IMG/VR virus record: IMGVR_UViG_3300036770_008686 | Location: 32,001-96,000 of that record | From: a virus | DNA length: 64,000 nucleotides | Reading direction: 5' to 3' (one strand) | Part shown: positions 1 to 64,000 of the stretch, one piece after another | Position numbering within the stretch: position 1 is the stretch's first letter | How the letters are laid out: each line of letters begins with the position of its first letter | Program-made: the position numbers and the translations under genes | Notes under the pieces: generated by a model | Databases searched by the model: none | Told to the model about the DNA's origin: nothing | What the model saw: only the letters and a program-made list of their open reading frames with translations

Positions 1-1184
1 TTACTTATATCTGGACCGTTTAAATGTGAATAGTCTTGACTTTTTGTTTGAATTTCATAATCTAAAAATTTCCAAGCCTTGTTAACACTGCCTATAATTT
101 TCCCATACTCTAATAGACTTATTCTTTTTTCTTTATGTAAATCTTCTTTCATTCTTAAAAGTTTTATAATATTTTTATTATTTAATTCATAGAAAACAGT
201 GTGTATAAAAAACACAGTATCAGATATTTGGTTAGAATATTTTAATTGATTTAATTTTTGTCGTGTTTCTTTTGGATCATTTTCTCTTAATATATAAGTA
301 ATTATTGCTGTCGAATCCCTAGTTTTGTTAACATTGCTATCGACTCTCACCTTAAGTCCAGGGAAAATAGTTTCCAAAAGACCAAGACTTTTAAAGCTTA
401 AAATATAGCTTTCAATATTTAAGCTGGTTTTTAGTCCGCTCAAAAACTCAGCACTTATTCTTTCTTTGCTTACACCTTTTAAATCTTTGTAATTGTCTAT
501 AGCGCTTATTGTTCTAGGGTCTAGGTGTTTTGAGATAATATCGTTGTTGAATCTTGAAAAAAATCTTATCAATCTTAACACTCTAAGTTTGTCTTCTCTA
601 AACCTCTCAAAAGGATCACCTACCACCCTAACTTTTTTGTTTTTAATGTCAATAAAGCCCTGTCCTTTTCCTTGGCTATCGATATTGTAGTCTTTTATTT
701 CTTTGTTGTTTAAGTCATAAAAAAGAGCGTTTATATTTAAATCTCTTCTTTTTGCGTCTTCTTTTGCATTGCTATAAGTAACCTCGTCTGGTCTTCTTCC
801 GTCGCCACTCAAAGAATCATAATATTCTTTTCTGAAGGTTGCTATCTCAAACTCTTTTCCGTTTACTATGGCACTAATTACTCCAAAACTAGCACCTTTT
901 GCAAAAACCTTAATACCAGCGGCGGCGGCTTCTGGAGAACTTAGTATTTTTTCAACCTGCTCGGGTGGTTGATCGGTGGTTAGATCTATATCTTTTGGAT
1001 TATATGGTACATCTTTTTGATGAAAAAGATGATATAAATAGTCTCTTATAGAACCACCTACTGCATACAGTTTTGCTCCAAATTTACTAAAAAGACCATT
1101 TAACATATGCACTTCGTCCGGCATAGGAACTTCTGCGGCAAGGCTCTCATACTCTTCAGTAATTAACCAATTTTTAAAATTCAT
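1..1184 (-). CDS. cca: CCA-adding tRNA nucleotidyltransferase (class II), 3' end runs off the window
   Basis: Missing from the ORF track; translated by hand from ATG at 1184: MNFKNWLITEE...VGGSIRD...KDIDLTT...RRDLNINAL...REDKLRVLRLIRF...VSKERISAEF, the class II CCA/poly(A) polymerase motifs. Confidence 0.9.
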   Translation of the reverse strand, partial: MNFKNWLITEEYESLAAEVPMPDEVHMLNGLFSKFGAKLYAVGGSIRDYLYHLFHQKDVPYNPKDIDLTTDQPPEQVEKILSSPEAAAAGIKVFAKGASFGVISAIVNGKEFEIATFRKEYYDSLSGDGRRPDEVTYSNAKEDAKRRDLNINALFYDLNNKEIKDYNIDSQGKGQGFIDIKNKKVRVVGDPFERFREDKLRVLRLIRFFSRFNNDIISKHLDPRTISAIDNYKDLKGVSKERISAEFLSGLKTSLNIESYILSFKSLGLLETIFPGLKVRVDSNVNKTRDSTAIITYILRENDPKETRQKLNQLKYSNQISDTVFFIHTVFYELNNKNIIKLLRMKEDLHKEKRISLLEYGKIIGSVNKAWKFLDYEIQTKSQDYSHLNGPDIS

Positions 1185-1223
1185 TATTATTATATATCAA
1201 ATTTGATTATTATTATATATCAA
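1183..1223. repeat. 23-bp-period tandem repeat that duplicates the TATATAA element upstream of cca
   Basis: attattattatatatcaa at 1183-1200 and 1206-1223. Confidence 0.85.
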
Positions 1224-1252
1224 TTTAACGTAGTTTTAAACTATAATATTTT

Positions 1253-1495
1253 ATGTATTTTTCTTCTAAAGAGTTGGACTTAGCCAAAAAATATGCGAGT
1301 GGAGACCTAACTGAAGTTCAATTAAACTATTTGGCTTTTCAAATAGGAACAAATAAAAGAAAGCTAAAAAAATTAGCTAAGTGCTTAAAAAACACAGAGC
1401 CTTTTTTTGTTGCCACTAAATTGTTACTTGGATTTATAATATTTCATCTTTTATTTTGTTTTTTTTATTCTTTATACAATGTTTTGATCTGCTAG
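1253..1495 (+). CDS. hypothetical protein with C-terminal TM helix
   Basis: 80 aa ORF with a hydrophobic C-terminus. Confidence 0.6.
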   Translation: MYFSSKELDLAKKYASGDLTEVQLNYLAFQIGTNKRKLKKLAKCLKNTEPFFVATKLLLGFIIFHLLFCFFYSLYNVLIC

Positions 1496-1563
1496 GTAAT
1501 ATATAATTATAGAACAAGATGTTCACATAAAAAAGATTTTTATGTTTTTAAAAAAGGAGTTTT

Positions 1564-2484
1564 ATGTTAAAAAAAGGATTTTTAGTATTATTATTGTTCA
1601 TACTGATTTTTTCATTAAGTTTTAAGAGTGCTCCGGCCACTAAGCAACCTGTTGCCAAGCCGATCAACGCCCCAAAAATAGAACAATATATTTCTTCTTA
1701 CCAGACATATGAAGAAATTATAACACGTTTTAAAGATTATGAAAAGGAATCACCAGAGCTTATAGATGTTTTCCAATATGGAAAAAGCTCCAAAGGCAAA
1801 GATCTTTATTGCGTTAAAATAAGCAACGAAAGAAAGCCTGGAGATAATAAGGTTTTAGTGACCGCTAGCATACATGGTAATGAGCCCTTAAGCACGAGTG
1901 TAAGCATGTCATATGTTCTTTACTTTTTAAGTAACTATAAAAAAGATAAAGAACTAACAAATCTACTTGACAAAACAACAATCTATTATGTTCCTGTAGT
2001 GTCGCCAGATAGTTATCCTCACTCTAGGAGTGTTGATAACGTTGATCCAAACAGAAACTTCCCAACTATCAAAGACCCAAACAAGGAAAGTATTTTGGTG
2101 GTTGAAAACTTAAAAAAACTTTTTTCTAAAATCAAACCACATAGTGTTTTATCTTGCCACACATATGGAAGAATGTTTTTGATCCCTTGGGGAGACAATA
2201 AAAAAGATTGTCCAAACCACAAGGATTACTATGATTTGGCAACAAAGATGGGTACCTCAGCAAACTATAGAGTCTTAAAAATATCTCAATTGTATGGGCA
2301 TCCAATATTTGGAACAGAAAGCGACTATTACTATAGAAATGGATCTTTTTCTATAGTAATCGAGTTGGGAACTCACCAAAAAAAGCCATCTTTTGAAGAT
2401 ACTAAAAAAGAGTTCGAAAGAACAATAATTAGCTTTTTAATGTTTGTTAAAGAGTCGCCTAAAATTAGGATTCTTGAAAAATAA
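1564..2484 (+). CDS. secreted M14-family zinc carboxypeptidase
   Basis: Signal peptide; ASIHGNE (HxxE), DPNRNFP, LSCHTYG and IELG motifs; aaggag RBS. Confidence 0.88.
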   Translation: MLKKGFLVLLLFILIFSLSFKSAPATKQPVAKPINAPKIEQYISSYQTYEEIITRFKDYEKESPELIDVFQYGKSSKGKDLYCVKISNERKPGDNKVLVTASIHGNEPLSTSVSMSYVLYFLSNYKKDKELTNLLDKTTIYYVPVVSPDSYPHSRSVDNVDPNRNFPTIKDPNKESILVVENLKKLFSKIKPHSVLSCHTYGRMFLIPWGDNKKDCPNHKDYYDLATKMGTSANYRVLKISQLYGHPIFGTESDYYYRNGSFSIVIELGTHQKKPSFEDTKKEFERTIISFLMFVKESPKIRILEK

Positions 2485-2490
2485 ACTAAT

Positions 2491-2805
2491 TTAGGCTCTA
2501 TTTAGGTATTTACAAACATCACAGAGGCCAGCCTCTTTGATGCCAACGTTACAGTCTACACAAAAACATCCTGTTTCGTTGTCCGGAATATGAGACTTCT
2601 TTAGTTCTTCTGGTATTTTGATTTTTATATGTGTTTCTATTTCCCAAACAACATCATCCTCATCCGTCGCTACAAGTCCATTTACAACATCGTAATTCAT
2701 ACTTTTAATTACTTTATTTCTTTTGCCTGCTTTTCTCATGGCGTCTTTAAAAAGCCAAATGAGAACATAAGAATTAAAATCAGATTCTAATTTAATGTTT
2801 GACAT
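2491..2805 (-). CDS. hypothetical protein with C-terminal Cys cluster
   Basis: 104 aa ORF with CFCVDC...CDVC. Confidence 0.6.
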   Translation of the reverse strand: MSNIKLESDFNSYVLIWLFKDAMRKAGKRNKVIKSMNYDVVNGLVATDEDDVVWEIETHIKIKIPEELKKSHIPDNETGCFCVDCNVGIKEAGLCDVCKYLNRA

Positions 2806-3016
2806 AAAATGATGAAAAATAGCTAAACAATAAAATAAAAGTATTAAAAGTCAAGAACAATATAATATTTAAAACGTAATTTGCGTTATAATTTCGATTA
2901 TAATTAATTTTAAAAATATCGACAATTATAGCTGCAACTGTGGAATAAACAAAGAACAAGACAATCGAAAGAACTCCTGCTGCTACTAAATTTCTAAATG
3001 TATTTAATAAGAACAT
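2792..3016 (-). CDS. small two-TM membrane protein
   Basis: Two hydrophobic segments; TATATAA 6 nt before ATG. Confidence 0.55.
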   Translation of the reverse strand: MFLLNTFRNLVAAGVLSIVLFFVYSTVAAIIVDIFKINYNRNYNANYVLNIILFLTFNTFILLFSYFSSFYVKH

Positions 3017-3022
3017 GATAAA

Positions 3023-3307
3023 TTATATATATCTAACTAAATACTCTTCTTCGCAGTCAATAACCATTGGAGAGGGTTTTAATTCATCAAACCACAACAT
3101 TTTTTGACAGTCTCCCCAAGCCTCTATACTAATTATTTCTATCCAACCAATGTTGGGTCCTCCGTATTTTTTTGGAAAAGCACAATAAAAATAGTTTCCT
3201 GGTTTAAAATTTTTACCCGGAATGAGGTGCGGTTTAACAAAACCATTTAAAGTCTTATGCATCTTTTTTATCTTCTTCAAAACATCCATAACCAGCTTGG
3301 TGTTCAA
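3023..3307 (-). CDS. hypothetical protein
   Basis: 94 aa ORF in operon. Confidence 0.6.
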   Translation of the reverse strand: MNTKLVMDVLKKIKKMHKTLNGFVKPHLIPGKNFKPGNYFYCAFPKKYGGPNIGWIEIISIEAWGDCQKMLWFDELKPSPMVIDCEEEYLVRYI

Positions 3308-3527
3308 AAGTTAGCAGTCCGACTCTAGGACTTTTATTGTTTGTGCAAACCCCCCAATCCATTCCTAATTTTCCTTCCAAAACAAAATAATGTTTACATC
3401 CACTGCTACAATCTGGGTAACTTTCATTATCTTTTTCCCAGCGTTCTACCTTTCCCCAAGGAATATAGTCTGTTGGGAGTTTTTTCATTATGTTTAACAA
3501 ATTGTCATGTAACTTGGTCATCATCAA
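3255..3527 (-). CDS. Cys-rich hypothetical protein (DUF3027-like)
   Basis: CSSGCKHY...DWGVCTN..SP..G..TFEH..C pattern; real start probably the internal MKKLP. Confidence 0.5.
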   Translation of the reverse strand: MMMTKLHDNLLNIMKKLPTDYIPWGKVERWEKDNESYPDCSSGCKHYFVLEGKLGMDWGVCTNNKSPRVGLLTFEHQAGYGCFEEDKKDA

Positions 3528-3723
3528 TATCTTTTTTAATAGAGCCAGATATTAGTTTAATAGGAGCACAATCGCAATGCACCGCCATCATTTCTTGGCA
3601 ATCATTAATCATTTCCCTGGCTTCTGTGTAGTCTTTGTCTCCCAAAGAGTTTTTAATTTTATTTTTTAAAATAGAAAGTTTAGAAGCCAAATCACAAAGA
3701 AGATAAATAGTGTCTTTATTCAA
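3505..3723 (-). CDS. hypothetical protein
   Basis: 72 aa ORF overlapping its neighbours. Confidence 0.55.
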   Translation of the reverse strand: MNKDTIYLLCDLASKLSILKNKIKNSLGDKDYTEAREMINDCQEMMAVHCDCAPIKLISGSIKKDIDDDQVT

Positions 3724-3743
3724 TTTAAGCCTTTAAAAAAAGT

Positions 3744-3783
3744 AAAGGCCTGTTTCACACACCCAAACGTGAAACAGGCCTTT
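3744..3783 (-). terminator. intrinsic terminator hairpin
   Basis: 15-bp perfect stem aaaggcctgtttcac/gtgaaacaggccttt with A/T runs on both sides. Confidence 0.8.
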
Positions 3784-3801
3784 ATAGAAAAAAAACTTTT
3801 A

Positions 3802-3960
3802 TCAGGAACTCTTCTCTATCGGAATATACTTAACACCGCTATCGGTGGTCTGGACAGTGCCAACTTTATACTTTGGGCTTTCTTCCTTAACCTTATTAAT
3901 CCATGCTTCAACATTAATATTGGGGTTGTCACCCAAAACAATTACACCTACTTGCGACAT
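3802..3960 (-). CDS. small hypothetical protein (52 aa, below ORF-track cutoff)
   Basis: MSQVGVIVLGDNPNINVEAW...IEKSS; GGAGAA RBS; followed by a terminator. Confidence 0.7.
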   Translation of the reverse strand: MSQVGVIVLGDNPNINVEAWINKVKEESPKYKVGTVQTTDSGVKYIPIEKSS

Positions 3961-4020
3961 ACTATTCTCCAAATCCTTTTAGGCAAATGAAAACCAAGAA
4001 CAAAGAAGAAACGTACCCGG

Positions 4021-4293
4021 TCAATTTTTTAAATTAGTTGTTAAGCCAAGAGACATCAACTTGCCTCTTATTGTTTCTTGGCTTGTTTGATACTTTTTAC
4101 TCAAATCTTTTATTCCATATTTCTTATACTTTTTTAGAAAATTTAATATAGAGTCTTTCATCTCAAAGCTTTCGCTTCTTGTGCATACCTGAATTTTGAC
4201 CACATCTTTCAAAAGCTTTTTAAGCTCGTTAGAAGAAACTTCTTTTGAAAAACTTTTTCCGCCTTTTTCATACTCAACTTTGAGCTTGCTCAT
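4021..4293 (-). CDS. hypothetical protein, possible C-terminal HTH
   Basis: GIKDLSKKYQTSQETIRGKL resembles an HTH. Confidence 0.55.
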   Translation of the reverse strand: MSKLKVEYEKGGKSFSKEVSSNELKKLLKDVVKIQVCTRSESFEMKDSILNFLKKYKKYGIKDLSKKYQTSQETIRGKLMSLGLTTNLKN

Positions 4294-4450
4294 TTCTCTA
4301 CCCTTCTTGGTTTTAAAAAGAACGCTAGTCTTGTAACCGCCTACGAAAAGGACAACTAACAGTCATCCGACAAAATAATATACGCTATTTTGCCACAACA
4401 GTTCAAGTGTTTTTTTATTTTTTATTTTCATATATATTTTTAGAAACAAA

Positions 4451-4891
4451 ATGGAAAAAGAATTTTTAAATAAAGACCAAATCAAGCAGGAAATTAAACA
4501 AGAAATAAAAGAGTTTAAAAAATTTGCCTTAAAAGAAGATACCATGAAAATAGCGATTGCTGTCATAGTGGGTGGCTCAATACAAAGGTTTGCCAACTCT
4601 ATATCGAATGATATATTATCGCCTATAATAAACCTTTTAGTATACAAACCAAGTGGGTTTTGGAACAAATTAGCTGTCAGCATCAACAAAGATACTAAAA
4701 TAGAAATAGGCAACCTAATAAGTTCATTTTTAGAATTTACAATAATATCTTTAATAGTTTATGTAGTTTATATGAAGCTAATAAAAAATTTAATTAAAAA
4801 TGAAAATATTAATAATAAGACTTGCAATCAATGCTTTTCTTCTATTAACTACATGGCAAAAAGATGTCCATATTGTACAAGTAGACTGTAA
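4451..4891 (+). CDS. mscL: large-conductance mechanosensitive channel MscL-like protein with C-terminal Zn ribbon
   Basis: EFKKFA...IAIAVIVGG...DILSPII (TM1), IEIGNLISSFLEFTIISLIVY (TM2), CNQC...CPYCTS tail. Confidence 0.82.
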   Translation: MEKEFLNKDQIKQEIKQEIKEFKKFALKEDTMKIAIAVIVGGSIQRFANSISNDILSPIINLLVYKPSGFWNKLAVSINKDTKIEIGNLISSFLEFTIISLIVYVVYMKLIKNLIKNENINNKTCNQCFSSINYMAKRCPYCTSRL

Positions 4892-4917
4892 AAAATAATG
4901 TTGTATAATTGTTGTTG

Positions 4918-5079
4918 ATGAACAAAGAAAAATTAGATTTATTTAAAATAAAAGAAAAGTGTGTGATCTGCAAGGAATGTACGCAATACGATAAAAATAC
5001 CCACATAAATAAAAGATACTTCTATGTAGATTGCGTAGGTCAATTGTGCTCAAAATGTTACAAAAAATTTGTAGTTTGA
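4918..5079 (+). CDS. small Zn-finger protein (53 aa, below cutoff)
   Basis: Hand translation MNKEKLDLFKIKEKCVICKE...GQLCSKCY. Confidence 0.6.
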   Translation: MNKEKLDLFKIKEKCVICKECTQYDKNTHINKRYFYVDCVGQLCSKCYKKFVV

Positions 5080-5102
5080 TATAATTTATAATATATAACT
5101 TT

Positions 5103-5711
5103 ATGTATTTTAAAAACTGGTTGAAACTTTTTGAACAAAATATGTTCTTATTGAGAGATAAAACTCAAAAATTAGATTTGGGAAAAATTCTTGGGTTTAA
5201 AAAACCACTTGTAAAATTTAGCCAAGGAAGCATAGCAACAATATACGAACACCCCAACACTAAAGACTTATTAATAAAAGTAACTTCGCACAAAGACGAT
5301 ATCAAAAATATAATCACTGCACAAAAACTAAAGAGCGATAACGTTGTAAAGGTCTTTTCTTGGCAAACCGGAGAGTTGGTAAAACAAATTCCACAAATAA
5401 ATTCATACGCAATAATAGTCGAAAAAATATTAGGCAACTCTATGAGTTACACAACCAATGAATTTTTTGAATTAAGCTTAGATGGAAGATTTGAATTAGC
5501 AGCAGATTGGTTAGATGGAAACCTTCACAAAAGACAAATAGCCGTACTAGAACACAATCAAAAAAACAATCTAAAAGAGCACTCCAAGCTAAATAGTCTA
5601 TTTCGTGTATTAAACAAATTAGAGAGTCTCTACAGAATAGAACTCTCAGATTTTCAAGATAATATAATAGACTCAGGAGATAGATATGTTATTGTTGATA
5701 TGGGATTTTAA
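5103..5711 (+). CDS. protein-kinase-fold protein
   Basis: SQGSIATIY (P-loop-like), LLIKVT, SDFQDNII, VIVDMGF. Confidence 0.6.
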   Translation: MYFKNWLKLFEQNMFLLRDKTQKLDLGKILGFKKPLVKFSQGSIATIYEHPNTKDLLIKVTSHKDDIKNIITAQKLKSDNVVKVFSWQTGELVKQIPQINSYAIIVEKILGNSMSYTTNEFFELSLDGRFELAADWLDGNLHKRQIAVLEHNQKNNLKEHSKLNSLFRVLNKLESLYRIELSDFQDNIIDSGDRYVIVDMGF

Positions 5712-6032
5712 TTTAGATGTCTCAAATTCACATCTAGTCTCATGTTCATCATAAATATAATTTAATTTTCTATTTAAAGTTTTTTCTATTTTTTTAATCA
5801 ATTTTTTTGTTATTTTTTCTCCACAATAAAAATTATTTCCTACAACTCTGGCCCTTCTTTGCGAATAGGGCAGGTCGATAATATCGCTTCTGGTGATATC
5901 GTATTTTTTTGAAAAGATAAAAGAAACAATGTCTCGCCAATAATCTACGTGATTGACATCTTGAATGTCGTAGATAATGGTGTCATCATCTAAAATATAG
6001 ACCGGGAATCCACCATCTGGTTCTTCAGGCAT
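5673..6032 (-). CDS. hypothetical protein
   Basis: 119 aa ORF. Confidence 0.6.
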   Translation of the reverse strand: MPEEPDGGFPVYILDDDTIIYDIQDVNHVDYWRDIVSFIFSKKYDITRSDIIDLPYSQRRARVVGNNFYCGEKITKKLIKKIEKTLNRKLNYIYDEHETRCEFETSKLKSHINNNISIS

Positions 6033-6516
6033 TGTTTTTCACATAATTTTTAGGCTTGATATAATTTGAACCCATCATTCTTATGAAAGTTCTAGTTCCA
6101 GTTTTCTTGCAAACAACGCCCTTGTGGGGTTTTTTGCTATCGTATACAAAAAAATATTTTTCGGGTATTTCATAACAAGGCTTATCTTTGAGCAAAGATT
6201 CAAGTAGTTTATTTTGAAGATTTCTATCATCAGGAAAACTAGAAAAGTCTATTTTTTCATCACAAAAAATAGTTCTATTTGGACCTTCGCAATAAATGCA
6301 ATATTCATTATCTTTTTTATAATCGCCATCCAAGTGATATCTAACATCAACACAAGTTTTATCGCCAACTTTACAACTTTTTATCATCAAATCTACTAGG
6401 TAGCAACTAAAATTATTGTTAATTTTAGTCTTCATCTCTTCGACTATTTCTTTGTACTCATTAAACCTTTTAATGAATTTACAGTAATCAAAATCTTTTA
6501 CAAAAATTTCATTCAT
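6025..6516 (-). CDS. hypothetical protein
   Basis: 163 aa ORF coupled to its neighbours. Confidence 0.65.
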   Translation of the reverse strand: MNEIFVKDFDYCKFIKRFNEYKEIVEEMKTKINNNFSCYLVDLMIKSCKVGDKTCVDVRYHLDGDYKKDNEYCIYCEGPNRTIFCDEKIDFSSFPDDRNLQNKLLESLLKDKPCYEIPEKYFFVYDSKKPHKGVVCKKTGTRTFIRMMGSNYIKPKNYVKNNA

Positions 6517-7274
6517 TTTTCAAAAGAAGCTAAGTAGAGATTTAAAAAATGCTTCTCACGACCAGTTAAACCATCTTTTTCAAAAGCCTTCATTCTAAAA
6601 TAGTTTTCTAAGTCTTTTGGCAACTTGTCTTTAAGAACATGTTTTGCGTAATAGTATGCATATTCTATGTTTTCTTTGAAACAATTTTCTTGATTCTTAT
6701 CGAGCTTATTAAAAACAGAATAAATAAGTGTTAAACGAGGATCAACACCTTTAAATCCACTGGTTTTTCTAATCAAGAGCTCTTTTAAAGCATTCCAATC
6801 ATTTTCAAAGTCATCAGGAACAACATCATCTCCGAGATGGTCATTATAAAAATGAGATTTATAAGAAAGTTCTTGAAAATCTTCTCTATTTAAAATATGA
6901 TCTCCATAATCATACATTAATCCAACTTCTTGAACGACTCTACCAATCAATTCTAATTCATCGCTAGAGACGATAAGATTTTTTTCTAGAACAGGCTCAA
7001 AACCTTCTGAATCATCAGGGTCATTGTTTAATATTGTTCCTTTTTCGTCTACAAAATAGTTGTAAGTATAAGGCTCTATATTTATAGTGTTCACGCTGTT
7101 CAGGCGAATATCATTAAAGTAGTTATTATCATTATACTCACTAGAAACACTAAACTCTAATGAATTAAGATTTTTTATTTCTTTGAACAAGAGATATAAA
7201 AGCTTACGCTTGATGTTCTCTTTTTCTTTTTCAAGAAAATTAACTAAATTTAAACCATTTATAATTTCAATCAT
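6513..7274 (-). CDS. hypothetical phage protein with a YAKxVLxxxLP repeat unit
   Basis: 253 aa; YAYYYAKHVLKDKLP is shared in style with 8594..9439. Confidence 0.65.
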   Translation of the reverse strand: MIEIINGLNLVNFLEKEKENIKRKLLYLLFKEIKNLNSLEFSVSSEYNDNNYFNDIRLNSVNTINIEPYTYNYFVDEKGTILNNDPDDSEGFEPVLEKNLIVSSDELELIGRVVQEVGLMYDYGDHILNREDFQELSYKSHFYNDHLGDDVVPDDFENDWNALKELLIRKTSGFKGVDPRLTLIYSVFNKLDKNQENCFKENIEYAYYYAKHVLKDKLPKDLENYFRMKAFEKDGLTGREKHFLNLYLASFEK

Positions 7275-7276
7275 TT

Positions 7277-7834
7277 TTATTTAAGAAGTTTTTTAAGCTC
7301 TTTCCAGGTTCCTTGAACGGGCTTTTCTAAATTTTCCTTTTTTTCAATCTCTTCTTCTTTTTTAAATTCATTAAGATAGTCATCTAAGTTCTGTATTACT
7401 TCTTTTAAATCAGATCTAGGAAATCGAACAGAAACTAAAAACTTAAAATAATGTGGACCTTTGAAAGTTTCTATTATACAATCTTCATCAAAAGTACTTT
7501 CAACTCCATAATCAACTGGGTTAACACTATACTTCCAAAAAGTACTTTTTAAATTCTCTTCTTCAATGCTATCTTCGGGCACCCAGTGCTGTCTAATTCT
7601 GTTATACAAACAATCTATGTCTGGACTATACTTTGATACCACACTCAAGAATCTTTCGGCCTGATATGAGGATAAAAATTCAACCCAAACCCAACCTTTA
7701 GGAATATTATCTTCGCAAGAGTTGGTTGTTTTAATATTTAATTTTAATAACCTCTCCATAAGAGGGGCTATCCCCTCGTCTACTTCTAAAGAGACAAGAT
7801 CATGTTTTACCAAAACCTGTTTGTGCTCAGTCAT
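7277..7834 (-). CDS. hypothetical protein
   Basis: 185 aa ORF. Confidence 0.65.
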   Translation of the reverse strand: MTEHKQVLVKHDLVSLEVDEGIAPLMERLLKLNIKTTNSCEDNIPKGWVWVEFLSSYQAERFLSVVSKYSPDIDCLYNRIRQHWVPEDSIEEENLKSTFWKYSVNPVDYGVESTFDEDCIIETFKGPHYFKFLVSVRFPRSDLKEVIQNLDDYLNEFKKEEEIEKKENLEKPVQGTWKELKKLLK

Positions 7835-7882
7835 TTATTGGCTATTTTATAAGAGTTGGTCACGATGAGGCGTGTTCGTGTT

Positions 7883-8482
7883 TCAAAAAGACTTTCCTTG
7901 TCTGTACCTTTCTCTTCTATACGACCTTCCGTTTCCCTTGTTTTTATTTTTATAGAAAGGAGTTGTAGCATCGCAATTAGAACATATCATTCTCAAATTA
8001 TCAAGTCGCCAATCTTCTGAATTGCCATTAATATGGTCGCATATCAACAAAATTGGCCTCCCCAACCAGGTGCTATTACCACACATATCACAACTATTTT
8101 TTGTTTCAAGTAAAAAACGACGAGCTTGCCTTATGCCTTCCACTTTTCCACTTTCGTTTATTTTATTTTTCTTAATTTGCCAACGATGTCTTGTTTGACA
8201 CTTTTGGGAGCAATATTTTTTTGCACTATTTCCCAATTGTTTTTCGCACAAAACACAAAGTTTAGTTTTCTTTTGTCTTTTTGTATTATTGAATTTAGCC
8301 GAACAAGATTTAGAGCAAAATTTGTTTTTTCTTAATTTATAATCTAACTCTGAGCCGCAGCACTCGCAATAGTTTGGATTTTTTAAATAAGATTCTTTAA
8401 GTGACTTCCATTTTGCTTCTAAAATCTTTTTGATTTTCTGATAGCCAATTTTTCCACATTCTGACGGACTTAATTTACACAT
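7883..8482 (-). CDS. HNH homing endonuclease with N-terminal Zn-binding repeats
   Basis: CxxC/FCSxxC repeats and CDMCG...CDHINGNSEDWRLDNLRMICSNCD. Confidence 0.88.
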   Translation of the reverse strand: MCKLSPSECGKIGYQKIKKILEAKWKSLKESYLKNPNYCECCGSELDYKLRKNKFCSKSCSAKFNNTKRQKKTKLCVLCEKQLGNSAKKYCSQKCQTRHRWQIKKNKINESGKVEGIRQARRFLLETKNSCDMCGNSTWLGRPILLICDHINGNSEDWRLDNLRMICSNCDATTPFYKNKNKGNGRSYRRERYRQGKSF

Positions 8483-8593
8483 ATAAGTGTATATAAGTAA
8501 ATGCCGTCAAATTTTTTCAAAAAACCTCATAAAGTTTTTAAAAAACAGATAGCACTGTTTCGAGTCCTGCTATCAGCGTGTTTTCATTTTTAT

Positions 8594-9439
8594 TTACACA
8601 CTTGTAAAAGTTTTTAAGGACATTTTTTTATGCATATATTCAGGTAGTTTTCCCCCTAAAACAGAAATAGCATAGGACAAGAGTAGATCATCGCTCTCAG
8701 AAATAGATTTTTCTCCTAGTTCAAATCTACCTTTTACGATTTCTTTTGCATATTTTAAAGAACAGTATCCGTCTAGTGCTATAGAACTCTCTCCTGCCGG
8801 AAAAATACCTTCTTTATAATTTAAAGCATAATCTAAGCTAGTATGTGCATTTTTACTAATGCCTTTTTCCACCATATCCAATATTTCTTCTGGAATTTTT
8901 TTGTTTAATATTTTTTCTAAATATGTGATTGTGTTTTTAGGATCTTCAAATATTGATTTTTCGCCTTCTACAAATCTTTTTTTTGTTATCAAAGAATAAC
9001 TTAAAGAGCAATCTGAATCTTTTGCTATCAAGGGAATGGCCTCAGGAATTTCTAGGATTGGATTTGCTCCACGACTTTTGATTCTATCAAAGTTTTGTTT
9101 GTCGCTTAGAAACCTGATATATTCTATAGCTAATTTCGCATTTTTTTTAGAGTTTTGATACCAACTTTGAATCAGCAAGTCTAAACTAGGGAAGGATTCT
9201 TTGTCATTTCGATTGATTAAAAAATAATTTTCAACGTATCTGTAGGAGTGTTTGGGACTCCTTATGTAAAGTATCCAGTTAACTGGGTCTGTGGCGGGTG
9301 ATGGATATTCATGAATTTCAAATTTTTTCAACTCTTTTTTTGCATCAACTTCTAAAGAGTGTATGGTTTCATCAACAAGATCGTTATCTATTTTTTCATT
9401 CTCAATAAACCTATAGTAAGCCTCTGCGTAAACACTCAT
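8594..9439 (-). CDS. helical-repeat hypothetical phage protein
   Basis: Repeats SLxYA...(K/G)RF..GE.SI. Confidence 0.65.
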   Translation of the reverse strand: MSVYAEAYYRFIENEKIDNDLVDETIHSLEVDAKKELKKFEIHEYPSPATDPVNWILYIRSPKHSYRYVENYFLINRNDKESFPSLDLLIQSWYQNSKKNAKLAIEYIRFLSDKQNFDRIKSRGANPILEIPEAIPLIAKDSDCSLSYSLITKKRFVEGEKSIFEDPKNTITYLEKILNKKIPEEILDMVEKGISKNAHTSLDYALNYKEGIFPAGESSIALDGYCSLKYAKEIVKGRFELGEKSISESDDLLLSYAISVLGGKLPEYMHKKMSLKTFTSV

Positions 9440-9621
9440 TTCACTTTCTCGTAATTTTTTCTTTTTTGTATATCCTTTAATATTTCGTTGTATGTCTCCA
9501 CAACAGTGTCACAACTTTGGGTTTTATCTTCTAGATTCTTTTTCCAAAAATAACTTTTTCCAATCCTACGCACAGAATATGCGTTTTCAAGACACAACTT
9601 TTCTAGTTGCCAGTACTTCAT
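9436..9621 (-). CDS. hypothetical protein
   Basis: 61 aa, overlapping start and stop. Confidence 0.55.
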   Translation of the reverse strand: MKYWQLEKLCLENAYSVRRIGKSYFWKKNLEDKTQSCDTVVETYNEILKDIQKRKNYEKVK

Positions 9622-9622
9622 G

Positions 9623-9982
9623 CTAGATAACTCCGGCTAACACCAAAGCACTCTTAACAGTATTTGTATCACAATCTTCGCAGTAGCCTTGAGAACAATC
9701 CGGTTCTACTTCTGTAGTATAGGTGCAATCTTTATTTGTGCAAATACCAGGGCAAACACTATCAATGCTTGCTTCTTCAAGCAAATCCATTACATCCAAA
9801 CCTTCAATATCAGCTAAGTCTTTTAATTTAGACATTTTACTTTCCTTTCTCTTTTCCATTTCTTCTAAAACTAAAACTTCGTAACTAGGCACATACTCTT
9901 TTTCGTGATAAGGTTTAATTTTTTGACAAGCATACCAAAACCTTTGAATTGTTTCGTCGTCGTACTTTGACAAATCTCCCAT
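9623..9982 (-). CDS. hypothetical Zn-ribbon protein (possible second in-frame start at MSKLKDL)
   Basis: CPGICTNKDC...VEPD...CEDC; an internal RBS precedes MSKLK. Confidence 0.6.
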   Translation of the reverse strand: MGDLSKYDDETIQRFWYACQKIKPYHEKEYVPSYEVLVLEEMEKRKESKMSKLKDLADIEGLDVMDLLEEASIDSVCPGICTNKDCTYTTEVEPDCSQGYCEDCDTNTVKSALVLAGVI

Positions 9983-10026
9983 AATGGGCTGCGTACCTGC
10001 TTCCTATTTGAAATTAGTTTAAATTT

Positions 10027-10632
10027 TCAATCCCACCAAAAGCGAAAAACTTTAGTGTTTGGGTTTAATGGTATGTTTTTTGGGAAAATATTATTATTGA
10101 CAACGACAATGTAGTTGTTTCCTTCACAAGAATTATAAATTCTTCCGACACTATTAATTAATACTAGATTGCACTCATCTACAAGCATTTTTTTTGAAAT
10201 ATAACTTGAAGTTTGAAAGCTACTTTTTATTGTTTTTTGACTCTTAGTGCTAGGCTTTAGTGTTGATCCGTAGAACTTGTGTGGCTCAAATTCCGAATAA
10301 TTATTACTTTCAATATCTTCTAAAACGCTTTTTTCTTCTCTGCTTAATTTTGAAACAAAATAAATAGCAACACTACCTTCTCTTGCTATATAGACTTCTC
10401 CATTTTCATCTATTTCCTTTAAGTTTTCTAGAATATTTGGAGTGAAATTATTGTATCCGGTCATACACTCATTCAAAATGTCTATTGCTGTGTCAATACA
10501 AACTGGATTGTTTGAGCAGTAGTCCAACTGTCTTATTTTGCAAGCAACATCAAAGTCTAAAGTGCAATCAGAATATACTTTTTTGACTTCTTGATATATG
10601 CGTAAAAACTTTTGTAATTTATTTTTATTCAT
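10027..10632 (-). CDS. hypothetical protein
   Basis: 201 aa ORF ending FRFWWD. Confidence 0.65.
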   Translation of the reverse strand: MNKNKLQKFLRIYQEVKKVYSDCTLDFDVACKIRQLDYCSNNPVCIDTAIDILNECMTGYNNFTPNILENLKEIDENGEVYIAREGSVAIYFVSKLSREEKSVLEDIESNNYSEFEPHKFYGSTLKPSTKSQKTIKSSFQTSSYISKKMLVDECNLVLINSVGRIYNSCEGNNYIVVVNNNIFPKNIPLNPNTKVFRFWWD

Positions 10633-11177
10633 GTAGAAAATTGTATCGGATTAACTATAGTGTGTTTCTTTTTTGGAGTCTTTTTAAGAGACTTAAAGGG
10701 TCTGTACGTGGCGTACTTGTCTTGCTTTACTCCGTATACACTAACAATAAAATCTCTTGAAAAATTTACTTTTTTAAGTTGAAGCATTTGAAGCATATAA
10801 TTACTTCTCTCTTTTTTGAATAAATTTTTATAGTAATTCATATGCTTACTTCTTATATTGAATAGTATTTGTTTGTAGTTTTCTTCTTTACAAAAAACAA
10901 TATTCACCCCATCTTTTGATCTAAAAACAACTGCGTAGTCGGAGCCTCCTTTTATTAATTTTCTATAAATCTTTTCAACAACACTATAGTTTTTAACAAC
11001 TTTAGTGTTGTGAAGCTTTATTTGAAATCCATTTCTATTTTCCTTGACCACAGAAGAATCAAGGTTAATCAAAGATATTCTTTGAGAAACAAATTCTTCG
11101 AATTCTTTAGTTGGCAAAACAAAAGAACTCAGAAGACTTTTGTTAAAATTGGTTTTGGGCTTTTCCGTTGCCACCAT
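10629..11177 (-). CDS. basic hypothetical protein
   Basis: 182 aa; aaggaaaaagg RBS. Confidence 0.65.
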   Translation of the reverse strand: MVATEKPKTNFNKSLLSSFVLPTKEFEEFVSQRISLINLDSSVVKENRNGFQIKLHNTKVVKNYSVVEKIYRKLIKGGSDYAVVFRSKDGVNIVFCKEENYKQILFNIRSKHMNYYKNLFKKERSNYMLQMLQLKKVNFSRDFIVSVYGVKQDKYATYRPFKSLKKTPKKKHTIVNPIQFST

Positions 11178-11203
11178 AAGCCTTTTTCCTTTTTAATTTA
11201 ATC

Positions 11204-11316
11204 TCGTGGCAATTTGGTTGCCACGAACAACTCTATTGACTGTTGCTGAGTCTCAACCCCGTTTTGCTAAAAGAGCAACCTTAAAAGCAAAACATTAGTC
11301 AAACATTTTTGACTAA
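11204..11316 (-). ncRNA. candidate structured leader or ncRNA (tandem hairpins)
   Basis: Stems at 11204-11226 (9 bp), 11261-11293 (8 bp) and 11295-11316 (9 bp) in an ORF-free intergenic region. Confidence 0.35.
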
Positions 11317-11364
11317 CAAGGATGGGCCAACCAAATCTTGAACGTACTCGGATAGATTTTTTAA

Positions 11365-11763
11365 TTACTTTTTAACAACCTCATAATCATGTTCTTTTTG
11401 ACAAAAATCGCACAAGGTGTCTACCCAATTTCCTCTTTTACAATAATTTCCTTTTTTCCCGCAAAATTCACAGACATTATAAGAAAAGCTTTCAGCCATG
11501 TTTACAATTCCACTAATATACTCATCGCCGCCAGAGTAATATAGTCTAAGTCCGGCAAACTTTGATTTAATTTGAGTCCAATAGAAATCTATTTTTTTAT
11601 TTTTTGAATCAAGATGATCTAAATGATTCTGAATAAGAGAACATGCTGTGTGTATCAGGTCCGACCAACCTTCTCTGCATTCTATACCACTAGGTCCATA
11701 TTTAGAACCTATATTTTTAAATTGTTCAGGGAACTTTTGTTTAAAATTTTCAAAAACTTCCAT
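11365..11763 (-). CDS. conserved phage hypothetical protein with C-terminal Zn ribbon
   Basis: GIECREGW...QIKSKFAGLRLY...CEFCG...CDFC. Confidence 0.7.
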   Translation of the reverse strand: MEVFENFKQKFPEQFKNIGSKYGPSGIECREGWSDLIHTACSLIQNHLDHLDSKNKKIDFYWTQIKSKFAGLRLYYSGGDEYISGIVNMAESFSYNVCEFCGKKGNYCKRGNWVDTLCDFCQKEHDYEVVKK

Positions 11764-11858
11764 GCTTTAACCCCTTAAAATAAAAATTTTTAGTCTTACA
11801 AAAAATTTTAAAATCTACGGAAGGCTAATTAAAGGGATACCCGCAACCCTAGCGATGC

Positions 11859-12503
11859 TTAGCCTAATTTTGTTGTTTCTAGTTCGTCCAAACAAATGAA
11901 ATCTGTTTTATTAATGGTCATTTTCCAAGATTTATGGTAATGACCAAAAATCCAAATTTTTGGTTGATGAATATTAAATAATTCATTTAAAGCCCAGCTT
12001 GTATTGTTTTCATATATCCTGCTTCCAGGCGGCAGTAAGTATGGTATAAGCTCTATTGGGCAATCATGAGTTAAAACGATATCCGGCTTTATTGAGCGAT
12101 AAAGTTCTCTAGCTTTCATAAATTCTTCTATATTTAACTGTTCTTTTTCCCACCAATCTATTCCTATGGTACGATACATTCTATCTATACTATAGGCTCC
12201 TCTATAGTGAAAAAAATCTATTCCGTGGAAATTTACTGTGTGTCCGAAGTCGCCTAAATAATTTGGAACTTTTTCAACAATATCATAATTATCATGATTT
12301 CCTCCTATGAAAACGTGTTTCGTAGGATCAACATTTTTTAGAGTTTCGTAATCAAACCCAAAATCCCCCAATTGGACAGAGTTTGGATTCTTATTTTTTT
12401 CTCTTATTATTTCGTGATATCTACGATATTTGCCGTGAACATCACCTATGATTGTAACACTCATCGAAAAATTATACAATGTTGGTTGGAAAAAATCAAG
12501 CAA
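11859..12503 (-). CDS. calcineurin-like metallophosphoesterase
   Basis: GDVHG, QLGDFG, GGNHDNY, LTHDCP and FGHYH motifs; real start probably MSVTII. Confidence 0.9.
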   Translation of the reverse strand: MLDFFQPTLYNFSMSVTIIGDVHGKYRRYHEIIREKNKNPNSVQLGDFGFDYETLKNVDPTKHVFIGGNHDNYDIVEKVPNYLGDFGHTVNFHGIDFFHYRGAYSIDRMYRTIGIDWWEKEQLNIEEFMKARELYRSIKPDIVLTHDCPIELIPYLLPPGSRIYENNTSWALNELFNIHQPKIWIFGHYHKSWKMTINKTDFICLDELETTKLG

Positions 12504-12515
12504 AAAAACCGGAAC

Positions 12516-12899
12516 TTATTTAAGAAATTTAAGCTTATAAATTGTTTTATATGTTAAAGAAACAATCTCATCTAATATGTTTTGTAGATGATTTTCTTTT
12601 AAAGTTTCTCTAAAAACTTTTACTTTGCCACAAAAATCTTCTAAGTAAGAAACCATATCATCACAGTCGTTTGCAACCATTTTTAAATTGGTTAAGAGAC
12701 CATATTGGCCTTGATAGGTTTCCACAAAGTTATCTATATGATTTAAAAGATCGTTATAAAAATTTTCTAATGCTTTATGTTCGCTATAGCTTTTAGTTTT
12801 TAGGTGATAGTTATGAGAAACTTGCCTTGCTTCGAACATCTTTTCGACAAATTTGTTTATTTCTTTATTTTTAAATTCTTTTATATTTAACATAATCAT
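12516..12899 (-). CDS. ferritin-like phage protein (DUF5856-like)
   Basis: HNYHLKTKSYSEHKALENFY...DNFVETYQGQYG...YKLKFLK. Confidence 0.7.
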   Translation of the reverse strand: MIMLNIKEFKNKEINKFVEKMFEARQVSHNYHLKTKSYSEHKALENFYNDLLNHIDNFVETYQGQYGLLTNLKMVANDCDDMVSYLEDFCGKVKVFRETLKENHLQNILDEIVSLTYKTIYKLKFLK

Positions 12900-13414
12900 C
12901 TTTCATAATTAAACTTGATAAAATCTTTTTTGTATATTTTATATATTATATTTTTGTCTTTTTTAGTCAATTGATAATCATTTTTTTTTGTTGCATTCAT
13001 AACAGGCAATTGTTTTTTTTCCATTTTTAAAAATTCCATTAATTTATTAAAATCTTCTTGAAGATTTTCAAACCTGCCAATAAAGTCGGCACCATTAGGA
13101 AGCCAAAAACTTTGTGGCTTAAAGTGTTTTTGGTATTTTGAAGCAAAAAGAAGATTTTCTTTAATGAAATCTTCTAATTCATAATTTCTTAAAAAAAACC
13201 TCTTGTCTTTTAAATCATAATTATTACATCCGCCATTTTTTAAAAAGCGAAAACAACTTAAAAATCTATCGTAAGGATTTCTTACAAAAGAAAAAACAAA
13301 CGAGTTTTGATGTTTTCTTTTGTTGACAACCTTGTGTCCATTAATTGGCAAGCCCAACGTGCTGTTTATGCTTATTCCGCCTGTTTTTGGTATATGACAA
13401 AAAATATATTCCAC
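12896..13414 (-). CDS. sulfotransferase family 2 protein
   Basis: FCHIPKTGGISI, SFVRNPYDRFLSC, HFKPQS, FIGRFENLQEDF. Confidence 0.85.
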   Translation of the reverse strand: MEYIFCHIPKTGGISINSTLGLPINGHKVVNKRKHQNSFVFSFVRNPYDRFLSCFRFLKNGGCNNYDLKDKRFFLRNYELEDFIKENLLFASKYQKHFKPQSFWLPNGADFIGRFENLQEDFNKLMEFLKMEKKQLPVMNATKKNDYQLTKKDKNIIYKIYKKDFIKFNYER

Positions 13415-13421
13415 AAAGTAT

Positions 13422-13733
13422 TTAGTTATATGTTCTTTTGAATTCTATATTATTTTTTGAACAAAAAGTGTCTGTCGGCAATATAGAGTTTTCTTCTTCT
13501 TTAAACCCGCTTATATAGTTCATTTTCTCCAACCAAGAAAATAGTAAGTTTTCAAATCTTATTTGCTTGTGATATCTTGAATTAAATTTAAAACTTGAAA
13601 TATCTATTTCTATATCATTTATTTTAACTTTGATTTGATCTAATATTTCATTGTAAAATACAAAATTTTTTTTACTTGGATATGTTATTTCTATTTTTTT
13701 AATTTTTTCAAACAGTATTAAATTTTTATTCAT
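13422..13733 (-). CDS. hypothetical protein
   Basis: 103 aa ORF. Confidence 0.55.
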   Translation of the reverse strand: MNKNLILFEKIKKIEITYPSKKNFVFYNEILDQIKVKINDIEIDISSFKFNSRYHKQIRFENLLFSWLEKMNYISGFKEEENSILPTDTFCSKNNIEFKRTYN

Positions 13734-13937
13734 ATTCTTCCACTATAATTTTGTACTTTTTGTTTTTAACATAATCCTCCTTGTTTTTGGTCACTAGCCT
13801 TAATTTTTCATGAAGCTCATTTTCAAAAATATGAATAACTTCTTCTGGTTTTACTAACTCGCAAACTTTAATAAAGTTTATTGACTTTTTAGACATTCAA
13901 TACACCTATTATAAATCAAGTGTATTATAAAAAAAAT

Positions 13938-13964
13938 AACCGACATGTCAAGGACATGTCGGTT
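13938..13964 (-). terminator. intrinsic terminator of the HTH gene
   Basis: 12-bp stem aaccgacatgtc/gacatgtcggtt followed by a T-run on the minus strand. Confidence 0.8.
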
Positions 13965-13996
13965 TTAAAAAACCAATTTGATTTTTTAGAAGAAGA

Positions 13997-14275
13997 TCAC
14001 TTCTTCTTGCTAATCCGCTCAAGGATAGCCTTGGCGTCCTCGATAAGCGTGCTCTTGCGAACACCGCCCTTAAAACGAGGAATCTCCATCTCAACACCAG
14101 CCTCCTTAAACTTCTTGCGAAGTTGAGAAAGACGAACGGAAACGCTCGCCGGCTTAAGATTAAGATCCTTGGCACACTCCTCAACAGTCTTGCCAGCAGC
14201 AGCGTGCTTGGCAACACTCTCAAGGAAACGATCAAGAGGCACCGCCTCCTGTTCCTTAACACGTGGCATTTTCAT
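13997..14275 (-). CDS. small HTH DNA-binding protein (paralog of 54803..55054)
   Basis: TVEECAKDLNLKPASVSVRLSQLRK HTH; GGAG RBS; monocistronic. Confidence 0.7.
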   Translation of the reverse strand: MKMPRVKEQEAVPLDRFLESVAKHAAAGKTVEECAKDLNLKPASVSVRLSQLRKKFKEAGVEMEIPRFKGGVRKSTLIEDAKAILERISKKK

Positions 14276-14339
14276 GCTCTCCTATTTATAACCAACGGTT
14301 GCTGCCAACAACGTGTTAGCGACCACAACCACTCACAAC

Positions 14340-14368
14340 CCTATAACGTACCAGATCAGTATTGTAAA
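14340..14368 (-). promoter_or_regulatory. sigma70-type promoter TTTACA-17-TATAGG with GGTACG in the spacer
   Basis: -35 at 14363-14368, -10 at 14340-14345, CGTACC(+) at 14347-14352. Confidence 0.65.
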
Positions 14369-14414
14369 TATTTTTCAAATATTGTTTGAATTTATATTTT
14401 ATGACTTTTAAATA

Positions 14415-14447
14415 AAAAACCCAGCATGGGTCACATGCTGGGTTTTT
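14415..14447 (-). terminator. intrinsic terminator after the AAA/VWA operon
   Basis: aaaaacccagcatg/catgctgggttttt stem. Confidence 0.8.
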
Positions 14448-14578
14448 GTGTTTCGTATTCTCTTGCTTAGGAAATGATGAAAACTAAGCAGTCTAGGATT
14501 ATATCACCAGTTTTTGCTGACATCATTCTTCTTAGCAGGTTTTAAAACTGGCAATAAAAACACAAATTATGTATGCAT

Positions 14579-16435
14579 TTAATTGTATATTCTAATGTTT
14601 TTATTGCAGATCTGTTTTAAGAATCTTGTTATAATGCCGACAGAAGAATCTACATCATCTAATACAACAAAATTATTTTTTCCATATAATCTCCTTCCAG
14701 TACCTTCCTCAAAGGCACTACACACACCTATGCCATAAACTTCTGTTTCTAACTTAGATCTAATCATATTACAAACATTGTTTACGTGTTTTTCTGCACT
14801 TTCTCCGCCATAATAACTACCGCTAGGCTCTCCATCAGATATATGAAATAGTATTCTTCTGGTGTCAGGGTAATCTAGGTAAAACTTTTTAGCTACCAAC
14901 TCTATAGCAAGTCCATCTATATTTTCACTTTTAGCTTCTATCCGAACACAAGATTCTATTTTGTTATTTCTTGGAGTATAATACTCTGTTATTAAGCAAC
15001 CATCTACACTAGATGTTTCTGCTGTGTGTCCATATATGGATATAGGGAAATACTCTCTCAAACCTTCCGATAGGGCTATGGTGGCATTTATTGCCTCGAC
15101 ATATTTATCATCCATAGATCCACTTTCGTCAACCAACAGACAAACAGATATCTTTTTTTGTGATAAAACATCTGTTTTACTCATCACTCTATCGTCATTC
15201 ATTCTTAATTTATAAAGATTGTTTTCATCTATATCGCCAGAAAAGTGTCCATAAGAACTCACAGATAACTTATTGTTTATAAAGTAAAAGTTATTTTTAA
15301 TTCCCATTATTACATTTTTTAAGTCACTAACTTTTTGTAAGTATTCACTTTTATGTGAATCGTTAGCGCTTTTAATAACAAACTTATTTTTAAGATTGGC
15401 AATGGAACATTCATCGCAATCGACCAGAGAATCAGAATCTCTGCTAGTTGTCAGTTCAGATAAACGACAATCAACCTTATTAGAAACTTCCGCTCCGAAC
15501 AATTGTTCGTCGCATATTTTAAATTCGTTTATTTTAAGACGAGAGTTGCTAAAACCTCCACCAAATTCAGAATCAGATTTTGAAATCTTTTGATTTAAAA
15601 TTTTACTTATTTCTCTAACAATTTCGTTACAAGCTTTGAATCTTTGTTTTTCTGTGTCTTCTTTGCTTAAAATATTTTCCGCTATATCTAAACAAGCATC
15701 GTAAACATCTGGTATTTCCACGCTATTGTGTTCATGAACAAGATTCCACGATATGCCTAGAATTGCAGCATCTAAACTAGGGCTCTCTACGGAACTATCT
15801 AAAAACGCCTGAACTTTTATTTTGTCTGAGCTGCTATAGTCTATTTCTTTGACAACGTGCGGCATAAATCCACACCAATTGTTTTCAATAAAGTTTTTAG
15901 CAATATTTGTTTCTAACGACTCCCAAAGCTTAGAAATAAATATTCCAAATTTGCTATCTACTGAGTTTTTAAAAGCCTGAGATCTAGAGAAATCTTCTTT
16001 TGTTATTTGGCTGTGTAAAATTTTATAAAGATATACTTTCCCCGTAAGTATATCCACCATTTCCTCTTTAACCACAGGACCAATATCTGATTCTTCTAGT
16101 AAACTATTTGGCGACAAATAAACAAAATCACTTTCAGGTGAATTGTAGTTCTCGCCATTGCTCCACTTAACCTTTAAAAGTTTATCAGAGTTTATAACAT
16201 TTATACTAGTTTGTAACTGTTCTAGTAGTTTCTTATAGGCTATTTCTTTTTTGTCTTTTTTCTTGTCGAGCCAAGAATAGCCCCAATCGTAGTGACCTAA
16301 CTTTTCCATCCAACCCCTTGTGGGGTTTTTGTATGAGCTAGTCCACCAGCCTGAAGACTCTTTTTCTTCTTTATAAAAAGAATCTTTTGTTTTATATTTT
16401 TCAAGCCACCAATAATTTTTTTTAGTCTTAGCCAA
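14579..16435 (-). CDS. VWA-domain (CobT/NorD-like) MoxR partner
   Basis: LLVDESGSM MIDAS, GHTA, HISDGEP. Confidence 0.85.
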   Translation of the reverse strand: MAKTKKNYWWLEKYKTKDSFYKEEKESSGWWTSSYKNPTRGWMEKLGHYDWGYSWLDKKKDKKEIAYKKLLEQLQTSINVINSDKLLKVKWSNGENYNSPESDFVYLSPNSLLEESDIGPVVKEEMVDILTGKVYLYKILHSQITKEDFSRSQAFKNSVDSKFGIFISKLWESLETNIAKNFIENNWCGFMPHVVKEIDYSSSDKIKVQAFLDSSVESPSLDAAILGISWNLVHEHNSVEIPDVYDACLDIAENILSKEDTEKQRFKACNEIVREISKILNQKISKSDSEFGGGFSNSRLKINEFKICDEQLFGAEVSNKVDCRLSELTTSRDSDSLVDCDECSIANLKNKFVIKSANDSHKSEYLQKVSDLKNVIMGIKNNFYFINNKLSVSSYGHFSGDIDENNLYKLRMNDDRVMSKTDVLSQKKISVCLLVDESGSMDDKYVEAINATIALSEGLREYFPISIYGHTAETSSVDGCLITEYYTPRNNKIESCVRIEAKSENIDGLAIELVAKKFYLDYPDTRRILFHISDGEPSGSYYGGESAEKHVNNVCNMIRSKLETEVYGIGVCSAFEEGTGRRLYGKNNFVVLDDVDSSVGIITRFLKQICNKNIRIYN

Positions 16436-16466
16436 GATAAACTCCTTTTAAAATGCTTGTTTTATT

Positions 16467-17348
16467 TTATCTTGACCCTTTTAATCTAGGCTTGGCGGCT
16501 TTCACATCACTAACACCAAATTTACCTTGTATAAGTTGAAGAACACCAGCCCTTTCGCTAGTAGTTCCACCTTCTGAGCTAAACAAATTGCTAATGGTGA
16601 ATGTGAGACTATCCACTCCACCATCTACAAAATCTTCGGCTGCAGCGATAAGCTGTCTAGTTGAGAATCCCGATGAAAAGCTACTTGATATTCCAACACT
16701 CTTTTTTCTAATTTGGTTTGCAATATCAACTAGGCTTATTGCATCTTTTACTTCTACGCCTGTCCTCTTAATTAAGAGTTCGGCTTCTTTTTCTGGTGAG
16801 AGGTACTTTACCTCTACAACCCTACTAAATCTATCTCTTAAAGCATTATCTGTGGCACTGGTTCCACTGTATCCAGCACCTTCGTTCATGGTTGCAAAGA
16901 AAACAACCCCGCAGCCAAGTCTGATTACATCGTTTTTTTCTTCTAAATAAGTAAAGCCTCTGTTATCTAACAGAGGGAGCAAAGTATTCATCACATTAGG
17001 ATGAACCCTGTTAATCTCGTCAAGTAGAATAACAATGTTTCCGGCTCTCACAGCCCTATCAAACTGACTTTCATGCCAAACAACATTGCCGTTTTCTATT
17101 TTTTTGTAACCAAACCAATCCCTAGGCTCTCTTAAATTAGCACAATCCATAATCAACATAGGAAGATTGTGGATTGCAGCATAGTGCATGGCCATTTCAG
17201 TTTTACCTGCCCCGTGCGGGCCTTGCAAAAGAACTTTTTGTGTTTTTTTGCTTCTATTAGATTCAATTCTTTGAAAAAGATTGTTTATATCATCTTCAAT
17301 AAAATAAGTATCATTAACAATAGGATTGAAAATACCGTTATTCATCAC
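16467..17348 (-). CDS. MoxR-type AAA+ ATPase (CbbQ/NorQ/CobS-like)
   Basis: GPHGAGKT, ILLDEINR, ATMN, ALRDRF, STRQL. Confidence 0.9.
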   Translation of the reverse strand: MMNNGIFNPIVNDTYFIEDDINNLFQRIESNRSKKTQKVLLQGPHGAGKTEMAMHYAAIHNLPMLIMDCANLREPRDWFGYKKIENGNVVWHESQFDRAVRAGNIVILLDEINRVHPNVMNTLLPLLDNRGFTYLEEKNDVIRLGCGVVFFATMNEGAGYSGTSATDNALRDRFSRVVEVKYLSPEKEAELLIKRTGVEVKDAISLVDIANQIRKKSVGISSSFSSGFSTRQLIAAAEDFVDGGVDSLTFTISNLFSSEGGTTSERAGVLQLIQGKFGVSDVKAAKPRLKGSR

Positions 17349-17820
17349 TAACCTTTCTATAAATGGATTTTGGAAAAACTACATTTCTATTGTAATAACA
17401 TTCCATACTACAATAATTTTCTTTAATATTTTTTTTAGTTGGCTTATTAAGCGATATAGATTGTTGATAATTTGTTCTTTTAAAGCTATTCCCACAACTA
17501 ATGCATGTGAGATTTAAAAAAGAATGCTTGCTCCATTTTGCATCTTTTTTAACATTAATTTGAACTCTTAATGCCTGCCTACATTCAAGACTGCATGTTT
17601 TTGTTTTAAAAAAATCTTCTTTTTTACAAATTACACAAGTATTTTTTACTTTTTCGTGTCTTTCCCAAGGAATTTTACTTCCCTCTTTTTCGGCTTTCTT
17701 AAGCAGATTATATATTGCCTGTCTGCTTACGCCATATTCTTTTGCCAAAAAAGAGACAGAAACTCCATTTTGTCTCTTTGAAACTATTGTTATTTGCAAA
17801 CCATTTAAAGGAGTGCTCAT
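17338..17820 (-). CDS. HTH plus Zn-finger protein (homing-endonuclease-like DNA-binding modules)
   Basis: LAKEYGVSRQAIYNLLK, CVICK, TCSLEC, CISCG, YCSMEC. Confidence 0.65.
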   Translation of the reverse strand: MSTPLNGLQITIVSKRQNGVSVSFLAKEYGVSRQAIYNLLKKAEKEGSKIPWERHEKVKNTCVICKKEDFFKTKTCSLECRQALRVQINVKKDAKWSKHSFLNLTCISCGNSFKRTNYQQSISLNKPTKKNIKENYCSMECYYNRNVVFPKSIYRKVSDE

Positions 17821-18042
17821 TTTAAATATTTAAAAAAAATGTATAGTTTATAAGTTATTATTTAAAGGCAGCTTATTTATTTTGCATTCTTCTACAACTT
17901 TTGTGATTGTTATGCACAAAGCATAATTCTCTAGATCTTTAACGTTGGATAATTCACTATTTATTAGCTTGTTTATTTTGCTGCATATTGTTTCGCAGTC
18001 TAATCTTTTGTTCAGCAGAATTACCATTTTTAATTATTATTC

Positions 18043-18273
18043 TCAAGTATCAGACTGTCTTTTTCTTTTGAGAATATTGGGGTATTTTTTTCTTATTTCT
18101 TCTAATTGTTGTTCACAATAATTGCAAAGAGAATTCATTCTTCTTTTTACAAACATGTCATCAACTGGAAACTGCACCGTATGTTTTTTTTCACAGTAAC
18201 CACAAGGTTTTTTAATTTTTACAATACCATTTTCCAAAGAAAGTACAGAATATTTTCTTTTTTTTCTTCTCAT
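18043..18273 (-). CDS. small Zn-binding hypothetical protein
   Basis: MRRKKRKY...CGYC...CNYC; start moved downstream of the tRNA. Confidence 0.55.
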   Translation of the reverse strand: MRRKKRKYSVLSLENGIVKIKKPCGYCEKKHTVQFPVDDMFVKRRMNSLCNYCEQQLEEIRKKYPNILKRKRQSDT

Positions 18274-18389
18274 CGAGTTTTGCCCCCTGAAAGACAGCGG
18301 TATTGTAGCACGGACCATTTTTTTTGCAAATAGTTTTTTTTTAGAAACTAAAATAGAAATATAACCTAGTTTGGATAAGTTGCTGAAAA

Positions 18390-18463
18390 TAGGCCGACTA
18401 GGACTTGAACCTAGAACCCCCAAATTATGAGTTTGGTGCTCTAACCGATTGAGCTATCGGCCC
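18390..18463 (-). tRNA. tRNA anticodon CAU, probably Ile2 (lysidine); CCA not encoded
   Basis: GGGCCGA-TAGCTCAATCGGTTAGAGCA-CCAAA CT CAT AA TTTGG-GGGTT-CTAGG TTCAAGT CCTAG-TCGGCCT-A; lies 26 nt after the tilS stop. Confidence 0.92.
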
Positions 18464-18489
18464 ATTTTCAGAAACTTTTCACCTAAAAA

Positions 18490-19206
18490 TCATACCATAA
18501 AACTTTTCAATTTCAAGCTACTTTCTATTTTTCTTTTTGCGAATTTTTCAAGAGATAATTTATTTTTTCTCATCTCTGGTAAGATGGTGTTTCTAATCCA
18601 ATTTCTTCTACTACCTTTTGAAACTTTATTGGTTTCATCTTCTACTAAATATTTGTTGTAGTTATTTCTTTCAATAAATTGAATAAAGTCCTTTTTTTTG
18701 GTCAACAAAAATGGATGAATGATTTTAAACCTAGACTCACCAAAGTTAAATTCACTCTCCAACTCAATAGGAGTGTGGTTTGGATGTCCTCTAAAGCAAT
18801 TTAGTAGATAACTTTCCACATAATCATTAAGATGATGTGCTGTGATGATCGTGGGTGTTAGATCTCCTAAATAAAGAACTTGTTTTGCAAAAGCAGAAAT
18901 ATCTTTGTAGAATTCAATTCTTAAATTTCTAAAATCAGCTTCTGTATGACATTCTTTGGTATCTAATGTAAGCGTTGGACTATGGGTAATAAAATCGCTC
19001 TTTGTATTAAAATCCTTACAAAACTCTAAAAACTTTTTTTCCATTAAATCGTTTTGAGGGCGGAGCTTGTGGTTAAAATGAACAGGAACAACTTCATACC
19101 CAGCAATTTTCATCCAAATAAATGCGGCTAGACTGTCCACGCCCATACTTAAACTAAATAAATATGGTTGTTTTTTATCCACAACTTGTTTAATAATTTT
19201 AATCAC
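18490..19206 (-). CDS. tilS: tRNA(Ile)-lysidine synthetase, short form (N-terminal catalytic domain)
   Basis: SMGVDS PP-loop variant, HFNHKLR, TAHHLND, CFRG, HPFL, EDETN, RRNWIR. Confidence 0.85.
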   Translation of the reverse strand: MIKIIKQVVDKKQPYLFSLSMGVDSLAAFIWMKIAGYEVVPVHFNHKLRPQNDLMEKKFLEFCKDFNTKSDFITHSPTLTLDTKECHTEADFRNLRIEFYKDISAFAKQVLYLGDLTPTIITAHHLNDYVESYLLNCFRGHPNHTPIELESEFNFGESRFKIIHPFLLTKKKDFIQFIERNNYNKYLVEDETNKVSKGSRRNWIRNTILPEMRKNKLSLEKFAKRKIESSLKLKSFMV

Positions 19207-19536
19207 TTAGCCACTGCTTCTCATTTTCTCGTTAAAAGTTCTTAAAAAAGGAACTATTTTATTTGGAATTCCTATCTTAACAGTTTTAACTTTTTCTTCA
19301 AAATTATTTGTAACTTTATCGCAATTTTCTAAATCCATGGTATCTTGAATATCTTGAAGTTCTTCTAAAAATTTTTCCACTTCAAAACTTGGAACGAAAC
19401 CAGAGCAAAATTCTTCATTTTCAGAAATTTTCAGTATCATTTCTGCAAAGTTTAGTGCCCATTCAGGTGCTGTTTCTATATCCTCTCTAGATAAAATACC
19501 TTTTTCGACTATTTGAATCCTAGTTTGTTCATTCAT
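19207..19536 (-). CDS. hypothetical protein
   Basis: 109 aa ORF. Confidence 0.6.
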   Translation of the reverse strand: MNEQTRIQIVEKGILSREDIETAPEWALNFAEMILKISENEEFCSGFVPSFEVEKFLEELQDIQDTMDLENCDKVTNNFEEKVKTVKIGIPNKIVPFLRTFNEKMRSSG

Positions 19537-19558
19537 TTAAAAATTTTTCTAATTAGAT

Positions 19559-19666
19559 TAGTTCAAATAATTATAGCGAATAACTTCACCAAAAGGTGGC
19601 TTAACATCGCTAGTTCAAATCATTATAGCGAATAACTTCACCAAAAGGTGGCTTAACATCGCTAGT
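19559..19666. repeat. 52-bp tandem duplication of the VWA-like gene 3' end (1 mismatch)
   Basis: Units at 19559-19610 and 19611-19662 plus tagt; a/c difference at 19569/19621. Confidence 0.9.
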
Positions 19667-20866
19667 CATGACCCATAGAACGTCTAGTTTTGGATCAACT
19701 CCAAACTCTCCGTATCCATCAGTAAAAAATACACAATAGTCAGGCTTAATTCCATTGTTTTTAAGATGTTCGAATACTGGTCTAAAGTCTGTTCCTCCAC
19801 CACCCTTTAATGAAGGCAAAGGCTCAAAAGGATTAATCCATCTACTAGAGTAAACACCAGCATCACAATCTAAAAAGTAAACCTTAGCATTAAGTTTCTT
19901 CCTAAGATCTTCAAGTTCGCTAATAGCACTATTAAGGTCTTCTTCGCTCATGCTGCCACTGGTATCTACAGCATATGCAAGTTTTGGACTATCCGGGCCT
20001 ATGTTACTGGGAAAAATAAAGTCGCCACCCAAGAACCTTCTGTTAGGGAAATTCCAAGTAACATCTCTTTTTTCAAGTCTGCTAGTTCCAAACCTCATTT
20101 TCTGCCTGAGGGCTGTAACCCAATCCACCTTACTCTTAAGATGAGAATTTATAATTCTCTCTAAGCCAACGGGAATATCACCCTGGCTTTTTGCAACAGT
20201 ATAAGCATCACAAACAGCTTTGTTAACAAAATCTTTAAGCTCTTGATCTGCTTGCTTTTTGCTTTTACCTTTTGTTTCCGGCAGCGGTACACGTCTATCT
20301 CTAACAACAGAAGATGATCCTTGACCCTCTCCGTCAGCAGATTCTTCACCTAAAATATCTTCCATGTTTAGCTGAATAACTTCTGCCTTGTTGATCAAGT
20401 CAGAATAAATTAATTCAGCATTCATTCCATCATACAAAGGCTTGTCGGTTTTCCAACTATCATCAAAAATGCCGCCTTTGATAATATACTTTTCATTCTC
20501 AAACTGATACCATAACATCAAATTTACTGCATAATCTACTGCAATGTTCCAAATAACAGGATCTCTATTTGCTCTTCTAGGGTTGTGCTCAAAGACAAAG
20601 TGGCTTATTTCGTGTGCGACCAAGAATAAAAATTGATGGTCGGTTAGTTTAATACAAAAATCATAATTAAAGATAATATGGCCATTCTTATCAACACAGG
20701 CTGTAGGAACAGCTGTTTTTGTAACACTATACTTGCACCGCTCACTAAGCACACCCCAAAAAGGATAATGATGAGCAAAAGCAAAAAGAATAGTGTCAAT
20801 TTTCTTGCGAAAATTATCCTCTTCTTCTTCGGTTAATACGTTATTTTTTTCAATAGTTTTAGTCAT
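19610..20866 (-). CDS. DUF2201-like metallopeptidase (HExxH) plus VWA-like protein
   Basis: TACVD, LVAHEISH, WNIAVDYAVN, VDTSGSM, GGGGTDFRPVF, FTDGYG. Confidence 0.88.
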   Translation of the reverse strand: MTKTIEKNNVLTEEEEDNFRKKIDTILFAFAHHYPFWGVLSERCKYSVTKTAVPTACVDKNGHIIFNYDFCIKLTDHQFLFLVAHEISHFVFEHNPRRANRDPVIWNIAVDYAVNLMLWYQFENEKYIIKGGIFDDSWKTDKPLYDGMNAELIYSDLINKAEVIQLNMEDILGEESADGEGQGSSSVVRDRRVPLPETKGKSKKQADQELKDFVNKAVCDAYTVAKSQGDIPVGLERIINSHLKSKVDWVTALRQKMRFGTSRLEKRDVTWNFPNRRFLGGDFIFPSNIGPDSPKLAYAVDTSGSMSEEDLNSAISELEDLRKKLNAKVYFLDCDAGVYSSRWINPFEPLPSLKGGGGTDFRPVFEHLKNNGIKPDYCVFFTDGYGEFGVDPKLDVLWVMTSDVKPPFGEVIRYNDLN

Positions 20867-20887
20867 GTTTGTGTCCTTTCAAGAAAA

Positions 20888-20924
20888 CTGCTGCTAGGGT
20901 TTCTCTTGTTGCCCCTAGCAGCAG
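20888..20924 (-). terminator. hairpin between AAA and VWA genes (attenuator or stabiliser)
   Basis: 12-bp stem ctgctgctaggg/ccctagcagcag followed by TTTTCTT on the minus strand. Confidence 0.65.
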
Positions 20925-20938
20925 CCTCTTCACAAAAT

Positions 20939-21997
20939 TCAACCAAGCTTCATGCTGCCTTTGATTAACTCATCATTTTTTTCAAGCCACTTGCCAATAT
21001 TTTCGCTTTCGTAAGCGATGTCTCTAATTTTGGCGGCTTTACTATCATTCATGATTCTCTTTATAAAAAGAGCAGCAGGCTCAGGACTAATATCAATCAA
21101 AACATTTGCACAATTCTCGAAAATCTTCTCAGGAGACTTGTGTTCAATTAAATGGCTGGCCAAAGCACTCGCCACTGCATAGCTAACACTAATCTTCTTT
21201 TTATCCTCTTTCCATTTACTCTTACCAGAAACAAGCTTATCCATATCAGGAAGGCTTTTACAAACATCAAGATAAGCCATAAATTCACCCGCACTACCCC
21301 CGACACAAGCCCTAATATCGGCAAGATTAGTAAACTTGTTTTTAAGCCGGTCGCTAACATAACTCCAACTCCTAGGATTTGCACTAGGAGTATACTCGTC
21401 AACTACAGGCTGAATGAGAAGTTCTCTTCTAAAGCTGATAAACCCGATAACATCAGGGTGAACCCCAGACTTAATCGCCCAATCAATCCAATTCTCGACG
21501 TTAGGAACATAATCATAGACAGCAAATCTAGCAATAAGGGCACTACTAAGAGGGTAAACATGAGCCCTATCTTCACTTCGATTGCCAGCAGCAACAATAT
21601 ACCAGCCATCACCTAAGTGGTGATTTCCAACTTTTCTGTCCAGAACAAGTTGCAAAGCAGGGTTCTGCACACTAGGCGGTGCAGTATTAATTTCATCAAG
21701 AAAAATAATGCCCTTGCCGTCATAAGGAAGAAACTCAGGCCTCACCCAACTAACGGTTGGATTGCCCTTCTCGTCTTTTTGAATAACAGGTAGACCTCTA
21801 AGGTCAATGCTATCCAGGCTGTTAAGTCTCAAATCAATACAAGTTTCATCATTCTCAATGCTCTGCCAAACTTGCTGGCTTTTGCCTACTCCCGGGGCTC
21901 CAAAGATAAGCATAGGCCTATCGCAAACCCTGTTCCTCTTAACAACATCAACAAGACTCTCAGAAATAATATTTCTGTTTGTGAGATCACTAGCCAT
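20939..21997 (-). CDS. MoxR-like AAA+ ATPase (DUF2201-associated)
   Basis: GAPGVGKS, IDLRGLP, FLDEIN, AAGNR, PRSW. Confidence 0.9.
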   Translation of the reverse strand: MASDLTNRNIISESLVDVVKRNRVCDRPMLIFGAPGVGKSQQVWQSIENDETCIDLRLNSLDSIDLRGLPVIQKDEKGNPTVSWVRPEFLPYDGKGIIFLDEINTAPPSVQNPALQLVLDRKVGNHHLGDGWYIVAAGNRSEDRAHVYPLSSALIARFAVYDYVPNVENWIDWAIKSGVHPDVIGFISFRRELLIQPVVDEYTPSANPRSWSYVSDRLKNKFTNLADIRACVGGSAGEFMAYLDVCKSLPDMDKLVSGKSKWKEDKKKISVSYAVASALASHLIEHKSPEKIFENCANVLIDISPEPAALFIKRIMNDSKAAKIRDIAYESENIGKWLEKNDELIKGSMKLG

Positions 21998-22066
21998 CAG
22001 TTATAAATCCTTATTTTTGTGAAGAACGAAACCACGGAGCTTCCGTACCAGGGTTTACTTTTTAAA

Positions 22067-22348
22067 TTATTTGGAGATTATCTGACCGCTAACAGGGGAA
22101 AGTGTATCAGAATTATCCTCTCTTGTATTAATATGAGATCTTATTTCCAGTAAAAAAGTAAGAGTCTTATCGAAACATCCTTCGCAAAGATCTATATCGT
22201 AAACATCACCATCTTTTGAAGAGTCATAGCCCCAGTGAGCAAAAAGTTTTGCACTCTCTATATCTAGATTTTTTTTGCAACTATTACCACAAATATCACA
22301 AACAATATCGTCTAATTGCAAAACCAGTTTTTTTTTATTTCTTTTCAC
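22067..22348 (-). CDS. hypothetical Zn-ribbon protein
   Basis: CDICG...WGYDS..DG...DLCEGC. Confidence 0.65.
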   Translation of the reverse strand: MKRNKKKLVLQLDDIVCDICGNSCKKNLDIESAKLFAHWGYDSSKDGDVYDIDLCEGCFDKTLTFLLEIRSHINTREDNSDTLSPVSGQIISK

Positions 22349-23109
22349 AAGCTCACCACAAAGTTGCTGTTACTGAAGTCAATTTGATTTCTAACTTTTT
22401 TAAATTTCAAGCCAACTAAAACATTTTTGGGGTCTTTGTATCTCATATCATAATCATCCCCGTTGATAACTTGAATTCCTTTATATTCTTCTGGTATTTC
22501 GTCTTTAAAAACAACAGCAACTCTTACGTTGTTTTTTAATGCTTCCAAACATTCATCCCAATTTTCTCCACTGTAACTAAAAGTGAGATCATAATTAGGG
22601 TATTTTTCTAAGAGTTTTATTCTTGATAAAACCTTTGTGTAATCAAAAAATTGAATTTCAGGAAAAGTTTCTAGTATGTTTAAGTTGTTTGTTTTAAATC
22701 TTTCTGGATTCAAATCACTGACATTATTTAGCCGAACACTGAACGTGTAATTTTGATTCAAAGCTTTCAAATAAGTACTTTTAATTTCATCAATTAAAAG
22801 ACTCATAAAAAACTCTCTGTTTTCAAAAAATAATTTTGTCTTAGCTATTCTGCTTTTGTTGATCTTGTTCTCTTTAACATCTATCCTATTATAACCGGAA
22901 CCATGCAAACACGCAACCGTGCATTCTTTTGTTCTTTTTGGGCAAACCTCGTAACCAGAAGTGTCAGCCGGCGACAAGTAAAGGGTATAAACTAACTCAT
23001 TATAGTTGAAGGCCTTTGCGTGTTTTGCTGTCAGATTAACAGATCCTAGGTAACTAATACCTAGAAGTTTTTTGGCTTTATGCAAATTTTCGTATACTAA
23101 ATTTTTCAT
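22345..23109 (-). CDS. phage Gp88-like protein
   Basis: LYLSPA...VCP....C...CL, RLNNVSD, FFDYTK, LTFSYS, GDDYDMRY.DP...VGLKFK. Confidence 0.8.
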   Translation of the reverse strand: MKNLVYENLHKAKKLLGISYLGSVNLTAKHAKAFNYNELVYTLYLSPADTSGYEVCPKRTKECTVACLHGSGYNRIDVKENKINKSRIAKTKLFFENREFFMSLLIDEIKSTYLKALNQNYTFSVRLNNVSDLNPERFKTNNLNILETFPEIQFFDYTKVLSRIKLLEKYPNYDLTFSYSGENWDECLEALKNNVRVAVVFKDEIPEEYKGIQVINGDDYDMRYKDPKNVLVGLKFKKVRNQIDFSNSNFVVSL

Positions 23110-23427
23110 TTAAAATAAATTAGCAATTTCTAAAGTTTTAAACCTTATTATCAATCCAACATTATAATTTTCATTATTTTCTATTATTTTTACTGCATCT
23201 CTATCTATAACTTTGCATATAGATTCACTAGAAACACTAGTTTCACACATGTTTCCAAAAAAGAAACCTACATCATTTTTTTCCTCTGGGTCTACTATAA
23301 CTTCTAATGGGGTGTGATGCTCTGAGACCATCCTACTAGTCAAATCAACAAAAATTCTTTTGCCATTAAAAGATTTCAAAACTTCATTTAAGGTTAAACT
23401 TTCTTTAAATGAATCTAGTTTTTTCAT
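23110..23427 (-). CDS. hypothetical protein
   Basis: 105 aa ORF. Confidence 0.55.
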   Translation of the reverse strand: MKKLDSFKESLTLNEVLKSFNGKRIFVDLTSRMVSEHHTPLEVIVDPEEKNDVGFFFGNMCETSVSSESICKVIDRDAVKIIENNENYNVGLIIRFKTLEIANLF

Positions 23428-23430
23428 AAC

Positions 23431-24504
23431 CTAATCTTCTTCTTTTTTATATTTTAATTGGCTTTTTTGACAATCACTATCTTGTATGTCTTGTCTCATA
23501 CCAAGATATGTTGGTTGATATAAGTTGCCTGATTGCTTGTAAGCATACAAGTACCTAATTTCAACAATCGCTCCCACCTCAGGAACGTCATAATTAACTG
23601 GTATTGTCACCTTTCCACAATCTATAAGTTTTCTTCCATTCAACAAACCTAGTTTGACACTTCTTTTTCCTTCATTTATTTCGGTAACAAAACAACTACA
23701 AGTTGCATAAAATTTATACTTAACATAACTACCACCGCTTGATGGCCTACCAATATAATACTTGGCAGATTTTTCTTTGAAAACAACACCTTCTTCATTT
23801 TTTTCAAATGATTTTTTATAAAATTCTTCTTTTTCTTGCTTTGTGTAGTAACTATCGGTCAAGCAAACAGACTCAGAGAAAGACTTGAACTTGTCTAGAT
23901 ATTTTAATCTTTCAACTAGAGTAAAGTTTTCTAATTTTTCACCATCATATTCTAGAATGTCGAACACATAATATTTTTCACCAACAAGCTCGCCGTCAAG
24001 TAAAAAATCTTTGTCATGTTTTTCGGAGTCATTCCAAATCACAGTTGGGATGTTACAATTAAGACCTCTCCTGTTATAGGCTCTTAATGTTTTATCTTTT
24101 TTATGTAACATAAATCTCACACCATCAAATTTGGGCTGGGCTAACCAGTTTTCATCATTTATGTAATCTTGTAATTGGCTTTCTTTTATTGGATTCAAAA
24201 GAACACACTTAGACTCAGAAATAGTTTCGGGAAGATTTTCAGGTACGTGTATTGCCTGAGATTGATCCAGGGGTATCTTTTGATAACCTTTTCCAGTTTT
24301 TTCCTTCAACAAAGACTCATATATCTTTTTAGCTTGGTCCAAACTAACTGCATTATTGGTTTTAGTGCCACTTTTTAAAGCACCTCCTCTTCTTCCGTAG
24401 CTAAAATTAACAACAAAACCGCCATTCTTTTCTTCTATTGCAGCATTATACAGTTTGTCGCTAACGCCTTCTTTGTAGTACAAACTAGTAGATTCAATTG
24501 TCAT
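23431..24504 (-). CDS. ATP-dependent DNA ligase with N-terminal WGR domain
   Basis: SDKLY...YGRRG (WGR); QPKFDG, DGEL, FDILE, EGVVFK, VKYK; C-terminal OB fold. Confidence 0.88.
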   Translation of the reverse strand: MTIESTSLYYKEGVSDKLYNAAIEEKNGGFVVNFSYGRRGGALKSGTKTNNAVSLDQAKKIYESLLKEKTGKGYQKIPLDQSQAIHVPENLPETISESKCVLLNPIKESQLQDYINDENWLAQPKFDGVRFMLHKKDKTLRAYNRRGLNCNIPTVIWNDSEKHDKDFLLDGELVGEKYYVFDILEYDGEKLENFTLVERLKYLDKFKSFSESVCLTDSYYTKQEKEEFYKKSFEKNEEGVVFKEKSAKYYIGRPSSGGSYVKYKFYATCSCFVTEINEGKRSVKLGLLNGRKLIDCGKVTIPVNYDVPEVGAIVEIRYLYAYKQSGNLYQPTYLGMRQDIQDSDCQKSQLKYKKEED

Positions 24505-25038
24505 TTAACATCCTTTTTTAAAACTTTTAAGATTGCCATTACAAATTACTCCAAAAAAATAATCTTTTATATTTTTACTTTTGTCATTGATGTAGGAATC
24601 AAATTTATTTTGATTAACACAAAGCAAGAATTTATTAAGAAGAGAGTTGCTAGAAAGTATTATCATGGCATCACCTAAATTGCCATGAACACTAGGGTGC
24701 AAGAAACTCTCCGGGTATGACCAACCAAACTTTTTATCTTGAGAAATAAAATTAAAAGTAAGGCTATAAAGTCCAATTAAATGTTTATGACCAGTTCCTT
24801 CACGACTCAAATTTTCTTTGCTTATTTCTCCACTAAATTCAGGGATTGTCATTCTGAATAAGCTAGCAGTATACTTATCTATTTTTTTAATTTCTTCAAA
24901 ATGCTTTAGTGAATCAAAGCAACTTATCATCACTCTTTCCGGATATTCTGTTTTCAGATGTTGCTTGTTAAAAATTAAAGTAATTGGTTTAACATCTATT
25001 TCATGAAGATCAGAAGCAATTAAAACTTTTTCTTTCAC
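24505..25038 (-). CDS. hypothetical protein
   Basis: 177 aa; YPESFLHP motif. Confidence 0.6.
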   Translation of the reverse strand: MKEKVLIASDLHEIDVKPITLIFNKQHLKTEYPERVMISCFDSLKHFEEIKKIDKYTASLFRMTIPEFSGEISKENLSREGTGHKHLIGLYSLTFNFISQDKKFGWSYPESFLHPSVHGNLGDAMIILSSNSLLNKFLLCVNQNKFDSYINDKSKNIKDYFFGVICNGNLKSFKKGC

Positions 25039-25223
25039 TTTAAAAGCTTAACCTTATTACCAGAAGTTGTTGTGGTTTTTATGTTAATGTTAGCATGGCT
25101 AACTACTATTTCAACTTTAATATTGCCTAAGTTATTACTAACAATACGATTTAACTCAATTTGATCTATTTGAAAACAAACAATTCTATGTTTATCTTTT
25201 TTGCTTTTCAAATACAAATTCAC
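25035..25223 (-). CDS. hypothetical protein
   Basis: 62 aa, coupled to its neighbours. Confidence 0.5.
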   Translation of the reverse strand: MNLYLKSKKDKHRIVCFQIDQIELNRIVSNNLGNIKVEIVVSHANINIKTTTTSGNKVKLLK

Positions 25224-25621
25224 TCCCCAGGATAATCTGTGTATTCGAATAAAGGTGATTCTTCGCTCGATGTGTAGTAGTAAGTGTTCTCTATTTTTAT
25301 AGAACCTTCATCTAAGTCTATGTTCACCAAACCCGAACATCCTTCATCATTAAAACTGATACCGTCGTGTTTTTCAAAAGCATCAAATATAACACTGCTT
25401 ATGAAGCTGTTATGGGATCGAACATCTTCGTCTATTTTTTTTATTTCTTCCGAAACAGGCCTATTTTTTTCAAACTCTTTTAAATTTTTATTTTTGCCCA
25501 AAGCAACATAGGCTTCCACATCATAAAAATCATCAAATTGATCACCAGAGCCCTGGTAACCTATTACTATTTTTCCTGTTTTTGGGTAGAGTTTTTTTAA
25601 TTTTTGAATAGTTTTATTCAT
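25220..25621 (-). CDS. DUF6878-like hypothetical protein
   Basis: IGYQGSGD...NDEGCSG.V.ID pattern (from recall). Confidence 0.5.
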   Translation of the reverse strand: MNKTIQKLKKLYPKTGKIVIGYQGSGDQFDDFYDVEAYVALGKNKNLKEFEKNRPVSEEIKKIDEDVRSHNSFISSVIFDAFEKHDGISFNDEGCSGLVNIDLDEGSIKIENTYYYTSSEESPLFEYTDYPGE

Positions 25622-25697
25622 GATCTTTTTTGGAGAATCATATCCTTTTACACAACAAATATATGATCCATTTATAATAGGTTGACCATATGCCAGT

Positions 25698-25919
25698 TCA
25701 TTTTCCTCTCCTAATAATCACACATTTTTCAGCATTACCATCAATAAAAGATGACGATTCATGTGGCCCATAATACCAAGGATCAGAACCCCTAGCATTA
25801 AGAACAATCTCGTCATCATAAACTTGAACATTATTAAAACCACCCTCATAACCAACAGTAAGAACCCTCGTATCACCGGGATAGTTCTTCAACTGCTCAA
25901 TAAGTTCGTTAACGGTCAT
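25698..25919 (-). CDS. conserved small phage protein
   Basis: MTVNELIEQLKNYPGDTRV...GYEGG. Confidence 0.7.
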   Translation of the reverse strand: MTVNELIEQLKNYPGDTRVLTVGYEGGFNNVQVYDDEIVLNARGSDPWYYGPHESSSFIDGNAEKCVIIRRGK

Positions 25920-26008
25920 TATTTTCCTCTAAAACCTGTTCCACAATCTTTAGTATCTCTTGAAACTTTGGATCAAGAAACTCATCAAGAAACTCGTCAA
26001 GTGTCATT

Positions 26009-26179
26009 TTAGTTCCCGTCATCCCTATAGTTCATCCACCAAGGTGCAGGCATATATCCTGCGTTAGCAAGTCGAGTGCTTTCTTCTCTGGTTTCACCAC
26101 ACGCTCGCCAACACAAATAGCGAACTTCCCAACTACCGCAAATGTCCAAGACGGATCGTAACTCAATAGTTTTATTCAT
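26009..26179 (-). CDS. small hypothetical protein (56 aa, below cutoff)
   Basis: Hand translation MNKTIELRSVLDICG...WWMNYRDDGN. Confidence 0.55.
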   Translation of the reverse strand: MNKTIELRSVLDICGSWEVRYLCWRACGETREESTRLANAGYMPAPWWMNYRDDGN

Positions 26180-26433
26180 GATCTTTTTTGAAAAACATAA
26201 AGTTTTTCATTTTTTAAAACTTGAAAACTACCCTTGAAAACTAAGTAGCAAAAAGGCCAAGGTAGAATATCTTTTTCTGTCCTGTAGTGGTAAAAGTATT
26301 TTTGTGTTTTAACTATAAAATGAGGAACAACTGTGCCCGGTCTAAAACCAATTATTATTTTGGGATTATATTTTCTTTTTTTCCAAAAAAGTATTAAACT
26401 TCCCAAAAAACAATTTCCGTATGTATTTTTCAT
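26176..26433 (-). CDS. hypothetical protein
   Basis: Start moved to MKNTYGNC, downstream of the tmRNA. Confidence 0.6.
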   Translation of the reverse strand: MKNTYGNCFLGSLILFWKKRKYNPKIIIGFRPGTVVPHFIVKTQKYFYHYRTEKDILPWPFCYLVFKGSFQVLKNEKLYVFQKRS

Positions 26434-26450
26434 CCTTGAAAAAATTAAAA

Positions 26451-26803
26451 TGGAGGCGAGGGGAGTCGAACCCCTGTGTTGTGATAATTTTAATATGACC
26501 TCTACAAGTTTATTTTGTTCATAAATTTTGAGAAAGACTAAAGAACAAACAACATTCATCTTTCCGTACCAACAAGTCTTAGTCTAGGACCCGTTGGCTA
26601 TCCTAGAAGCAGAAGGATTTTACGACGATTTTTCGGACGCTACCTTCAATCGCTTCCTAAAATCGTTGCTGCTATTTATTAAGCAGCAAGAGCTAACTGA
26701 TTTGTGCCAGTTAAAGCATTAATCTGGTTTTAAAGTAGCCTCCAGATCAACTACTACTTGCTAGTCACAGTAAATTTTATCCAATCGATACCTTTACGCC
26801 CCC
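26451..26803 (-). ncRNA. ssrA: tmRNA, tag peptide (A)ALTGTNQLALAA; CCA not encoded
   Basis: 5' GGGGGCG pairs with 3' CGCCTCC-A including G3:U70; T-arm AGGGG TTCGACT CCCCT; tag ORF at 26679-26717 with its stop in a ttgctgc/gcagcaa hairpin; 353 nt. Confidence 0.93.
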
Positions 26804-26806
26804 TTT

Positions 26807-26814
26807 TATTTATA
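26807..26814 (-). promoter_or_regulatory. T4 late-type promoter TATAAATA
   Basis: Exact TATAAATA 3 nt upstream of the tmRNA G1. Confidence 0.45.
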
Positions 26815-26820
26815 GTTTAA

Positions 26821-27507
26821 TCACTCAAAAATACCAAAGCTTTTGACGATTTCACTCACCTTGGCTTTAGCATCAACAGGATCATCGCTAAAGTGAGGTT
26901 GCATGATAGTAACCTGACTAACCTTCTTAAGAAGATCTTTAATCTGTGTTTTATCAGAAACCTTCTCAAAAACACTGTCAATCGTCTTATTGCTTGCAAC
27001 AACCTTCACAGTTTGCTCAAGCACGTCATTGGGATCAATTCCAGCCTTCTGGAGTGCTTCGGTGATCTTGAAAACCATTTCTTCGTTTTCAAGGACATTC
27101 TTCTTGATGTTAACAGTTTCCTTGTAATCCAAGTCGATGCCTTCTTCTTCAAAAACCTTAATGGTTTTTTCATCAATAGCACTTGTGGCCTTATACTTAA
27201 GAGTAACTTTGGCCATGCTAACTTCACCTTGTGCAACAAAAGTTTCAGGAGCACTTCGGGTATTTACACCAATATCAATAAACTTGTCAAGTAGGTTGTT
27301 TTCCTTAAGTTGAACCTCAATGTTTTTGAGTTCATTCTCAATAATACTACCAGCAGTCTTAAGTGCGGTAACAAGATCAAAAAGATTCTGGTCGCCGGGA
27401 CCAATTTCATCAAACTTGTAACTATCATAGTTCTTACCACCACTCTTAGAAGGCTCAGCCTTCTTTTCATCAAGAACTTTACCAAAAGCACTAGGTTTCT
27501 TAGCCAT
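26821..27507 (-). CDS. hypothetical protein, probably highly expressed
   Basis: Start at MAKKPSAFG with aaggaaa RBS; more GC-rich codons than its neighbours; hairpin leader at 27552-27580. Confidence 0.7.
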   Translation of the reverse strand: MAKKPSAFGKVLDEKKAEPSKSGGKNYDSYKFDEIGPGDQNLFDLVTALKTAGSIIENELKNIEVQLKENNLLDKFIDIGVNTRSAPETFVAQGEVSMAKVTLKYKATSAIDEKTIKVFEEEGIDLDYKETVNIKKNVLENEEMVFKITEALQKAGIDPNDVLEQTVKVVASNKTIDSVFEKVSDKTQIKDLLKKVSQVTIMQPHFSDDPVDAKAKVSEIVKSFGIFE

Positions 27508-27617
27508 TGTATATTTCCTTATTTGAAAAATAGTAAAATCTATAGAACTTGCGTCCGATACGGGAGAGCCGTACCGGACGATGGATTGTAGCGACCTTTT
27601 ATTTTTTGTCAAATAGT

Positions 27618-28262
27618 TTAAAGCATGTGATCAAACCGATATTTTCTATTAGAAAAGTTTATTTCATCTATTGTTTTTTTAACAACAATAATACAATTAT
27701 GAGCAAAAGTAATCGATGATATATTCAAGGTGTTTTTCTTTTTATTAAATTCACAATTTATTTGATCTGGTGTGTTTTTGAAATAATCGATTATATTAAA
27801 GTGGCCTATTTCATATCCATATATAGAAGTTTCTGGTCTCCAGTAGTTGCACTCTATATCTTCTATAATATAGATTCCCCCATACTCTAATATTTTATCA
27901 AAAAACTCTAAAAAAGTTTCTAATTGATGAATAGGATGGTGTGACCCATCATCAATAATAAGTTGGCACTTAGGAATGAGTTTTGTAGCTTTTTTTATTT
28001 GATCTAAATCGCTTTGATCTATTTTATAGATTGTAAAATCATCATTTTTTAATTCAAGATTAATATCAATTCCATATATTTTTGCTTTAGGAAAATACTC
28101 CTTCCACAAAAGAAGCGAACCGCCGGTGTCAATTCCTATCTCTAACAAATTAAAACTACTTTTTCTTAGTGACTCTAAAAAAGTAGGATAAAATCTATCA
28201 TACCTATGATGATAGATTTTATCAGTCAAATTCAAACCTATTTCATAAAAACTTTTTTTCAT
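27618..28262 (-). CDS. class I SAM-dependent (sugar O-)methyltransferase
   Basis: LLEIG, IYGIDI, DQSD, IIDDGSH, GGIYIIEDI. Confidence 0.85.
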   Translation of the reverse strand: MKKSFYEIGLNLTDKIYHHRYDRFYPTFLESLRKSSFNLLEIGIDTGGSLLLWKEYFPKAKIYGIDINLELKNDDFTIYKIDQSDLDQIKKATKLIPKCQLIIDDGSHHPIHQLETFLEFFDKILEYGGIYIIEDIECNYWRPETSIYGYEIGHFNIIDYFKNTPDQINCEFNKKKNTLNISSITFAHNCIIVVKKTIDEINFSNRKYRFDHML

Positions 28263-28278
28263 TAAAGCTAATTAGTTT

Positions 28279-29178
28279 TTACTTTCTAACATTTGGATAT
28301 TTTTCTAAAAACCAATCTATAGTTCTTTTTAAGCCTATATTGAGAGGCGTAAAATCATAAGATCCTATTATACTTAATAATTTTTTATTACTGCTGTGTT
28401 TTCTTAATTGACCGTCAGGTGTGTCTTTTTTCCACATTATAGGACCATCATAACACATTAATTTGGCAATCAGATTGGCAGTTTGCTTTATAGAATATTC
28501 ATTAGAACTAGATATTATTACATTGTCTTCTTTAACATTTTTTTCAATTAAAAGATCAACTATATTGGAAACATCAAAAGAATACAAAAACTCTCTTAGT
28601 GGGTCGCCCGACCCCCAAACTTCGAAACACTCTGCCTTTTCTTTAGCTAAATAACATTTATGAATCAAAGAAGGAATAACATGTCCATTTTGTAAATTGA
28701 AGTTATCATTTGGACCATAAATGTTTGTGGGGGTTACACAAAAATAATTTAAACCGTATTGCTTATTATAAGATTTAACTTGAACTTCAACCATTCTTTT
28801 TGCATAAGCATATGCGTAATTGCTTTCATGTGGCGGGCCTAAATGAATTTTATCCTCTGTGAGCGGGTAATCGACTTCATCAGGGAAAATACACGTTGAT
28901 AAAAAACAAACAAGTTTTTTTACTCCCAATTTATAACAAACATCAATAATGTTTGTATTCATTCTTATGTTATCTATAAAAAACTCTGCTGGCCTGTTTA
29001 TGTTTGCACCTAATCCTCCGACCAAGGCAGCGGTGTGTATTACTACATCAGGTTCTTCTTTTTTAATAAGACTATATGTGTCATCATAGTTTCTCAAATC
29101 AAAACTAGAGTCAACTTTTATACCTTCTTTAAAACTAGAACCAACTAAACCAGATCCACCTGTTATTAACTTTCTCAA
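28279..29178 (-). CDS. fcl: GDP-L-fucose synthase
   Basis: TGGSGLVG, AALVGGLGAN, STCIFP, YAYAKR, NIYGPNDNF, HVIPSLI, WGSGDPLREF, PDGQ. Confidence 0.92.
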   Translation of the reverse strand: MRKLITGGSGLVGSSFKEGIKVDSSFDLRNYDDTYSLIKKEEPDVVIHTAALVGGLGANINRPAEFFIDNIRMNTNIIDVCYKLGVKKLVCFLSTCIFPDEVDYPLTEDKIHLGPPHESNYAYAYAKRMVEVQVKSYNKQYGLNYFCVTPTNIYGPNDNFNLQNGHVIPSLIHKCYLAKEKAECFEVWGSGDPLREFLYSFDVSNIVDLLIEKNVKEDNVIISSSNEYSIKQTANLIAKLMCYDGPIMWKKDTPDGQLRKHSSNKKLLSIIGSYDFTPLNIGLKRTIDWFLEKYPNVRK

Positions 29179-29308
29179 TTTTTTTCCTTTACAATTTAAT
29201 TTAATTGTATGAAATTTTAAACTTATTGCAAATTTAGATGAAAAACTATTATTGCAATTATTAAAAATAAAAAAAATATAAAAACAAAAATTTCAGTTAA
29301 AGTTCTAT

Positions 29309-29533
29309 TCAAAATTTATCAACCTTAGAAAAATCCTTGATTTTAACCCCTACTATCTCTCCAGTCTCCATGTTTTTATAAACATCAATATAATCATTCA
29401 TGGGTTCACAATAAAAAGAAGAGTCTTTCAAATAAACACTTACTTGGTCCATGGAAGTATTGTGAATAACGTATGGCATAAACTGCTTCCAATCCTTTGT
29501 TTTAGAAAATAAAGCATCTATTTCCTTGCTCAT
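29309..29533 (-). CDS. hypothetical protein
   Basis: 74 aa, ETGEIVGVKI. Confidence 0.6.
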   Translation of the reverse strand: MSKEIDALFSKTKDWKQFMPYVIHNTSMDQVSVYLKDSSFYCEPMNDYIDVYKNMETGEIVGVKIKDFSKVDKF

Positions 29534-30057
29534 AGTAGAAATCTTTCTCTCATAAAAACTATTGTGTTCTTAAAAATATTTGATAGTTGTTCAGACATAT
29601 TGAACCTCTTTTTATTATAGTCTATAGATTCTATTATGTCAATTTTGTTTTCTTTGGAATGTCTTTCATTGGCAGCCACCCAATCAACAAACATTTCCAC
29701 TATATCAAAAAGATTCATTCCATCTATTCCATTTTTATAGTGCTCGGGATGATGCGAATTCCTTGCATAATGATGGTCAAGTGCAGGTTTTAATTTTTTT
29801 AAAAAATCATTATATTCTTCAGTTCCATACTTAGAATTTTTCAAATACGGAGTATATTTATCAAAATAACTTTTCTCCGGTTCTCTTAGTTTTGATGAAT
29901 CGTGATTATTAGACCTCTCTAGCATTTCTATAACGAAAACAGAGAGAAGCGATGCGACTCTTTTTATATGAAGCAAAGTGTCCTTAGAACAGTCGTAAAT
30001 TTGACTGTCATCCTCTTCATCTTGTTGAGGATTTTCTTCCAAACTTATTTTATTCAT
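29530..30057 (-). CDS. DUF5662-like HD-related phage protein
   Basis: HDSSKL, HHYARNSHHPEH, EMFVDW. Confidence 0.75.
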   Translation of the reverse strand: MNKISLEENPQQDEEDDSQIYDCSKDTLLHIKRVASLLSVFVIEMLERSNNHDSSKLREPEKSYFDKYTPYLKNSKYGTEEYNDFLKKLKPALDHHYARNSHHPEHYKNGIDGMNLFDIVEMFVDWVAANERHSKENKIDIIESIDYNKKRFNMSEQLSNIFKNTIVFMRERFLL

Positions 30058-30111
30058 AACTAACCTATAGTATTATATATAACTTTTTTTCAAAAACAAA
30101 TAACAAAAAAA

Positions 30112-30131
30112 CCCCGCTCTTGCGAGCGGGG
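30112..30131 (-). terminator. intrinsic terminator
   Basis: ccccgctc-ttgc-gagcgggg with flanking A/T runs. Confidence 0.8.
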
Positions 30132-30219
30132 CTAAAAAAATCAGCGGATAACAAGCGCAATGTTATCTATCTAAGATCTTCAGGGGCTTGTAAAACCTTA
30201 GAAAAAACACTAATTTTTA

Positions 30220-30783
30220 TTAGTCGTGTTCATAAGTTTCTGTTTTTATTTGATCTTTAAAGACAGTTACTTTAACGTGATCTCCAAACATATTTTCAAA
30301 AGTACTTTTATCCACTACAGACATAATTTCTTCTATGTCTTTTAAAAAATTTAATCTTTTTTCTACTTCTTCAAGATTCAAAGTATTTAACTCTTCAATC
30401 AAATCTTTATTTCTTTTTATTTTCCATTCATTATCTTTTTTGTTTGATTCTAATTTTTTAATCTCTTTTTCAAGATCTTTTATAGACTTTTCTTTGTTAA
30501 GAAGACTCTTATAGGTATTCTCTAATTCATATACATAAACAGACTCTTCCTCTTCGTTTATGTATATCATATCAGAATATACATGGAACTCTGTTGGATC
30601 CCCGTCGTTCCAATACATTGTATATTGTGGCCAAGAAAAGCTTTCAAAGTCTTTATTCTTTTTGAATATTTCTTTGCAACCTTCTTTGAAGAGCTTTTCT
30701 CCGTCTTTTTCTAATTGACTTTGTAATTTACTTATTTTTTTTTGTGTATCTTCAATTTTTTGTTTTAAATTTTTTGTTGACAT
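30220..30783 (-). CDS. conserved phage hypothetical protein
   Basis: SFSWPQYTMYWNDGD...MFGDHVKVTV. Confidence 0.65.
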   Translation of the reverse strand: MSTKNLKQKIEDTQKKISKLQSQLEKDGEKLFKEGCKEIFKKNKDFESFSWPQYTMYWNDGDPTEFHVYSDMIYINEEEESVYVYELENTYKSLLNKEKSIKDLEKEIKKLESNKKDNEWKIKRNKDLIEELNTLNLEEVEKRLNFLKDIEEIMSVVDKSTFENMFGDHVKVTVFKDQIKTETYEHD

Positions 30784-30882
30784 TTTTTCTCCAAATGAAG
30801 CTGCCCTAGGATTGTATCGACTTTTATTTTTTTAGCAAGATCCAAGACAACTATTAACAATAGATTTGTAGTCAATCTAAAA

Positions 30883-30953
30883 AGGCACCTATCGGAGTCG
30901 AACCGATCTCTACGGATTTGCAATCCGCTGCCTAACCGCTTGGCTAAGGTGCC
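30883..30953 (-). tRNA. tRNA-Cys(GCA); CCA not encoded
   Basis: GGCACCT-TAGCCAAGCGGTTAGGCA-GCGGA TT GCA AA TCCGT-AGAG-ATCGG TTCGACT CCGAT-AGGTGCC-U73. Confidence 0.93.
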
Positions 30954-30958
30954 AGAAA

Positions 30959-31363
30959 TCAATCTAGATTCAAAACTTTTTTAATTTTCGTTTTTTCTAT
31001 TTTTTTAAAACTGCTGGGTGTGCTGTCTTTGGAATTATTCATCCAACTTTTTATCTCCATTTCCTGCAGATAATCTTGAGGAGTGGGTATGAATCTCATT
31101 CCAAAGTCTTCAAGAATATGTTGTTCGCCTATATCTCTAACAGAAACTTCCTTGTTATCACTATTTTTAATCACAACGCCAAATATAAGCTCTAGCGGTC
31201 CACCAGCAGATACAAACCAACTATTGTGAGTTAAGGCTCTATGGCGGTTGTCTCCAATTGATCCTTTGCTACTATCCATTAGGTTGTGAATAGGCAAATA
31301 ATCTTCTGGTTTACCACCATATATTCTGGCACTGTTTTTTGCGTGAACCCAAGGCTTGCTCAT
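30959..31363 (-). CDS. DUF6915-like protein (paralog of 36451..36813)
   Basis: HAKNSAR.YGG.PEDY..IH...D...HRAL.H...VR.IGEQHILED.G.IPT. Confidence 0.75.
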   Translation of the reverse strand: MSKPWVHAKNSARIYGGKPEDYLPIHNLMDSSKGSIGDNRHRALTHNSWFVSAGGPLELIFGVVIKNSDNKEVSVRDIGEQHILEDFGMRFIPTPQDYLQEMEIKSWMNNSKDSTPSSFKKIEKTKIKKVLNLD

Positions 31364-31590
31364 AAAATTTGATAATCGTCTTTGTAGGGCAAAATTCCCA
31401 GGATTCTTCCATTATCCCATTTGACGGAAATTTGGTCAAATTTTTTACTTCCATGTATGCTTACATGGGTAATTGTACCCTCTAACCCTACTGGTAAATC
31501 TTCTTCTGGCATCCAGATAGAGTCATCGTTTGTCATCGTTTTTAGTAACTTGATTCTTTTTCCAACTAAAGCATCTTTATAATTATTCAT
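31360..31590 (-). CDS. DUF4314-like small SH3-type protein
   Basis: GKRIKLL.M...PVG..GT...V.WDNG...; start moved to MNNYK. Confidence 0.6.
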   Translation of the reverse strand: MNNYKDALVGKRIKLLKTMTNDDSIWMPEEDLPVGLEGTITHVSIHGSKKFDQISVKWDNGRILGILPYKDDYQIL

Positions 31591-32371
31591 TTTCTTTGTC
31601 CCATTCATCAGTTTTAAGGCCTGTCCAAATATCTTTTCCGGCCAAATACCTTTCACGCATAATTTTGGCTCGATTTGTCATTATTTCTTCTTCCATTTTT
31701 TTAACACTCGAGTGTTGTTTGTTTTTAATAATTTCTTCTTTTTTTCTTAAATTTTTTATTTTAGAAACTTCACCATAAGATATTTTTATTTTTAAAGCAG
31801 ATAAGTGATATAAAATTTTATTTTTACTTATACTTATTTGATTTTGTTTATTCCATATATCCAACAATTCATCTGGCGTTTTTCCCTGCCAATTTTTGAT
31901 TAAAAAATCTTTAAATTTTTGAAGATTTTTCTTGTCAAACTTTTTTTGTTCTGTTTTCTTTGTTAATCCAAGACTTTGTAATTTTTTTTGTATAGCATTT
32001 TTACTATATGGAAGCAATTGCATTTCAAATATTTTTTTTAAAGACTTGTTTTCACCAACAAGTTTCACCAACAGCCTTTCATCTTTTTTCTTCCAAGGCC
32101 TCCTAGGTTTATTTTTTTCAAGCAAGCCTAACCTTGCCATCATTGTTCTTATAGATTGCCTTGATCTGTTAGGTAAAGGCAGATTATTCTTTAAAGCATG
32201 TATTTCTTCTTCTGACCATTTAAACTTTCTATGAAAAGTTACAGTAAATTTTTTCTTTTTTAGACCTAGTTGTATTTGCTTTCTTCTAATAGATTTTTTA
32301 GATCTTGTAGGAACATTTTTTTTGCTTAGTAATAAATCTACCTCGCTCTTAGTCCAGGGTTTGTTTGGCAT
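31583..32371 (-). CDS. DNA-binding protein with three Myb/SANT-like W-x-x-x-E repeats
   Basis: WTKSEVDLL, WSEEEIHAL, WKKKDERLL, each followed by RSxxSI or NAI. Confidence 0.6.
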   Translation of the reverse strand: MPNKPWTKSEVDLLLSKKNVPTRSKKSIRRKQIQLGLKKKKFTVTFHRKFKWSEEEIHALKNNLPLPNRSRQSIRTMMARLGLLEKNKPRRPWKKKDERLLVKLVGENKSLKKIFEMQLLPYSKNAIQKKLQSLGLTKKTEQKKFDKKNLQKFKDFLIKNWQGKTPDELLDIWNKQNQISISKNKILYHLSALKIKISYGEVSKIKNLRKKEEIIKNKQHSSVKKMEEEIMTNRAKIMRERYLAGKDIWTGLKTDEWDKENE

Positions 32372-32545
32372 TTCTTCCGTGAAATATATTAAATTTGTTT
32401 AGAATATTCTAAAGATTCCCAAAAACCACTCATACCAAGTTCTTGGCCTATCAGCCATCCATATCGTTTCGGCAATAACTTTATTTAACTCTTCTTTTGA
32501 AAGAGTTTGATTTAAGTCATTAAATTCAACTTTTTTCATGTCAAG

Positions 32546-32770
32546 CTATTTCTTAAAAAACTCTAGAATTGTTTTTTTATACACTTTAAGCATGTCCTTC
32601 TCAATATGTTGTTTTCGTATTTTACAAACTTCGCCATAAACCCATTGTAAATGACAAACTCTTCTTCTTGGGTTTTCTTTAAACCAAATAGGAATATTTA
32701 CCAAAGTATCTTGGTAATATTTGTCTATTTCCTCTTTTGACAACCTTTTATATAATAACAAACTGGCCAT
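32546..32770 (-). CDS. hypothetical protein
   Basis: 74 aa, WFKENPRRRVC. Confidence 0.6.
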   Translation of the reverse strand: MASLLLYKRLSKEEIDKYYQDTLVNIPIWFKENPRRRVCHLQWVYGEVCKIRKQHIEKDMLKVYKKTILEFFKK

Positions 32771-33402
32771 TAGAATTGATATTTTTTACTTGGGTGTCTA
32801 AACTTCATTTGCCAACCTTGATTGTTTCTTTGTGACCTACAATCTTGAAGTTTGGAATCTTTCTTTTTTAGAACAAAACCTTCATCAACATCTTTATCGG
32901 TAATTTCTTTAAATTTTTGATATATCTGCTGGTCGATATTCTTTGAAAGCCAAAATCTATCTTCTATCACATAATGAGAATATGCTTTGGGTTTTTCTTC
33001 GGCTTTGAATAAGTCTAGAAGAATTTTTTGCCTACTCTCAAAAGTTTCTCCGCATAGTTCTTTTCCTTCATTAACCAATATATCAAAAATGTAAATAGTA
33101 TCTTTTATACTAGTCGTTTTAGAGTGAATAACTTCTCCAACAAAGTAATACCAAAAGTCTTTTTTTAAGTACTTAGAAAAACAATCGTGAAAGTACGGAG
33201 AAAAAGTCCATTGCTTATGACTGTCTTTGTGTCTAGTCATGCTTATGAAAGTGTCAGGGCACTTTATTGCGAAAATGCTACAGGTGCCATTTTTTTTATA
33301 TTGACCTACATAGCCATTTTTTTCATAAAAAACAATTCTGTCTGGAGTAAGAGCATTTTCTGGTCGGGGTGGCCAAAGATATTCAAATTCTTCATACATC
33401 AA
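32770..33402 (-). CDS. stand-alone ligase-type nucleotidyltransferase domain (RNA ligase or capping-enzyme-like)
   Basis: Motif I QYKKNG, III VGE, IIIa IFDIL, IV DEGFVLK, V MKFR; no OB domain. Confidence 0.75.
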   Translation of the reverse strand: MMYEEFEYLWPPRPENALTPDRIVFYEKNGYVGQYKKNGTCSIFAIKCPDTFISMTRHKDSHKQWTFSPYFHDCFSKYLKKDFWYYFVGEVIHSKTTSIKDTIYIFDILVNEGKELCGETFESRQKILLDLFKAEEKPKAYSHYVIEDRFWLSKNIDQQIYQKFKEITDKDVDEGFVLKKKDSKLQDCRSQRNNQGWQMKFRHPSKKYQF

Positions 33403-33860
33403 TGTGTTCCTTTTGTCAGACTTACGCCGTGCTTTATTCCGTCGATAAAACTATCTAATTCATACCCGATATCATCAGAGGTATACTTTCCTAAAATTAT
33501 ACCTATCTCATTACCCAAGTCGCTAATATCGCCTCTAACAGCAACAGTTCTCAAATGAATCAACAGGTCCTCTATAATATCTTCTAAAGCAGGAGATAGC
33601 TCCTCTTCTGCTTTTTCTTCAATAATAGGCTTCTCAGTTGCTTTGATTATTTGTTCTGCTATCCATTTCAGACCGTCGAGGGTTTCACTTCCAACACTTA
33701 ATTCAGTTGTGCCTATTATTTTGTCTTCATCATCATAATAAACTTCTTTAACAAGAAAATAATCCTCTCCTAAGTTTTGATTTTTTAGATTGCAAACTCT
33801 ATGATTCCAGGTCATTTTACCTTCCATTTTTTTGTGCATTGTGAAACTTAATAATAGCAT
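33399..33860 (-). CDS. hypothetical protein
   Basis: MTWNHRV...EVYYD motif, shared in style with 42016..42297. Confidence 0.6.
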   Translation of the reverse strand: MLLLSFTMHKKMEGKMTWNHRVCNLKNQNLGEDYFLVKEVYYDDEDKIIGTTELSVGSETLDGLKWIAEQIIKATEKPIIEEKAEEELSPALEDIIEDLLIHLRTVAVRGDISDLGNEIGIILGKYTSDDIGYELDSFIDGIKHGVSLTKGTH

Positions 33861-34035
33861 CAGCCGCTTGGGCTGCTTCTTTGTCGTTATAGCCTTCCAT
33901 TTTTATTCTTTGTTTGACGTAGTTATATTCTTTGCTATTGCTATGAGAAGAAGTGGTAGAGGAAGAATTAGAGCCAAACATAGCAGAAATAACAGCCAAA
34001 ATTATAACTACCCAAAATAAAGTTTTACCGTTCAT
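33817..34035 (-). CDS. small exported or membrane protein
   Basis: N-terminal TM segment; aaggag RBS. Confidence 0.65.
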   Translation of the reverse strand: MNGKTLFWVVIILAVISAMFGSNSSSTTSSHSNSKEYNYVKQRIKMEGYNDKEAAQAADAIIKFHNAQKNGR

Positions 34036-34114
34036 TTTTTCTCCTTATAAGGTGGTTTTCAGAAAAACGTACCGAGTTTTCGAGGAAAATTAGTTTTAAA
34101 ACGTATATAATTTT

Positions 34115-34333
34115 ATGATAAGTTTTAAAGAATATGTTAAAAAAGTTTTCGGTGAAGATTTAGTTGGAATTTATCCTCCTTTGTATGGTGGCGTAGGAAA
34201 CTACCCCAAAAGCTACTTTACTACATACACACCTTACATTGATGCATCAAGAAAAGTAAAAACAAATCCTCCAAATAAGAAAAAAAGAAAGAAGAAAAAA
34301 AAGTCAAGAAGATCAAAAAGAAAGTCAACATAA
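34115..34333 (+). CDS. small basic protein with capsid-targeting-like N-terminus
   Basis: MISFKEYV...; K/R-rich tail; TATATAA 4 nt upstream. Confidence 0.6.
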   Translation: MISFKEYVKKVFGEDLVGIYPPLYGGVGNYPKSYFTTYTPYIDASRKVKTNPPNKKKRKKKKKSRRSKRKST

Positions 34334-35245
34334 AGGATCATACAAAGGACAATTTTTATTTAAGTATTTTAAAGCTTCGAGTTTTATCTGTCTAACTCTT
34401 TCTCTTGTAATATGCAACTCACTTCCTATCTCTTTTAGAGTTTTGCCGACACCTTCACTATCTATTCCGTAGTAGTCTTTAAGAACTTTTATTTTAACAT
34501 CAGGTCGATGTATTTTTTTATTTTCTTTAAGTTTTTCCAACAAACTATGAAGGAAAGCTTTATTATATTTGTCGTTAATAAATGAGAAATCACTTCCTTT
34601 TTCATCTACTGCGACGATTTTATTCTCAGACAACTTTTCTTGTTGCCGCTTACTATTGATGTAATCTCTATGAAGATTAGATTGCAAAACCCTGGTGCAA
34701 TAAGTTGAGAACTTGTATCCCATCCTATAATCAAAAAGATCAACAGCCTTTAGCACATGACAATAGCCATTGGAAAAAAATTCGTCTCTTTCAAAAGTAT
34801 CGCTAGAGTGGTATCTGTGAACTCTCTTAAATATCAATCTTAAATTAGACTTAATAATGATGTTTCTTGTTTCTTGGGCTGTTCTTATTAGTCTTTCTAT
34901 TTCTTTTAAAGATTTTTCTCCAAGTCTTTCAATATTAACAGGTTTACTATATTTTGGGCCGTCTTTAGACTCTTCAAAACCCAAAGTCAACTTTGTAATT
35001 CTGTATTTTAAATAATTTAATTTTCTAAACAAATGTTCTTCTTGCTCTCTAGTTAATAGAGGAGAGCAGTTAAACAAATTGTTTTCTTTTGTTTTCTTGT
35101 AACAAAGATTTATGTCTTCTAAAATTTTGTTTCTACTTGAAGATTCAAAGACTTTTTCAAAATAAAATCTCTTTGGCAAAGAATCTAATATTTTTTGAAT
35201 TCTAATTTTTTTGTCCATTTTAGTCAAGGTTTTTTGAGTATTCAA
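34325..35245 (-). CDS. RNA polymerase sigma-70 family factor
   Basis: LLTREQEEHLFRK (1.2), SNLRLI, AVDLFDYRMGYKFSTY (2.3), TLKEIG...TRERVRQI (4.2). Confidence 0.9.
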   Translation of the reverse strand: MNTQKTLTKMDKKIRIQKILDSLPKRFYFEKVFESSSRNKILEDINLCYKKTKENNLFNCSPLLTREQEEHLFRKLNYLKYRITKLTLGFEESKDGPKYSKPVNIERLGEKSLKEIERLIRTAQETRNIIIKSNLRLIFKRVHRYHSSDTFERDEFFSNGYCHVLKAVDLFDYRMGYKFSTYCTRVLQSNLHRDYINSKRQQEKLSENKIVAVDEKGSDFSFINDKYNKAFLHSLLEKLKENKKIHRPDVKIKVLKDYYGIDSEGVGKTLKEIGSELHITRERVRQIKLEALKYLNKNCPLYDPLC

Positions 35246-35588
35246 ACTTTATGATTTCGTAATCTCTTTCTTCTATTTTAAACTTTATAAAACCAAAGCT
35301 TCCAAAATCATCTTTGTAATTTATCGGTATACAACTTTTCAAAAATTTCTCTAAATAAAAGGGCAATCCATTGTGAAGAGAAATTGTTTCTATGTGTTTT
35401 TGATTAGAGACCAACGCATCGTGAATCTCTATATCCTCGTTATCAGAGTTCCAACAAAACGAATTAAATTCTTCAAAGTTATTTTGAGCGGCCCAATCTG
35501 CTTGTATTTCTACTATCCCGATTTCTTTAAATATGTCAAAAAACTCATCTAGGTCACTGCTTTTGAAATCCTTTATTACAAACATCAA
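35220..35588 (-). CDS. hypothetical protein
   Basis: 122 aa ORF. Confidence 0.55.
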   Translation of the reverse strand: MMFVIKDFKSSDLDEFFDIFKEIGIVEIQADWAAQNNFEEFNSFCWNSDNEDIEIHDALVSNQKHIETISLHNGLPFYLEKFLKSCIPINYKDDFGSFGFIKFKIEERDYEIIKFEYSKNLD

Positions 35589-35620
35589 AAATCCCTTTCT
35601 GAAGAGTTTGGTTCATTAAC

Positions 35621-36109
35621 TTAGTAAGAATAAACAGTCCAAGTAGTTTTTTCAATTTTTTTTAAGCCCATTGCCTTTGCAACAGCTTCACCTTTTTTTG
35701 ACATTTTAGTCTCAAAAAGATCTGTGTCGTTGAAAACAACACAAACAGTTTCTATGGGCACTTCATATCCGCTGTATCTACTTGATGTGAAGTACTCAAA
35801 ACTTATTTCTGGTAGGTTTTTAAACTTTGTTTTTTCAACAATAACGTTCCAAATATTAATTAGCAAACTTTGTTCAGAAACGTATTCATTATTAACTTGC
35901 TTTTGGCAAAAACTAACAAACCAACTTTTTAATTCATAAATGTCTTCGATATCATTTATGAAATCGTGTTCTTCTTTGTTTTCAATAATAGATTTTAGCT
36001 CAGAAACTAAAAGAGAAATTTTCTTTTTATTGAAACCTTTAAAAAAAAGATCTACGGCATCGTCTATAGAAAACAAAATGCCACTACTAACATATATGTC
36101 TGTTCCCAT
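35621..36109 (-). CDS. hypothetical protein
   Basis: 162 aa ORF. Confidence 0.65.
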   Translation of the reverse strand: MGTDIYVSSGILFSIDDAVDLFFKGFNKKKISLLVSELKSIIENKEEHDFINDIEDIYELKSWFVSFCQKQVNNEYVSEQSLLINIWNVIVEKTKFKNLPEISFEYFTSSRYSGYEVPIETVCVVFNDTDLFETKMSKKGEAVAKAMGLKKIEKTTWTVYSY

Positions 36110-36111
36110 AA

Positions 36112-36309
36112 CTAAAACATCCTAGGCGAACATTTTTTACAAGGACAACTAATCATATGAATGCACGAACCTAAGCCGTCTTTCCTAACGCCGGTTCCGT
36201 CACAAGAAGAACAATTATCGTGCAAGCAAGAACTATCTTTATTCCAAACTTTATTCCAGTCTTTGGGAAAATCTATTTTATTTATCGATTCTTGTAAAAA
36301 TATGTCCAT
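36112..36309 (-). CDS. small Cys-rich protein
   Basis: CLHDNCSSCDGTG...CIHMISCPCKKCSP. Confidence 0.65.
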   Translation of the reverse strand: MDIFLQESINKIDFPKDWNKVWNKDSSCLHDNCSSCDGTGVRKDGLGSCIHMISCPCKKCSPRMF

Positions 36310-36450
36310 AAAGATTATTTGTAATTATTAGATCAAAAATCAAAATTTGAAACAAGCCAAGATCGTAACAAAAGGAAAAGCTTGAGTCAATACCTTTTCA
36401 GAACTTTTTTTACAACCCAAATTTCTCATCTTATCCAAATTAACAAGAAC

Positions 36451-36813
36451 TCATTTTTCGCACAACTCTTCTTCTTCTGGATTTTTGAAATTTTTATTGC
36501 CTAGCATCCAGGGTTCTATTTTTATCTTATTGAAAAATTGTGCAATTGTTGGTATGAATCCAAAATCTTCTATCACATGCTGTTCTCCTACCAATCTAAC
36601 GGGAATTTTTCTTCCAGTTGATATAGTGATAGTAGAGCCAAAGATCTTTTCAGATAAAAAAATACCCTCACTGTGATGTCTTAAAGCCCTATGTCTAATG
36701 TCTGCCATATGGGCCTTGCTTTCATCAAACCAATTATGTATAGGCAAATAATCTTCCGGAGTTCCTCCCCACTTTTTAGAACTACTAACCGCATGGTGAT
36801 AGGAATGTGCCAT
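36451..36813 (-). CDS. DUF6915-like protein
   Basis: HAVSSSKKWGG.PEDY..IH.WFD...HRALRHH...VRLVGEQHVIEDFG.IPT. Confidence 0.78.
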   Translation of the reverse strand: MAHSYHHAVSSSKKWGGTPEDYLPIHNWFDESKAHMADIRHRALRHHSEGIFLSEKIFGSTITISTGRKIPVRLVGEQHVIEDFGFIPTIAQFFNKIKIEPWMLGNKNFKNPEEEELCEK

Positions 36814-37083
36814 TTAGCTTCCTTGAATAATTTTAAGGGAGCCATCAACGACTTTTACAAAATAACTATGAGCTATTTTCCTTTTAGTCAAATTATCCTT
36901 ATCAAATTCACACCAGATATTAACTCTATATGCATTGTCATAGACATTTATGGCTTTAATTTTAAGATACTTTTTTGGCTTTTCAACTTGTTGGAAAAGC
37001 AAATCTAAAACATATTGTTCAGTAATATTTTTTGGCATTTCTTCCACCTGATCCTCAACATTATTTATTACTGCTTCCATCAT
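36814..37083 (-). CDS. hypothetical protein
   Basis: 89 aa, NVYDNAYRVNIW. Confidence 0.65.
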   Translation of the reverse strand: MMEAVINNVEDQVEEMPKNITEQYVLDLLFQQVEKPKKYLKIKAINVYDNAYRVNIWCEFDKDNLTKRKIAHSYFVKVVDGSLKIIQGS

Positions 37084-37106
37084 TTCTTATATCTCCAAGG
37101 GTTAAA

Positions 37107-37334
37107 TTAACGGGCTCTAACAAACGCTCTTTTGGCTATTCTTTTTACTTCTGGATCGTTAGGCAAAACAACAAGTTGGGGTGCCGTTTTGTGTCCATAG
37201 TCCATAAATCCTTCAAGTTTAGATTCAGAAGAACAATTAACACAAGTAATTTCACGATTAGTTTCTAACAAAAATTCGCATCTTTCAATAGGAATTTCAT
37301 TCAAGCAAAAAATGCAATTCATATCATCACTCAA
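37107..37334 (-). CDS. DksA/TraR-type C4 zinc-finger protein
   Basis: CIFC.NEIPIER...TCVNC spacing. Confidence 0.55.
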   Translation of the reverse strand: MSDDMNCIFCLNEIPIERCEFLLETNREITCVNCSSESKLEGFMDYGHKTAPQLVVLPNDPEVKRIAKRAFVRAR

Positions 37335-37406
37335 ATAATACTACCCAAATAGAAAATACACGAATACAAGGATGGCACGTACCCACCCACTCGCTTGAAA
37401 TACAAT

Positions 37407-38081
37407 TTAGAAATCCACCGGTTTAAAGTTCTCAAAAACGAATCCGAATCCTAAAACTTTAAAAGAAAAAACAACGCTATATTTTGTTTTTCTCAAACAA
37501 ACGCCAGTAGAAATTTCTTCTAAATATAAACCATATCGCTGTTCTTTATAACATGGTTTGTAAAATAAAACAAAATTTGGATAAGTTAGCCTAAACCTTG
37601 CTAGAGGAAGTCCTACAAATTTAAAAATTGGATAAAAAATAAATTTGTGAAAAAACTTGCCAATTTTTCTTGAAAAGCTTTTCTCTTTATTTCTTTGCAA
37701 CTCAAGAAGCCTATCCATCGTTTGCTTTCTTGATGCATGTTCATTTTTTTTGAAATTAATGAGTTTTATGTCTTGAAGAACACCATCTGTAAATTTTGCA
37801 TCAAAGTCTGCACAATAGTCAACTAGATCTGTTGTCTCGTAGGCGTAAAATCTTATTATTCCATGATAAAAAAGTTTTTTCTTTTCTTTTAAATCTTTTT
37901 TATCTTCTTCTTCATAAAAATTTTCTCTAACATATAAATAACCATCATTTTCAATAAAATAACAAGACAAAGTATTATCAAGAGACTTTGTTTGATATTG
38001 AATATTTTTAAAATTAACCATTTCCTCGGGAACTGGCATTGCTACTTGGTCGCCTAAACAAATATAATCAAACATTCCCAT
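37407..38081 (-). CDS. conserved phage hypothetical protein
   Basis: MGMFDYI...YQTKSLD...HGIIRFY...AKFTDG. Confidence 0.65.
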   Translation of the reverse strand: MGMFDYICLGDQVAMPVPEEMVNFKNIQYQTKSLDNTLSCYFIENDGYLYVRENFYEEEDKKDLKEKKKLFYHGIIRFYAYETTDLVDYCADFDAKFTDGVLQDIKLINFKKNEHASRKQTMDRLLELQRNKEKSFSRKIGKFFHKFIFYPIFKFVGLPLARFRLTYPNFVLFYKPCYKEQRYGLYLEEISTGVCLRKTKYSVVFSFKVLGFGFVFENFKPVDF

Positions 38082-38092
38082 ATTTTATTCTC

Positions 38093-38635
38093 CTAAATAT
38101 TATATAGTTGTTGAACAATTGCTTTGTTGTGCAAATCGACAATATATTCTGCTGTTTCTTTGTCTAATGTTCCGTCTGGAACGATGTCTTCGATTTCATA
38201 AATCGTTTCTTCGCCGGTATACGGTCCACGAACATACTTTACAGAATACCGTATTTTCTCTGTGGGCAAAATTAATCTACACCAACAATTTTCTCCCACA
38301 TTACAAACATCCGTTTTCCAAGGAATAGATAAGCTATGTTGTTGGGCTTGTTCGTAATTTCTAGGTTCAGATTGCTCTTGAGATACGTGAATAATTGGTA
38401 GTTTTTTATCTAAAAAACTATTATGAAGATTAATAATATATTCTGCTGTTTCTTTGTCTACCGATCCCCAATCAATTACACAATCTAAAACAGCAGTTTC
38501 CCCATTAGATTCGAGAACATATTCTGGTTGTTCTACCGGTCGTATAAGTCTACACCAACAATCTTCGCCGCTATGGCAAAAATCTATTTTCCAAGGAACA
38601 CTTAAAACTTTTTGCTTTGCTTGCTTGTAATTCAT
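38093..38635 (-). CDS. hypothetical protein made of two ~95-aa tandem domains
   Basis: PWK..C..GE.CWCRLI.P and DKETAEYI..LHN each occur twice. Confidence 0.7.
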   Translation of the reverse strand: MNYKQAKQKVLSVPWKIDFCHSGEDCWCRLIRPVEQPEYVLESNGETAVLDCVIDWGSVDKETAEYIINLHNSFLDKKLPIIHVSQEQSEPRNYEQAQQHSLSIPWKTDVCNVGENCWCRLILPTEKIRYSVKYVRGPYTGEETIYEIEDIVPDGTLDKETAEYIVDLHNKAIVQQLYNI

Positions 38636-38638
38636 ATT

Positions 38639-39412
38639 TTATTTTTCACATTTACAAAGCAATTCATCGTTTTCAAATGAACATTCTACCGTTTCTTTTG
38701 TTGCATCTTCTTTAACTATTTGCTTTAAATATGTTCTTGGTTTTAAATAATATCCACATTTTTTACAATATTTTTCATTCAAATAATCAATTAGTTTAAC
38801 CATTTGGCCGCCCATGACTAATTCATCAACCAATTTAATCCACGCTATATTTTCTCTGGTGTCATTGAGTCTGTAGTGCTTTTCCTCTATTATGTTAACC
38901 CAAACATCGATTGGATCTTTTTCGTTATAATCGATAATCTCGACACAATCTTTTAATTCTAAACTTGATGGAAGTTCAACATACCCAAACCGATCTTCTC
39001 TTTTAAAAATTCCTTGTCCAATTTGACTTAAATCTAAAAATTGTAGTTTGTCACTATGATCATCGCCCCAAACGCAACCAGATACAAAACCATACTGGCC
39101 GTTGCTTTCTTTTGGAACATAGAACTCCATTGGACAAAACCCATATCCATCTCTTTCCTCGCCACAAACATCCACGCAATCAGGCAGACTCATAACCCTA
39201 GTTCCAGTATAATCTTTGGAATACAAGGCATATGTCTTGCCATTTTGTTCGAATGGACAAAATGTATTAAAAAAAGTAGAATAGTTTCTTTGATAAGATC
39301 CTATCTGTTTTTCTTTGTAGAATATTTTAACATTTAAATAGTCCCAACAACCAGGTTTGGTGGGCACTTTTTCAACTTCAACGGTATATTGGCTTAATTT
39401 TTTCATTTTCAC
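38639..39412 (-). CDS. hypothetical protein
   Basis: 257 aa ORF. Confidence 0.65.
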   Translation of the reverse strand: MKMKKLSQYTVEVEKVPTKPGCWDYLNVKIFYKEKQIGSYQRNYSTFFNTFCPFEQNGKTYALYSKDYTGTRVMSLPDCVDVCGEERDGYGFCPMEFYVPKESNGQYGFVSGCVWGDDHSDKLQFLDLSQIGQGIFKREDRFGYVELPSSLELKDCVEIIDYNEKDPIDVWVNIIEEKHYRLNDTRENIAWIKLVDELVMGGQMVKLIDYLNEKYCKKCGYYLKPRTYLKQIVKEDATKETVECSFENDELLCKCEK

Positions 39413-39418
39413 TTCTAA

Positions 39419-39700
39419 TTAGGAGTAATACTCAGAAGGATCAGGCCATGCATCTTCTTTTCTAAAGGTTAAATATAAAACTTCAAGGAAGCAATCTTTA
39501 CAAAGACACATCTTATGAATTTCACTTCTTTTTATCTCATCAACACCTAGTGGAAAATTATTTCCCACAAGCCCGCCTTCTTTTTGCTCCGCAATATAAA
39601 TATTGCCTTCAATTATAAAACCATTTGGAATAGATCCATCATCGCTTGGCATTATTATTGCTTCACACTTATCACACAAACAAAGTTCAATAGTTCTCAT
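39419..39700 (-). CDS. hypothetical Zn-ribbon protein
   Basis: CDKC...CKDC. Confidence 0.6.
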   Translation of the reverse strand: MRTIELCLCDKCEAIIMPSDDGSIPNGFIIEGNIYIAEQKEGGLVGNNFPLGVDEIKRSEIHKMCLCKDCFLEVLYLTFRKEDAWPDPSEYYS

Positions 39701-39702
39701 TT

Positions 39703-39924
39703 TTATTGCTCAGATATTATTATTCCATACTCAATAATGCCAAGTTCTTTATTTGCATTATTTGAAGCCTCTTCGAGAGTAACAAAAGGCCCATTTAAAA
39801 AAAGATCAAGGCTCAAAGCTGTTTCAAAATGAAGATTATTTTCAATACAATAAGTGGCAGAGCCTTCGCCCCAACGCCATCCATCTTCAAATTTTCGAAC
39901 AACAACAAAGTTATCTGCGCTCAT
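39703..39924 (-). CDS. hypothetical protein
   Basis: MSADN...IEYGI. Confidence 0.6.
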   Translation of the reverse strand: MSADNFVVVRKFEDGWRWGEGSATYCIENNLHFETALSLDLFLNGPFVTLEEASNNANKELGIIEYGIIISEQ

Positions 39925-39930
39925 TGTGAT

Positions 39931-40572
39931 TTACTCATCATGGTCTTTTTCATTATAATTAAATAATTGTGACGCTACTGCTCCTCCAACTTTTGATCTT
40001 CTATAATTTGAAGTGCAAGCACAAAGAGAAGTCCAAGCCTGATTAGCCCCTGTTGAATCGGCTGTATAATTTAATATCTTTGAGCGATCTACTCCAATGC
40101 CTCCTCCTGCCTTAAAGGCGTCTTGGTTTGCTCCTAAATAAGTAAAAGTCCAATTATATTTTTCTGTCTGGTGTTTGATTAGATCTTGAACTTGATTGCC
40201 GGAAAATTCCTTGCTAGCATTCTCATAACCATCAGTAATTATTACAAACAAAACCCTATCTGGTCTATCTTCTTCTTTCATTTGAGCTAGATTAATACCA
40301 ACGGTATTTATTGTTCTGGCCACAGCGTCAAACATGGCTGTTCCACCTCTAGGCGAAATCTTATATTTTTTAATATCACTAATGTCCATATTTTCATAAA
40401 CCGCATTATACTCGTCATCAAACTCATAAAGAGAAACATCGCACTGACCTAGTTTTTGATCTTTTTGATTTTTAATAAAGTTTTCTAAGCCACCATCCAT
40501 ATCTTTGGCAATATTGCTCATGCTGCCACTTCGATCAATAACAAATACTATTTTTGTATAGTTTTCTTTCAT
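39931..40572 (-). CDS. stand-alone VWA-domain protein
   Basis: VIDRSGSM, GGTAMFDA, ITDGYENAS, YLGANQD. Confidence 0.85.
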   Translation of the reverse strand: MKENYTKIVFVIDRSGSMSNIAKDMDGGLENFIKNQKDQKLGQCDVSLYEFDDEYNAVYENMDISDIKKYKISPRGGTAMFDAVARTINTVGINLAQMKEEDRPDRVLFVIITDGYENASKEFSGNQVQDLIKHQTEKYNWTFTYLGANQDAFKAGGGIGVDRSKILNYTADSTGANQAWTSLCACTSNYRRSKVGGAVASQLFNYNEKDHDE

Positions 40573-40637
40573 ATTTTTACTCCCAATTAAGATAACAATA
40601 GTTTACCAAAAAATAAAAATCCTGCAAATAATCAAAC

Positions 40638-41012
40638 TCATTTATCATTTTTTTCAGGATTTTCATAATGAGGATAGTGGTCACCTAAGTTAAACGAATC
40701 ATATTCTTTTTTGTTTAAGTAAATCTTTTCTAACTTGTCTTGTCTCACAATTGTAATCAAAAATCTATCTGGAATCTGTACAGTTTTTTGAACTATATTC
40801 CAGGTTGTTTTTGGTTTGCCATCCCAGCCAATACCAAAACTAGGCACGATTGTTGATATTTTTTCATTATGTGCGGCTATAAATTCTTTATTTATAACTT
40901 TGCCTTGTATAAATTCGGGTTTGCATCCAATTAAAAGAACAAATAGTAATAATTTTTTCATTCTTTCTTCGCAGGAGTTTGAGCATCTAATTTTTGACCA
41001 CAAAAAGGACAA
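40638..41012 (-). CDS. putative lipoprotein
   Basis: MKKLLLFVLLIGC lipobox at an internal start. Confidence 0.55.
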   Translation of the reverse strand: MSFLWSKIRCSNSCEERMKKLLLFVLLIGCKPEFIQGKVINKEFIAAHNEKISTIVPSFGIGWDGKPKTTWNIVQKTVQIPDRFLITIVRQDKLEKIYLNKKEYDSFNLGDHYPHYENPEKNDK

Positions 41013-41197
41013 TAGTGAACCTCTAACTCAAATATACCAAAATCAGATTCAACAAAATGAACCCAATGAAGTTCGTTCCAATATACAATGTTGTTAACAG
41101 TGCAACAACCCGGCTTATTGTATTTTTTCTTTTCTATGTATTGATCTTTAGATAACAATCTTTTGGGGCGAGTTTTTTCAAATTTAAAATTTTTCAT
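40958..41197 (-). CDS. hypothetical Zn-ribbon protein
   Basis: YCPFCG. Confidence 0.55.
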   Translation of the reverse strand: MKNFKFEKTRPKRLLSKDQYIEKKKYNKPGCCTVNNIVYWNELHWVHFVESDFGIFELEVHYCPFCGQKLDAQTPAKKE

Positions 41198-41457
41198 TTG
41201 TCCTTATAAATAAATTTCCATTCTGATAAGTCGATATCAACACCCGTAGCATCTTTAACTTTATTTGCTATATCTAGTGCATTAGATGTAATCCTGTTTA
41301 CTGCATCACGACCCGCCTGAGCACATAATCCCATTTCTAATATACTAGCGTCGTTCATAACGTGATGAATAATGTCTTCCCATTGACTTTTTGTGAGGGA
41401 TAGTGTGGCGGTAATGATTTCATTTTTGTCAGTCATTTCTTTTTTCCTTAGCACCAA
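41194..41457 (-). CDS. hypothetical protein
   Basis: 87 aa; real start probably MTDK. Confidence 0.6.
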   Translation of the reverse strand: MVLRKKEMTDKNEIITATLSLTKSQWEDIIHHVMNDASILEMGLCAQAGRDAVNRITSNALDIANKVKDATGVDIDLSEWKFIYKDK

Positions 41458-41524
41458 AAAAAACCACGAAAAATTTCATGTCAATCTCGCAAGTATGTTG
41501 ATCGGCGTATTGGGGTTTACACAC

Positions 41525-41971
41525 TCAGACATTGTTTAAATGATTGATCACAGCCGCAGCTATTTGAATATTTATTCCAATATTCTCATCAGTTTGAAAA
41601 AAAGACCCTTCAATGTTAGCATCATCAAAATCGTCTATTATTGCAAACTTTTGCACACTAGGATTATTTGCAAGCCACGCCATTATCTCTTCGCTTCTCT
41701 TGACCCAACGGCCATCCCAGCTTGCAGATCTTTCTAAAACAGGAGTGCAGTCATGAATTTCAAGTCTATGTTGGGCAAGTGATTGAACAACAAGATTTTT
41801 ATCTTTTTCTTGTATTCTCCAGGTGCTAGAGAGAACAATCCTTGCATCGGTTTCTTCGACTATTTTTGCAACAAGAGAAACAAGAGATTGATCAATAAAA
41901 TCGAACCCAAATTTTTTAATAAGCTTAGGAGTGTTAAGAACTCCATCGACATCAAGAAAAATAATTTTCAT
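41525..41971 (-). CDS. HAD-superfamily protein (Swiss-army-knife RNA-repair-like HAD domain)
   Basis: IFLDVDGVLN, IVLSSTWR, EI..WL, IIDD. Confidence 0.85.
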   Translation of the reverse strand: MKIIFLDVDGVLNTPKLIKKFGFDFIDQSLVSLVAKIVEETDARIVLSSTWRIQEKDKNLVVQSLAQHRLEIHDCTPVLERSASWDGRWVKRSEEIMAWLANNPSVQKFAIIDDFDDANIEGSFFQTDENIGINIQIAAAVINHLNNV

Positions 41972-42015
41972 TTATGCTTCCTCGCTCTGATCCTGTCGAG
42001 AGATACGTACCGACC

Positions 42016-42297
42016 CTAAACCCCATCAGCATCTTCGCCATTAATATAATCTATAACAGGCTGCTCACAACAATCCAACATCTTTTTTAAAGAAGTTTTT
42101 AATCCTGCTATATTTTCTTCAAAGAAAATAGAACTTTCTTCTATGTGAACAACATCATTATTTTCGTCTAAAAAAACTTGATGAATTCCGTAAACTGTAA
42201 TGGGATTATCTAGGTAGTCTGGTCTGTTTGTTTTTTTTATCACCCTAAATTCCCAGCCCATTTCAAAACATCCTTTCGATAGTTCCTTCGGGAACAC
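42016..42297 (-). CDS. hypothetical protein
   Basis: WEFRV...YGIHQVF. Confidence 0.6.
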   Translation of the reverse strand: MFPKELSKGCFEMGWEFRVIKKTNRPDYLDNPITVYGIHQVFLDENNDVVHIEESSIFFEENIAGLKTSLKKMLDCCEQPVIDYINGEDADGV

Positions 42298-42454
42298 TTA
42301 ATATTTCCATAATAGCTCTGGAGCAGCCGTCTATTTCGTAGATGGTTTCAGCATTGTGTTGATTAACTTCCACCTTAACACAATAATCTTTAATTATTGT
42401 AGCAAGCTCATAAAGATCTTTTATATCCTCTTCTTCTAGTTTTTTTCTTAACAT
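42263..42454 (-). CDS. hypothetical protein
   Basis: 63 aa ORF. Confidence 0.5.
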   Translation of the reverse strand: MLRKKLEEEDIKDLYELATIIKDYCVKVEVNQHNAETIYEIDGCSRAIMEILSVPEGTIERMF

Positions 42455-42969
42455 TTTAAACCTTTCATTCCTTGTTTTTTCATTTTCAAAATAACCTCGG
42501 CATTACCAATAGCGTCGTTCACAGGATTGTGATCATGTATTGTGTCTCTTAAATTTTTCCAAGAAGCTCGTGCATCTCTTACAAAACCACAATAAAGATC
42601 TCCAATTCTTCGACCACTATAACCAAAAGGATTTTCTCCAAGAAAATTGTGAAAATAATAATTTATCCACTGCCAATCATAGCATGGATTGTCGCTGATG
42701 AAAACAGGCCTATCGTTTTTACTGTTTTCTACTATCCAATCTCTAAAAGAAATCATCACCTGCTTAGGTTCGTCAAAAATTAAATGCTTTTCTCTAGAGA
42801 AGCCACTTATCTTTAAAGCCTCATGCAGATAATTTTCAGAAATAGGCTTTGTTTTACCATAAAAAGTTTTGTTCAGATATTCGTCAACAATCACAGCTCC
42901 AAAACAAACCATGCTATAAATCGGAGGAACCGGTCCATCGCTCTCTACATCTACAACTATTAGTGGCAT
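42448..42969 (-). CDS. DEDDh 3'-5' exonuclease (Rv2179c/DUF5051-like)
   Basis: VDVESDGP, SDN..YD, HNPVNDA; start moved to MPLIVV. Confidence 0.85.
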   Translation of the reverse strand: MPLIVVDVESDGPVPPIYSMVCFGAVIVDEYLNKTFYGKTKPISENYLHEALKISGFSREKHLIFDEPKQVMISFRDWIVENSKNDRPVFISDNPCYDWQWINYYFHNFLGENPFGYSGRRIGDLYCGFVRDARASWKNLRDTIHDHNPVNDAIGNAEVILKMKKQGMKGLKC

Positions 42970-43508
42970 GAATATTTTTCCCAATATAAAGAAGAGTAAA
43001 ATTTCCAAATAGAATCAATAAAAAATTTGGCAGTGATTAAACTGCTAGACTCAGCCGAAATAACACTTTCGGCATAATCTTCTGGTTCGTTTCTTGTTGC
43101 TGGTATGCTATGTCCAACGACTACCTCCCAAACAGGGATTTCTTTAAAACAAGATATTGTTTCAACTTCTTTTATAGAACATGCTATTGAAATTCCACAG
43201 TCTTCACATTCTATTATTTTTTCTTCATCATTAATTTTAACGTTAACAAAAGAGAAAAAATGCTTCATTGAATCTAGAATAATTTCCTTAAGTTCTTCCC
43301 AATTATTTTTGGCAAATTCCTCTAATTCGGGATATTTACCGTTATTGTGTTCCAACTCTAAAATTGGCTTTACAAATCTTTTTTCAATAGAAATTTTATT
43401 GCCATAGGTTTCAACTACAAAAATATTATCATGCTCTTCTAAAAGAACTCCTTTTATCCACTTTTCGCCTCTCATTATACCGACTTTTGTAAATACTTTT
43501 ATTTTCAT
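42960..43508 (-). CDS. hypothetical protein
   Basis: 182 aa ORF. Confidence 0.6.
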   Translation of the reverse strand: MKIKVFTKVGIMRGEKWIKGVLLEEHDNIFVVETYGNKISIEKRFVKPILELEHNNGKYPELEEFAKNNWEELKEIILDSMKHFFSFVNVKINDEEKIIECEDCGISIACSIKEVETISCFKEIPVWEVVVGHSIPATRNEPEDYAESVISAESSSLITAKFFIDSIWKFYSSLYWEKYSCH

Positions 43509-43533
43509 TTTTCTACTCCAAAAAAATTATATT

Positions 43534-43752
43534 TCATAAAATGAAAGAACGAACAGAGTAATTAGGATCAACCACAATAAACAATTCAGAGTTATCAACA
43601 GAACAATAACATTTGATATTCTTATTGTTCTGACAAATAAACTCGAATTCTTTTTTTATTAATTCAAATTTTTTTGAATCTTTTTTTATCCTAATAATAG
43701 GATTTTGTTCTAAAACACAAAGAATATTTTTCGAAAAATTAGAAAGTTTCAT
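43534..43752 (-). CDS. hypothetical protein
   Basis: 72 aa; ATG is 1 nt from the IS-like right end. Confidence 0.5.
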   Translation of the reverse strand: MKLSNFSKNILCVLEQNPIIRIKKDSKKFELIKKEFEFICQNNKNIKCYCSVDNSELFIVVDPNYSVRSFIL

Positions 43753-43753
43753 A

Positions 43754-43844
43754 ATGAATACCCAACCCCTAAAGGGATTGGGTTTCCTGCTTCCGAGATC
43801 ATTTAAAATTTTAAAAGGACGACCAACTGTGGATTCGTACCCAA
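43754..43844 (-). mobile_element. orphan IS200/IS605-type right end (TnpB omega-RNA-like remnant)
   Basis: Minus strand GAAGCAGGAAA-CCCAATCCC TTTA GGGGTTGGG-TATTCAT resembles the GAAGCAGGAAG-hairpin-TAGTTCAC end pattern (from recall); no tnpA or tnpB adjacent. Confidence 0.5.
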
Positions 43845-44234
43845 TTACTTTTTTATATAATTTTTAAATAAATTAAAAAGAGTTAAAAAATAATTTGCTT
43901 TAATAGACTCTTTTTGCACATCATACTCTTTGAATTCATTTATCAATATATAAATTAACTTTCCACTTTTAAATTCTGCAATATAACTGACATAGATTTG
44001 TTTTTTTGGAGGATCATCAAAAAAATGAGTATAAAAAGTCAAAAAACCATCATATTGAATTTGTTTATATTCACCATTTATATTTTTGTATAATTTTTTT
44101 TTGTATATTTTATATTGATCAAATTTTTTAGATAAACAATTAGTTTTAAAAGGCTCGAGGCTCCAATTAGTTTGTAGAAATCTTAATCCTTCTGGGATTG
44201 GGAAAGGATCAGAACAAACAATAATATCATGCAT
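43845..44234 (-). CDS. hypothetical protein
   Basis: 129 aa; resembles the N-terminal half of 37407..38081. Confidence 0.55.
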   Translation of the reverse strand: MHDIIVCSDPFPIPEGLRFLQTNWSLEPFKTNCLSKKFDQYKIYKKKLYKNINGEYKQIQYDGFLTFYTHFFDDPPKKQIYVSYIAEFKSGKLIYILINEFKEYDVQKESIKANYFLTLFNLFKNYIKK

Positions 44235-44727
44235 AAACTTTTAAACTTTTTAAGTTTACTTGGCTAAAATCTTGAAGTTTATTGGTATAAAAAACTTTTT
44301 TAAACCCAAGTCTAAGTATCATGTCTAAGCAGCCATTACAAGGTCTGCTATAGTCTATTTCGTTTTTCCTGTTTATTCTTGTATTAACTAGTATTAAACT
44401 CTTGCAGTTCTTCCCATATTTTAAAACAGCATTAACTTCGGAGTGGGTTCCAACAATATCGCTTATTCTGCTTTTTTGTTTGTTTATATAATTAAAGTTT
44501 AAATTATAAGGATGAGTTTTTGGATTGTTTATTCCTATAGACAAAATTCTGTTGCCGTCTAATATGAAGCTAAAATGCCTGCATCTGTGGTGGTGCTTCT
44601 TTTTACCCGCCAGAGCGTGGCTAATTTCTATTATCCTATCAAAATTCATAAACATGATGATATCAAAAATTATCTTCTGCTTCAAATAGTTCTTTTGGAT
44701 AACAGTGCTCTTCTTGATTGTCATCAA
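44227..44727 (-). CDS. zinc-dependent cytidine/dCMP-deaminase-like protein
   Basis: THSEV (HxE) and RPCNGC (PCxxC). Confidence 0.8.
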   Translation of the reverse strand: MMTIKKSTVIQKNYLKQKIIFDIIMFMNFDRIIEISHALAGKKKHHHRCRHFSFILDGNRILSIGINNPKTHPYNLNFNYINKQKSRISDIVGTHSEVNAVLKYGKNCKSLILVNTRINRKNEIDYSRPCNGCLDMILRLGFKKVFYTNKLQDFSQVNLKSLKVYA

Positions 44728-44867
44728 CTATAAAATAGCAAAATTGATTTTCTTTAATAACAATATAAATAAAACCAATTTTCAAAGACAAAGGATAGCC
44801 ACAATTATCTTTACACAATACTTTCATAAAAAGTATATATGTAATTTTTTTAACTATTTTACTTTTA

Positions 44868-45128
44868 ATGACCTACTTTTTAATAATTTTATGTAGCTTT
44901 ATTTTTATTTTTAATGTTTATTTATTAAACCTTTGTTTGCTAAAATACAAAAAAAATGATTATTGGAAAACAGTTAATCATTTGTTAACTGATTTTGATT
45001 ATTTTCAATTTATAGGAGGTCCATGCGATGGTGAATTTAGGTTTTTACCAAAAGAAAAAACATATTTTATATACAAAAAAATACATCATTATCAAAAAAA
45101 TGAAAAAAAATATGTTTATATAAAATGA
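44868..45128 (+). CDS. hypothetical membrane protein
   Basis: N-terminal TM segment; FIGGPCDG motif. Confidence 0.55.
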   Translation: MTYFLIILCSFIFIFNVYLLNLCLLKYKKNDYWKTVNHLLTDFDYFQFIGGPCDGEFRFLPKEKTYFIYKKIHHYQKNEKKYVYIK

Positions 45129-45163
45129 CCCCGGCTCTAAAACAAACTTTAGAGCCGGGGTCA
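45126..45163. terminator. bidirectional terminator between convergent genes
   Basis: 16-bp stem tgaccccggctctaaa/tttagagccggggtca. Confidence 0.85.
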
Positions 45164-45170
45164 AAATTAA

Positions 45171-45533
45171 TCAACGATATCTTCTACAGCAGTACCAACG
45201 ACCACTTGAATCTTGTGCATAACCAACATCTACGGTTGTCATGCCGCTTCGAGCAAAACAACAGTTGTTGTAGGCTTGCTCTCTAGTCATGCCACTTCCA
45301 CAACCCTCATATCCAGTGTTGCCTCCAAAGTGACCAACCCGGCCAGTTCTGGCCATAGTTTCGGCAACTCCTTGGGCAGTAGAGTTGTTTACATATGAAT
45401 AAACTTTATTACTATTGTTAGTGTAACTATAGACCCTCCTAGGCTTTGCTTCTGCCGTTTGGATTAATCCAACAAACAAAAACAAACAAGCAACTAACTT
45501 CTTCATAAATCCCTCCGTGAAAAAACCAACCAA
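45171..45533 (-). CDS. secreted Cys-containing protein (CAP-like, Planctomycete-type)
   Basis: Signal peptide ending AEA; GHFGGN.GYEG.G...A..NCC...RWYCCRRYR. Confidence 0.6.
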   Translation of the reverse strand: MVGFFTEGFMKKLVACLFLFVGLIQTAEAKPRRVYSYTNNSNKVYSYVNNSTAQGVAETMARTGRVGHFGGNTGYEGCGSGMTREQAYNNCCFARSGMTTVDVGYAQDSSGRWYCCRRYR

Positions 45534-45578
45534 ACAAATTTACACAATCAACGCAATTGTGTAAATGTCTCTAAAGTA

Positions 45579-46448
45579 TTAGATTTCTATTCCTTCAATC
45601 CCCTCTTCGGTGCTTCCGTCGTAGTAAATAAACTTTCCACCTACAATGTTTTTTAATTTTTCAAGAGTATATTGTAACAATTCTTTGTTGTTTTTAGTGT
45701 TCACAGATCTACCTAAACCATCATCAATGCCAGCATTATACAAATGGTTTACAATATTTTTAGCCCTAAAAATAGCAGACCTAAAGAAACCGGGAAGAAT
45801 AGCTGTCTGCATTCTATACAAGTCCATAGGTTTGTCAGATTCTTTGATCTTTAGAAGGGTGAACAAATTTTTAAATTGACCAACCCCAGTATCCGTAGAA
45901 GTGCTTGAAGCATAAACCTCTACAAGATAACCTTTTTTTATTAAACCTTCTACTTTTTTTATAGCTTTGCTAATATAGTCAAGAAGTTCTTTTGAAGATG
46001 TACTAGAAAGATATCCAACATTAACCAAAACTCTTACTGCCCTATCTTGACTTTTTACTCTAGAAACTTTTCTATAGGGAAAAGGATCGGAGGATAAGTA
46101 TGAATCAATGCAAATTTCTCCATCATATTCATTTTTAAGCCTTCTTCTTTTAACGCTCGGAAGCTTTGAATTAAAAGAAATTTTACAAGAGTGCTGATTA
46201 TAAGATTTTTGAAGGCTACTATTTAATCTTCCTTTTATAAGCATATCCCAGGTGTCTTTACCTGATATTCCCGAACCAAACGCCCATTCACTATCCGTTA
46301 TTTGATTCAGATTGCCACAATAACTTTCAGGGCTAACTAACTCAATGTTTTCATAACTTCTACTCATAACTTCGGTTGGGTTTTTAAACAAGACCAAAGT
46401 AGAATCGTGGTTTATTTTTTTGACAAGCATATTAAGCGGCTTCTTCAA
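45579..46448 (-). CDS. degenerate VWA-like (CobT-type) MoxR partner
   Basis: GEICIDSYL, LVNVGYLSS, LKIKESDKPMD, G.DDGLG; overlaps the AAA stop. Confidence 0.6.
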   Translation of the reverse strand: MKKPLNMLVKKINHDSTLVLFKNPTEVMSRSYENIELVSPESYCGNLNQITDSEWAFGSGISGKDTWDMLIKGRLNSSLQKSYNQHSCKISFNSKLPSVKRRRLKNEYDGEICIDSYLSSDPFPYRKVSRVKSQDRAVRVLVNVGYLSSTSSKELLDYISKAIKKVEGLIKKGYLVEVYASSTSTDTGVGQFKNLFTLLKIKESDKPMDLYRMQTAILPGFFRSAIFRAKNIVNHLYNAGIDDGLGRSVNTKNNKELLQYTLEKLKNIVGGKFIYYDGSTEEGIEGIEI

Positions 46449-47394
46449 AATCGTTTAAACACTCTTTAAACTTAAGCTTTTCTTCATCGGTCCAGTCCAA
46501 AGTTAATATATCAAATATTTCTTTTTCGTTAAAAGAACCAGACATTTTATAAGCACTTAAAATCGTTCTAGTACTTATACTTCTTTCAACTTTGCAATTT
46601 TTCCGAATATATTGCAGTTTAGAAGTAAGAGAAATGCTATCAGTAATTTCAAGTTCTAAATTTTCATCATAATCAATAAAAGTTTTACTGAGAGCAAATC
46701 TATCCAAAAATGCTTTGTCTAGAATTTCTCTTCCACTGTACTCGAAACTTCCGTGTCCCCAAGTGTTTGAAGCAACTACAAGATGAAAATTTTCATGTCT
46801 TTTTGCTACAGGGTTTTCTTTCCTATTAGGGATGGACATTTTACCATTAGCTATAGCAGAATTAATAACGAGCAAAACATTAGAATCTGCTGCGTCTATT
46901 TCATCTAAAAGAAAAACGCCACCATTTTCATATAAATCAACAAAGCTGGTAGGAATATAGGTGCCGTCTGCAACCATTCTACCTGTTAAGTGAGATTCAC
47001 TCATTCCAGCAGTACAACTAATATGAGAAAAACTTAAATCTAGTGCCTTGGAAAGTTGTTCGCTAAGATAGGTTTTTCCAGATCCAGTTGGGCCAGACAA
47101 CATTAGTTGTTTATGTATGCTCAAAAGGGTAAGAGCCTTATCAAAATCTCTATGTTGTCTACCTGTGAGGTTTACCTCTTTTTTATTCGGAAGAACAACA
47201 ATATAAGGCTGTAGGACTTTGGCCGCTTCTCTTATTTGCTTTTGAAAGTCTTCTTTGAGTTCAGGGATAAACTCTGGTAGATGTTTTTTTGTAGCCTTTT
47301 TAATCATCCCAACTATGGGAAGTTTAATATTAAGACTTCCTTGAACCACATCTTTGGTAATCTTTTCTTTTTTTCTATCTAAAGTTGTTTGCAT
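46432..47394 (-). CDS. MoxR-type AAA+ ATPase (CobS/CbbQ-like)
   Basis: GPTGSGKT, FLLDEID, ASNTWG, AFLDRF, STR. Confidence 0.9.
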   Translation of the reverse strand: MQTTLDRKKEKITKDVVQGSLNIKLPIVGMIKKATKKHLPEFIPELKEDFQKQIREAAKVLQPYIVVLPNKKEVNLTGRQHRDFDKALTLLSIHKQLMLSGPTGSGKTYLSEQLSKALDLSFSHISCTAGMSESHLTGRMVADGTYIPTSFVDLYENGGVFLLDEIDAADSNVLLVINSAIANGKMSIPNRKENPVAKRHENFHLVVASNTWGHGSFEYSGREILDKAFLDRFALSKTFIDYDENLELEITDSISLTSKLQYIRKNCKVERSISTRTILSAYKMSGSFNEKEIFDILTLDWTDEEKLKFKECLNDFEEAA

Positions 47395-47483
47395 TTTTAT
47401 ATTGATGTTATTAGAAATTATTCGTCACAATAGACTGTCGTACCGGTATTAATAATTTAATTACTTTTTTAATAAAATTAGAC

Positions 47484-48572
47484 TTAGTCATCATCGTCAT
47501 CGTCTTCGTCTTCGTCTTCATCTTCATCATCTTCATCATCTTCATCATCTTCATCATCTTCATCATCTTCGTCTTCATCTTCATCATCTTCATCATCTTC
47601 ATAGTCTTCGTCTTCTTCGTCTTCTTCGTCGTCATCGTCATAATCATCTTCATAGTCTTCATCTTCTTCGTCTTCATCGTCATCGTCATCGTCATAATCT
47701 TCATCGTCATAATCATCGTCATCGTCATCATCTTCTTCATCGTCATCATCTTCTTCATCATCGTAAAATACACTTAAATCTTCTTTTGTATTTTTAGATA
47801 AAAAATTGTATAATTTTTCATCTAAATCAAAACTACTAAAAATAGGTCCATTGTCGCAATCTTTGAACTCTCCGTGTGTAAATTGAAAAATTGGTTTTGA
47901 TTGTGAGTCTTGAACTATGTAAATAGGAAGATCGTTATAAGATTCGTGGGCACCGCCTTTAGGGTCGGCTGTGCACCAAGAAGTTCCTTTGCCATATTTA
48001 CATAAAAGTCTATGTCTTGAATTTAGTTTGTCTTTTTCAAAAGGAACAGCCTGAATCATGTACAGGGTATAGTCCTTGTTACTTGCCACAATTTTTAAGA
48101 GGTCTTTATCAGACTCTAATATTTCTCCTTTCTTTTTTAAAGAAATATTTTTTCTATAACTTAGTTTTTCCTCTTTTTTCTTATTTAAGAAAGAATCTAA
48201 AGATTCATATCCAAAAGCAAACCAACCAATCTTGCCTATATGAGACTTGTCAATAGTGTTAGAGCTTAACTTTGATTTTGAATCGTCTATACAATTAGAT
48301 ATAAAGTTTGTTTCAACACCAAAATCAGGATTAATCTTACTACAAATAATAACTCTTGATACAACTCCTAAACAAAAAACAAACCAATTATAACTCTTTA
48401 AATTTTTGCTATCCAATGTAGCAAAAATTAAATTTTCAAAAGAAGATAATTCAGATGAAATTTTATTGCCAGAATATAAAATATCAGTTATTTTTATATT
48501 TAAAATTGATTCGCTAGATTTTAGATCGTGCTTTTTAAAGCACTTCAAATTGTTTTTGAAAGTAAAGTCCAT
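47484..48572 (-). CDS. protein with a GTxWCT domain and a ~92-residue D/E tail
   Basis: YGKGTSWCTA...IYIV...IFQF; tail encoded at 47487-47762. Confidence 0.8.
   Translation of the reverse strand: MDFTFKNNLKCFKKHDLKSSESILNIKITDILYSGNKISSELSSFENLIFATLDSKNLKSYNWFVFCLGVVSRVIICSKINPDFGVETNFISNCIDDSKSKLSSNTIDKSHIGKIGWFAFGYESLDSFLNKKKEEKLSYRKNISLKKKGEILESDKDLLKIVASNKDYTLYMIQAVPFEKDKLNSRHRLLCKYGKGTSWCTADPKGGAHESYNDLPIYIVQDSQSKPIFQFTHGEFKDCDNGPIFSSFDLDEKLYNFLSKNTKEDLSVFYDDEEDDDDEEDDDDDDDYDDEDYDDDDDDEDEEDEDYEDDYDDDDEEDEEDEDYEDDEDDEDEDEDDEDDEDDEDDEDDEDEDEDEDDDDDD
47487..47762. repeat. GAY/GAR trinucleotide low-complexity tract encoding poly-Asp/Glu
   Basis: (tca/tcg/tct)n on the plus strand. Confidence 0.95.
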
Positions 48573-48614
48573 TTTAAATCAAAAATTATTTAAGAAAAAA
48601 AGCTTAAATTGCCA

Positions 48615-49133
48615 TTATTGTCCTTGAAAAAACCAATAGCCATAAACACAACGGGTTCCTCCCCTAGATGGGTCATGATTATCGTATATAACCCCGTCAA
48701 CTACAGCAACAAGATGCTTGCTTACACTAACCACAAGCCTCCCTGTGGGTAGTTCTTCTTTCTTGAGATGAACTTTACAACCACTTCCCACAGCCATAGT
48801 CGGAACCCAAGTCCAACCTATGCTTTGCATATATTTTTTTATAGTTTGCTTATAAACGCCAGTGTTTGAACTACTTCTTTTTTTACCTTTTCTAGGGCGT
48901 TCGCTTTTAGCTAAATAATTCAAGGAATCATAAACTTCTTGGTAGTCTTTTTGAGTGGCTATGCTTATAGCTCTACAAACACAATCACCAGAATCTTTTG
49001 CTTTATACCCAGCATCAACTCTTCCGCCGTCTGTTATAATGATTTTCATAATTAAAAGTCTAATTGCAGAAGTTTTCAACCCTGCCACATTGGCATTAAA
49101 CTTTTCCTTGTGCCAATATGGCAGAAAAATCAC
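48615..49133 (-). CDS. papain-fold (C39-like) putative peptidase
   Basis: GDCVCRAISIAT (Cys), KHLVAV.DG...D (His/Asp); real start probably MKIIIT. Confidence 0.55.
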   Translation of the reverse strand: MIFLPYWHKEKFNANVAGLKTSAIRLLIMKIIITDGGRVDAGYKAKDSGDCVCRAISIATQKDYQEVYDSLNYLAKSERPRKGKKRSSSNTGVYKQTIKKYMQSIGWTWVPTMAVGSGCKVHLKKEELPTGRLVVSVSKHLVAVVDGVIYDNHDPSRGGTRCVYGYWFFQGQ

Positions 49134-50464
49134 TCTTTAAACAATATTTCTTTTTCTCTTAATATCTGAACAACAGAGTTGTAGTGTTGTTTGTTCTTTA
49201 CTGGGTGATTTTGTTTTTCAACAAACTGGATGATTCTGCCCCTAGAGACTTCTACGTTATAAAGCATTTGATTTGTGGCACAATCCATAACAGCAAACAC
49301 AGCAGTCTCTCCTTTCTTGACTTTTTGAGCATAGGTTGCAATGCAATTGCTCATTATGCTAGACCATTCTTTGAGGTCGTGACTACTGGTAGGTATTAAG
49401 AACCTAAGGTTACCAACCTCTAAATCATGCAATGCAAAAAGCTTTTCAAAATTAGTTTCTATAGAAAGAGAAATAGCAGGATCTTGCAATCTCATGTATT
49501 CTCTTCTAACATAGTCGTAAATTTCTCTGCACGAAGTTGCTATCTCTATATTTTGAATATTGAAATTAAGACCAATCTTAATTTGACTATAATATTCAGC
49601 GATGTCGATTAAAACATGATCATTTTCTGCACTTCTTAATAGATTTATTATCTTCTTTTGACTATATTTGCCATTCTTTTCGATACTAAAATCTTTTAGA
49701 AATTGGTTGATCTTAACATAGGCGTCCAAGCCAACGTTGTTTGTTGGAACTTTAAATGTTCCTTCCTCAATAAGACCGTATATATTGTCGGGTTGAAGAA
49801 TATCTCTTAGTGCTTCGCCAACCAACAAAAAATTGTAATCGAAAAAGTTATTTTCTGGATTAAAAATATTTTTAATAGCAAACTTTTTAAGCTTTTTGGC
49901 AGTAAAACCAAAAGATTCAACAAGTATATCGTCGAGAGATTTTCTACTTCTAAAAAGCTCCAAATACTTGTTTGGACAATTGGCCACATTGTAAAAATGA
50001 ATATTACTCTGGCCAATATTTTTCTTGTTTAATATACTAATGCTTTGATCTATAGAAGAGTCAAAATAAACAAGATAAAAGCCATCCTCAGTAATTGGAT
50101 ACGCATTTTTTTGAATAAGAGCATGAAGCATTTCACCAGCAGAATCATTATCCATTCTGGTCTTCATGTTGAACCAGAAATTAAAGAGACTTTTGAATAC
50201 CCAGTTATCCTCTTTAATAGCTAGGAACTGGTTTCCTAAGATAGAAGGAATAGGTTCGTCTTTGTAACAAACAAGGCCGTCTCTTACCACAAAGCCATCT
50301 TTGTTAAGATTTTTTGAAGGATCTATTTCTGACTCTATAGAGTCATACTTTTTTTCGCTGATTAGCTTTTTAATTTTTTCGTATCTATAGTCATCTTTGC
50401 TTATAGTGTAAGTCTTACCAGAAAAATTTACTATAATAGAATTTTTTAATATATAGTACTTCAT
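49130..50464 (-). CDS. RIIB N-terminal domain fused to a PcfJ-like C-terminal domain
   Basis: G.TY.I...GLVCY...NFW.N...ITEDGFYLVY (RIIB-like); P.S..DL.EW...MSNCIATY...V..G (PcfJ-like); downstream of rIIA. Confidence 0.7.
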   Translation of the reverse strand: MKYYILKNSIIVNFSGKTYTISKDDYRYEKIKKLISEKKYDSIESEIDPSKNLNKDGFVVRDGLVCYKDEPIPSILGNQFLAIKEDNWVFKSLFNFWFNMKTRMDNDSAGEMLHALIQKNAYPITEDGFYLVYFDSSIDQSISILNKKNIGQSNIHFYNVANCPNKYLELFRSRKSLDDILVESFGFTAKKLKKFAIKNIFNPENNFFDYNFLLVGEALRDILQPDNIYGLIEEGTFKVPTNNVGLDAYVKINQFLKDFSIEKNGKYSQKKIINLLRSAENDHVLIDIAEYYSQIKIGLNFNIQNIEIATSCREIYDYVRREYMRLQDPAISLSIETNFEKLFALHDLEVGNLRFLIPTSSHDLKEWSSIMSNCIATYAQKVKKGETAVFAVMDCATNQMLYNVEVSRGRIIQFVEKQNHPVKNKQHYNSVVQILREKEILFKE

Positions 50465-50754
50465 TTATCTAAGCCTTTGTACTTAATATACAATAGTATT
50501 TCGTTTTTGAAATCCTCTTCTTTAAAGAGTCTTGCAAAATCTCTCAATCCAAAAAGTAATTTATACTTTTCTTGTATTTTATTAAAATCTTTATTTATTT
50601 GTTCAACAAGCTTTTCGACTATATCTAATTGCTCAAAAATATCTTCAAAATCTTGATTGCCCGAAACCTCTTTTCTAAGACTAGATTTCAAGTACTGGAC
50701 GAGTTCTGCTTTATAGGCGTTTGAGTAATCAGAGTTAGAATTTAAAGCATACAT
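50461..50754 (-). CDS. hypothetical protein between rIIA and the rIIB-like gene
   Basis: 97 aa, coupled on both sides. Confidence 0.65.
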   Translation of the reverse strand: MYALNSNSDYSNAYKAELVQYLKSSLRKEVSGNQDFEDIFEQLDIVEKLVEQINKDFNKIQEKYKLLFGLRDFARLFKEEDFKNEILLYIKYKGLDK

Positions 50755-52961
50755 TATCGGTTCGACCTACTCTTACTGTTTATGTAGAAAATAATTTCTT
50801 TGATCATGGTATCATCTCTTCTATTGCCATAATTAAATGAATAGCTATAGCTGTGAAATTGGGAAAGATGCTTAATTAAAGGATACTTTTCCAGTATGCT
50901 TTGCTTAAGTTGCTCTATTTTATCTTTCTGCAATTTAGCTTTGCTAAAAGCTTCATACAAGTCTAATATTCTTTCGGGAATATCAACATGGTTATTTGCG
51001 TTATTTTGTTTCTGAGGAATTGCTGAGAAATATTTTTTAATATTTTCGCAAACAATTTCTCCAACATATTTTCTTAAAACCTCTAAGGAGCCATCTTCAG
51101 TATTGTTGAAGTGATTTCTGATTACATCGTCCGAAATCTGTATATGCTGAGGAAAGTTCTCGATTAGGGTGCAATATTCTATGGTGTTGTCCAGCAAACA
51201 AAGAACTTCATATTCTTTTTTACTACACTTCACAACCTCCATATTTTTGCCCTGACTGTATATGAACTTAAGATTTTGATAAAAATCAGAGTTATCAAGT
51301 TCATACATGGGATCGCTACTAAAGGGAACTATTACATAGGTCTTTTCTGATTCAACAAGTTCTTCTAAACTAATATCAACCTTAGAATCAACTTCTACTT
51401 TGTTAGAGTATCTTTGACCATTAGGAATAAGCTTCCTCAAAGTAACACTGCCGGCTTCTTTTTTGGGTTTAGCCGGAGTTTTTGCAACCTCTACTTCAGA
51501 TATATACCTTGCTTTAACAAAGTTAACAAAAGGAACGGGATTTGCAATCCTATTAATATAGTAAACGGTTCCAGGATATGACCCATTTACACTATCGGGT
51601 TGTCTTGCAAGAAGAATGCTTCTAATTTTTTCTTTAAAAGCAAGCTCTGAAATAAAATTGGCTGGCAAATCGTTAATTACAAAGAATATGTCATTTATGT
51701 CTCTATTGCTAATGTTGATAATTGCATTGTCTGTTCTTTTCAGAACATGCCTAGACTTTTGCTTGTCAAGAAAAAATTGACTAACTTCATTTATGGAGGG
51801 AGAAGTAAGTTGTCCGTTCTTAACACTATACTTTATACCATCTTTAGTGAAAGTACATTCTTCATTGTTTCTTGCAAAATTTTCATCTTTGAAACCGGGC
51901 ACTTGATTAAGATGAAAAATTTGTTTGCACTTATTGATCTTTTCAACATATTCAGTTATAGAAGTAGGCTCTGCTTTGAAAAAGTTGTTTACGTGATCTG
52001 CCAAAAGAGAATTTACATCTTTACAAAGCTGATTTACTTTGGCTTTGCTACTATCCTTATCAGATATACTCTCTCTAGTAGCACTAACTTCCAGAACACC
52101 ATTATCTACTTCAATAAAATTGATAGAATTAGGAGCAGAAGTAGAGTTTCTAAGTTTCTCAACTTCTGGGCATTCTCTTAAAAATTTGTTGATACTATAA
52201 GGAATTTTGTCAATTAAAACAAAAATTTCTGCATTGTGTGCATCGAACAGTCTCTTAACAAGATCTGTTTTGTTCAGCAAAAGCCAATTCTTTTCTTTTG
52301 CTATAATATTTGTTTCTAAGTTAGTGTAGTCCTTTGGAATCTCAATTTCGGTAATACCCTTGAGGTCGGGCTTTACATCCCAAAAGAATGTACAACGATA
52401 AACTGCATTTACAAAGAATTCAATATCGGACTCTTTAACTGGTATTTGTATTTCTACGCCATTTTTCTCAGACGTATTTTCCTCGTTTATAAGCTCAAGA
52501 GTGCCATTGCTATTCTTACCTGTATGGGCGGCATAGGTTCGAGCGACACCATCATGGTAGCTAACAACAACAAAGCTGTCTGTGTATGCCCAAGCACTTT
52601 TTGCACCAATACCAAACCCACCAGTTTGGATGTTATCTTTTCTTTTTGTGCTACTTCCATAGTTCACAAAAACATCTTTTACCCTATCAGGGCTTAATCC
52701 AACCCCATAGTCTCTAATCTTAAGTGTGCTTTCCAACTTAGTAGGCAATGTGACACAAAGAGGGGTGTTTTCTCTTCCAGCCTCTCTGTGACTATCTCTG
52801 CCGTTGCACAAGTATTCTTGTGTAAGGGTCCTAATTGGATTAGAGTAAAGCCTATTTCTTAGAATGTCAATAATGGTGCTAACATCACCAATTCCGAAAT
52901 CCATGCTTTGCATGTCAGAGTTGTTTGTATCAACATTACTATGTTCGGTATTTATTTTCAC
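50754..52961 (-). CDS. rIIA: RIIA-like protein (GHKL/Hsp90-type ATPase N-terminus)
   Basis: LYSNPIR...QEYLCNGRDSH, IRDYGVGLS, STK...TGGFGIGAKS..AYTDSF.V.S...G. Confidence 0.85.
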   Translation of the reverse strand: MKINTEHSNVDTNNSDMQSMDFGIGDVSTIIDILRNRLYSNPIRTLTQEYLCNGRDSHREAGRENTPLCVTLPTKLESTLKIRDYGVGLSPDRVKDVFVNYGSSTKRKDNIQTGGFGIGAKSAWAYTDSFVVVSYHDGVARTYAAHTGKNSNGTLELINEENTSEKNGVEIQIPVKESDIEFFVNAVYRCTFFWDVKPDLKGITEIEIPKDYTNLETNIIAKEKNWLLLNKTDLVKRLFDAHNAEIFVLIDKIPYSINKFLRECPEVEKLRNSTSAPNSINFIEVDNGVLEVSATRESISDKDSSKAKVNQLCKDVNSLLADHVNNFFKAEPTSITEYVEKINKCKQIFHLNQVPGFKDENFARNNEECTFTKDGIKYSVKNGQLTSPSINEVSQFFLDKQKSRHVLKRTDNAIINISNRDINDIFFVINDLPANFISELAFKEKIRSILLARQPDSVNGSYPGTVYYINRIANPVPFVNFVKARYISEVEVAKTPAKPKKEAGSVTLRKLIPNGQRYSNKVEVDSKVDISLEELVESEKTYVIVPFSSDPMYELDNSDFYQNLKFIYSQGKNMEVVKCSKKEYEVLCLLDNTIEYCTLIENFPQHIQISDDVIRNHFNNTEDGSLEVLRKYVGEIVCENIKKYFSAIPQKQNNANNHVDIPERILDLYEAFSKAKLQKDKIEQLKQSILEKYPLIKHLSQFHSYSYSFNYGNRRDDTMIKEIIFYINSKSRSNR

Positions 52962-53149
52962 TTTTATATCCTTTGTTTTATTGTTTGCGAATCAAATCTT
53001 TCACGTACCGAGTGAGAGGATTTTATTTTTTTTAAATTTCCTCAAACACCATTATAGCGAATCCTCGAGTTTTTTGTTTTCAAATAAAAACTTGATTTTA
53101 TTTTTTTGTAAATTATAATAAGAAGGGGCTAAGAAATAAAAAAACAAAA

Positions 53150-53575
53150 ATGAAAAAACTAAACAACAAAGAACTAGAGAGCTTTGCAAAAGAAATAAGA
53201 AAAGTAATATTCAAAAACTTAAAAGAAGAAGAAGATGAAAAACAAATCAAAAATTTAGAATTAAAAAGAGTTCACAATATAATACTTGAAAAATTGAAAA
53301 AAGTAAAATTATTTAATAAAAACATGGAAGAAATATTAACAGTAAATGAGTCTGTGCTTATAATCAAAAATTATGCCGAACGTGCAGATGAAAACACTTG
53401 GTTGATAAACGACTCAGAAAAAACTTGTGCCAAAATTGCACAAGATATTTTCTCAAGAATTATCAATAACACTTTATCTAAATTAAGCAGCGAAGGACTA
53501 TTAGAATGTCACTATGATTCAGAAGAAAATGACTTTATATTTAATGTTAAAGAAACCAAAGAAACTACTGACTAA
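53150..53575 (+). CDS. hypothetical protein
   Basis: 141 aa ORF. Confidence 0.65.
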   Translation: MKKLNNKELESFAKEIRKVIFKNLKEEEDEKQIKNLELKRVHNIILEKLKKVKLFNKNMEEILTVNESVLIIKNYAERADENTWLINDSEKTCAKIAQDIFSRIINNTLSKLSSEGLLECHYDSEENDFIFNVKETKETTD

Positions 53576-54575
53576 TAATTTCCATACATTCTTCTGTCTC
53601 GTTTTCAAATAACTTTTCAAAAAAGTTTTCAATAGAATCCGGGTCTAACAAACTAATTTTCATAACATACTCTGGTATGGTTTCTTTGGTTTCTTCTTTA
53701 TAATGCTTGTAAAAAGAAAGAAGTCTTCTCCAAACTTCTGAACTAATTTGTATGTATCTTGGTTCATCCACTCTTTTATCACTAAACTGATAAACTAATT
53801 CGAGAGTCTCGGCTGGAATGTTCTGCAGCCCATGCAAGCAAATGCACTCCATTCCACCTTTAACCATTTCTTGGCATAAAACAACAAAAGTTTTGGCGTT
53901 GCATACGACTTTTGGGTTTTCGCTTCCCTCTTCATATTCTACTTTGGAGCTACCAATGGCAATGTTTCCAGAAAAATCTTCATCAGAGACAAATCTTGAA
54001 TAATCTATCTTCCAGTAAGAACTAACAGTTCCCACGCTAAGAGAATCATAAAGAGGAATAATGTCGGGAATTATCTTTTGTAGTTCGTCCTTGACCAAAT
54101 GATGCAAGGTATAAAAAGCATGTATGCTAGCACCCTGTATAATGCAGTTTAGCAATATTCTCTTGTTAATTAACTTTTGAGTCTCTTTGTCTAGATTGCT
54201 ATAGGCAACCTTTTCCTTGTTTTCGGTTTTGTTAAGATCTACATCATCTCCATTTAGATCAACATCTAAAATGTCTTCTGGTATTCCAAAAGACTCATAG
54301 ACTGCTTTTTTGGCCAGTTTCTCAAGTTCTTCTTTGTGGCCGAACTCTTTTTCAATTATATTGTGAAAAACTTGGCTTTGATAAGAAATATCAGTATTAA
54401 TTCCAAGCTTTTCAGATCTTTCTTTTACGAAATCGTATGAATTTTTACTTAAATTGTTTCCAAAATAAACAAGATTACGATTTTTCTTAAACACATGAAA
54501 GGGAGAATCGCCTTTACGGAGATTCAACCAAAAGTTTCTAATACCAGGATTAACATGCAGACTATTTTCGTACAT
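53565..54575 (-). CDS. conserved large-phage hypothetical protein
   Basis: 336 aa; KRILLNCIIQGA...LCQEMVKG...DEPRYI. Confidence 0.7.
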   Translation of the reverse strand: MYENSLHVNPGIRNFWLNLRKGDSPFHVFKKNRNLVYFGNNLSKNSYDFVKERSEKLGINTDISYQSQVFHNIIEKEFGHKEELEKLAKKAVYESFGIPEDILDVDLNGDDVDLNKTENKEKVAYSNLDKETQKLINKRILLNCIIQGASIHAFYTLHHLVKDELQKIIPDIIPLYDSLSVGTVSSYWKIDYSRFVSDEDFSGNIAIGSSKVEYEEGSENPKVVCNAKTFVVLCQEMVKGGMECICLHGLQNIPAETLELVYQFSDKRVDEPRYIQISSEVWRRLLSFYKHYKEETKETIPEYVMKISLLDPDSIENFFEKLFENETEECMEIISQ

Positions 54576-54684
54576 TTTTAGGCTCAGGCATCACAGAAGG
54601 TTTTGGACTCTTAAATGGATCTTGTTTAGGAGGACTCTTTTCAGGAGTTTTTACAGGCGTTTTTACTGGCATTGTTGTGGGCAT
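54562..54684 (-). CDS. 40-aa Pro/Lys-rich peptide, possibly the frameshifted N-terminus of 53565..54575
   Basis: MPTTMPVKTPVKTPEKSPPKQDPFKSPKPSVMPEPK; GGAGAA RBS. Confidence 0.55.
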   Translation of the reverse strand: MPTTMPVKTPVKTPEKSPPKQDPFKSPKPSVMPEPKNVRK

Positions 54685-54745
54685 TTTATTTTCTCCGATG
54701 GACCAAAAACGTACCGAGTTTATTTTTTTATTTTTAGTCAAATAA

Positions 54746-54791
54746 GCCACAACCCTCTTTAGGTGTTAACTTCTCTAAAGAGGGTTGTGGC
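54746..54791 (-). terminator. intrinsic terminator of the second HTH gene
   Basis: 17-bp stem gccacaaccctctttag/ctaaagagggttgtggc. Confidence 0.8.
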
Positions 54792-54802
54792 AAAAGAACA
54801 AA

Positions 54803-55054
54803 CTATTTATTTTTCTTTAGGGTCTCTAATATTTTTTTTGCTTTTTCTACAATATTAGATTCTCTTCCCTTAGAAAAACTTCTTAGTTCAACTCCGCCTT
54901 TTTTAAGTTTATTAGCACGTATACTCACCGCACTGGGTTTAATTCCAAGAAAATTCGCAACGTCAGACACTTTCGCAAAGCTCTCATTTTGATATGCCTC
55001 GAGAAATTTTTCAAGAGAAACATTCTTCTTACCAGACTTTTTTGTAGTAGCCAT
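54803..55054 (-). CDS. small HTH DNA-binding protein (paralog of 13997..14275)
   Basis: VSLEKFLE...VSDVANFLGIKPSAVSIRANKLKK.GVEL...AKKILE. Confidence 0.7.
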   Translation of the reverse strand: MATTKKSGKKNVSLEKFLEAYQNESFAKVSDVANFLGIKPSAVSIRANKLKKGGVELRSFSKGRESNIVEKAKKILETLKKNK

Positions 55055-55107
55055 TTCAACGCTTTCCTTTTTCTAGGGAACTTGTTCACAACGTGTGAAC
55101 TCAAAAA

Positions 55108-55135
55108 ATACTATGCTTGGGTCCCGTAATGTCAA
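55108..55135 (-). promoter_or_regulatory. sigma70-type promoter TTGACA-16-TAGTAT
   Basis: -35 at 55130-55135, -10 at 55108-55113. Confidence 0.7.
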
Positions 55136-55172
55136 GCGATAAAAATATTTTATTTTTTATATATAAAATTGT

Positions 55173-55910
55173 ATGTTTAAATCTTTTGTTCTTAAGAAAA
55201 AAATTAAAAAAATTAAAAATGCAATAAAAAACTTAAGCTTAGAAACAATAAGTGAAAAAGTAGACATCAATATAGTAAAAGATATATGGAAAGACAACAA
55301 AGTAATATATTGGTTAAAATCTAATGGAATAGAAATAGTTACGCCACCTCCATATTCACTTGGAGGAAGTGGAATTGCCTATTTTTTACCAAATAACATG
55401 GTTGTAAAAATAACAGATGATATAGTAGAAGCAAATGTAGCAAAGATGCTTATAAAATCTAAAATAAAACATACAATGATAGATGTTGTTAAAATTAATA
55501 ACTTATATTTAATACTTCAACAAAAGTTAGACTTAAAAAAAACTTCAGAAGATATGAAAACAGCAGCCGATCTAGTTACCGTTATGATAGACGACAACTC
55601 CTTAGAAGAGTTTCCTGATAACAAAGAACTACTAAAAAATATGTGTATAAAAACAATAAAAGAAAACAACTTTCCAATTTCTATTCTAGATAAAATGCTT
55701 TTAATAATTGATACTCTAAAAGAGATAGAAAAAACAACAGGATATTTTCATGACGATGCAGGTCCTACAAACATAGGAACAAAAGATGGCAAAACATATG
55801 TTTTTGACTTAGGTCCAAATAAAACAAAAAGCTACAACCCTATGGAAAGGATTAAAAAAATAAAAACAAAAAGAGAAAAGTTAGGATTAAGCGATCACGA
55901 ATTTGAGTAA
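55173..55910 (+). CDS. protein-kinase-fold protein
   Basis: LGGSGIAY, VVKIT, EANVA, FHDDAGPTNIG, VFDLG. Confidence 0.65.
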   Translation: MFKSFVLKKKIKKIKNAIKNLSLETISEKVDINIVKDIWKDNKVIYWLKSNGIEIVTPPPYSLGGSGIAYFLPNNMVVKITDDIVEANVAKMLIKSKIKHTMIDVVKINNLYLILQQKLDLKKTSEDMKTAADLVTVMIDDNSLEEFPDNKELLKNMCIKTIKENNFPISILDKMLLIIDTLKEIEKTTGYFHDDAGPTNIGTKDGKTYVFDLGPNKTKSYNPMERIKKIKTKREKLGLSDHEFE

Positions 55911-56873
55911 TTTTTCAAATAAATAATTCAAGTAGTTTTCTACTTTGGAATTCTCTTCTGCACGTATAATAAATTTTATAATCTGCTCTGAGCTAAAGTA
56001 GCTATTAGCAGTAGTATTAAAATCAAAAAAATAAAATAAATTCGATATTTTTTCAAAGTTATTGCTTGGTTTAATATTCAATTTTGTTTTAGGCAAAATA
56101 CTAGATTTTAAAGAGTTTATCTTCTGCTCGGGGCATAAGAATTTTTCAAAATATTTTAAGCATGCACATCTTTCAAGATATCTTATATGAAAACTATTAC
56201 CTAAACTTTTTTTTGACGAATTTTTTTCATGATAATAAACTCTATTTTTTATCATTCCTCCTTTTCCAAGTTCATTGTCACAAATTGTAATACCAACAAT
56301 ATTATCTTCACAACCCCAACCTTCTTTATCGAATGGAGTAAACTCTGGAAAAGGGGATTCTAATAAGACATTCTTTTTGAAAATTCCATATTGGGTTAAT
56401 GCTATTTTGTTTTGACTAATTTTATTTTTTTTTAAACAAAGGTTACGATTATCTTTTGAATATAAAAGGCAAACGTCTTTTAAAGATATCTCTTTTTCAA
56501 GAGTAGTAGAAAAAGAATAATTTTTTGTATAATTTTTATAATCATATCCTAAATATGCGAAATCATTATTATTAGCCATAAATTTATACATACACTCAAT
56601 AGAATTTATTATAGGAACTATATCGGCATCCAACAACAAAACGTAATCATGCAAAGAGTGTCTAACCATATAGTTTCTTGCAAAAGATATACCTGTATTT
56701 GTTTTGCTTAGTGTTTTTTGAATGTCTAGTTTATCCAGATACTCAGTCGAACCATCGTTAGAATTTTGGTCGTAAACAATAATTTCATTTTCAATTTTTA
56801 GTTTTGATAATATCTCTATTGTTTTTTTTAATGTATTTAAACAATTCCAACTCAGTATACATATACTTACCAT
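55887..56873 (-). CDS. glycosyltransferase family 2
   Basis: SICILSWN, DQNSNDGS, ARN, LLDAD, GWGCED. Confidence 0.85.
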   Translation of the reverse strand: MVSICILSWNCLNTLKKTIEILSKLKIENEIIVYDQNSNDGSTEYLDKLDIQKTLSKTNTGISFARNYMVRHSLHDYVLLLDADIVPIINSIECMYKFMANNNDFAYLGYDYKNYTKNYSFSTTLEKEISLKDVCLLYSKDNRNLCLKKNKISQNKIALTQYGIFKKNVLLESPFPEFTPFDKEGWGCEDNIVGITICDNELGKGGMIKNRVYYHEKNSSKKSLGNSFHIRYLERCACLKYFEKFLCPEQKINSLKSSILPKTKLNIKPSNNFEKISNLFYFFDFNTTANSYFSSEQIIKFIIRAEENSKVENYLNYLFEKLLKFVIA

Positions 56874-56891
56874 TTACGTTATAATATAGTC

Positions 56892-57491
56892 ATGATTATT
56901 CATAAAAACAAAATTATTTTTATTCACATACCAAAAACAGCAGGCTTCTCGATAGAAAAATTTCTATATGGAAGAGAACTAGATTCATCTTTTTTTTATG
57001 AAGATATAGTGTATGGCTTAAAAGATGGAAAATACACACAGCACCTAGAATATAGTAGTATCAAAAATTACTACAAAGGCAAAGAAAATATAGAAAAGTA
57101 TTTTAAATTCACATTTGTTAGGAACACATGGGACAGGCTGTTAAGTGCTTATTCCTATTTAAATCCAAATCCAAATAAAGAAAGTTTTTGTAATTATTTA
57201 AAGAAAAAATGTAAAAATTTATATAGAATGAGCGAATGTGATCACTATAATAATCAAATAAGATATATTTTTAATAATAATCAAAAATTTTTAGATTTTA
57301 TAGGATTATTTGAAAACATACAAGAAGATTTTAAAAATCTATGTAATAAAATTAATATTGAGTATAAACCATTACCAATAATTAACAGCTCTAAAAGAAA
57401 AGATTATAAAGAATATTATGACGAAGAAACGATAAATATTGTTAAGGAAACTTACAAAGAAGAAATAGAATACTTTGATTTTAAATTTTAA
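56892..57491 (+). CDS. sulfotransferase family 2 protein
   Basis: FIHIPKTAG.SI, FVRNTWDRLLSAY, FIG.FEN...DF. Confidence 0.87.
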   Translation: MIIHKNKIIFIHIPKTAGFSIEKFLYGRELDSSFFYEDIVYGLKDGKYTQHLEYSSIKNYYKGKENIEKYFKFTFVRNTWDRLLSAYSYLNPNPNKESFCNYLKKKCKNLYRMSECDHYNNQIRYIFNNNQKFLDFIGLFENIQEDFKNLCNKINIEYKPLPIINSSKRKDYKEYYDEETINIVKETYKEEIEYFDFKF

Positions 57492-57519
57492 AAAAGAAAA
57501 ACAAGGAGGTTTTAAAAAA

Positions 57520-58260
57520 ATGAAAATACTAGCTTACTATACTCATGGGTTTTCAAATGAATTTTTACCCATACTAAGACTATCAATAAGAAGCTTGAGA
57601 AAGTACAACAAGATAGACACCTTAGTATTATGTGATGAGCAATTTGAAAAAGATTGTAAGGCAATGGGAGGAATAGAAACTTTAAGCTTAAAAAATTCAA
57701 AAAAACCCGAGGATGCTTCAATGCACAAACTATCTGTTTTTTCTTTTGAAGAAATAAAAAATTACGATAAAGTAATTTTTATAGATAGCGACATAATAAT
57801 AGATGTTAAATTAAATAAAATAATAGAAAAATGTTTAGATGAACAAAAACTATACGCTTGCTCAGAATCAAATGATATCTCTTTACACAGAAATTTATAT
57901 TGGTCGCTAGAAAACTACACAGAAAAAGAAATGGAATTTTTTAAAAAAAATAAAATTTATGTATTTAATGCAGGGTGTTTTGTATTTACTCCAAATCAAG
58001 AATTTAAAACACACTTTCAAGAAATAAAAAATATTATAAAAGAACATAAAGGAAGCTACTTTTATGAACAATCATTTATGAATTTTTATTTTAATAAAAA
58101 AAATCTAGTAGACTACTCTGTTTTAAATGAAAAAAACTATATATTGCATGCGAATGGAGATAAAAAATATAGAAATTCAATAGTGCACTTTTGTGGAAAT
58201 CCTGGGGTTGCGGCAAACAAATTAGAAAGAATGAAAAAATATTTATCTACAATAAAATGA
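57520..58260 (+). CDS. glycosyltransferase family 8-like
   Basis: FIDSDI, FNAG.F, EQ.FMN, HF.G; start moved to MKILAY. Confidence 0.8.
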   Translation: MKILAYYTHGFSNEFLPILRLSIRSLRKYNKIDTLVLCDEQFEKDCKAMGGIETLSLKNSKKPEDASMHKLSVFSFEEIKNYDKVIFIDSDIIIDVKLNKIIEKCLDEQKLYACSESNDISLHRNLYWSLENYTEKEMEFFKKNKIYVFNAGCFVFTPNQEFKTHFQEIKNIIKEHKGSYFYEQSFMNFYFNKKNLVDYSVLNEKNYILHANGDKKYRNSIVHFCGNPGVAANKLERMKKYLSTIK

Positions 58261-58889
58261 AAACAAAAATAATAAGTTTTTACGCAGACATAGAGAATAG
58301 AAATTACTATAGCCTTTGCGGGCAAAAGTTAAAAGAGTCTCTTGAAAAATTCAACATAGAACACGAGATAGAAGAAATAAACTCATCTAACGACTATATG
58401 TTGAATTGCTTAAAAAAGCCTGGCTTTATACTCAAAAAAATACTTGATTGTAAAAAACCTTTAATATGGGTTGACGTGGATACAGATTTTAGATCTCCAT
58501 TTGAAGATTTTGATAAAAATGATTGTGATATAGGGTTTTGTAGTGATACAGGGGATGTAGAGGGTGTAAAGGCCTCTCCAATATATTTTAATTATAACGA
58601 GAACGCTTTGCTTTTTTTAAATAAATGGAAAGAAGAATGCGAAAAAGCCGTAATAGAAAAAAAAACAGAATTAGATCACGATGTAATAAAATACATACTA
58701 TTGCCAGAATTTAATAACAAAATAAAAATAAAAATATTATCAGAAAACTTTATAGATTTTTATAACGGAAAACACATAAAGAGTAGATTATCAAAAAATT
58801 TTGTAACAAAAAACTTAGCACACAAAAAAATAAAAGAAATAAATAGATACAGAAAAGGCTTGAGTAAAAAAGAATATAAAAGCTTATAA
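58257..58889 (+). CDS. GT-A fold nucleotide-diphospho-sugar transferase-like protein
   Basis: KPGFIL...WVDVD, SPIYF, LDHDV; start moved to MKTKII. Confidence 0.65.
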   Translation: MKTKIISFYADIENRNYYSLCGQKLKESLEKFNIEHEIEEINSSNDYMLNCLKKPGFILKKILDCKKPLIWVDVDTDFRSPFEDFDKNDCDIGFCSDTGDVEGVKASPIYFNYNENALLFLNKWKEECEKAVIEKKTELDHDVIKYILLPEFNNKIKIKILSENFIDFYNGKHIKSRLSKNFVTKNLAHKKIKEINRYRKGLSKKEYKSL

Positions 58890-58899
58890 AGAGGAAAAA

Positions 58900-59595
58900 T
58901 TGTTTTACGAAAAAGAAAAACAAAAAGAAATATTAACCAAAAAACTACTCAATAAGGAGTTTTTTGCTTTAAATAGATTTGGAGAAGGGGAAGTAAGAGT
59001 AATAATGAGCGGAGGAACAGGAGTATACTTGAGATGTATAGCAAAGTCATCTATAAGGGAATGGGAATACAATCCAAAAGAAGACAAGTACTTATACGAA
59101 CAATTATGTGAAAGCTTTTATTATAAAGAAGAAAACTACATAAAAGCATCGGTTGGTGGTGGCAAAAAAAATCAAGAAGAGTTTGTAAAAAAAAGCCTGC
59201 CAAACGAAGAGTTATTTACCACGACATACTTTTATGGAGATGACTATTACAATGATTTTTTCGAAACATACCTTCCTTTAATGCAGAAATATGAGTCCAT
59301 AAACTTTGTGTGTTCTAAACTGGCAAATTATAAAAATGTTAATATAAATTTTAAAAATGTCTACAATAGTTTTGAAATATCGAACGCATGGAAACAAAAA
59401 GAAGAAACTAAAAAAGTAATAGAAGAAATAAGCAAAACAAAAAATTCTGTATATATTTTTTCTGTAGGTTTTAATTCCAAAATAATGATTAAAAAGCTTT
59501 TCCAAGAAAACAAAAACAATGTGTATTATGACTTTGGTGCAAATTTAGACATAAAGCTATATGGAAGAAAAACAAGAGGGAAACACATGCCATGA
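58900..59595 (+). CDS. GT-D fold (DUF1792-like) protein
   Basis: RFGEGE...DFGA.LD pattern. Confidence 0.55.
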   Translation: MFYEKEKQKEILTKKLLNKEFFALNRFGEGEVRVIMSGGTGVYLRCIAKSSIREWEYNPKEDKYLYEQLCESFYYKEENYIKASVGGGKKNQEEFVKKSLPNEELFTTTYFYGDDYYNDFFETYLPLMQKYESINFVCSKLANYKNVNINFKNVYNSFEISNAWKQKEETKKVIEEISKTKNSVYIFSVGFNSKIMIKKLFQENKNNVYYDFGANLDIKLYGRKTRGKHMP

Positions 59596-60215
59596 ATATT
59601 TTTGTAGAGTATTTTAACCATAAAAATGAAAGAAGAAAAAGTGAAATAGATAAAACTCTTATTACAAATATTAATTTTAATTATATAAATAAATTTTATG
59701 TATTCTCTAATAAAGAAGATTCAGAAGAAGTTAAAAAATTAAATTTTAATAAAAAAATAACAAACGTCATAACAGAAGAAAGATGTACCTTTCAATATAT
59801 TTTTGACTTTGCAAACTCGGTTTGTGGAGAAGAAGAAATTAACATAACAATGAATAACGATATAATATTAAGCAAATCATTTAGCAATGTTAAAATTCCC
59901 AAAGAATGCTTTTTTGCAATAAGTAGATGGGAAAGAAACAACAACAATCATCCTTTTTGCTACAGAACTTGTGATTCCCAAGATTTGTGGATTTGGAGAG
60001 GAAAAAACAAAATGAAAGAATGTAACTTTTATTTCGGAATACTTGGATGCGACAACAGAATAGTACACATAGCAGAAGAATGCGGATATATAACAAGAAA
60101 CCCAGCATACACATATAGATGTCACCACAACCACGAATCCAAAGTAAGAATAGGTTCTAATGATGCAAGCCTAAGATTAAAAGGCCCATATAAAAAGGTT
60201 TGTCCATGTCATTAA
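59592..60215 (+). CDS. putative glycosyltransferase of viral glycan clusters
   Basis: R..EI...L..N, MNNDI, SRW, SQD.WI, G.LGCDNRI, NP......HHH. Confidence 0.55.
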   Translation: MNIFVEYFNHKNERRKSEIDKTLITNINFNYINKFYVFSNKEDSEEVKKLNFNKKITNVITEERCTFQYIFDFANSVCGEEEINITMNNDIILSKSFSNVKIPKECFFAISRWERNNNNHPFCYRTCDSQDLWIWRGKNKMKECNFYFGILGCDNRIVHIAEECGYITRNPAYTYRCHHNHESKVRIGSNDASLRLKGPYKKVCPCH

Positions 60216-60877
60216 AAGTATACACATTTTACACAGACAGTCACAAAAAGCTACTAGAAGAATACTTTATACCCACCTTTAATGAAACAAATAGCGATTT
60301 AAGTTTAGAAGTAAAAAAATTTGAACAAAAATGCAGTTCTGGAAACTATATGTCAAGTGGTTGGTATCAAATAATGATGAACAAGGTGGATTATATTCTA
60401 TCTAGCATAGATGAATCATGGGGAAAAGTTTTTATACACGCAGATTGTGACATTGTTTTTTTTGGATCTATAAAAGAAGATATCTTACAACAAATGGAAG
60501 AAAAAGACATAGCAGCTCAAAATGATGGAAATGAAATTTGTTGTGGATTTTTTGCCTGTAAGGCAAACGAAAAAACAAAAAGTTTATTCGAGCAAGTAAA
60601 AAAAGAGATGAATGAAAAATTCAATGATCAACAAGCAACAAATAAATTAGTCAAAAAATATGTATCGTATAAATATTTAAACGAAAGATACTATAGCATA
60701 TACAGAAATACAAATAAAAAAGTCTGGGAAAAGGGTGTGAATATAAATGAAAAAGAAATTCCAAAAGAAATGCTTGTATATCATGCAAACTGGACCGTTG
60801 GTGTTGAGAACAAAATAGAACTTATGAATAAGGTTAAAAAAATTATCTATGATAATAGAAAAAAACACAATTTATAG
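60200..60877 (+). CDS. nucleotide-diphospho-sugar transferase (GT77-like)
   Basis: ADCDIVF, CCGFF, DQ..TN, YHANW..G...K. Confidence 0.75.
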   Translation: MSMSLKVYTFYTDSHKKLLEEYFIPTFNETNSDLSLEVKKFEQKCSSGNYMSSGWYQIMMNKVDYILSSIDESWGKVFIHADCDIVFFGSIKEDILQQMEEKDIAAQNDGNEICCGFFACKANEKTKSLFEQVKKEMNEKFNDQQATNKLVKKYVSYKYLNERYYSIYRNTNKKVWEKGVNINEKEIPKEMLVYHANWTVGVENKIELMNKVKKIIYDNRKKHNL

Positions 60878-61784
60878 CAAGATAAGCGATTTGAGATCCT
60901 ACATATGTAGCGACATTTGTGAAAATCCAAAAAAAATATATGAAGAAATAAAAAAATTAGAAAATAATTTAATGGAAGGAGAGGTAAAAGTTCCCGAGGA
61001 GTTTAAACCCAAGATTAAAGTAACATATCCTCCGGAAAATTACTCTATATTTGAAGATTGGGTATCGGACAACTATACATCTAATTTTAGTAGAAAATAC
61101 CTACCTATTCACTGGACGAGCTATCATGTTAATAATAAATATGGAACAATAAAATCAGTAGTAAAAAGACTGCAGGATTATGTCGATAGCTTGCCCAGAA
61201 ATGAAAAATATTGGACAATTTGCCAATATGACGACGGAGTTTTAATAGACTTCAAAGACTTAGATATTTTAGTTTTTAGTATGAGTAAAAAGCTAGGGGT
61301 GGAGATTCCTTTGGTCTGTATGCCACATTCCTACAATCAAGAGAATAAAAAAAACATATTTGCTTCATTTATAGGAAAAGAAACACATCCAATAAGAAAG
61401 CATGTGCTAAATATTAAAAATTCAAATTATTATATATCAAGAGAAAATCACAATATACAAAAATATTGTGAAATAATGAGCAGATCAATATTTGGTTTGT
61501 GCCCCAGAGGTTATGGATTAAATAGTTTTAGAACATCAGAGTGTATGCAATATGAAACAATACCAGTTTACATAAGCGATGAATTTATAAGTGTTTTTGA
61601 TGCTGATTTTGAAGATTATGGAATAAAAATAAATCAAAAAGAAGCAGACAAAATTGAGCAAATACTAAATAATGTTACAGAAGAAGAAATAGAAAAAAAA
61701 AGAAAAAAAATAAAAGAATATTACAGTAAATATTATACTTATGAAGGCATGATTAAAAATATAGAAAAAAAATTATATGAATAA
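60849..61784 (+). CDS. exostosin-like glycosyltransferase (GT47)
   Basis: ASFIG..TH.IR, FGLCPRGYG..SFR..E....TIPV.ISD. Confidence 0.82.
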   Translation: MIIEKNTIYSKISDLRSYICSDICENPKKIYEEIKKLENNLMEGEVKVPEEFKPKIKVTYPPENYSIFEDWVSDNYTSNFSRKYLPIHWTSYHVNNKYGTIKSVVKRLQDYVDSLPRNEKYWTICQYDDGVLIDFKDLDILVFSMSKKLGVEIPLVCMPHSYNQENKKNIFASFIGKETHPIRKHVLNIKNSNYYISRENHNIQKYCEIMSRSIFGLCPRGYGLNSFRTSECMQYETIPVYISDEFISVFDADFEDYGIKINQKEADKIEQILNNVTEEEIEKKRKKIKEYYSKYYTYEGMIKNIEKKLYE

Positions 61785-61869
61785 AATAGAATTAAACACA
61801 GAAAGAATGCTGGGGTATGGTTTATATGAATAAAATAGAATTAAACACAGAAAGAATGCTAGGGTATGG
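61773..61869. repeat. 49-bp tandem duplication of a gene junction (1 mismatch)
   Basis: Copies at 61773-61820 and 61822-61869; g/a difference at 61812/61861. Confidence 0.9.
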
Positions 61870-62332
61870 CTCCTATAACAATGTAAACTACTTACATGGA
61901 TTAGATGATTTATGTAAAAAATATATTAAAAAAACAGATACAATATTAGAATTGGGAACAAACGATGGCATTAGTTCTGCTCTTTTTTCTTTTTATGCTA
62001 AACAAGTTTATACAATAGATTTAAAAGAACCAAGCGAAAGACTAAAAAAAGTTTTAAATGAACATAAAAATATAAAATTTATAAATGGATCTTTTTACGA
62101 AGAAATAAATAAATTAAAAATGAATTTTGAATTTATTTATATAGATGGAAATCATGACTACGACTCTGTCTTATCTGATATTAAATTTTGTATCCCGTTT
62201 TTAAAAAACAATATAATAGGTGGCCATGATTTTTTCGACAACAATTGCGACGTAGCAAAAGCCGTAAAATCATTTTTTTTTAACAAAAAAGTAAATTTAT
62301 TTAAAGATAGTTCTTGGGTGATAGAAATTTAA
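61826..62332 (+). CDS. class I SAM methyltransferase (Methyltransf_24-like)
   Basis: LELGT..G.S, IYIDGNH.Y..V..DI, GGHD. Confidence 0.85.
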   Translation: MNKIELNTERMLGYGSYNNVNYLHGLDDLCKKYIKKTDTILELGTNDGISSALFSFYAKQVYTIDLKEPSERLKKVLNEHKNIKFINGSFYEEINKLKMNFEFIYIDGNHDYDSVLSDIKFCIPFLKNNIIGGHDFFDNNCDVAKAVKSFFFNKKVNLFKDSSWVIEI

Positions 62333-62335
62333 AAA

Positions 62336-62956
62336 TTGAGGATAAAAATGAAAACAGAGCTATGCAACTTAATGGACAAATTCGGCAGCGACAAAGCTTC
62401 ATACCATAATTATACATTATTTTATTATGATTTATTGAAAGAAAAAAAATATCAAGAAGTAAAAATATTTGAAGTAGGGTTGGGGACAAACAACACTAGC
62501 ATACCATCTAACATGGGGGCAAATGGAAGACCCGGGGCCTCGTTGAGAGCGTGGAAAGAATTTTTTCCAAATGCAAAAATTTACGGAGCAGACATAGACA
62601 AAAATATATTGTTTCACGAAGAAAGAATTAAAACTTTTTTTTGCGACCAAACAGATGAAGTAAGTATAAAAAAAATGTGGGAAAACGATGAATTAAAAAA
62701 TGAAAGTTTTGATCTAATAATAGATGATGGTTTGCATGAAATTAATGCAAACATAAATTTTTTAAAAAATTCATTTAAAAAATTAAAAAATGACTCCGCT
62801 TTTATAATAGAAGATATAATAGCAGATAAAATAGATAGATATAAAGAAAAAATTCAAAATTTATCAAAAACAATGAACTTTGAGTTTGAAATTAAAAACT
62901 TTGATCATACAAACAAATATGATAATTGTATTTGTTTTATTAAAAAATTAAAATAA
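62336..62956 (+). CDS. class I SAM-dependent (sugar O-)methyltransferase, paralog of 27618..28262
   Basis: SDK...HNY..FY, FEVG, GASLRAW, GADID, DQ, IIDDGLH, IIEDI. Confidence 0.85.
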   Translation: MRIKMKTELCNLMDKFGSDKASYHNYTLFYYDLLKEKKYQEVKIFEVGLGTNNTSIPSNMGANGRPGASLRAWKEFFPNAKIYGADIDKNILFHEERIKTFFCDQTDEVSIKKMWENDELKNESFDLIIDDGLHEINANINFLKNSFKKLKNDSAFIIEDIIADKIDRYKEKIQNLSKTMNFEFEIKNFDHTNKYDNCICFIKKLK

Positions 62957-62957
62957 A

Positions 62958-63581
62958 ATGATAATACAAAAAATTGATAAAAATAAAAAAATAAGCCCAA
63001 GATATAAAACAATATTAGAAATATTAAAAAACATTCCAGACAAATCAAGTGGAATAGAGGTAGGAGTTTTACATGCAGATCTATCTATTTTTTTACTTGA
63101 AAATTGCTTAAAAATTAAAAAGCTATATTTAATAGATCCTTGGAAAAAATACAACAAAGAAGAATACGTTGACTCTGTTAATGAGAAATCGCAAAAAGAA
63201 TATGACGAAATATATTTGAGTGTAAAGCAAAGAATAAAAAGCCATGAAGAAAGAGTTGAATTGTTAAGAGGCGAGTCAAAGGAATTTGAAAATAAATTTT
63301 CAGAAAATAGTTTAGATTTTATATACTTGGATGCGAATCACATGTACGAAAACGTTTTTAATGATATTTCAACATGGTATCCAAAAATTAAAAAAGGTGG
63401 AATTTTATTTGGAAATGACTTTATGGAAGATGGCTACAAAATTTGGCAAAAAGATGTGTATGGAAAGCCAATTTGTTATGGAGAGTATGGAGTAAGAAGT
63501 GCAGTAAGAGTTTATTGCAAACAAAACCAAATCAATTACAGAAGCCCAGGCGAAAATCAATGGTATATCATAAAAAGATGA
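62958..63581 (+). CDS. class I SAM methyltransferase (Methyltransf_24-like)
   Basis: IEVGV..AD.S, IDPW, DFIYLDANH.YE....DI..WY..IK.GG...G.D. Confidence 0.87.
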   Translation: MIIQKIDKNKKISPRYKTILEILKNIPDKSSGIEVGVLHADLSIFLLENCLKIKKLYLIDPWKKYNKEEYVDSVNEKSQKEYDEIYLSVKQRIKSHEERVELLRGESKEFENKFSENSLDFIYLDANHMYENVFNDISTWYPKIKKGGILFGNDFMEDGYKIWQKDVYGKPICYGEYGVRSAVRVYCKQNQINYRSPGENQWYIIKR

Positions 63582-63842
63582 TTATAAATCTTTTCTCCAG
63601 TCAGTTTTACTGCCTTTCTTTCCTTTGCTTCTTTTCAATTTTTCCTTAGCATGAACCATTTTGCTGGCCCTAGGTCCAGTGTAATGTCCTATTGAGGCTG
63701 GTTTGGAGTATATTGGCATTTCTCCCTTTCCATCAATATAAAGTCTCCATTTTTTACAAAAATCTTTATCCTCGGGATGAGGACATTTTGTTTCATCTTT
63801 TTGAGATTCAACCAATTTTATATAGTCCACAAATCTTATCAT
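63582..63842 (-). CDS. small basic protein with capsid-targeting-like N-terminus
   Basis: MIRFVDYIKLVES...; K-rich tail. Confidence 0.6.
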   Translation of the reverse strand: MIRFVDYIKLVESQKDETKCPHPEDKDFCKKWRLYIDGKGEMPIYSKPASIGHYTGPRASKMVHAKEKLKRSKGKKGSKTDWRKDL

Positions 63843-63845
63843 AAT

Positions 63846-64000
63846 TTAATCATCCAAACTTTTAAAAGAATTCAAACTTTTATTGGGATTAACAAGTAAT
63901 TGCTCGAAAAGAACTTTTGCTTTTGCTGAATTGAGTTTTTTCCAAGCTTTTTTTCTTGTACTAAGAGTGTAGTCTTTGAATACATCTCTTATGCCTTCAA
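63846..64000 (-). CDS. 3' end of an unidentified gene (starts beyond the window)
   Basis: Open frame ...EGIRDVFKDY...KSLDD*. Confidence 0.55.
   Translation of the reverse strand, partial: EGIRDVFKDYTLSTRKKAWKKLNSAKAKVLFEQLLVNPNKSLNSFKSLDD

Follow-up and report, generated by a model that had tools for sequence, protein, structure and literature searches.

Otherwise unrelated proteins of a giant phage carry a common N-terminal peptide, or tag, with the consensus M-x(1-2)-F-K-x-[WYF]-[LIV]-x(1-5)-E. As judged from comparative sequence analysis, the tag is a modular and phage-specific addition that resides outside of folded domains and is maintained at the level of the peptide. We favor, with reasonable though far from complete confidence, the hypothesis that this peptide acts as a T4-type capsid-targeting propeptide.

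The tag was characterized in a window of 64,000 nucleotides, which is one portion of a 135.8-kb contig (G0) with 213 called genes and a GC content of 32%. The contig is a fragment (68% complete according to CheckV) of a giant T4 relative that belongs to an uncultured lineage. The GenBank record nearest to this lineage is a 595-kb genome. No match was returned by megablast when 8 kb of the window was compared with GenBank phages, and exact peptides from a 202-amino-acid protein, searched against IMG/VR, yielded zero relatives. Relatives in IMG/VR were recovered by using an alignment of the CCA-adding enzyme, and these include G1 (251 kb), which has 84 of the 213 G0 proteins in common with the contig, and G5 (137 kb). 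Mean protein identity between G0 and its relatives is approximately 47%.

Statistics and pattern of the tag

A preliminary description had proposed that five proteins in the window begin with a shared address peptide, and all five N-termini (MNFKNWLITEE, MYFKNWLKLFE, MISFKEYVKKVFGE, MIRFVDYIKLVE and MFKSFVL) are indeed located where they had been placed. Three analyses agree that a modular tag is shared among otherwise unrelated proteins. First, the pattern F..[WY][LIVC] starting from residue 3 or 4 is present in 8 of 213 G0 proteins, whereas its frequency inside proteins predicts 0.3 (Poisson 2e-9), and all six matches to the longer pattern F..[WY][LIVC].{0,3}[LIVF].E in the G0 proteome are N-terminal. 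Second, six G0 tags exhibit a cleavage-type ending, whereas in 2000 shuffles of the N-terminal 20 residues, made so as to preserve columns, the mean was 0.39 and the maximum 3, and thus the motif is not explained by AT-richness. Third, an independent profile of 12 columns, trained exclusively on two related contigs and then applied to G0, returned p ≤ 5.4e-5 per position for five N-termini, which belong to the CCA-adding enzyme, the 202-amino-acid kinase-like protein, and proteins of 595, 123 and 77 amino acids.

For the proteins of 245, 86 and 72 amino acids the profile gave p values of about 1e-3, a level at which approximately 1.2 chance matches are expected in 852 tests. Therefore, the tags of the CCA-adding enzyme and the 202-amino-acid protein are strong, and the other three that had been proposed are individually weak. 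Two of these three (on the 72- and 245-amino-acid proteins) are nevertheless backed by tagged homologues, whereas the 86-amino-acid protein has none in G1 or G5. In total, five strong and four weak tagged cases are present among the 213 G0 proteins. Two additional N-termini, MLSFGCWVCG (genome 102498-102842) and MNIFVEYF (window 59592, plus strand), fit a loose pattern but fail the profile and were set aside. Likewise, the high-scoring, tag-like MISFRDWIVENS begins at an internal methionine of the open reading frame at 42448-43008 (minus strand), where it resides within a DnaQ-like exonuclease domain, and it was rejected as a chance match.

The relatives are far richer in tags, with 26-28 tagged proteins in G1 and 20-21 in G5, compared to an expectation of 1-7. 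The proteins that carry the tag are otherwise unrelated, and across 49 tagged proteins the mean column identity is 6%, with only M1 invariant and F4 nearly so. Among 50 tags of the relatives, 47 have F and 3 have Y as the anchor residue, and the position three residues beyond the anchor is W (22), F (15) or Y (13). Of the 61 tags of the three genomes, 40 have the anchor at residue 4 and 16 at residue 3. The seven G0 tags end in ITE, LFE, LSE, LNE, LVE, FGE and YLE, with Glu in all seven and an opening L, I or F in six. In the relatives the commonest ending is W-L-E-N-K-E, and Glu is the most frequent residue at both +5 and +8. The linker that follows is variable, and the tag itself is kept across divergent orthologues.

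Tagged proteins of the window

The best profile score on the contig belongs to a class II tRNA CCA-adding enzyme of 410 amino acids (1..1184, minus strand), whose gene extends 48 nucleotides beyond the window start and whose residues 1-11 form the tag MNFKNWLITEE (nucleotides 1184-1152, minus strand). Several observations establish this peptide as an N-terminal extension that lies outside the enzyme fold. The Pfam PolyA_pol match begins at residue 39 (PF01743, E=6e-23) and the PHROG 2244 match at residue 37, and CCA structures in the PDB, including human TRNT1 and bacterial enzymes (E=1e-22 to 1e-13), align with the phage protein only from residue 25-35. In an AlphaFold model, residues 1-9 are detached (pLDDT <50) and the fold begins at approximately residue 11. 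The tag is present in 86 of 120 CCA homologues, and the untagged homologues start exactly where the tag ends. Cellular homologues could have carried the same N-terminus, but of 80 CCA homologues from assemblies of bacterial genomes, 79 are devoid of it, and the bin that holds the single tagged example also contains T4-type capsid (Gp23) genes.

The head-domain motifs GG-x-x-RD, D-x-D, RRD and ED-x-x-R are all found in the phage enzyme, and residues G43, G44, R47, D48, D65, D67, R146, R147, D148, E197, D198 and R201 are invariant among 17 CCA sequences. This enzyme therefore shares its catalytic family and motifs with the phage class II CCA-adding enzymes of PHROG 2244, but differs in its extra N-terminal tag, a feature that is also found in most of its subfamily. 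Because seven tRNA genes and a tmRNA gene without encoded CCA adjoin cca in G0, maturing the tRNAs that the phage itself encodes is a function no less likely for the enzyme than the counter-defense role proposed earlier, which for the CCA-adding enzyme and the kinases alike is speculation.

Two tagged proteins resemble kinases. The 202-amino-acid protein (5103..5711, plus strand; profile p=5.4e-5) begins with the tag MYFKNWLKLFE (nucleotides 5103-5135, plus strand), which is kept in 41 of 42 homologues of 50-100% identity and is followed by an indel-rich linker. Its ESM Atlas matches are to Pkinase, APH and T7-kinase clusters (TM 0.54-0.65), and mostly start at residue 9-22. The 245-amino-acid protein (55173..55910, plus strand; p=8e-4) carries the degenerate tag MFKSFVL. 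However, its distant homologues begin with MNFKSFLFKSE, MKFKEFVK or MEFKNWLVNLQE, and 14-16 of 68 homologues are tagged. Its Atlas matches are to phage T7-kinase and Pkinase clusters. A kinase fold is only tentatively suggested for both proteins, as the Pfam matches are all sub-threshold and the Atlas matches to Pkinase, APH and Phage_T7_kinase clusters have TM values of 0.5-0.65. BLASTP detected no similarity between the two proteins.

The remaining tagged proteins of the window are small and basic, and the pI values of such proteins range from 9.7 to 10.6. A very basic protein of 72 amino acids (34115..34333, plus strand; p=1.4e-3; mature pI 10.6) carries the tag MISFKEYVKKVFGE (nucleotides 34115-34156, plus strand), and the pattern MI[ST]F[KRS]E[YF][VI]..[FY]GE is kept in 10 of 10 homologues. 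An 86-amino-acid protein (63582..63842, minus strand; p=1.3e-3; pI 9.8) carries the tag MIRFVDYIKLVE (nucleotides 63842-63807, minus strand). No homologue was found within G1 and G5, and the gene has no promoter-like element and starts 3 nucleotides after its upstream gene. A strong tag that was absent from the original five, MKTFKEYCLNE, opens a basic 77-amino-acid protein (63846-64079, minus strand; p=5.4e-5). Only the C-terminal part of this gene (63846..64000) falls within the window, and its start at 64079 is 79 nucleotides past the window end. The orthologue in G1 (MKSYKEYLLAEG, 41% identity) resides in a head gene cluster near a portal-sized gene. Three further tagged G0 proteins are encoded upstream of the window.

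Head genes, promoter-like elements and alternative functions

Mutagenesis of the T4 capsid-targeting sequence (CTS) MKTYQEFIAE assigns residues 4 and 7 to targeting and residues 8 and 10 to processing (PMC9026906, PMC8442874). The G0 tag has these critical residues, namely an aromatic residue at each of positions 4 and 7, followed by an aliphatic residue and then Glu, and so the T4 likeness that had been proposed agrees with the residues mapped in T4 (PMC9026906). By analogy, the tagged proteins are probably packed into the virion. We infer from T4 that they would be produced late in infection, and that the short amphipathic tag, with its aromatics three positions apart, would dock them onto the prohead scaffolding core. 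A T4-type (Peptidase_S77) prohead protease would then cleave after the tag-terminal Glu, and the mature proteins would be retained in the head alongside the DNA and would reach the next host together with it. The cargo encoded by the window would consist of the CCA-adding enzyme, the two kinase-like proteins and the small, very basic proteins.

No head genes, prohead protease or capsid protein are present on the fragmentary G0 contig, for which PHROGs and Pfam name few structural proteins, and thus the link to head machinery comes from relatives with the mean protein identity of approximately 47% noted above. Relatives with tagged orthologues encode both T4-type proteins, with a Peptidase_S77 prohead protease in G1, G2, G5 and G9 and a Gp23 capsid protein in G1, G2 and G5. 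The G1 protease contains ELDHP and SSRG motifs. A stretch of 21 kb surrounding the genes for capsid, scaffold, protease and portal in G1 contains ten tagged genes, and two G0 tagged proteins have orthologues in this head-gene region. We infer from these relatives that the G0 phage has T4-type head machinery, including the protease.

Other evidence counts against capsid targeting. Some phages with an S77 protease have untagged CCA enzymes, including several among 22 further contigs, mostly fragments, that were compared for joint occurrence of tagged CCA genes and the protease. Moreover, a strict hydrophobic-x-Glu ending is present in only 11 of 28 G1 tags and 7 of 21 G5 tags, and tagged genes account for approximately 8% of all genes, a share far above that of T4. 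The high share of tagged genes, together with the many tags in relatives that do not end strictly in L/I-x-E, would be easier to reconcile with an address or recognition peptide for another phage process, for example a leader that a modifying enzyme recognizes, a degron that times protein turnover, or a peptide that directs proteins to some other phage-built structure. Leaders common to unrelated phage proteins can have other causes. We regard such a function as unlikely, because the tag reproduces the key residues of the T4 CTS (PMC9026906), the tagged genes of G1 are concentrated near its head genes, and tagged proteins reach 971 amino acids and include folded enzymes, which are unlike peptide precursors. 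No candidate partner enzyme came to light incidentally either.

The preliminary description had reported a late-type TATATAA promoter at four of the five genes, and this element is found there, starting 11-13 nucleotides and ending 4-6 nucleotides before the ATG. Upstream of cca are two copies of TTGATATATAATAATAAT (1189..1219, minus strand), with TATATAAT at 1189-1196 and 1212-1219 (minus strand), starting 12 and 35 nucleotides before the ATG. On the plus strand, TATATAAC (5092-5099) precedes the 202-amino-acid gene, TATATAAT (34104-34111) the 72-amino-acid gene, and TATATAAA (55160-55167) the 245-amino-acid gene. More generally, a TATATAA or CTAAATA element located 3-6 nucleotides before the ATG resembles the T4 late-promoter TATAAATA, and its association with tags is evident in each of three genomes (Fisher 2.5e-5, 4.5e-5 and 1.4e-11). 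Because TATATAA is only 4-6 nucleotides from the ATG, the mRNAs would be leaderless if the element is a late promoter.

The strong tie between tags and this AT-rich element, along with the many tagged genes that have no Shine-Dalgarno sequence, raised the possibility that what is conserved is an mRNA-level signal for translation initiation, located in the opening codons of late genes whose transcripts have a short leader or none. This explanation is largely refuted, and we consider it very improbable. Synonymous codons are mixed at conserved tag positions (F is TTT in 33 and TTC in 24 cases; L is TTA, CTA, CTC, CTT or TTG), the codon at the aromatic position varies between TGG, TAT and TTT, and the F occurs at residue 3, 4 or 5, shifting the register relative to the AUG by 1-3 codons. 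The mixed codons and variable F position indicate that selection acts on the peptide. Furthermore, a conventional Shine-Dalgarno leader precedes several tagged genes. Finally, F, K, N, I, Y and L have AT-rich codons that are favored at 32% GC, and one high-scoring internal chance match did arise in the DnaQ-like exonuclease, but the idea that each family has the peptide built into its structure, or that AT-rich codon usage at N-termini produced it by chance, with no common function in either case, hardly merits credence and is refuted as far as sequence statistics go by the enrichment over internal background and position-preserving shuffles, by the recovery of tags with an independent profile, by the location of the tag outside folds, and by the occurrence of homologues with and without it.

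Comparison with T4 and other phages

A more ambitious version of the capsid-targeting hypothesis, which we offer tentatively and would not yet bet on, is that this giant-phage lineage tags dozens of proteins per genome in the style of T4 and injects a ready enzyme kit along with its DNA. This kit would include the CCA-adding enzyme and kinase-like proteins and, in the relatives, PNK-type P-loop kinases, an HD phosphohydrolase, an SNF2 helicase and an AdoMet decarboxylase, with many of the cargo genes being late and leaderless, and having a promoter that abuts the start codon. Our literature search found no paper on such tags in metagenomic giant phages. If the tags act as in T4, protein delivery at the time of infection would be far larger and more varied than model phages suggest, and enzymes of RNA-repair and signaling types could work ahead of the onset of phage gene expression. 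In addition, the tag would serve as a simple sequence rule for predicting the virion cargo of uncultured giant phages, and would provide naturally occurring variants of the protein-delivery tag of T4, which engineers already use.

The resemblance to T4 extends to several features. As with the T4 CTS, an N-terminal peptide of 10-14 residues with Glu at about position 10-12 is present on unrelated proteins. The internal proteins of T4 are basic (PMC8442874), and G0 likewise has small basic candidate cargo, with an S77 protease and gp23 in its relatives. G5 has tandem arrays of diverse tagged genes like the T4 ip loci. In contrast to the T4 CTS, whose aromatics are Y and F, the tags described here use F and W, and their length to the Glu varies. 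Whereas T4 tags a handful of proteins, dozens are tagged per genome here. The putative cargo is also rich in enzymes, including the CCA-adding enzyme and kinase-like proteins, and the tagged proteins of relatives include AAA_33 P-loop kinases as well as the SNF2 helicase and AdoMet decarboxylase.

The giant phages phiKZ, 201phi2-1 and SPN3US load many proteins into their heads, including enzymes such as the virion RNA polymerase, and their gp21-related protease cuts after Glu (PMC5694885, PMC9026906). However, the propeptides on the ejection and inner-body proteins of these phages are mostly >100 residues and carry the cleavage motif S/A/G-x-E, whereas the tag described here is of T4 length and is T4-like in sequence.

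An N-terminal peptide shared by proteins of G0

The contig under study, G0, is a linear IMG/VR virus contig of 135,789 bp and 32% GC, with the window at bases 32001-96000 and a CheckV completeness of 68%. It carries rIIA/rIIB, DNA and RNA ligases, AAA ATPases, seven tRNA genes and one tmRNA gene, together with myovirus baseplate genes, a gp25-like protein and a spike OB domain at its far end. Capsid, portal and prohead-protease genes are absent from G0 (searches with PF03420 and PF07068 gave zero matches), and megablast with 8 kb of the window found no close relative among GenBank phages. For the analysis, a simple codon-usage caller run on the complete contig gave 213 genes and their starts.

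A preliminary description had proposed that five proteins share an N-terminal address tag: a CCA enzyme (gene cca, start 1184, minus strand), a 202-aa kinase-like protein (5103, plus), a 72-aa protein (34115, plus), a 245-aa kinase-like protein (55173, plus) and an 86-aa protein (63842, minus). All five N-termini are exactly as described. Among the 213 genes, the pattern F..[WY][LIVC] starting at residue 3 or 4 occurs in eight proteins, compared with 0.3 expected from the within-protein rate, and a longer form with a hydrophobic-x-Glu ending occurs six times in the G0 proteome, each time at an N-terminus. In a stricter control, each of the first 20 columns was shuffled among proteins, which preserves N-terminal composition, including the contribution of the tags themselves. 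The 2000 shuffles gave a mean of 0.39 tags with the hydrophobic-x-Glu ending and a maximum of 3, compared with the 6 observed, and thus the tag exceeds what AT-rich N-termini would produce by chance.

These motif patterns were partly picked after the data had been seen, and the unbiased test is a profile trained on other genomes. We scored G0 N-termini with a 12-column profile trained solely on tags from two related contigs, using all internal positions as the null. The CCA enzyme and the 202-aa kinase-like protein score strongly, as do proteins of 595, 123 and 77 aa (p<=5.4e-5; ~0.05 expected by chance). The 245-aa, 86-aa, 72-aa and 146-aa proteins reach p ~1e-3, where ~1.2 are expected by chance, and so three of the five tags first proposed are weak when taken alone. 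Two of these gain support because their homologues are tagged: MI[ST]F.E[YF][VI]..[FY]GE is kept in 10 of 10 homologues of the 72-aa protein, and distant homologues of the 245-aa protein begin MNFKSFLFKSE, MKFKEFVK or MEFKNWLVNLQE. The 86-aa protein has zero matches in the related contigs G1 or G5. One tag had been overlooked, MKTFKEYCLNE, on the 77-aa protein (63846-64079, minus), whose start lies just beyond the window. Three others are encoded on the contig before the window begins.

The strongest false hit from the profile, ISFRDWIVENS, follows an internal Met in a gene at window 42448-43008 (minus). We rejected it as a mimic within a DnaQ-like 3'-5' exonuclease, whose motifs (DVESDG ... 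ISDNP ... HDHNPVNDA) are present. A tag-like segment, YLE-NFSKWLTEQE-V, also occurs internally in a 167-aa protein encoded outside the window (genome 3574-4077, minus; L001:3574-4077), where it comes after 45 very basic residues at the N-terminal end. Its gene neighbours that of the tagged 123-aa protein, and the product may consist of two parts linked through protease-type sites.

The tag as an addition to its carrier proteins

The tag is an add-on rather than a part of the enzymes that carry it. For the CCA enzyme, the Pfam PolyA_pol match begins at residue 39 and the PHROG 2244 match at residue 37, and the alignment to solved structures of CCA-adding enzymes (human TRNT1, Planococcus, Geobacillus) starts at residue 25-35. 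Its AlphaFold2 model (mean pLDDT 83.5) is confident from about residue 11, and residues 1-9 form a short detached helix with pLDDT <50. The tag lies within the first 45 residues of 86 of 120 CCA homologues (37-99% identity), in some cases preceded by spurious upstream start calls, and untagged homologues start right where the tag ends (for example, MEEKFDS... versus M-LNFRGFLETV-EEKFHS...).

Cellular enzymes do not share this N-terminus. When one genome per prokaryote species was considered, 79 of 80 CCA relatives (Verrucomicrobiota, Planctomycetota, Bdellovibrionota and others) lack the tag and align to the phage enzyme only from residue 12-40. The sole exception resides on a 271-kb contig (CAYVOK010000001.1, L111) in a metagenome bin labelled Acidimicrobiaceae (G028). 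This bin also holds two T4-type Gp23 capsid genes and therefore includes phage DNA; in it, contigs of giant phages seem to have been grouped with a bacterium.

A similar arrangement is found in the 202-aa protein, where the tag is kept in 41 of 42 homologues and is followed by an indel-rich linker and then a conserved body (...QRDKTQKSN.GKLLGF...). At its conserved positions the tag is encoded by a mix of synonymous codons, and its Phe falls at residue 3, 4 or 5; both argue that selection acts on the peptide and not on the mRNA.

The CCA enzyme has the full set of class II motifs. None of the seven tRNA genes or the tmRNA gene (tag GTNQLALAA) on the contig encodes a 3' CCA (window 18389-18464, 26451-26803 and 30883-30953; also genome 3384-31377), and cca directly adjoins a tRNA-Arg/Lys cluster, so maturing the phage's own tRNAs is a sufficient role. 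If the enzyme enters with the DNA, it would be usable from the first minute. It might also mend tRNA ends that host defences have damaged. The 202-aa and 245-aa proteins resemble phage T7-kinase/Pkinase/APH models at the fold level only, and BLASTP finds no similarity between the two. The 72-aa family (window 34115-34333, plus) matches no known family; it combines a conserved core rich in Tyr and Pro, LVGIYPPLYGGVGNYP.SYF..YTPYIDAS, with a following tail of 15-20 residues that are all Lys or Arg.

Some CCA homologues (P0099-P0101, P0106, P0107) are fusions of 699-716 aa that begin with the tag and continue with SSLRD(I/L)L..PQNP.HH.EG. In G1 this module stands alone as a tagged protein (111654-112472; L096:11654-12469), probably DUF5662. 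RNA-end-processing parts seem to be tagged either jointly or singly. Deep within proteins of 1400-2300 aa (P0204, P0206, P0213, P0221, P0229) lies a module akin to the 245-aa kinase-like protein; the N-termini ahead of it carry a recurring GYPVP motif, and these proteins may be multi-module phage polyproteins.

Tagged genes in relatives with T4-type head genes

The CCA-homologue alignment led to IMG/VR contigs of 251, 323 and 381 kb with tagged cca genes, 62% identical. Two contigs, G1 (251 kb) and G5 (137 kb), were taken whole for comparison, and 84 of the 213 G0 proteins are common to G1 at a mean identity of 47.5%. In G1, G5 and a further related contig, G2, a Peptidase_S77 (T4 gp21-type) prohead protease adjoins a Gp23-family major capsid protein, and another relative, G9, also encodes the protease. 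The G1 protease, encoded in the region G001:C1:41284-41706, has the ELDHP and SSRG family motifs. The G1 capsid protein begins MNINAKFLNE, with more L-x-E sites ahead of its conserved body, and its 78.6% identity to that of LR756511.1, a 595-kb uncultured phage, places it in a T4-related lineage whose phages are very large.

Tagged proteins number 26-28 in G1 and 20-21 in G5, versus 1-7 expected. Ten of the tagged G1 genes fall in a 21-kb region that surrounds the genes for capsid, scaffold, protease and portal, and tagged orthologues of the G0 123-aa and 77-aa proteins are among these ten. Pfam families among 49 tagged proteins from G1 and G5 are PolyA_pol, AAA_33 and Zeta-toxin-type P-loop kinases, SNF2 helicase, AdoMet decarboxylase, DUF5662 and DUF5872.

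An upstream element is associated with the tagged genes. As the preliminary description had noted, four of its five genes have TATATAA, which begins 11-13 nt before the ATG; the late-promoter-like boxes lie at window 1189-1196 (cca), 5092-5099 (202-aa), 34104-34111 (72-aa) and 55160-55167 (245-aa). A T4-late-type element (TATATAA in G0 and G1, CTAAATAA in G5) stands 3-6 nt before the ATG of 6/11 tagged genes in G0, 10/29 in G1 and 13/21 in G5, versus 10/202, 20/307 and 3/145 other genes, respectively (Fisher, 2.5e-5, 4.5e-5 and 1.4e-11). One G5 locus (L108:10100-18300) has CTAAATAA-N(2-3)-CATG ahead of about nine tandem tagged genes that are otherwise dissimilar.

In T4, about six bases separate the end of the late box, TATAAATA, from the start of the transcript. 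With this spacing, a box 3-6 nt from the ATG would yield mRNAs that begin at or beside the AUG, which suggests that the late mRNAs of many tagged genes may be leaderless. The interval between box and ATG is usually devoid of a Shine-Dalgarno sequence. Three tagged genes of the window are on the plus strand amid minus-strand neighbours, an arrangement that fits leaderless late mRNAs.

Comparison with the T4 capsid-targeting sequence

From these sequence comparisons, we judge it probable that the tag is a capsid-targeting propeptide of the T4 kind. A firmer statement is held back by the lack of head genes on the G0 contig, by the ending W-L-E-N-K-E, which replaces a strict L/I-x-E in many tags of the relatives, and by the share of tagged genes, about 8%, which to our knowledge is unprecedented. 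The papers searched contain no description of such tags in metagenomic giant phages. The shared tag could instead be a recognition signal for something other than capsid loading, an alternative that we consider unlikely; the capsid-targeting reading is favoured because the tag follows the residue pattern of the T4 sequence and tagged G1 genes cluster around the head genes.

In T4, internal proteins undergo a single cleavage, adjoining a capsid-targeting sequence (CTS) of about 10 residues, MKTYQEFIAE, and fusion to this sequence leads to packaging of any protein (PMC8442874). The gp21 protease cleaves after L/I-x-E, and suppressor mutagenesis of the CTS assigns targeting mainly to residues 4 and 7 and processing to residues 8 and 10 (PMC9026906), which are Y4, F7, I8 and E10. 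In the tag described here, F/Y stands at residue 3-4 and W/F/Y three residues on, followed by L/I/V and, one to six residues further, a Glu. The seven G0 tags end in ITE, LFE, LSE, LNE, LVE, FGE and YLE, and the nearest of all tags to the T4 sequence is MKTFKEYCLNE of the 77-aa protein. The small tagged proteins are basic (mature pI 9.7-10.6), as T4 internal proteins are, and the tandem tagged genes of G5 recall the variable internal-protein loci of T-even phages.

Follow-up and report, generated by a model that had tools for sequence, protein, structure and literature searches.

A strand-specific GGTACG element and a divergent sigma factor in large uncultured phages: a candidate middle-type promoter class

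Phage-specific promoters in known systems

In phages phiEco32 and 7-11, a phage-encoded sigma70-family factor directs the host core RNA polymerase to a short, strand-specific element placed before a defined class of genes. The phiEco32 factor gp36 recognizes middle/late promoters with the single conserved element tAATGTAtA and starts 6–8 bp downstream, and gp47 of phage 7-11 recognizes late promoters of the form GTAAtg-N16-aCTA; related phages with diverged sigma factors use other consensi (PMC8948821). The GGTACG element described here is likewise a short conserved element found on one strand before a defined gene class, its consensus varies among relatives, and it is proposed to act with a phage sigma70-family factor and host core polymerase from a start a few base pairs downstream. 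Unlike those of phiEco32 and 7-11, its consensus (RGTACG) contains G and C within a 31% G+C genome, and neither the host nor the phage clade has been brought into culture; the sigma factor also keeps a conventional region 4.2, whereas gp36 is without region 4.

Temporal switches from host-type to phage-specific promoters are also found in the SPO1 sigma cascade (gp28, gp33/34) and in the late promoters of T4 (gp55, TATAAATA). As in those phages, several promoter-like classes occur in the genome studied here, where TTGACA/TATAAT-like matches and a TATATA class near start codons are found in addition to GGTACG, although the sequences are unrelated and the classes here are assigned from gene content only. 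The SPO1 promoters, moreover, are bipartite, and no -35 element is seen at the GGTACG sites of this genome. T4 middle promoters, which combine a MotA box at -30 with the -10 element of sigma70 and depend on MotA and AsiA, serve a similar gene class (rIIA and other non-structural genes), and they share with the present element the tandem host-type and phage-type signals on some genes and a conserved box just upstream of a TAnnnT hexamer. Here, however, the invariant part is the hexamer and not the -30 box, and a phage sigma factor is present; searches of four partial genomes, run with no positive control, gave no homologue of MotA or AsiA. The kind of system is known, and the GGTACG signal itself appears undescribed; a literature search for GGTACG together with phage and promoter returned primer sequences only.

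Occurrence in the window and conservation in related phages

The window, that is, the whole 64,000-nt stretch of DNA analysed, carries GGTACG 13 times on the minus (coding) strand and twice on the plus strand. The total of 15 compares with 3.55 +/- 1.71 in shuffled sequences, none of 100 of which reaches 15. In the entire IMG/VR record from which the window derives (IMGVR_UViG_3300036770_008686, 135.8 kb; G000 below), 26 copies are on the minus strand and two on the plus strand, and 19 of the 26 are intergenic, in a record of which intergenic DNA makes up 7.9%. GGTACG ranks first of 4096 hexamers in intergenic enrichment (binomial p = 4e-16) and is again the top hexamer in upstream-oriented regions (p = 3e-17). 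The element lies 9–83 nt before the start codon, mostly 25–62 nt, and the stop codon of the upstream open reading frame (ORF) is often merely 3–43 nt away, the neighbours being closely packed co-directional genes. The baseplate gene block is without the motif.

The original prediction had described twelve intergenic GGTACG copies upstream of minus-strand genes, together with a variant, and had judged them unlikely by chance. The shuffles, the genome-wide count by strand and by genic or intergenic class, and the intergenic hexamer rank all confirm this observation and place it well outside chance expectation; the range of distances to the start codon was also as predicted. All twelve copies are where they had been placed, and the variant is AGTACG at 11343–11348. 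The list was incomplete in that it missed a thirteenth minus-strand copy (26565–26570), inside the phage tmRNA gene, and the plus-strand copies at 12168–12173 and 24242–24247, both incidental occurrences inside minus-strand ORFs. The copy in the tmRNA gene, which has neither an A/T-rich flank nor a T-G step at offsets 13–14 (counted from the T of TAC), is probably incidental as well.

Several copies, all on the minus strand, precede genes with recognizable products, and rIIA, the ATPases and the HAD gene named in the prediction were found downstream of them. The copy at 53004–53009 precedes rIIA (50754–52961) and has a TATAAT about 45 nt farther upstream; rIIA of the related phage G001 is likewise preceded by the motif. 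Those at 22044–22049 and 47439–47444 precede a MoxR-like ATPase (20939–21997), whose orthologues in the relatives G003 and G004 also have their own phage's motif upstream, and an AAA_5 ATPase (46432–47394), respectively. The copy at 42006–42011, 4 nt from the stop of the preceding ORF, lies before the HAD_SAK_2 phosphatase gene (41525–41971), and that at 14347–14352, with an intrinsic terminator about 60 nt upstream, lies before a 92-aa ORF, the predicted helix-turn-helix (HTH) gene. At 37378–37383, a copy of the subtype GGGTG-GGTACG-TGCC, in which a consensus scan also reads a weak hairpin, heads the gene array running down to the sigma gene. A T-G step is found at offsets 13–14 in the copies at 53004, 22044, 47439, 14347 and 37378.

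The remaining minus-strand copies precede ORFs of other kinds. The copy at 4012–4017, with the A/T-rich box TAATTTAAAAAA upstream and the preceding stop 3 nt before the motif, stands before a 52-aa ORF (ATG at 3960) and has its T-G at offsets 13–14 (4002–4001), as does the AGTACG variant, which is A/T-rich upstream and separated by 165 nt from a 182-aa ORF; in G001, AGTACG recurs as a regular variant with the same flank. The copy at 9992–9997 precedes a 119-aa ORF whose ATG (9982) lies at offset 13 with no intervening Shine–Dalgarno sequence, a candidate leaderless mRNA. That at 27570–27575, before a 228-aa ORF, has just upstream a sigma70-like promoter, TTGACA-N16-TACAAT as read from the sequence, which ends 9 nt ahead of the motif. 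At 43836–43841, before a 72-aa ORF, the T-G is displaced by one, to offsets 14–15. The copies at 34068–34073, before a 72-aa ORF downstream of the sigma gene, and at 54710–54715, before a 40-aa Pro/Lys-rich ORF and a 336-aa gene, have the extended form AAACTCGGTACGTTTT in common; the shared 16-mer predicted for this pair and the extension ACTCGGTACGT predicted for three copies are both correct. Copy 54710 is preceded, at a distance of about 30 nt, by a terminator-like hairpin, and the orthologous unit in G001 keeps the motif (site 7493).

Three related IMG/VR phages (G001, G003 and G004) carry the same signal, or a GTAC variant of it, with shifting flanks. An unbiased test of upstream intergenic enrichment returned GGTACG as the top word in G001 (2e-16), CCTCCCGGTACGCT in G004 (1e-14 to 2e-16) and ATTGTACCCTA in G003 (1e-19), and the coding-strand bias of 26:2 in G000 is matched by 49:3 and 46:5 in relatives. 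When the sites of the four genomes are aligned on TAC, they have in common G(-1), TAC, G/C and then T(13)G(14) at 63–79%. The upstream flank is lineage-specific, being AAGTTTCCTCCC in G004, CCTTTTyGG in G001 and AAATAATT in G003, and G003, whose sigma factor is 47% identical, has TGTACCC instead of GGTACG. Placement of the motif upstream of the same orthologues is significant for the pair G000–G001 (Fisher p = 1.2e-4) and for the pair G000–G004 (p = 0.017). It was not found in two phages with more distant sigma factors, G008 and LR756511.1. The latter, a published 595-kb phage that gave the closest baseplate match (46%), shows no bias in GGTACG and encodes no sigma factor other than a remote one. 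Searches of IMG/VR with extended G001-type and G004-type words returned mainly the G001 and G004 records themselves and probable chance singletons, along with one 125-kb record with three same-strand G004-type matches.

A candidate promoter architecture and its putative reader

On balance, GGTACG is probably the core of a middle-type promoter class read by the phage sigma factor. Of the functions considered in the original prediction, that of a -10 element for this factor is the one favoured by the comparative evidence, namely conservation together with an orthologous sigma factor, co-orientation with genes, a TAnnnT-like geometry, a downstream pyrimidine–purine step and placement before orthologous genes. 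The T and A of TAC are invariant, and the geometry TAC(G/C)NT resembles the -10 hexamer TAnnnT. In the proposed architecture, the T of TAC would lie at -12, TAC-G-N-T would stand in for the -10 hexamer, and the preceding G (-13) and R (-14) would form an extended -10-like element. We infer that the conserved T-G at offsets 13–14 is the expected transcription start, which would place initiation 13–14 nt downstream of that T, on a pyrimidine–purine step. A start at T-G is supported by the 5' end of tRNA-Ile(tat), at offset 13, and by three ATGs without a Shine–Dalgarno sequence at offset 13–14, in G000, G001 and G004. Other features count against this architecture: the T expected at -7, almost always present in G004 and G003, is weak in G000 (33%) and G001 (48%), the putative start 8 nt past the hexamer is at the long end of the usual range, and at one G003 site a Shine–Dalgarno sequence directly follows the motif, upstream of the predicted start.

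A -35 element was seen at none of the G000, G001 or G003 sites and at only a minority in G004, where the spacing is 16 nt. As read from the listing, TTGACA lies exactly 16 nt before TACGCT at four G004 sites; an automated count over 23 intergenic sites gives two TTGACA at a spacer of 16, against 0.09 expected per spacer position. Intrinsic terminators directly precede some sites, and a search for a hairpin plus T-run just upstream found them at 1 of 20, 1 of 32, 0 of 23 and 4 of 41 sites in the four genomes, about as in controls, with a strict detector that misses some terminators visible by eye. With canonical terminators so seldom found immediately ahead of the sites, the gene arrays may be co-transcribed, which counts against the promoter model.

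The putative reader is a sigma70-family factor encoded on the minus strand at 34325–35245 (Pfam Sigma70_r2 and Sigma70_r4; PHROG sigma factor). Its region 2.3/2.4 reads KFSTYCTRVLQSNLHRD where primary sigma factors have KFSTYATWWIRQAITRS, with the WW dyad and the equivalents of Q437/T440 replaced, and the TRERVRQI of region 4.2 is kept. Orthologues are present in G001, G003 and G004, and the factor is conserved in all motif-bearing genomes; close relatives also have sigma factors 64–94% identical. Two further observations count against the promoter model: no residue of region 2.4 was found to covary with the type of motif, and phages with a sigma factor of similar identity (L096, 45%) show no motif in 20 kb. 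Host core RNA polymerase would be the partner of the phage factor, whose -10-reading region has diverged and whose -35-reading helix is conventional.

Host-type promoter matches lie upstream of the sigma gene in G003 and in the window. The one in the window, TTGACT-N17-TACGAT (36362–36390, minus strand), upstream of the operon with the sigma gene, is a consensus match only, of a kind not above shuffles here; its -10 hexamer is TACGAT, with a T-G 13–14 nt past the T. In the proposed scheme, host-type promoters would drive the initial synthesis of the sigma factor, which would in turn activate a middle-type class of non-structural genes. This regulon would include rIIA, two ATPases, the HAD phosphatase, probably a ligase and a phosphoesterase, tRNA-Ile and many small ORFs.

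Alternative readings and biological meaning

A distinctly less probable possibility is that the element is a promoter with a different reader, either an activator that binds the lineage-specific upstream block and recruits host sigma to a weak TACGNT -10 element, in the manner of MotA/AsiA at T4 middle promoters, or an unrecognised phage RNA polymerase encoded in a missing part of the genome. The blocks just upstream vary by lineage, as would be expected for a co-evolving DNA-binding protein, the regulon includes small HTH genes, and TACGCT retains the three bases most needed by host sigma70, with the G004 TTGACA partner at 16 nt. The invariant C-G in the hexamer, in contrast, suggests direct reading by a specialised sigma factor, and neither the MotA C-terminal domain (PF09158) nor AsiA (PF09010) was found in the four partial genomes, in a search with no positive control. 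With respect to a polymerase, all of the genomes are partial (68–79% complete), which leaves room in the missing parts for a further polymerase or factor, and the G004 block from -14 to +5 is a continuous 20-nt unit comparable to the promoters of single-subunit polymerases. Against this, neither a T7-like polymerase (PF00940) nor a multisubunit polymerase domain (PF00623, controls positive) was found in the four partial genomes. The giant 4404-aa ORF of G003 was considered as an N4-like polymerase and rejected, as its sole match is a 12-bit hit to PF00940 in a low-complexity stretch. The ORF lacks Pfam and PHROG matches, and none of G000, G001 and G004 has a homologue of it.

RNA-processing signals in front of cistrons are known in the T4 RegB sites and the T7 RNase III sites, and the element may, with still lower probability, be an RNA-level signal in polycistronic transcripts, either a cleavage site of a sequence-specific endoribonuclease or a binding site for a translational regulator before each cistron. 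Its position between closely packed co-directional genes, often 3–43 nt from the upstream stop, the rarity of canonical terminators upstream, the sigma70-like promoter that would begin an RNA just before copy 27570 and the G003 site at which a Shine–Dalgarno sequence immediately follows the motif are all in keeping with such a signal. A polymerase footprint is the better fit to the conserved span of about 27 nt, with its unconserved gap and a pyrimidine–purine step at a fixed distance, and the putative RNA 5' ends (tRNA-Ile and the leaderless ATGs) lie 8–9 nt past the hexamer, a spacing usual for initiation but not for cleavage. Some sites also come directly after intrinsic terminators, and TTGACA is found at promoter spacing in G004. 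The sites have no consistent secondary structure and no Rfam family. The three small stems noted around the motif in the original prediction exist, but flanking stems are no commoner than with re-paired flanks (2 observed vs 2.8 +/- 1.5), and its mRNA-processing reading gained no support. A hairpin-type signal in general, such as an N4 virion-polymerase promoter or an RNA stem-loop, was rejected, as stems of at least 4 bp occur at 2 of 20, 4 of 32, 1 of 23 and 4 of 41 sites in the four genomes, never above controls with re-paired flanks.

It is similarly doubtful that the RNA 5' ends are set by an undescribed route, through an unrecognised phage polymerase or sequence-specific RNA cutting, and not by a sigma70-family holoenzyme. 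Transcripts would then begin exactly at the mature 5' end of the tRNA and at the AUG of leaderless mRNAs, and co-evolution of the recognition word, GTAC with the flank particular to each lineage, would have taken place inside one clade of large, uncultured freshwater phages.

It is very improbable that the element lacks promoter function and serves as an operator (for example, for HTH paralogues) or as a GTAC site related to methylation or restriction. Small HTH genes do occur and the palindromic GTAC is mildly under-represented in G000 (observed/expected 0.73), but the element is asymmetric, keeps a fixed register with the T-G and nearly always points the same way as the gene that follows, a poor fit to the predicted operator. 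Only 28 of the 136 GTAC sites of G000 are in a GGTACG context, so that the bare GTAC is not the signal. A restriction or methylation site was rejected on the same mild depletion and on the lack of the flank at most GTAC sites. Sigma54 promoters (TGGCACG-N4-TTGC) bear a superficial likeness, GGTACG resembling GGCACG and being followed by TTG, but the phage factor is of the sigma70 family and the distance from GGTACG to TTG is 8 nt in all four genomes where a strict 4 nt is needed. The idea that the downstream T-G begins a -35 TTGACA was likewise rejected, since start codons 35–60 nt past the motif allow no space for a -10 element and leader, and nothing is conserved at offsets 35–40.

These phages are uncultured, range from 135 kb to more than 380 kb, and have most of their genes without known function; a reliable promoter word would give a first transcription map. 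It would set apart from the structural genes a group of non-structural genes, about two dozen in G000 to about 80 in G003, that includes arrays of small genes with probable roles in host takeover. The divergent sigma factor is paired with a candidate DNA target, which makes the pair testable in vitro without growing the phage. If the promoter model is true, the element would be a -10-like sequence with a fixed C-G in the hexamer, which would be unusual for the sigma70 family. The conserved GTAC core, with flanks that change across the relatives, offers a natural series in which to follow the evolution of sigma specificity.

Distribution and anatomy of the GGTACG element

The window spans positions 32001–96000 of the IMG/VR virus record under study (G000; 135,789 bp, 31.7% G+C, estimated completeness 68%). 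Nearly all genes of G000 are located on the minus strand, and they encode rIIA, an rIIB-like protein, ATP-dependent ligases, AAA ATPases, and a sigma70-family protein, together with tRNAs, a tmRNA, and a baseplate module. No close relative was found among 50,697 deposited phage genomes, the best structural match being a 595-kb uncultured phage (LR756511.1). In the window, 13 copies of GGTACG lie on the minus strand and 2 on the plus strand (expected, 3.55 ± 1.71). The original prediction listed 12 copies, and each of its coordinates proved correct, but a minus-strand copy within the tmRNA gene (26565) and two plus-strand copies within ORFs had been overlooked. The strand and intergenic bias extends to the whole genome, with 26 minus-strand copies versus 2 plus-strand copies; intergenic DNA, as defined by a crude ORF map, makes up 7.9% of the genome, yet holds 19 of the 26. 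GGTACG ranks first among all hexamers for intergenic enrichment (p = 4e-16), followed by the overlapping words GTACGT and CGGTAC. Variants with a single mismatch show no enrichment (16 minus versus 10 plus), the exception being AGTACG at 11343, whose flanks match those of the GGTACG sites.

The alignment of 21 sites reveals an A/T-rich tract 5′ of the motif, often with TAATTTAAAAA about 13 nt ahead, T-C directly 5′ and T directly 3′ of the hexamer, few A residues in the 25 nt that follow, and another short conserved feature, T-G(-T), 9 nt 3′ of the hexamer. The stop codon of the preceding ORF often lies just 3–43 nt ahead of the motif, which is separated from the start codon of the following ORF by 9–83 nt.

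The genes behind the element are non-structural; among them are rIIA, the genes for a MoxR-like ATPase, an AAA_5 ATPase, a HAD_SAK_2 phosphatase, and a phosphoesterase, the tRNA-Ile gene, probably a ligase gene, and numerous small ORFs of unknown function. The 17-kb baseplate block contains no copy of GGTACG, nor does a plus-strand gene block at about 55000–64000 of the window, which includes a family-2 glycosyltransferase gene and is marked by lower G+C (26–28%) and opposite skew. A 40-aa Pro/Lys-rich ORF (MPTTMPVKTPVKTP...; window 54562–54684, minus strand) lies between the motif and a 336-aa gene, a place kept in the related phage G001.

Conservation among related phages

Related IMG/VR records were retrieved through the ATPase and through an alignment of sigma homologues. 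In G001 (181 kb; sigma 52% identical to that of G000), 49 GGTACG copies lie on the coding strand and 3 on the other (reversed-word control, 17 and 12), and in G004 (188 kb; 42%) the counts are 46 and 5 (control, 22 and 23); in G003 (381 kb; 47%), the word is unbiased (20 and 23; control, 55 and 44). An unbiased test of every hexamer in upstream-oriented intergenic DNA versus the whole genome, performed per genome, returned GGTACG in G000 (3e-17) and G001 (2e-16), the family CCTCCCGGTACGCT in G004 (1e-14 to 2e-16), and a different word, ATTGTACCCTA, in G003 (GTACCC, 1e-19; 93 plus versus 27 minus), where about 75 copies precede small genes at 271–323 kb. The test yielded no comparable word in G008, whose sigma is more distant (31%), or in the 595-kb phage, which has a remote sigma only. 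Three G000-like sites, each on the coding strand, occur in a metagenome fragment of 14.5 kb whose sigma is 64% identical, and two fragments with 47%-identical sigmas carry a G004-like site about 50–60 nt 5′ of the sigma gene itself.

The motif is also retained gene by gene. Among G000 motif genes with a G001 orthologue, five of eight orthologues carry the motif, versus 3 of 72 for motif-less pairs (Fisher p = 1.2e-4); for G004, the figures are 4/8 versus 6/55 (p = 0.017). The flanking intergenic sequence is otherwise unconserved. The observation of the element is confirmed, and is much strengthened by the comparative data.

In G001 (131.7–142.4 kb), about 26 small genes form an array; several are paralogous (N-terminus MARVDA...), and each is followed by a long, perfectly paired hairpin (TTATACCCGG...CCGGGTATAA), with the motif coming next. 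The G000 contig begins within a gene of this family (genome 1–137), probably reflecting an assembly break in such an array. Certain 4-bp palindromes are nearly missing (observed/expected: G000, GCGC 0.11 and CGCG 0.0; G001, GCGC 0.0; G004, GGCC 0.07; G008, ACGT 0.0 and CGCG 0.0), which looks like phage-specific restriction-site avoidance across G000, G001, G003, G004, and G008.

Promoter-like geometry

When G000, G001, G003, and G004 are aligned on the T of TAC (offset 0), all share G at −1, TAC, and then G (C in G003), as well as T at +13 (69–71%) and G at +14 (63–79%); T at +5 is near-universal in G004 and G003. The 10–14 nt directly 5′ of the core vary from genome to genome despite strong conservation inside each one (A/T-rich plus TC in G000, CCTTTTyGG in G001, AAGTTTCCTCCC in G004, and AAAtAATT in G003). 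The first base of the hexamer may be A (RGTACG) in G001, with the flank unchanged. If the T of TAC is placed at −12, TAC(G/C)NT would form a TAnnnT hexamer with G at −13, and the conserved pyrimidine–purine step (T-G) would fall at the expected start site, 8 nt 3′ of the hexamer.

This geometry agrees with several independent details. The mature 5′ end of tRNA-Ile(tat) (genome 3384–3458), the only tRNA with the motif upstream, lies at offset 13. An ATG stands at offset 13–14, with no Shine-Dalgarno sequence between, in three genes of three genomes (window 9982, minus strand; G001 52735; G004 49588), which are candidates for leaderless mRNAs. In G004, TTGACA is read from the site listing exactly 16 nt 5′ of TACGCT at four sites, and an automated count over the 23 sites called intergenic finds spacer 16 twice, against an expectation of 0.09 for each spacer position. 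TTGACT-N17-TACGAT, a consensus match only, lies upstream of the sigma-containing operon with T-G at the same offset. Some sites, a minority by systematic detection, directly follow clear intrinsic terminators and so would need a new promoter. Several tRNAs of G001, G003, and G004 have a TATAAT-like hexamer 8–9 nt ahead of the mature 5′ end, suggesting very short or absent 5′ leaders, but this is weak evidence for the geometry in A/T-rich DNA.

TATATA ranks second for enrichment among hexamers of the upstream intergenic DNA in each of the five genomes analysed (G000 and relatives), usually lies 15–30 nt ahead of start codons, and is a candidate for a separate, late promoter class of the T4-like TATAAATA type. 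The TATAAATA word also lies 4 nt ahead of the 5′ end of the tmRNA (window 26448–26803, minus strand; Rfam 104 bits; tag peptide GTNQLALAA); G004 likewise encodes a tmRNA (tag GTVNYAMAA).

The phage sigma and competing explanations

The product of 34325–35245 (minus strand) comprises 306 aa with Sigma70 regions 2 and 4. Alignment with solved primary sigmas shows that the FDYRxGYKFSTY segment and the −35-reading helix TRERVRQI are retained, whereas CTRVLQSNLHRD replaces ATWWIRQAITRS after the former, with loss of the tryptophan pair and of the residues through which sigma70 touches the −10 element at its upstream edge. The change is common to the whole clade. TTGTCA-N16-TATAAT immediately precedes the G003 orthologue, suggesting that the host enzyme transcribes this gene early. 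G003 also has a second, paralogous sigma gene (197511–198389, plus strand) that keeps one tryptophan of the pair (KFSTYATWVLKKN). Neither a T7-like or multisubunit polymerase nor, in a search run without a positive control, MotA or AsiA homologues were found in the four partial genomes. A 4404-aa ORF of G003 (348024–361238, plus strand) has no Pfam or PHROG match, its sole match being a 12-bit T7-polymerase-like one in a low-complexity stretch, and no homologue in G000, G001, G004, or G008.

An activator working with the host sigma at the element would fit the lineage-specific upstream blocks, and is inseparable in silico from recognition by the phage sigma. An RNA-level signal, for cleavage or regulator binding, would suit genes that sit in long co-directional arrays, but the conserved span consists of a core and a Y-R step with an unconserved gap between them, the putative 5′ ends of the RNAs fall 8–9 nt 3′ of the hexamer and not inside it, no Rfam family occurs at the sites, and there is no surplus of flanking stems to back the hairpin initially proposed around the motif. 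An operator or methylation site fits poorly with the strict orientation and asymmetry of the element, with GTAC only mildly depleted and the flank absent at most GTAC sites.

The word appears to be undescribed in the searched literature, where full-text hits for GGTACG in a phage-promoter context were primer sequences only. Among documented systems, the phiEco32 group comes closest: there, one highly conserved element is read by a phage sigma, transcription starts 6–8 bp downstream, and the consensi differ in related phages with diverged sigmas (PMC8948821). Judged from sequence comparison, the GGTACG element is likely to be a promoter of some kind, and, with less confidence, is somewhat more likely than not the promoter of a regulon controlled by the phage sigma.

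Follow-up and report, generated by a model that had tools for sequence, protein, structure and literature searches.

In bacteria, 5'-terminal stem-loops have a stabilising effect on mRNA, for which the review PMC3997798 lists Emory et al. 1992 and Bouvet and Belasco 1992. The PeSL elements of T4-like phages are composites of terminator and promoter in which the stem-loop supplies the terminator (PMC2839356, PMC4122927). Further systems relevant to the locus described here are the boxB hairpins of the lambda and P22 nut sites, T4-type operators (the gp43 hairpin and the RegA and gp32 sites) and, for the encoded proteins, stand-alone winged or tri-helical HTH regulators (HTH_24, DtxR/MntR N-domain, GerE/sigma region 4-like).

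The window, i.e. the whole stretch of 64,000 nt that was analyzed, originates from an uncultured large aquatic phage, the whole record of which comprises 135.8 kb (135,789 bp) with a GC content of 31.7%. The gene content of the phage includes rIIA and rIIB (assigned via PHROGs), CobS and CobT, a tmRNA and its own sigma factor. The best matches of rIIA were to Ruegeria phages, at only about 29% identity, and searches of the INPHARED GenBank records with the DNA and with the HTH proteins described below yielded no relatives among cultured phages; the lineage is without a close cultured relative. An Rfam scan of the whole window at gathering thresholds returned one tmRNA and two tRNAs only. The leaders of the two HTH genes matched no Rfam family at the gathering threshold, and E-value scans of both leaders gave far sub-threshold matches only, mostly to the neighbouring terminator.

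A first-pass annotation had described two paralogous stand-alone HTH genes in the window, each preceded by a 6-bp stem with an ACGUU loop. Both genes, here termed c1 and c2, are minus-strand ORFs, and their products are paralogs by BLASTP (31 of 81 residues identical, 38%; E 2e-12) in which the sequence motif given earlier is present; both stem-loops were found in the sequence. The features of the c1 cassette are, in window coordinates:

14415..14447, no strand assigned: bidirectional terminator-like hairpin with a 14-bp stem (scan), insulating c1 from the upstream CobT-like gene
14346..14352, minus strand: GGTACGT, phage-specific promoter-like motif before c1, within the spacer of the proposed sigma70 site
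14304..14320, minus strand: c1 leader hairpin GCUAAC-ACGUU-GUUGGC with one U.G pair (sequence, MFE fold)
14279..14283, minus strand: c1 Shine-Dalgarno sequence AGGAG, 3 nt from the ATG at 14275 and 9 nt from the ATG at 14269
13997..14275, minus strand: c1, gene for a small HTH protein with an annotated length of 92 aa (ORF list)
13938..13964, minus strand: c1 terminator, 12-bp stem followed by a T-run (scan)

With about 50% GC in the GC profile, versus 31.7% in the genome, the c1 gene forms a GC-rich island. Its start is probably the second ATG, at 14269, which would yield a protein of 90 aa; this start is favoured because of the AGGAG spacing and because the orthologs start at MPRVK. A predicted lower stem widens the leader structure to about 14297-14331. 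A perfect TTGACA-16-TATAAT promoter for the next gene (13951-13924) overlaps the c1 terminator, and positions 13964-13924 after c1 form a composite terminator/promoter. This arrangement, together with small stand-alone ORFs that are bracketed by their own promoter and stem-loop terminator, is a likeness to PeSL cassettes. The ACGUU hairpin itself was rejected as a PeSL, since it lacks a T-run and is situated in the leader, past the promoter. The features of the c2 cassette are:

55108..55135, minus strand: c2 sigma70-type promoter TTGACA-16-TAGTAT (scan; ortholog sequences)
55084..55100, minus strand: c2 leader hairpin GUUCAC-ACGUU-GUGAAC, all pairs Watson-Crick (MFE and centroid fold)
54803..55054, minus strand: c2, small AT-rich HTH protein gene, 83 aa (ORF list, BLASTP)
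54746..54791, minus strand: hairpin 3' of c2 with a 17-bp stem, probable terminator (sequence)

The c2 gene is located three genes upstream of rIIA, with two genes between, and its orthologs show 68-89% identity. Its hairpin starts 7 nt past the -10 hexamer, which by promoter geometry would correspond to about +1 to +3 of the transcript. The 3' hairpin is not flagged by a simple terminator scan, since its loop exceeds 8 nt; it is followed by a GGTACGT for the next gene (54709-54715). An own sigma70 promoter, ribosome-binding site and terminator had been ascribed to each cassette. This description holds for c2 (TTGACA-16-TAGTAT and the 17-bp hairpin) and, in c1, for the terminator and the AGGAG. 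The sigma70 promoter proposed for c1 (TTTACA-17-TATAGG) had to be abandoned; it was not reported by the scan, TATAGG is without the required final T, and GGTACGT lies in the spacer. From its sequence, c1 appears to be driven by the phage GGTACG promoter-like motif, without a good sigma70 site, and the label 'immediate-early' fits c2 only and not c1.

GGTACGT occurs at eight sites in the window versus 1.06 expected, seven of them on the minus strand, and tRNA-Ile begins 9 nt past one copy. The strand bias of GGTACG, for which a consensus logo was made, is 28:2 in this genome and 49:3 in a relative, and the strand-specific motif is common to this phage and two other large-phage contigs; starts of this type are probably dependent on the phage sigma factor. 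In the c1 orthologs the hairpin starts 17-26 nt after GGTACG. Hairpins of at least 6 bp were found within 40 nt of 19 of the 38 coding-strand sigma70-like sites in two phages, compared with about 28% of random windows (z about 2.9 by our own arithmetic), which suggests that a hairpin near the promoter is a general habit of the early transcripts of these phages.

The HTH family is expanded, multi-copy and arranged in arrays, with 11 copies in a 181-kb relative. All Pfam HTH matches of c1 and c2 (GerE, Sigma70_r4_2, HTH_24, Fe_dep_repress) were below the gathering cut-offs, the best scores being 21.4 versus 23.5 for GerE (c1) and 23.2 versus 26 for Fe_dep_repress and 21.0 versus 21.9 for HTH_24 (c2). 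An AF2 model displays a three-helix HTH core (helices 14-21, 29-36 and 40-52) plus a C-terminal helix, with the DNA-binding domains of MntR, AsnC and LysR as the best fold matches. The encoded protein is a generic three-helix HTH, for which the autoregulation and the nucleoid-like role suggested earlier would be conjectural. It has the three-helix core in common with the stand-alone HTH regulators, but differs from them in its sub-threshold Pfam scores and in that no effector or dimerisation domain was found.

The stems end 28 nt (c1) and 29 nt (c2) 5' of the annotated ATG, and in ViennaRNA the hairpin is within the MFE fold of both window leaders, in the form of 7 bp with a CGU triloop, since the A and U of the loop pair. 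The 9-mer ACACGTTGT is restricted to the c1 and c2 sites in the entire 135,789-bp record, and flanking stems of at least 5 bp were observed at only two of the 101 ACGTT sites on both strands, again those of c1 and c2. A chance origin of the shared hairpin apex is excluded; the identical loop and two closing pairs in c1 and c2 of this genome are too improbable for chance. They may represent an ancestral apex that was retained, or a factor common to both leaders may constrain them locally in this lineage. The leaders as wholes fold no better than shuffles (z -0.1 and -0.4 for window c1 and c2; -0.0 to -1.5 across five leaders), and hairpins of at least 6 bp are present in about 28% of random 40-nt windows of this AT-rich genome; it is therefore the common apex, the position and the paralogy that carry the significance, rather than thermodynamics.

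Three further leaders were recovered, one of a c1 ortholog (in a related phage, G001) and two of c2 orthologs (L016 and G001). In the G001 c1 leader the ACGTT loop is retained and the stem carries two compensatory changes. The two c2 orthologs have a hairpin in the corresponding position, but with GCUGU as the loop in L016 and AUUUC/UAUUUCG in G001 (where c1 has ACGUU); ACGUU is present in three of the five c1/c2 leaders. In the three c2 orthologs the hairpin follows the -10 of a TTGAC(A/T)-16-TAGTAT promoter by 7-10 nt; the promoter hexamers are kept in all three, the spacer between them is wholly diverged, and spacer and remaining leader are saturated with changes around the conserved hairpin and -10. 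All five hairpins are within the MFE fold of their leader. The hairpin ends 23-31 nt upstream of the ATG, without overlap of the Shine-Dalgarno sequence.

The earlier statement that the stems differ yet pair was borne out in an alignment anchored on the hairpin structure (four aligned out of five sequences in total), in which pairing was 100% and three of six pairs were changed on both sides. The covariation score was 0.889 versus 0.43 in shuffles, one of 500 of which reached it, and was above all slid controls. The fifth hairpin (G001 c2), read from the sequences, differs from window c2 on both sides of four of the six pairs. RNAalifold of window c1 and its G001 ortholog returned the c1 hairpin as the sole consensus structure, with two compensatory pairs, and all five substitutions that separate these two stems keep pairing. 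Owing to four or five G.U pairs, the sense-strand folding energies of the five hairpins all lie between -6.6 and -7.6 kcal/mol, whereas the antisense values range from -2.7 to -7.2 kcal/mol and are weaker in four of five (c1: -7.3 sense versus -3.0 antisense). The G.U pairs also disfavour the cruciform DNA element that had been offered as an option.

The search for stem-ACGTT-stem that had been recommended succeeded at window c1 and c2 and at G001 c1, and failed in all other family members examined (nine further paralogs in the relative and two in this genome). The c1-like and c2-like genes of two other large-phage contigs are without the ACGTT hairpin, and more distant c1-like and c2-like genes have no clearly conserved hairpin. 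With other loops in both recovered c2 orthologs, the identical loop cannot be upheld as a conserved recognition feature. These comparisons indicate that base pairing is selected and that the loop sequence generally is not; by its compensatory pairs across homologs, in five sequences only, the element would class as a conserved structured cis-regulatory RNA.

Because related phages do not retain the ACGUU loop, the hairpin is most likely an ordinary 5'-end mRNA stem-loop. We give about an even chance to the reading that it is a 5'-proximal element that stabilises or modulates the message. The hairpins would then be sense-strand RNA stem-loops in the 5' leaders of anciently diverged paralogs, with selection acting on the pairing and on a stability that stays close to -7 kcal/mol, and generally not on loop sequence. 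The c2 stem-loop would be located at the extreme 5' end of a sigma70-initiated early transcript with a predicted start, and the c1 stem-loop would cap a longer predicted stem a short distance past a putative GGTACG-type start. The most likely role is the classical one of such structures, namely protection against 5'-end-dependent decay through RppH and RNase E, so that the stem-loop would set the lifetime of the message, and it might additionally be a binding site for a protein partner. Typical 5' stabilisers have the hairpin within about 0-4 nt of the 5' end; the distance from the -10 in the c2 trio fits predicted positions of +1 to +4, and c1 would approach the 5' end only via its weaker predicted lower stem. 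The likeness to the E. coli ompA and papA 5' UTR stabilisers consists of a short stable hairpin near the presumed 5' end, upstream of the Shine-Dalgarno sequence, and of conservation of structure rather than sequence. The phage case differs in that its 5' end is deduced, in the 17-26 nt between promoter motif and c1 hairpin, and in the shared apex sequence, a phage feature absent from such stabilisers. A generic stabiliser leaves the exact sharing of C-ACGUU-G among window c1, window c2 and the relative's c1 unexplained.

The main rival reading, rather unlikely in our estimate, is a DNA operator in which the inverted repeat binds a dimeric HTH protein, either the gene's own product (autorepression) or a paralog; the site would overlap the transcription start, and bound protein would block initiation or promoter escape. 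The encoded proteins are generic DNA-binding HTH domains, and the 17-bp repeat of c2 would occupy roughly positions +1 to +17 behind a strong sigma70 promoter. Window c2 and its 80% ortholog L016 have identical recognition helices and identical arms (GTTCA...TGAAC) around a diverged centre and flanks, and in G001 c2 the start of the recognition helix is changed twice (SAV to STI) along with a different repeat (GCACTT...AAGTGC), which resembles co-evolution. The half-site is kept with the same helix between window c2 and L016, but not between window c1 and G001, where the arms differ at three of six positions despite identical HTH helices, which argues against a DNA half-site; conservation there lies in the centre (CACGTTG), contrary to what a dimeric HTH operator would show. 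Moreover, the G.U pairs would be mismatches in DNA (in the two c1 repeats, 1/6 and 2/7), and the antisense strand folds clearly less well. No further copy of either repeat exists in the two genomes, so that no regulon is apparent.

A specific RNA operator or nut/boxB-like site, where one phage factor would read the ACGUU (or A-CGU-U) apex on both transcripts, either as a translational repressor or as an antiterminator for read-through of the strong terminators after each cassette, is regarded as improbable. It would account for an apex (loop and two closing pairs) that is identical in c1 and c2, unique in 135.8 kb and kept in the relative's c1 despite stem changes, and for the placing of each hairpin after a promoter and ahead of a short gene, behind which come a strong terminator and more genes, a layout resembling lambda pL-nutL-N-tL1. 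Lambda and P22 nut boxB likewise have a 5-6-bp stem and a 5-nt loop in an early-operon leader, upstream of a small regulator gene and terminator, with two same-loop copies per genome. In contrast, the phage loop is not GNRA-like, loops differ between the cassettes of the related phage, and the hairpin is absent in more distant relatives. In G001, where c1 has ACGUU and c2 does not, one factor could not read both, and L016 c2 is also without this loop; only two sites exist per genome, no boxA-like shared element was found in the leader alignments, and no N-like arginine-rich protein was noticed. A lambda-type nut site (boxA plus boxB) was rejected on the differing G001 loops and the missing boxA. 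As in T4-type operators, the leader hairpin is just upstream of the ribosome-binding site with possible autogenous control, but it ends 23-31 nt before the ATG, clear of the Shine-Dalgarno sequence, and the gene codes for a DNA-type HTH in which no RNA-binding motif is known. We are similarly doubtful that C-ACGUU-G is an RNA operator common to an early (sigma70, c2) and a later (GGTACG/phage-sigma, c1) HTH copy. If true, one of these HTH proteins or another phage factor reading the apex would bring about post-transcriptional cross-regulation of two temporal classes, the self-complementary ACGU could permit loop-loop contact between the c1 and c2 messages, and relatives with other loops would have re-tuned the pair. 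Little credence is also given to a functionless remnant, i.e. a leader that is a decayed fragment of the coding region of its own gene (through partial tandem duplication, or conversion between cassettes of the family) with the hairpin and 9-mer left over. A direct repeat in G001, made up of the loop, the 3' arm and the next 17 nt, matches c1 codons 22-31, located 108 bp further downstream, at 24 of 29 positions (score 33 versus a maximum of 27 in 1000 shuffles). The G001 leader and the ORF share one reading frame, open over 113 aa, and the family is multi-copy and arrayed. However, leader-ORF similarity is not significant in window c1 (p 0.8) or in any c2, the five c1-stem substitutions all preserve pairing, unlike neutral decay, and hairpin stability is uniform over five diverged leaders.

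The hairpin by itself is an ordinary kind of element. If it is a stabiliser or an operator, it would be a small usable expression handle in a large uncultured aquatic phage lineage. The broader context outweighs it, namely a phage-encoded sigma factor, the strand-specific GGTACG motif and GC-rich, many-copy tiny HTH genes; sigma factor, GGTACG and HTH family together outline a transcription programme.

The hairpin in the leaders of c1 and c2, two paralogous genes for small HTH proteins, is real, structurally conserved, phylogenetically shallow and of a known general kind.

13997-14275, minus strand, c1
14304-14320, hairpin in the c1 leader
54803-55054, minus strand, c2
55084-55100, hairpin in the c2 leader

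Both ORFs and their homology, as proposed in the first-pass annotation, were confirmed (38% identity over 81 residues, E 2e-12), and both hairpins are present where claimed, each with a 6-bp stem around ACGTT that ends 28 nt (c1) or 29 nt (c2) ahead of the annotated ATG. ViennaRNA folded both as 7 bp with a CGU triloop, retained in the MFE structure. The whole leaders are no more stable than shuffles, and some hairpin of at least 6 bp was found in 28% of random 40-nt windows, so that it is the common apex, the location and the paralogy that carry the case. The shared 9-mer ACACGTTGT was found at these two leaders alone in the whole record, and stems of at least 5 bp occur at 2 of the 101 ACGTT sites in the record, namely those of the c1 and c2 leaders, which rules out a chance coincidence of two hairpins. 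Apex strings that recur elsewhere in the genome are nearly all A/T-only.

The virus record comprises 135,789 bp with a GC content of 31.7% and a CheckV completeness of 68%; the window spans its bases 32001-96000, and nearly all window genes are carried on the minus strand. In addition to rIIA, the PHROGs assignments included an rIIB-like gene, two CobS-like ATPases, a ligase, an HNH enzyme and a CobT-like vWA protein adjoining c1. Two tRNAs were found in the window (Rfam/ARAGORN).

50754-52961, rIIA (PHROGs)
26448-26803, minus strand, phage tmRNA (Rfam and ARAGORN search; Rfam 104 bits; tag peptide GTNQLALAA)
18389-18464, tRNA-Met
30883-30953, tRNA-Cys
55173-55910, plus strand, divergent gene upstream of c2, 245 aa (MFKSF...), conserved in a metagenome locus with a c2 ortholog (L016) and in a 181-kb IMG/VR relative (G001)

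The 245-aa protein yielded no Pfam match. Neither the DNA nor the HTH proteins had a match in the phage collection, where three protein queries in all brought nothing of use; the genome_contigs search gave no useful match, and rIIA showed only about 29% identity to that of Ruegeria phages. Both cassettes are present in G001, where they lie about 40 kb apart as in the window record, which marks them as old residents rather than recent insertions.

Word-indexed searches returned homologs in five clusters for c1, at 81-99% identity, and in 12 for c2, at 68-100%, all of them from metagenomes. Five leaders were compared, those of c1 and c2 in the window and in G001 and that of c2 in L016, the one usable locus and sole new c2 leader from the metagenome scan; another metagenome match (L017) was a false positive, encoding a GC-rich membrane protein instead of a family member. 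Regarding c1 of G001, the leader reads CGATGGC-ACGTT-GCTGTCG, with loop and closing pair unchanged relative to the window, two stem pairs changed on both sides and one changed on one side; this stem contains two G.U pairs. Regarding c2 of L016 (80% identity), TTGACT-16-TAGTAT is followed by GGTTCAT-GCTGT-GTGAACC, so that the arms are retained and the loop is altered, while the spacer and the remaining leader are fully diverged. Regarding c2 of G001 (68% identity), TTGACA-16-TAGTAT is followed by GCACTT-TATTTCG-AAGTGC at the same location, but stem and loop are both new. The c2 promoter is of the sigma70 type and conserved; in each of the three orthologs the hairpin starts 7-10 nt past the -10 hexamer, and it would stand essentially at the 5' end of the transcript.

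Four of the hairpins can be aligned gap-free; in these, 24/24 cells were paired and three of the six pairs were changed on both sides. Their covariation score was 0.889, whereas shuffles gave 0.43 (1/500) and slid controls no more than 0.25. Energies were uniform on the sense strand (-6.6 to -7.6 kcal/mol) and ranged from -2.7 to -7.2 kcal/mol on the antisense strand, because wobble pairs turn into A.C mismatches there. RNAalifold returned no structure for the three c2 leaders, because MAFFT failed to align the G001 hairpin. The identical loop, put forward earlier as a conserved signal, was not borne out, as c2 of L016 and c2 of G001 have other loops; the ACGUU apex is limited to 3 of the 5 leaders.

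The HTH family is larger than two genes. A profile gave 11 copies in G001, among them an array of seven with near-identical C-terminal halves at 131-143 kb (L014) and others at 93 and 98 kb (L015); in the record under study a third full copy lies outside the window (contig C1, 22109-22432), and a further copy (contig C1, 1-75) is clipped by the contig end. The ACGTT hairpin is absent from the leaders of these other copies in both genomes, so that it is not a family-wide feature, and no common hairpin of any kind was seen among those leaders. Nor is it present at the c1-like and c2-like genes of two further contigs from large phages (251 and 323 kb), which restricts the element to the c1/c2 subfamily within this phage lineage. 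Most family genes, including c1, form GC-rich islands (47-56% GC, GC3 0.36-0.58, in genomes of 30-32% GC; window 13997-14340 and the G001 paralogs), the exceptions being c2 and the third copy of the window genome.

Regarding the encoded protein, all HTH matches in Pfam were below threshold, and a profile compared with PDB sequences gave only weak, generic wHTH matches. AlphaFold2 (pLDDT 77.5) predicted a three-helix HTH with a C-terminal helix, for which the top Foldseek matches were the DNA-binding domains of MntR, AsnC and LysR, at E above 0.2. An exhaustive profile search yielded many metagenome relatives of 75-110 aa; the long high-scoring proteins in that search were generic tandem-HTH repeats.

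Several readings of the hairpins were rejected. Rfam searches matched no known RNA family, and neither stem is followed by the T-run of a Rho-independent attenuator. The folds show no consistent pairing with the Shine-Dalgarno (SD) sequence, which excludes an SD-sequestering structure. An N4-type hairpin promoter was ruled out, as the DNA examined encodes no giant virion polymerase (largest ORF 1040 aa); a T7-like polymerase domain was not found, although the control for that family gave no match anywhere. A scan called the plus-strand TTCACA within the c2 hairpin as the -35 element of a divergent promoter, but the spacing, read from the sequence, is not conserved in L016.

Several features favour an RNA stem-loop over a DNA site: compensatory changes that keep the pairing, tolerance of G.U pairs, a uniform stability and better folding of the sense strand. 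A further one is that the arms are not conserved among c1 orthologs with identical recognition helices, which speaks against a DNA operator at c1; at c2 the arms vary in concert with the recognition helix, and there a DNA operator is a serious rival. Stem-loops at the 5' terminus have an established role in stabilising mRNA (references 93 and 95 in PMC3997798), and the c2 message would carry its stem-loop at the matching position. Hairpins lie just downstream of 19 of the 38 coding-strand sigma70-like sites, compared with about 28% of random windows, and this general excess agrees with a stabilising role. The exact identity of the c1 and c2 apices within this genome is not accounted for by a generic stabiliser. 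A specific loop-reading factor, acting at a nut-like site or a translational operator, is a reading weakened by the loops of c2 in G001 and L016, which differ from ACGUU.

There are also hints that coding sequence gave rise to the leader or is exchanged with it. In G001 a stretch made up of the loop, the 3' arm and the next 17 nt matches c1 codons 22-31, 108 bp downstream, as a direct repeat at 24/29 positions (L001 1464-1492 and 1572-1601; G001 46813-46841 and 46921-46949). The leader-ORF score is 33, with shuffles reaching 27 at most, and the G001 c1 leader shares the reading frame of the ORF; in the window's own c1 the leader-ORF similarity is not significant.

14346-14352, GGTACGT upstream of c1
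34325-35245, minus strand, phage-encoded sigma-70-family factor of 306 aa with regions 2 and 4 (Sigma70_r2 and Sigma70_r4 each pass the Pfam cut-off)
13924-13964, minus strand, c1 terminator (12-bp stem and T-run) overlapping a perfect TTGACA-16-TATAAT promoter of the next small gene

The terminator/promoter is a composite of the type of the PeSL elements of T4-like phages. At the c1 start (14267-14275, minus), the distance from AGGAG is 3 nt to the first ATG and 9 nt to the second (14269), and two c1 ortholog clusters start at MPRVK; the second ATG is the probable c1 start. Immediately upstream of the c1 SD sequence lies TATAAATA (14283-14290, minus), the T4 late-promoter consensus; it is absent from the G001 c1 leader and so is probably fortuitous.

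The sigma70 site that the first-pass annotation assigned to c1 is missing from those given by the scan. GGTACG is a promoter-like motif that strongly favours the coding strand (28:2 in this record, 49:3 in G001); most copies are intergenic, and the consensus reads A/T-rich...TTTTnnGGGTACG-N9-TG. GGTACGT occurs eight times in the window (1.06 expected), at sites spanning 4011-54715, seven of them on the minus strand. One GGTACG copy lies 9 nt ahead of tRNA-Ile and one inside the tmRNA (26448-26803, minus), and the motif also precedes c1-like genes in both of the further large-phage contigs, IMGVR_UViG_3300027963_000035 and 3300023174_000040. A literature search for the motif found nothing. The phage sigma factor, which has an ortholog in G001 (23697-23870), would be the obvious candidate reader of GGTACG promoters. 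With a sigma70-type promoter at c2 and GGTACGT, putatively read by the phage sigma factor, at c1, the two genes probably belong to different temporal classes. A more promising lead than the hairpin is the surrounding transcription system, with its phage sigma factor, GGTACG regulon and expanded GC-rich HTH family.
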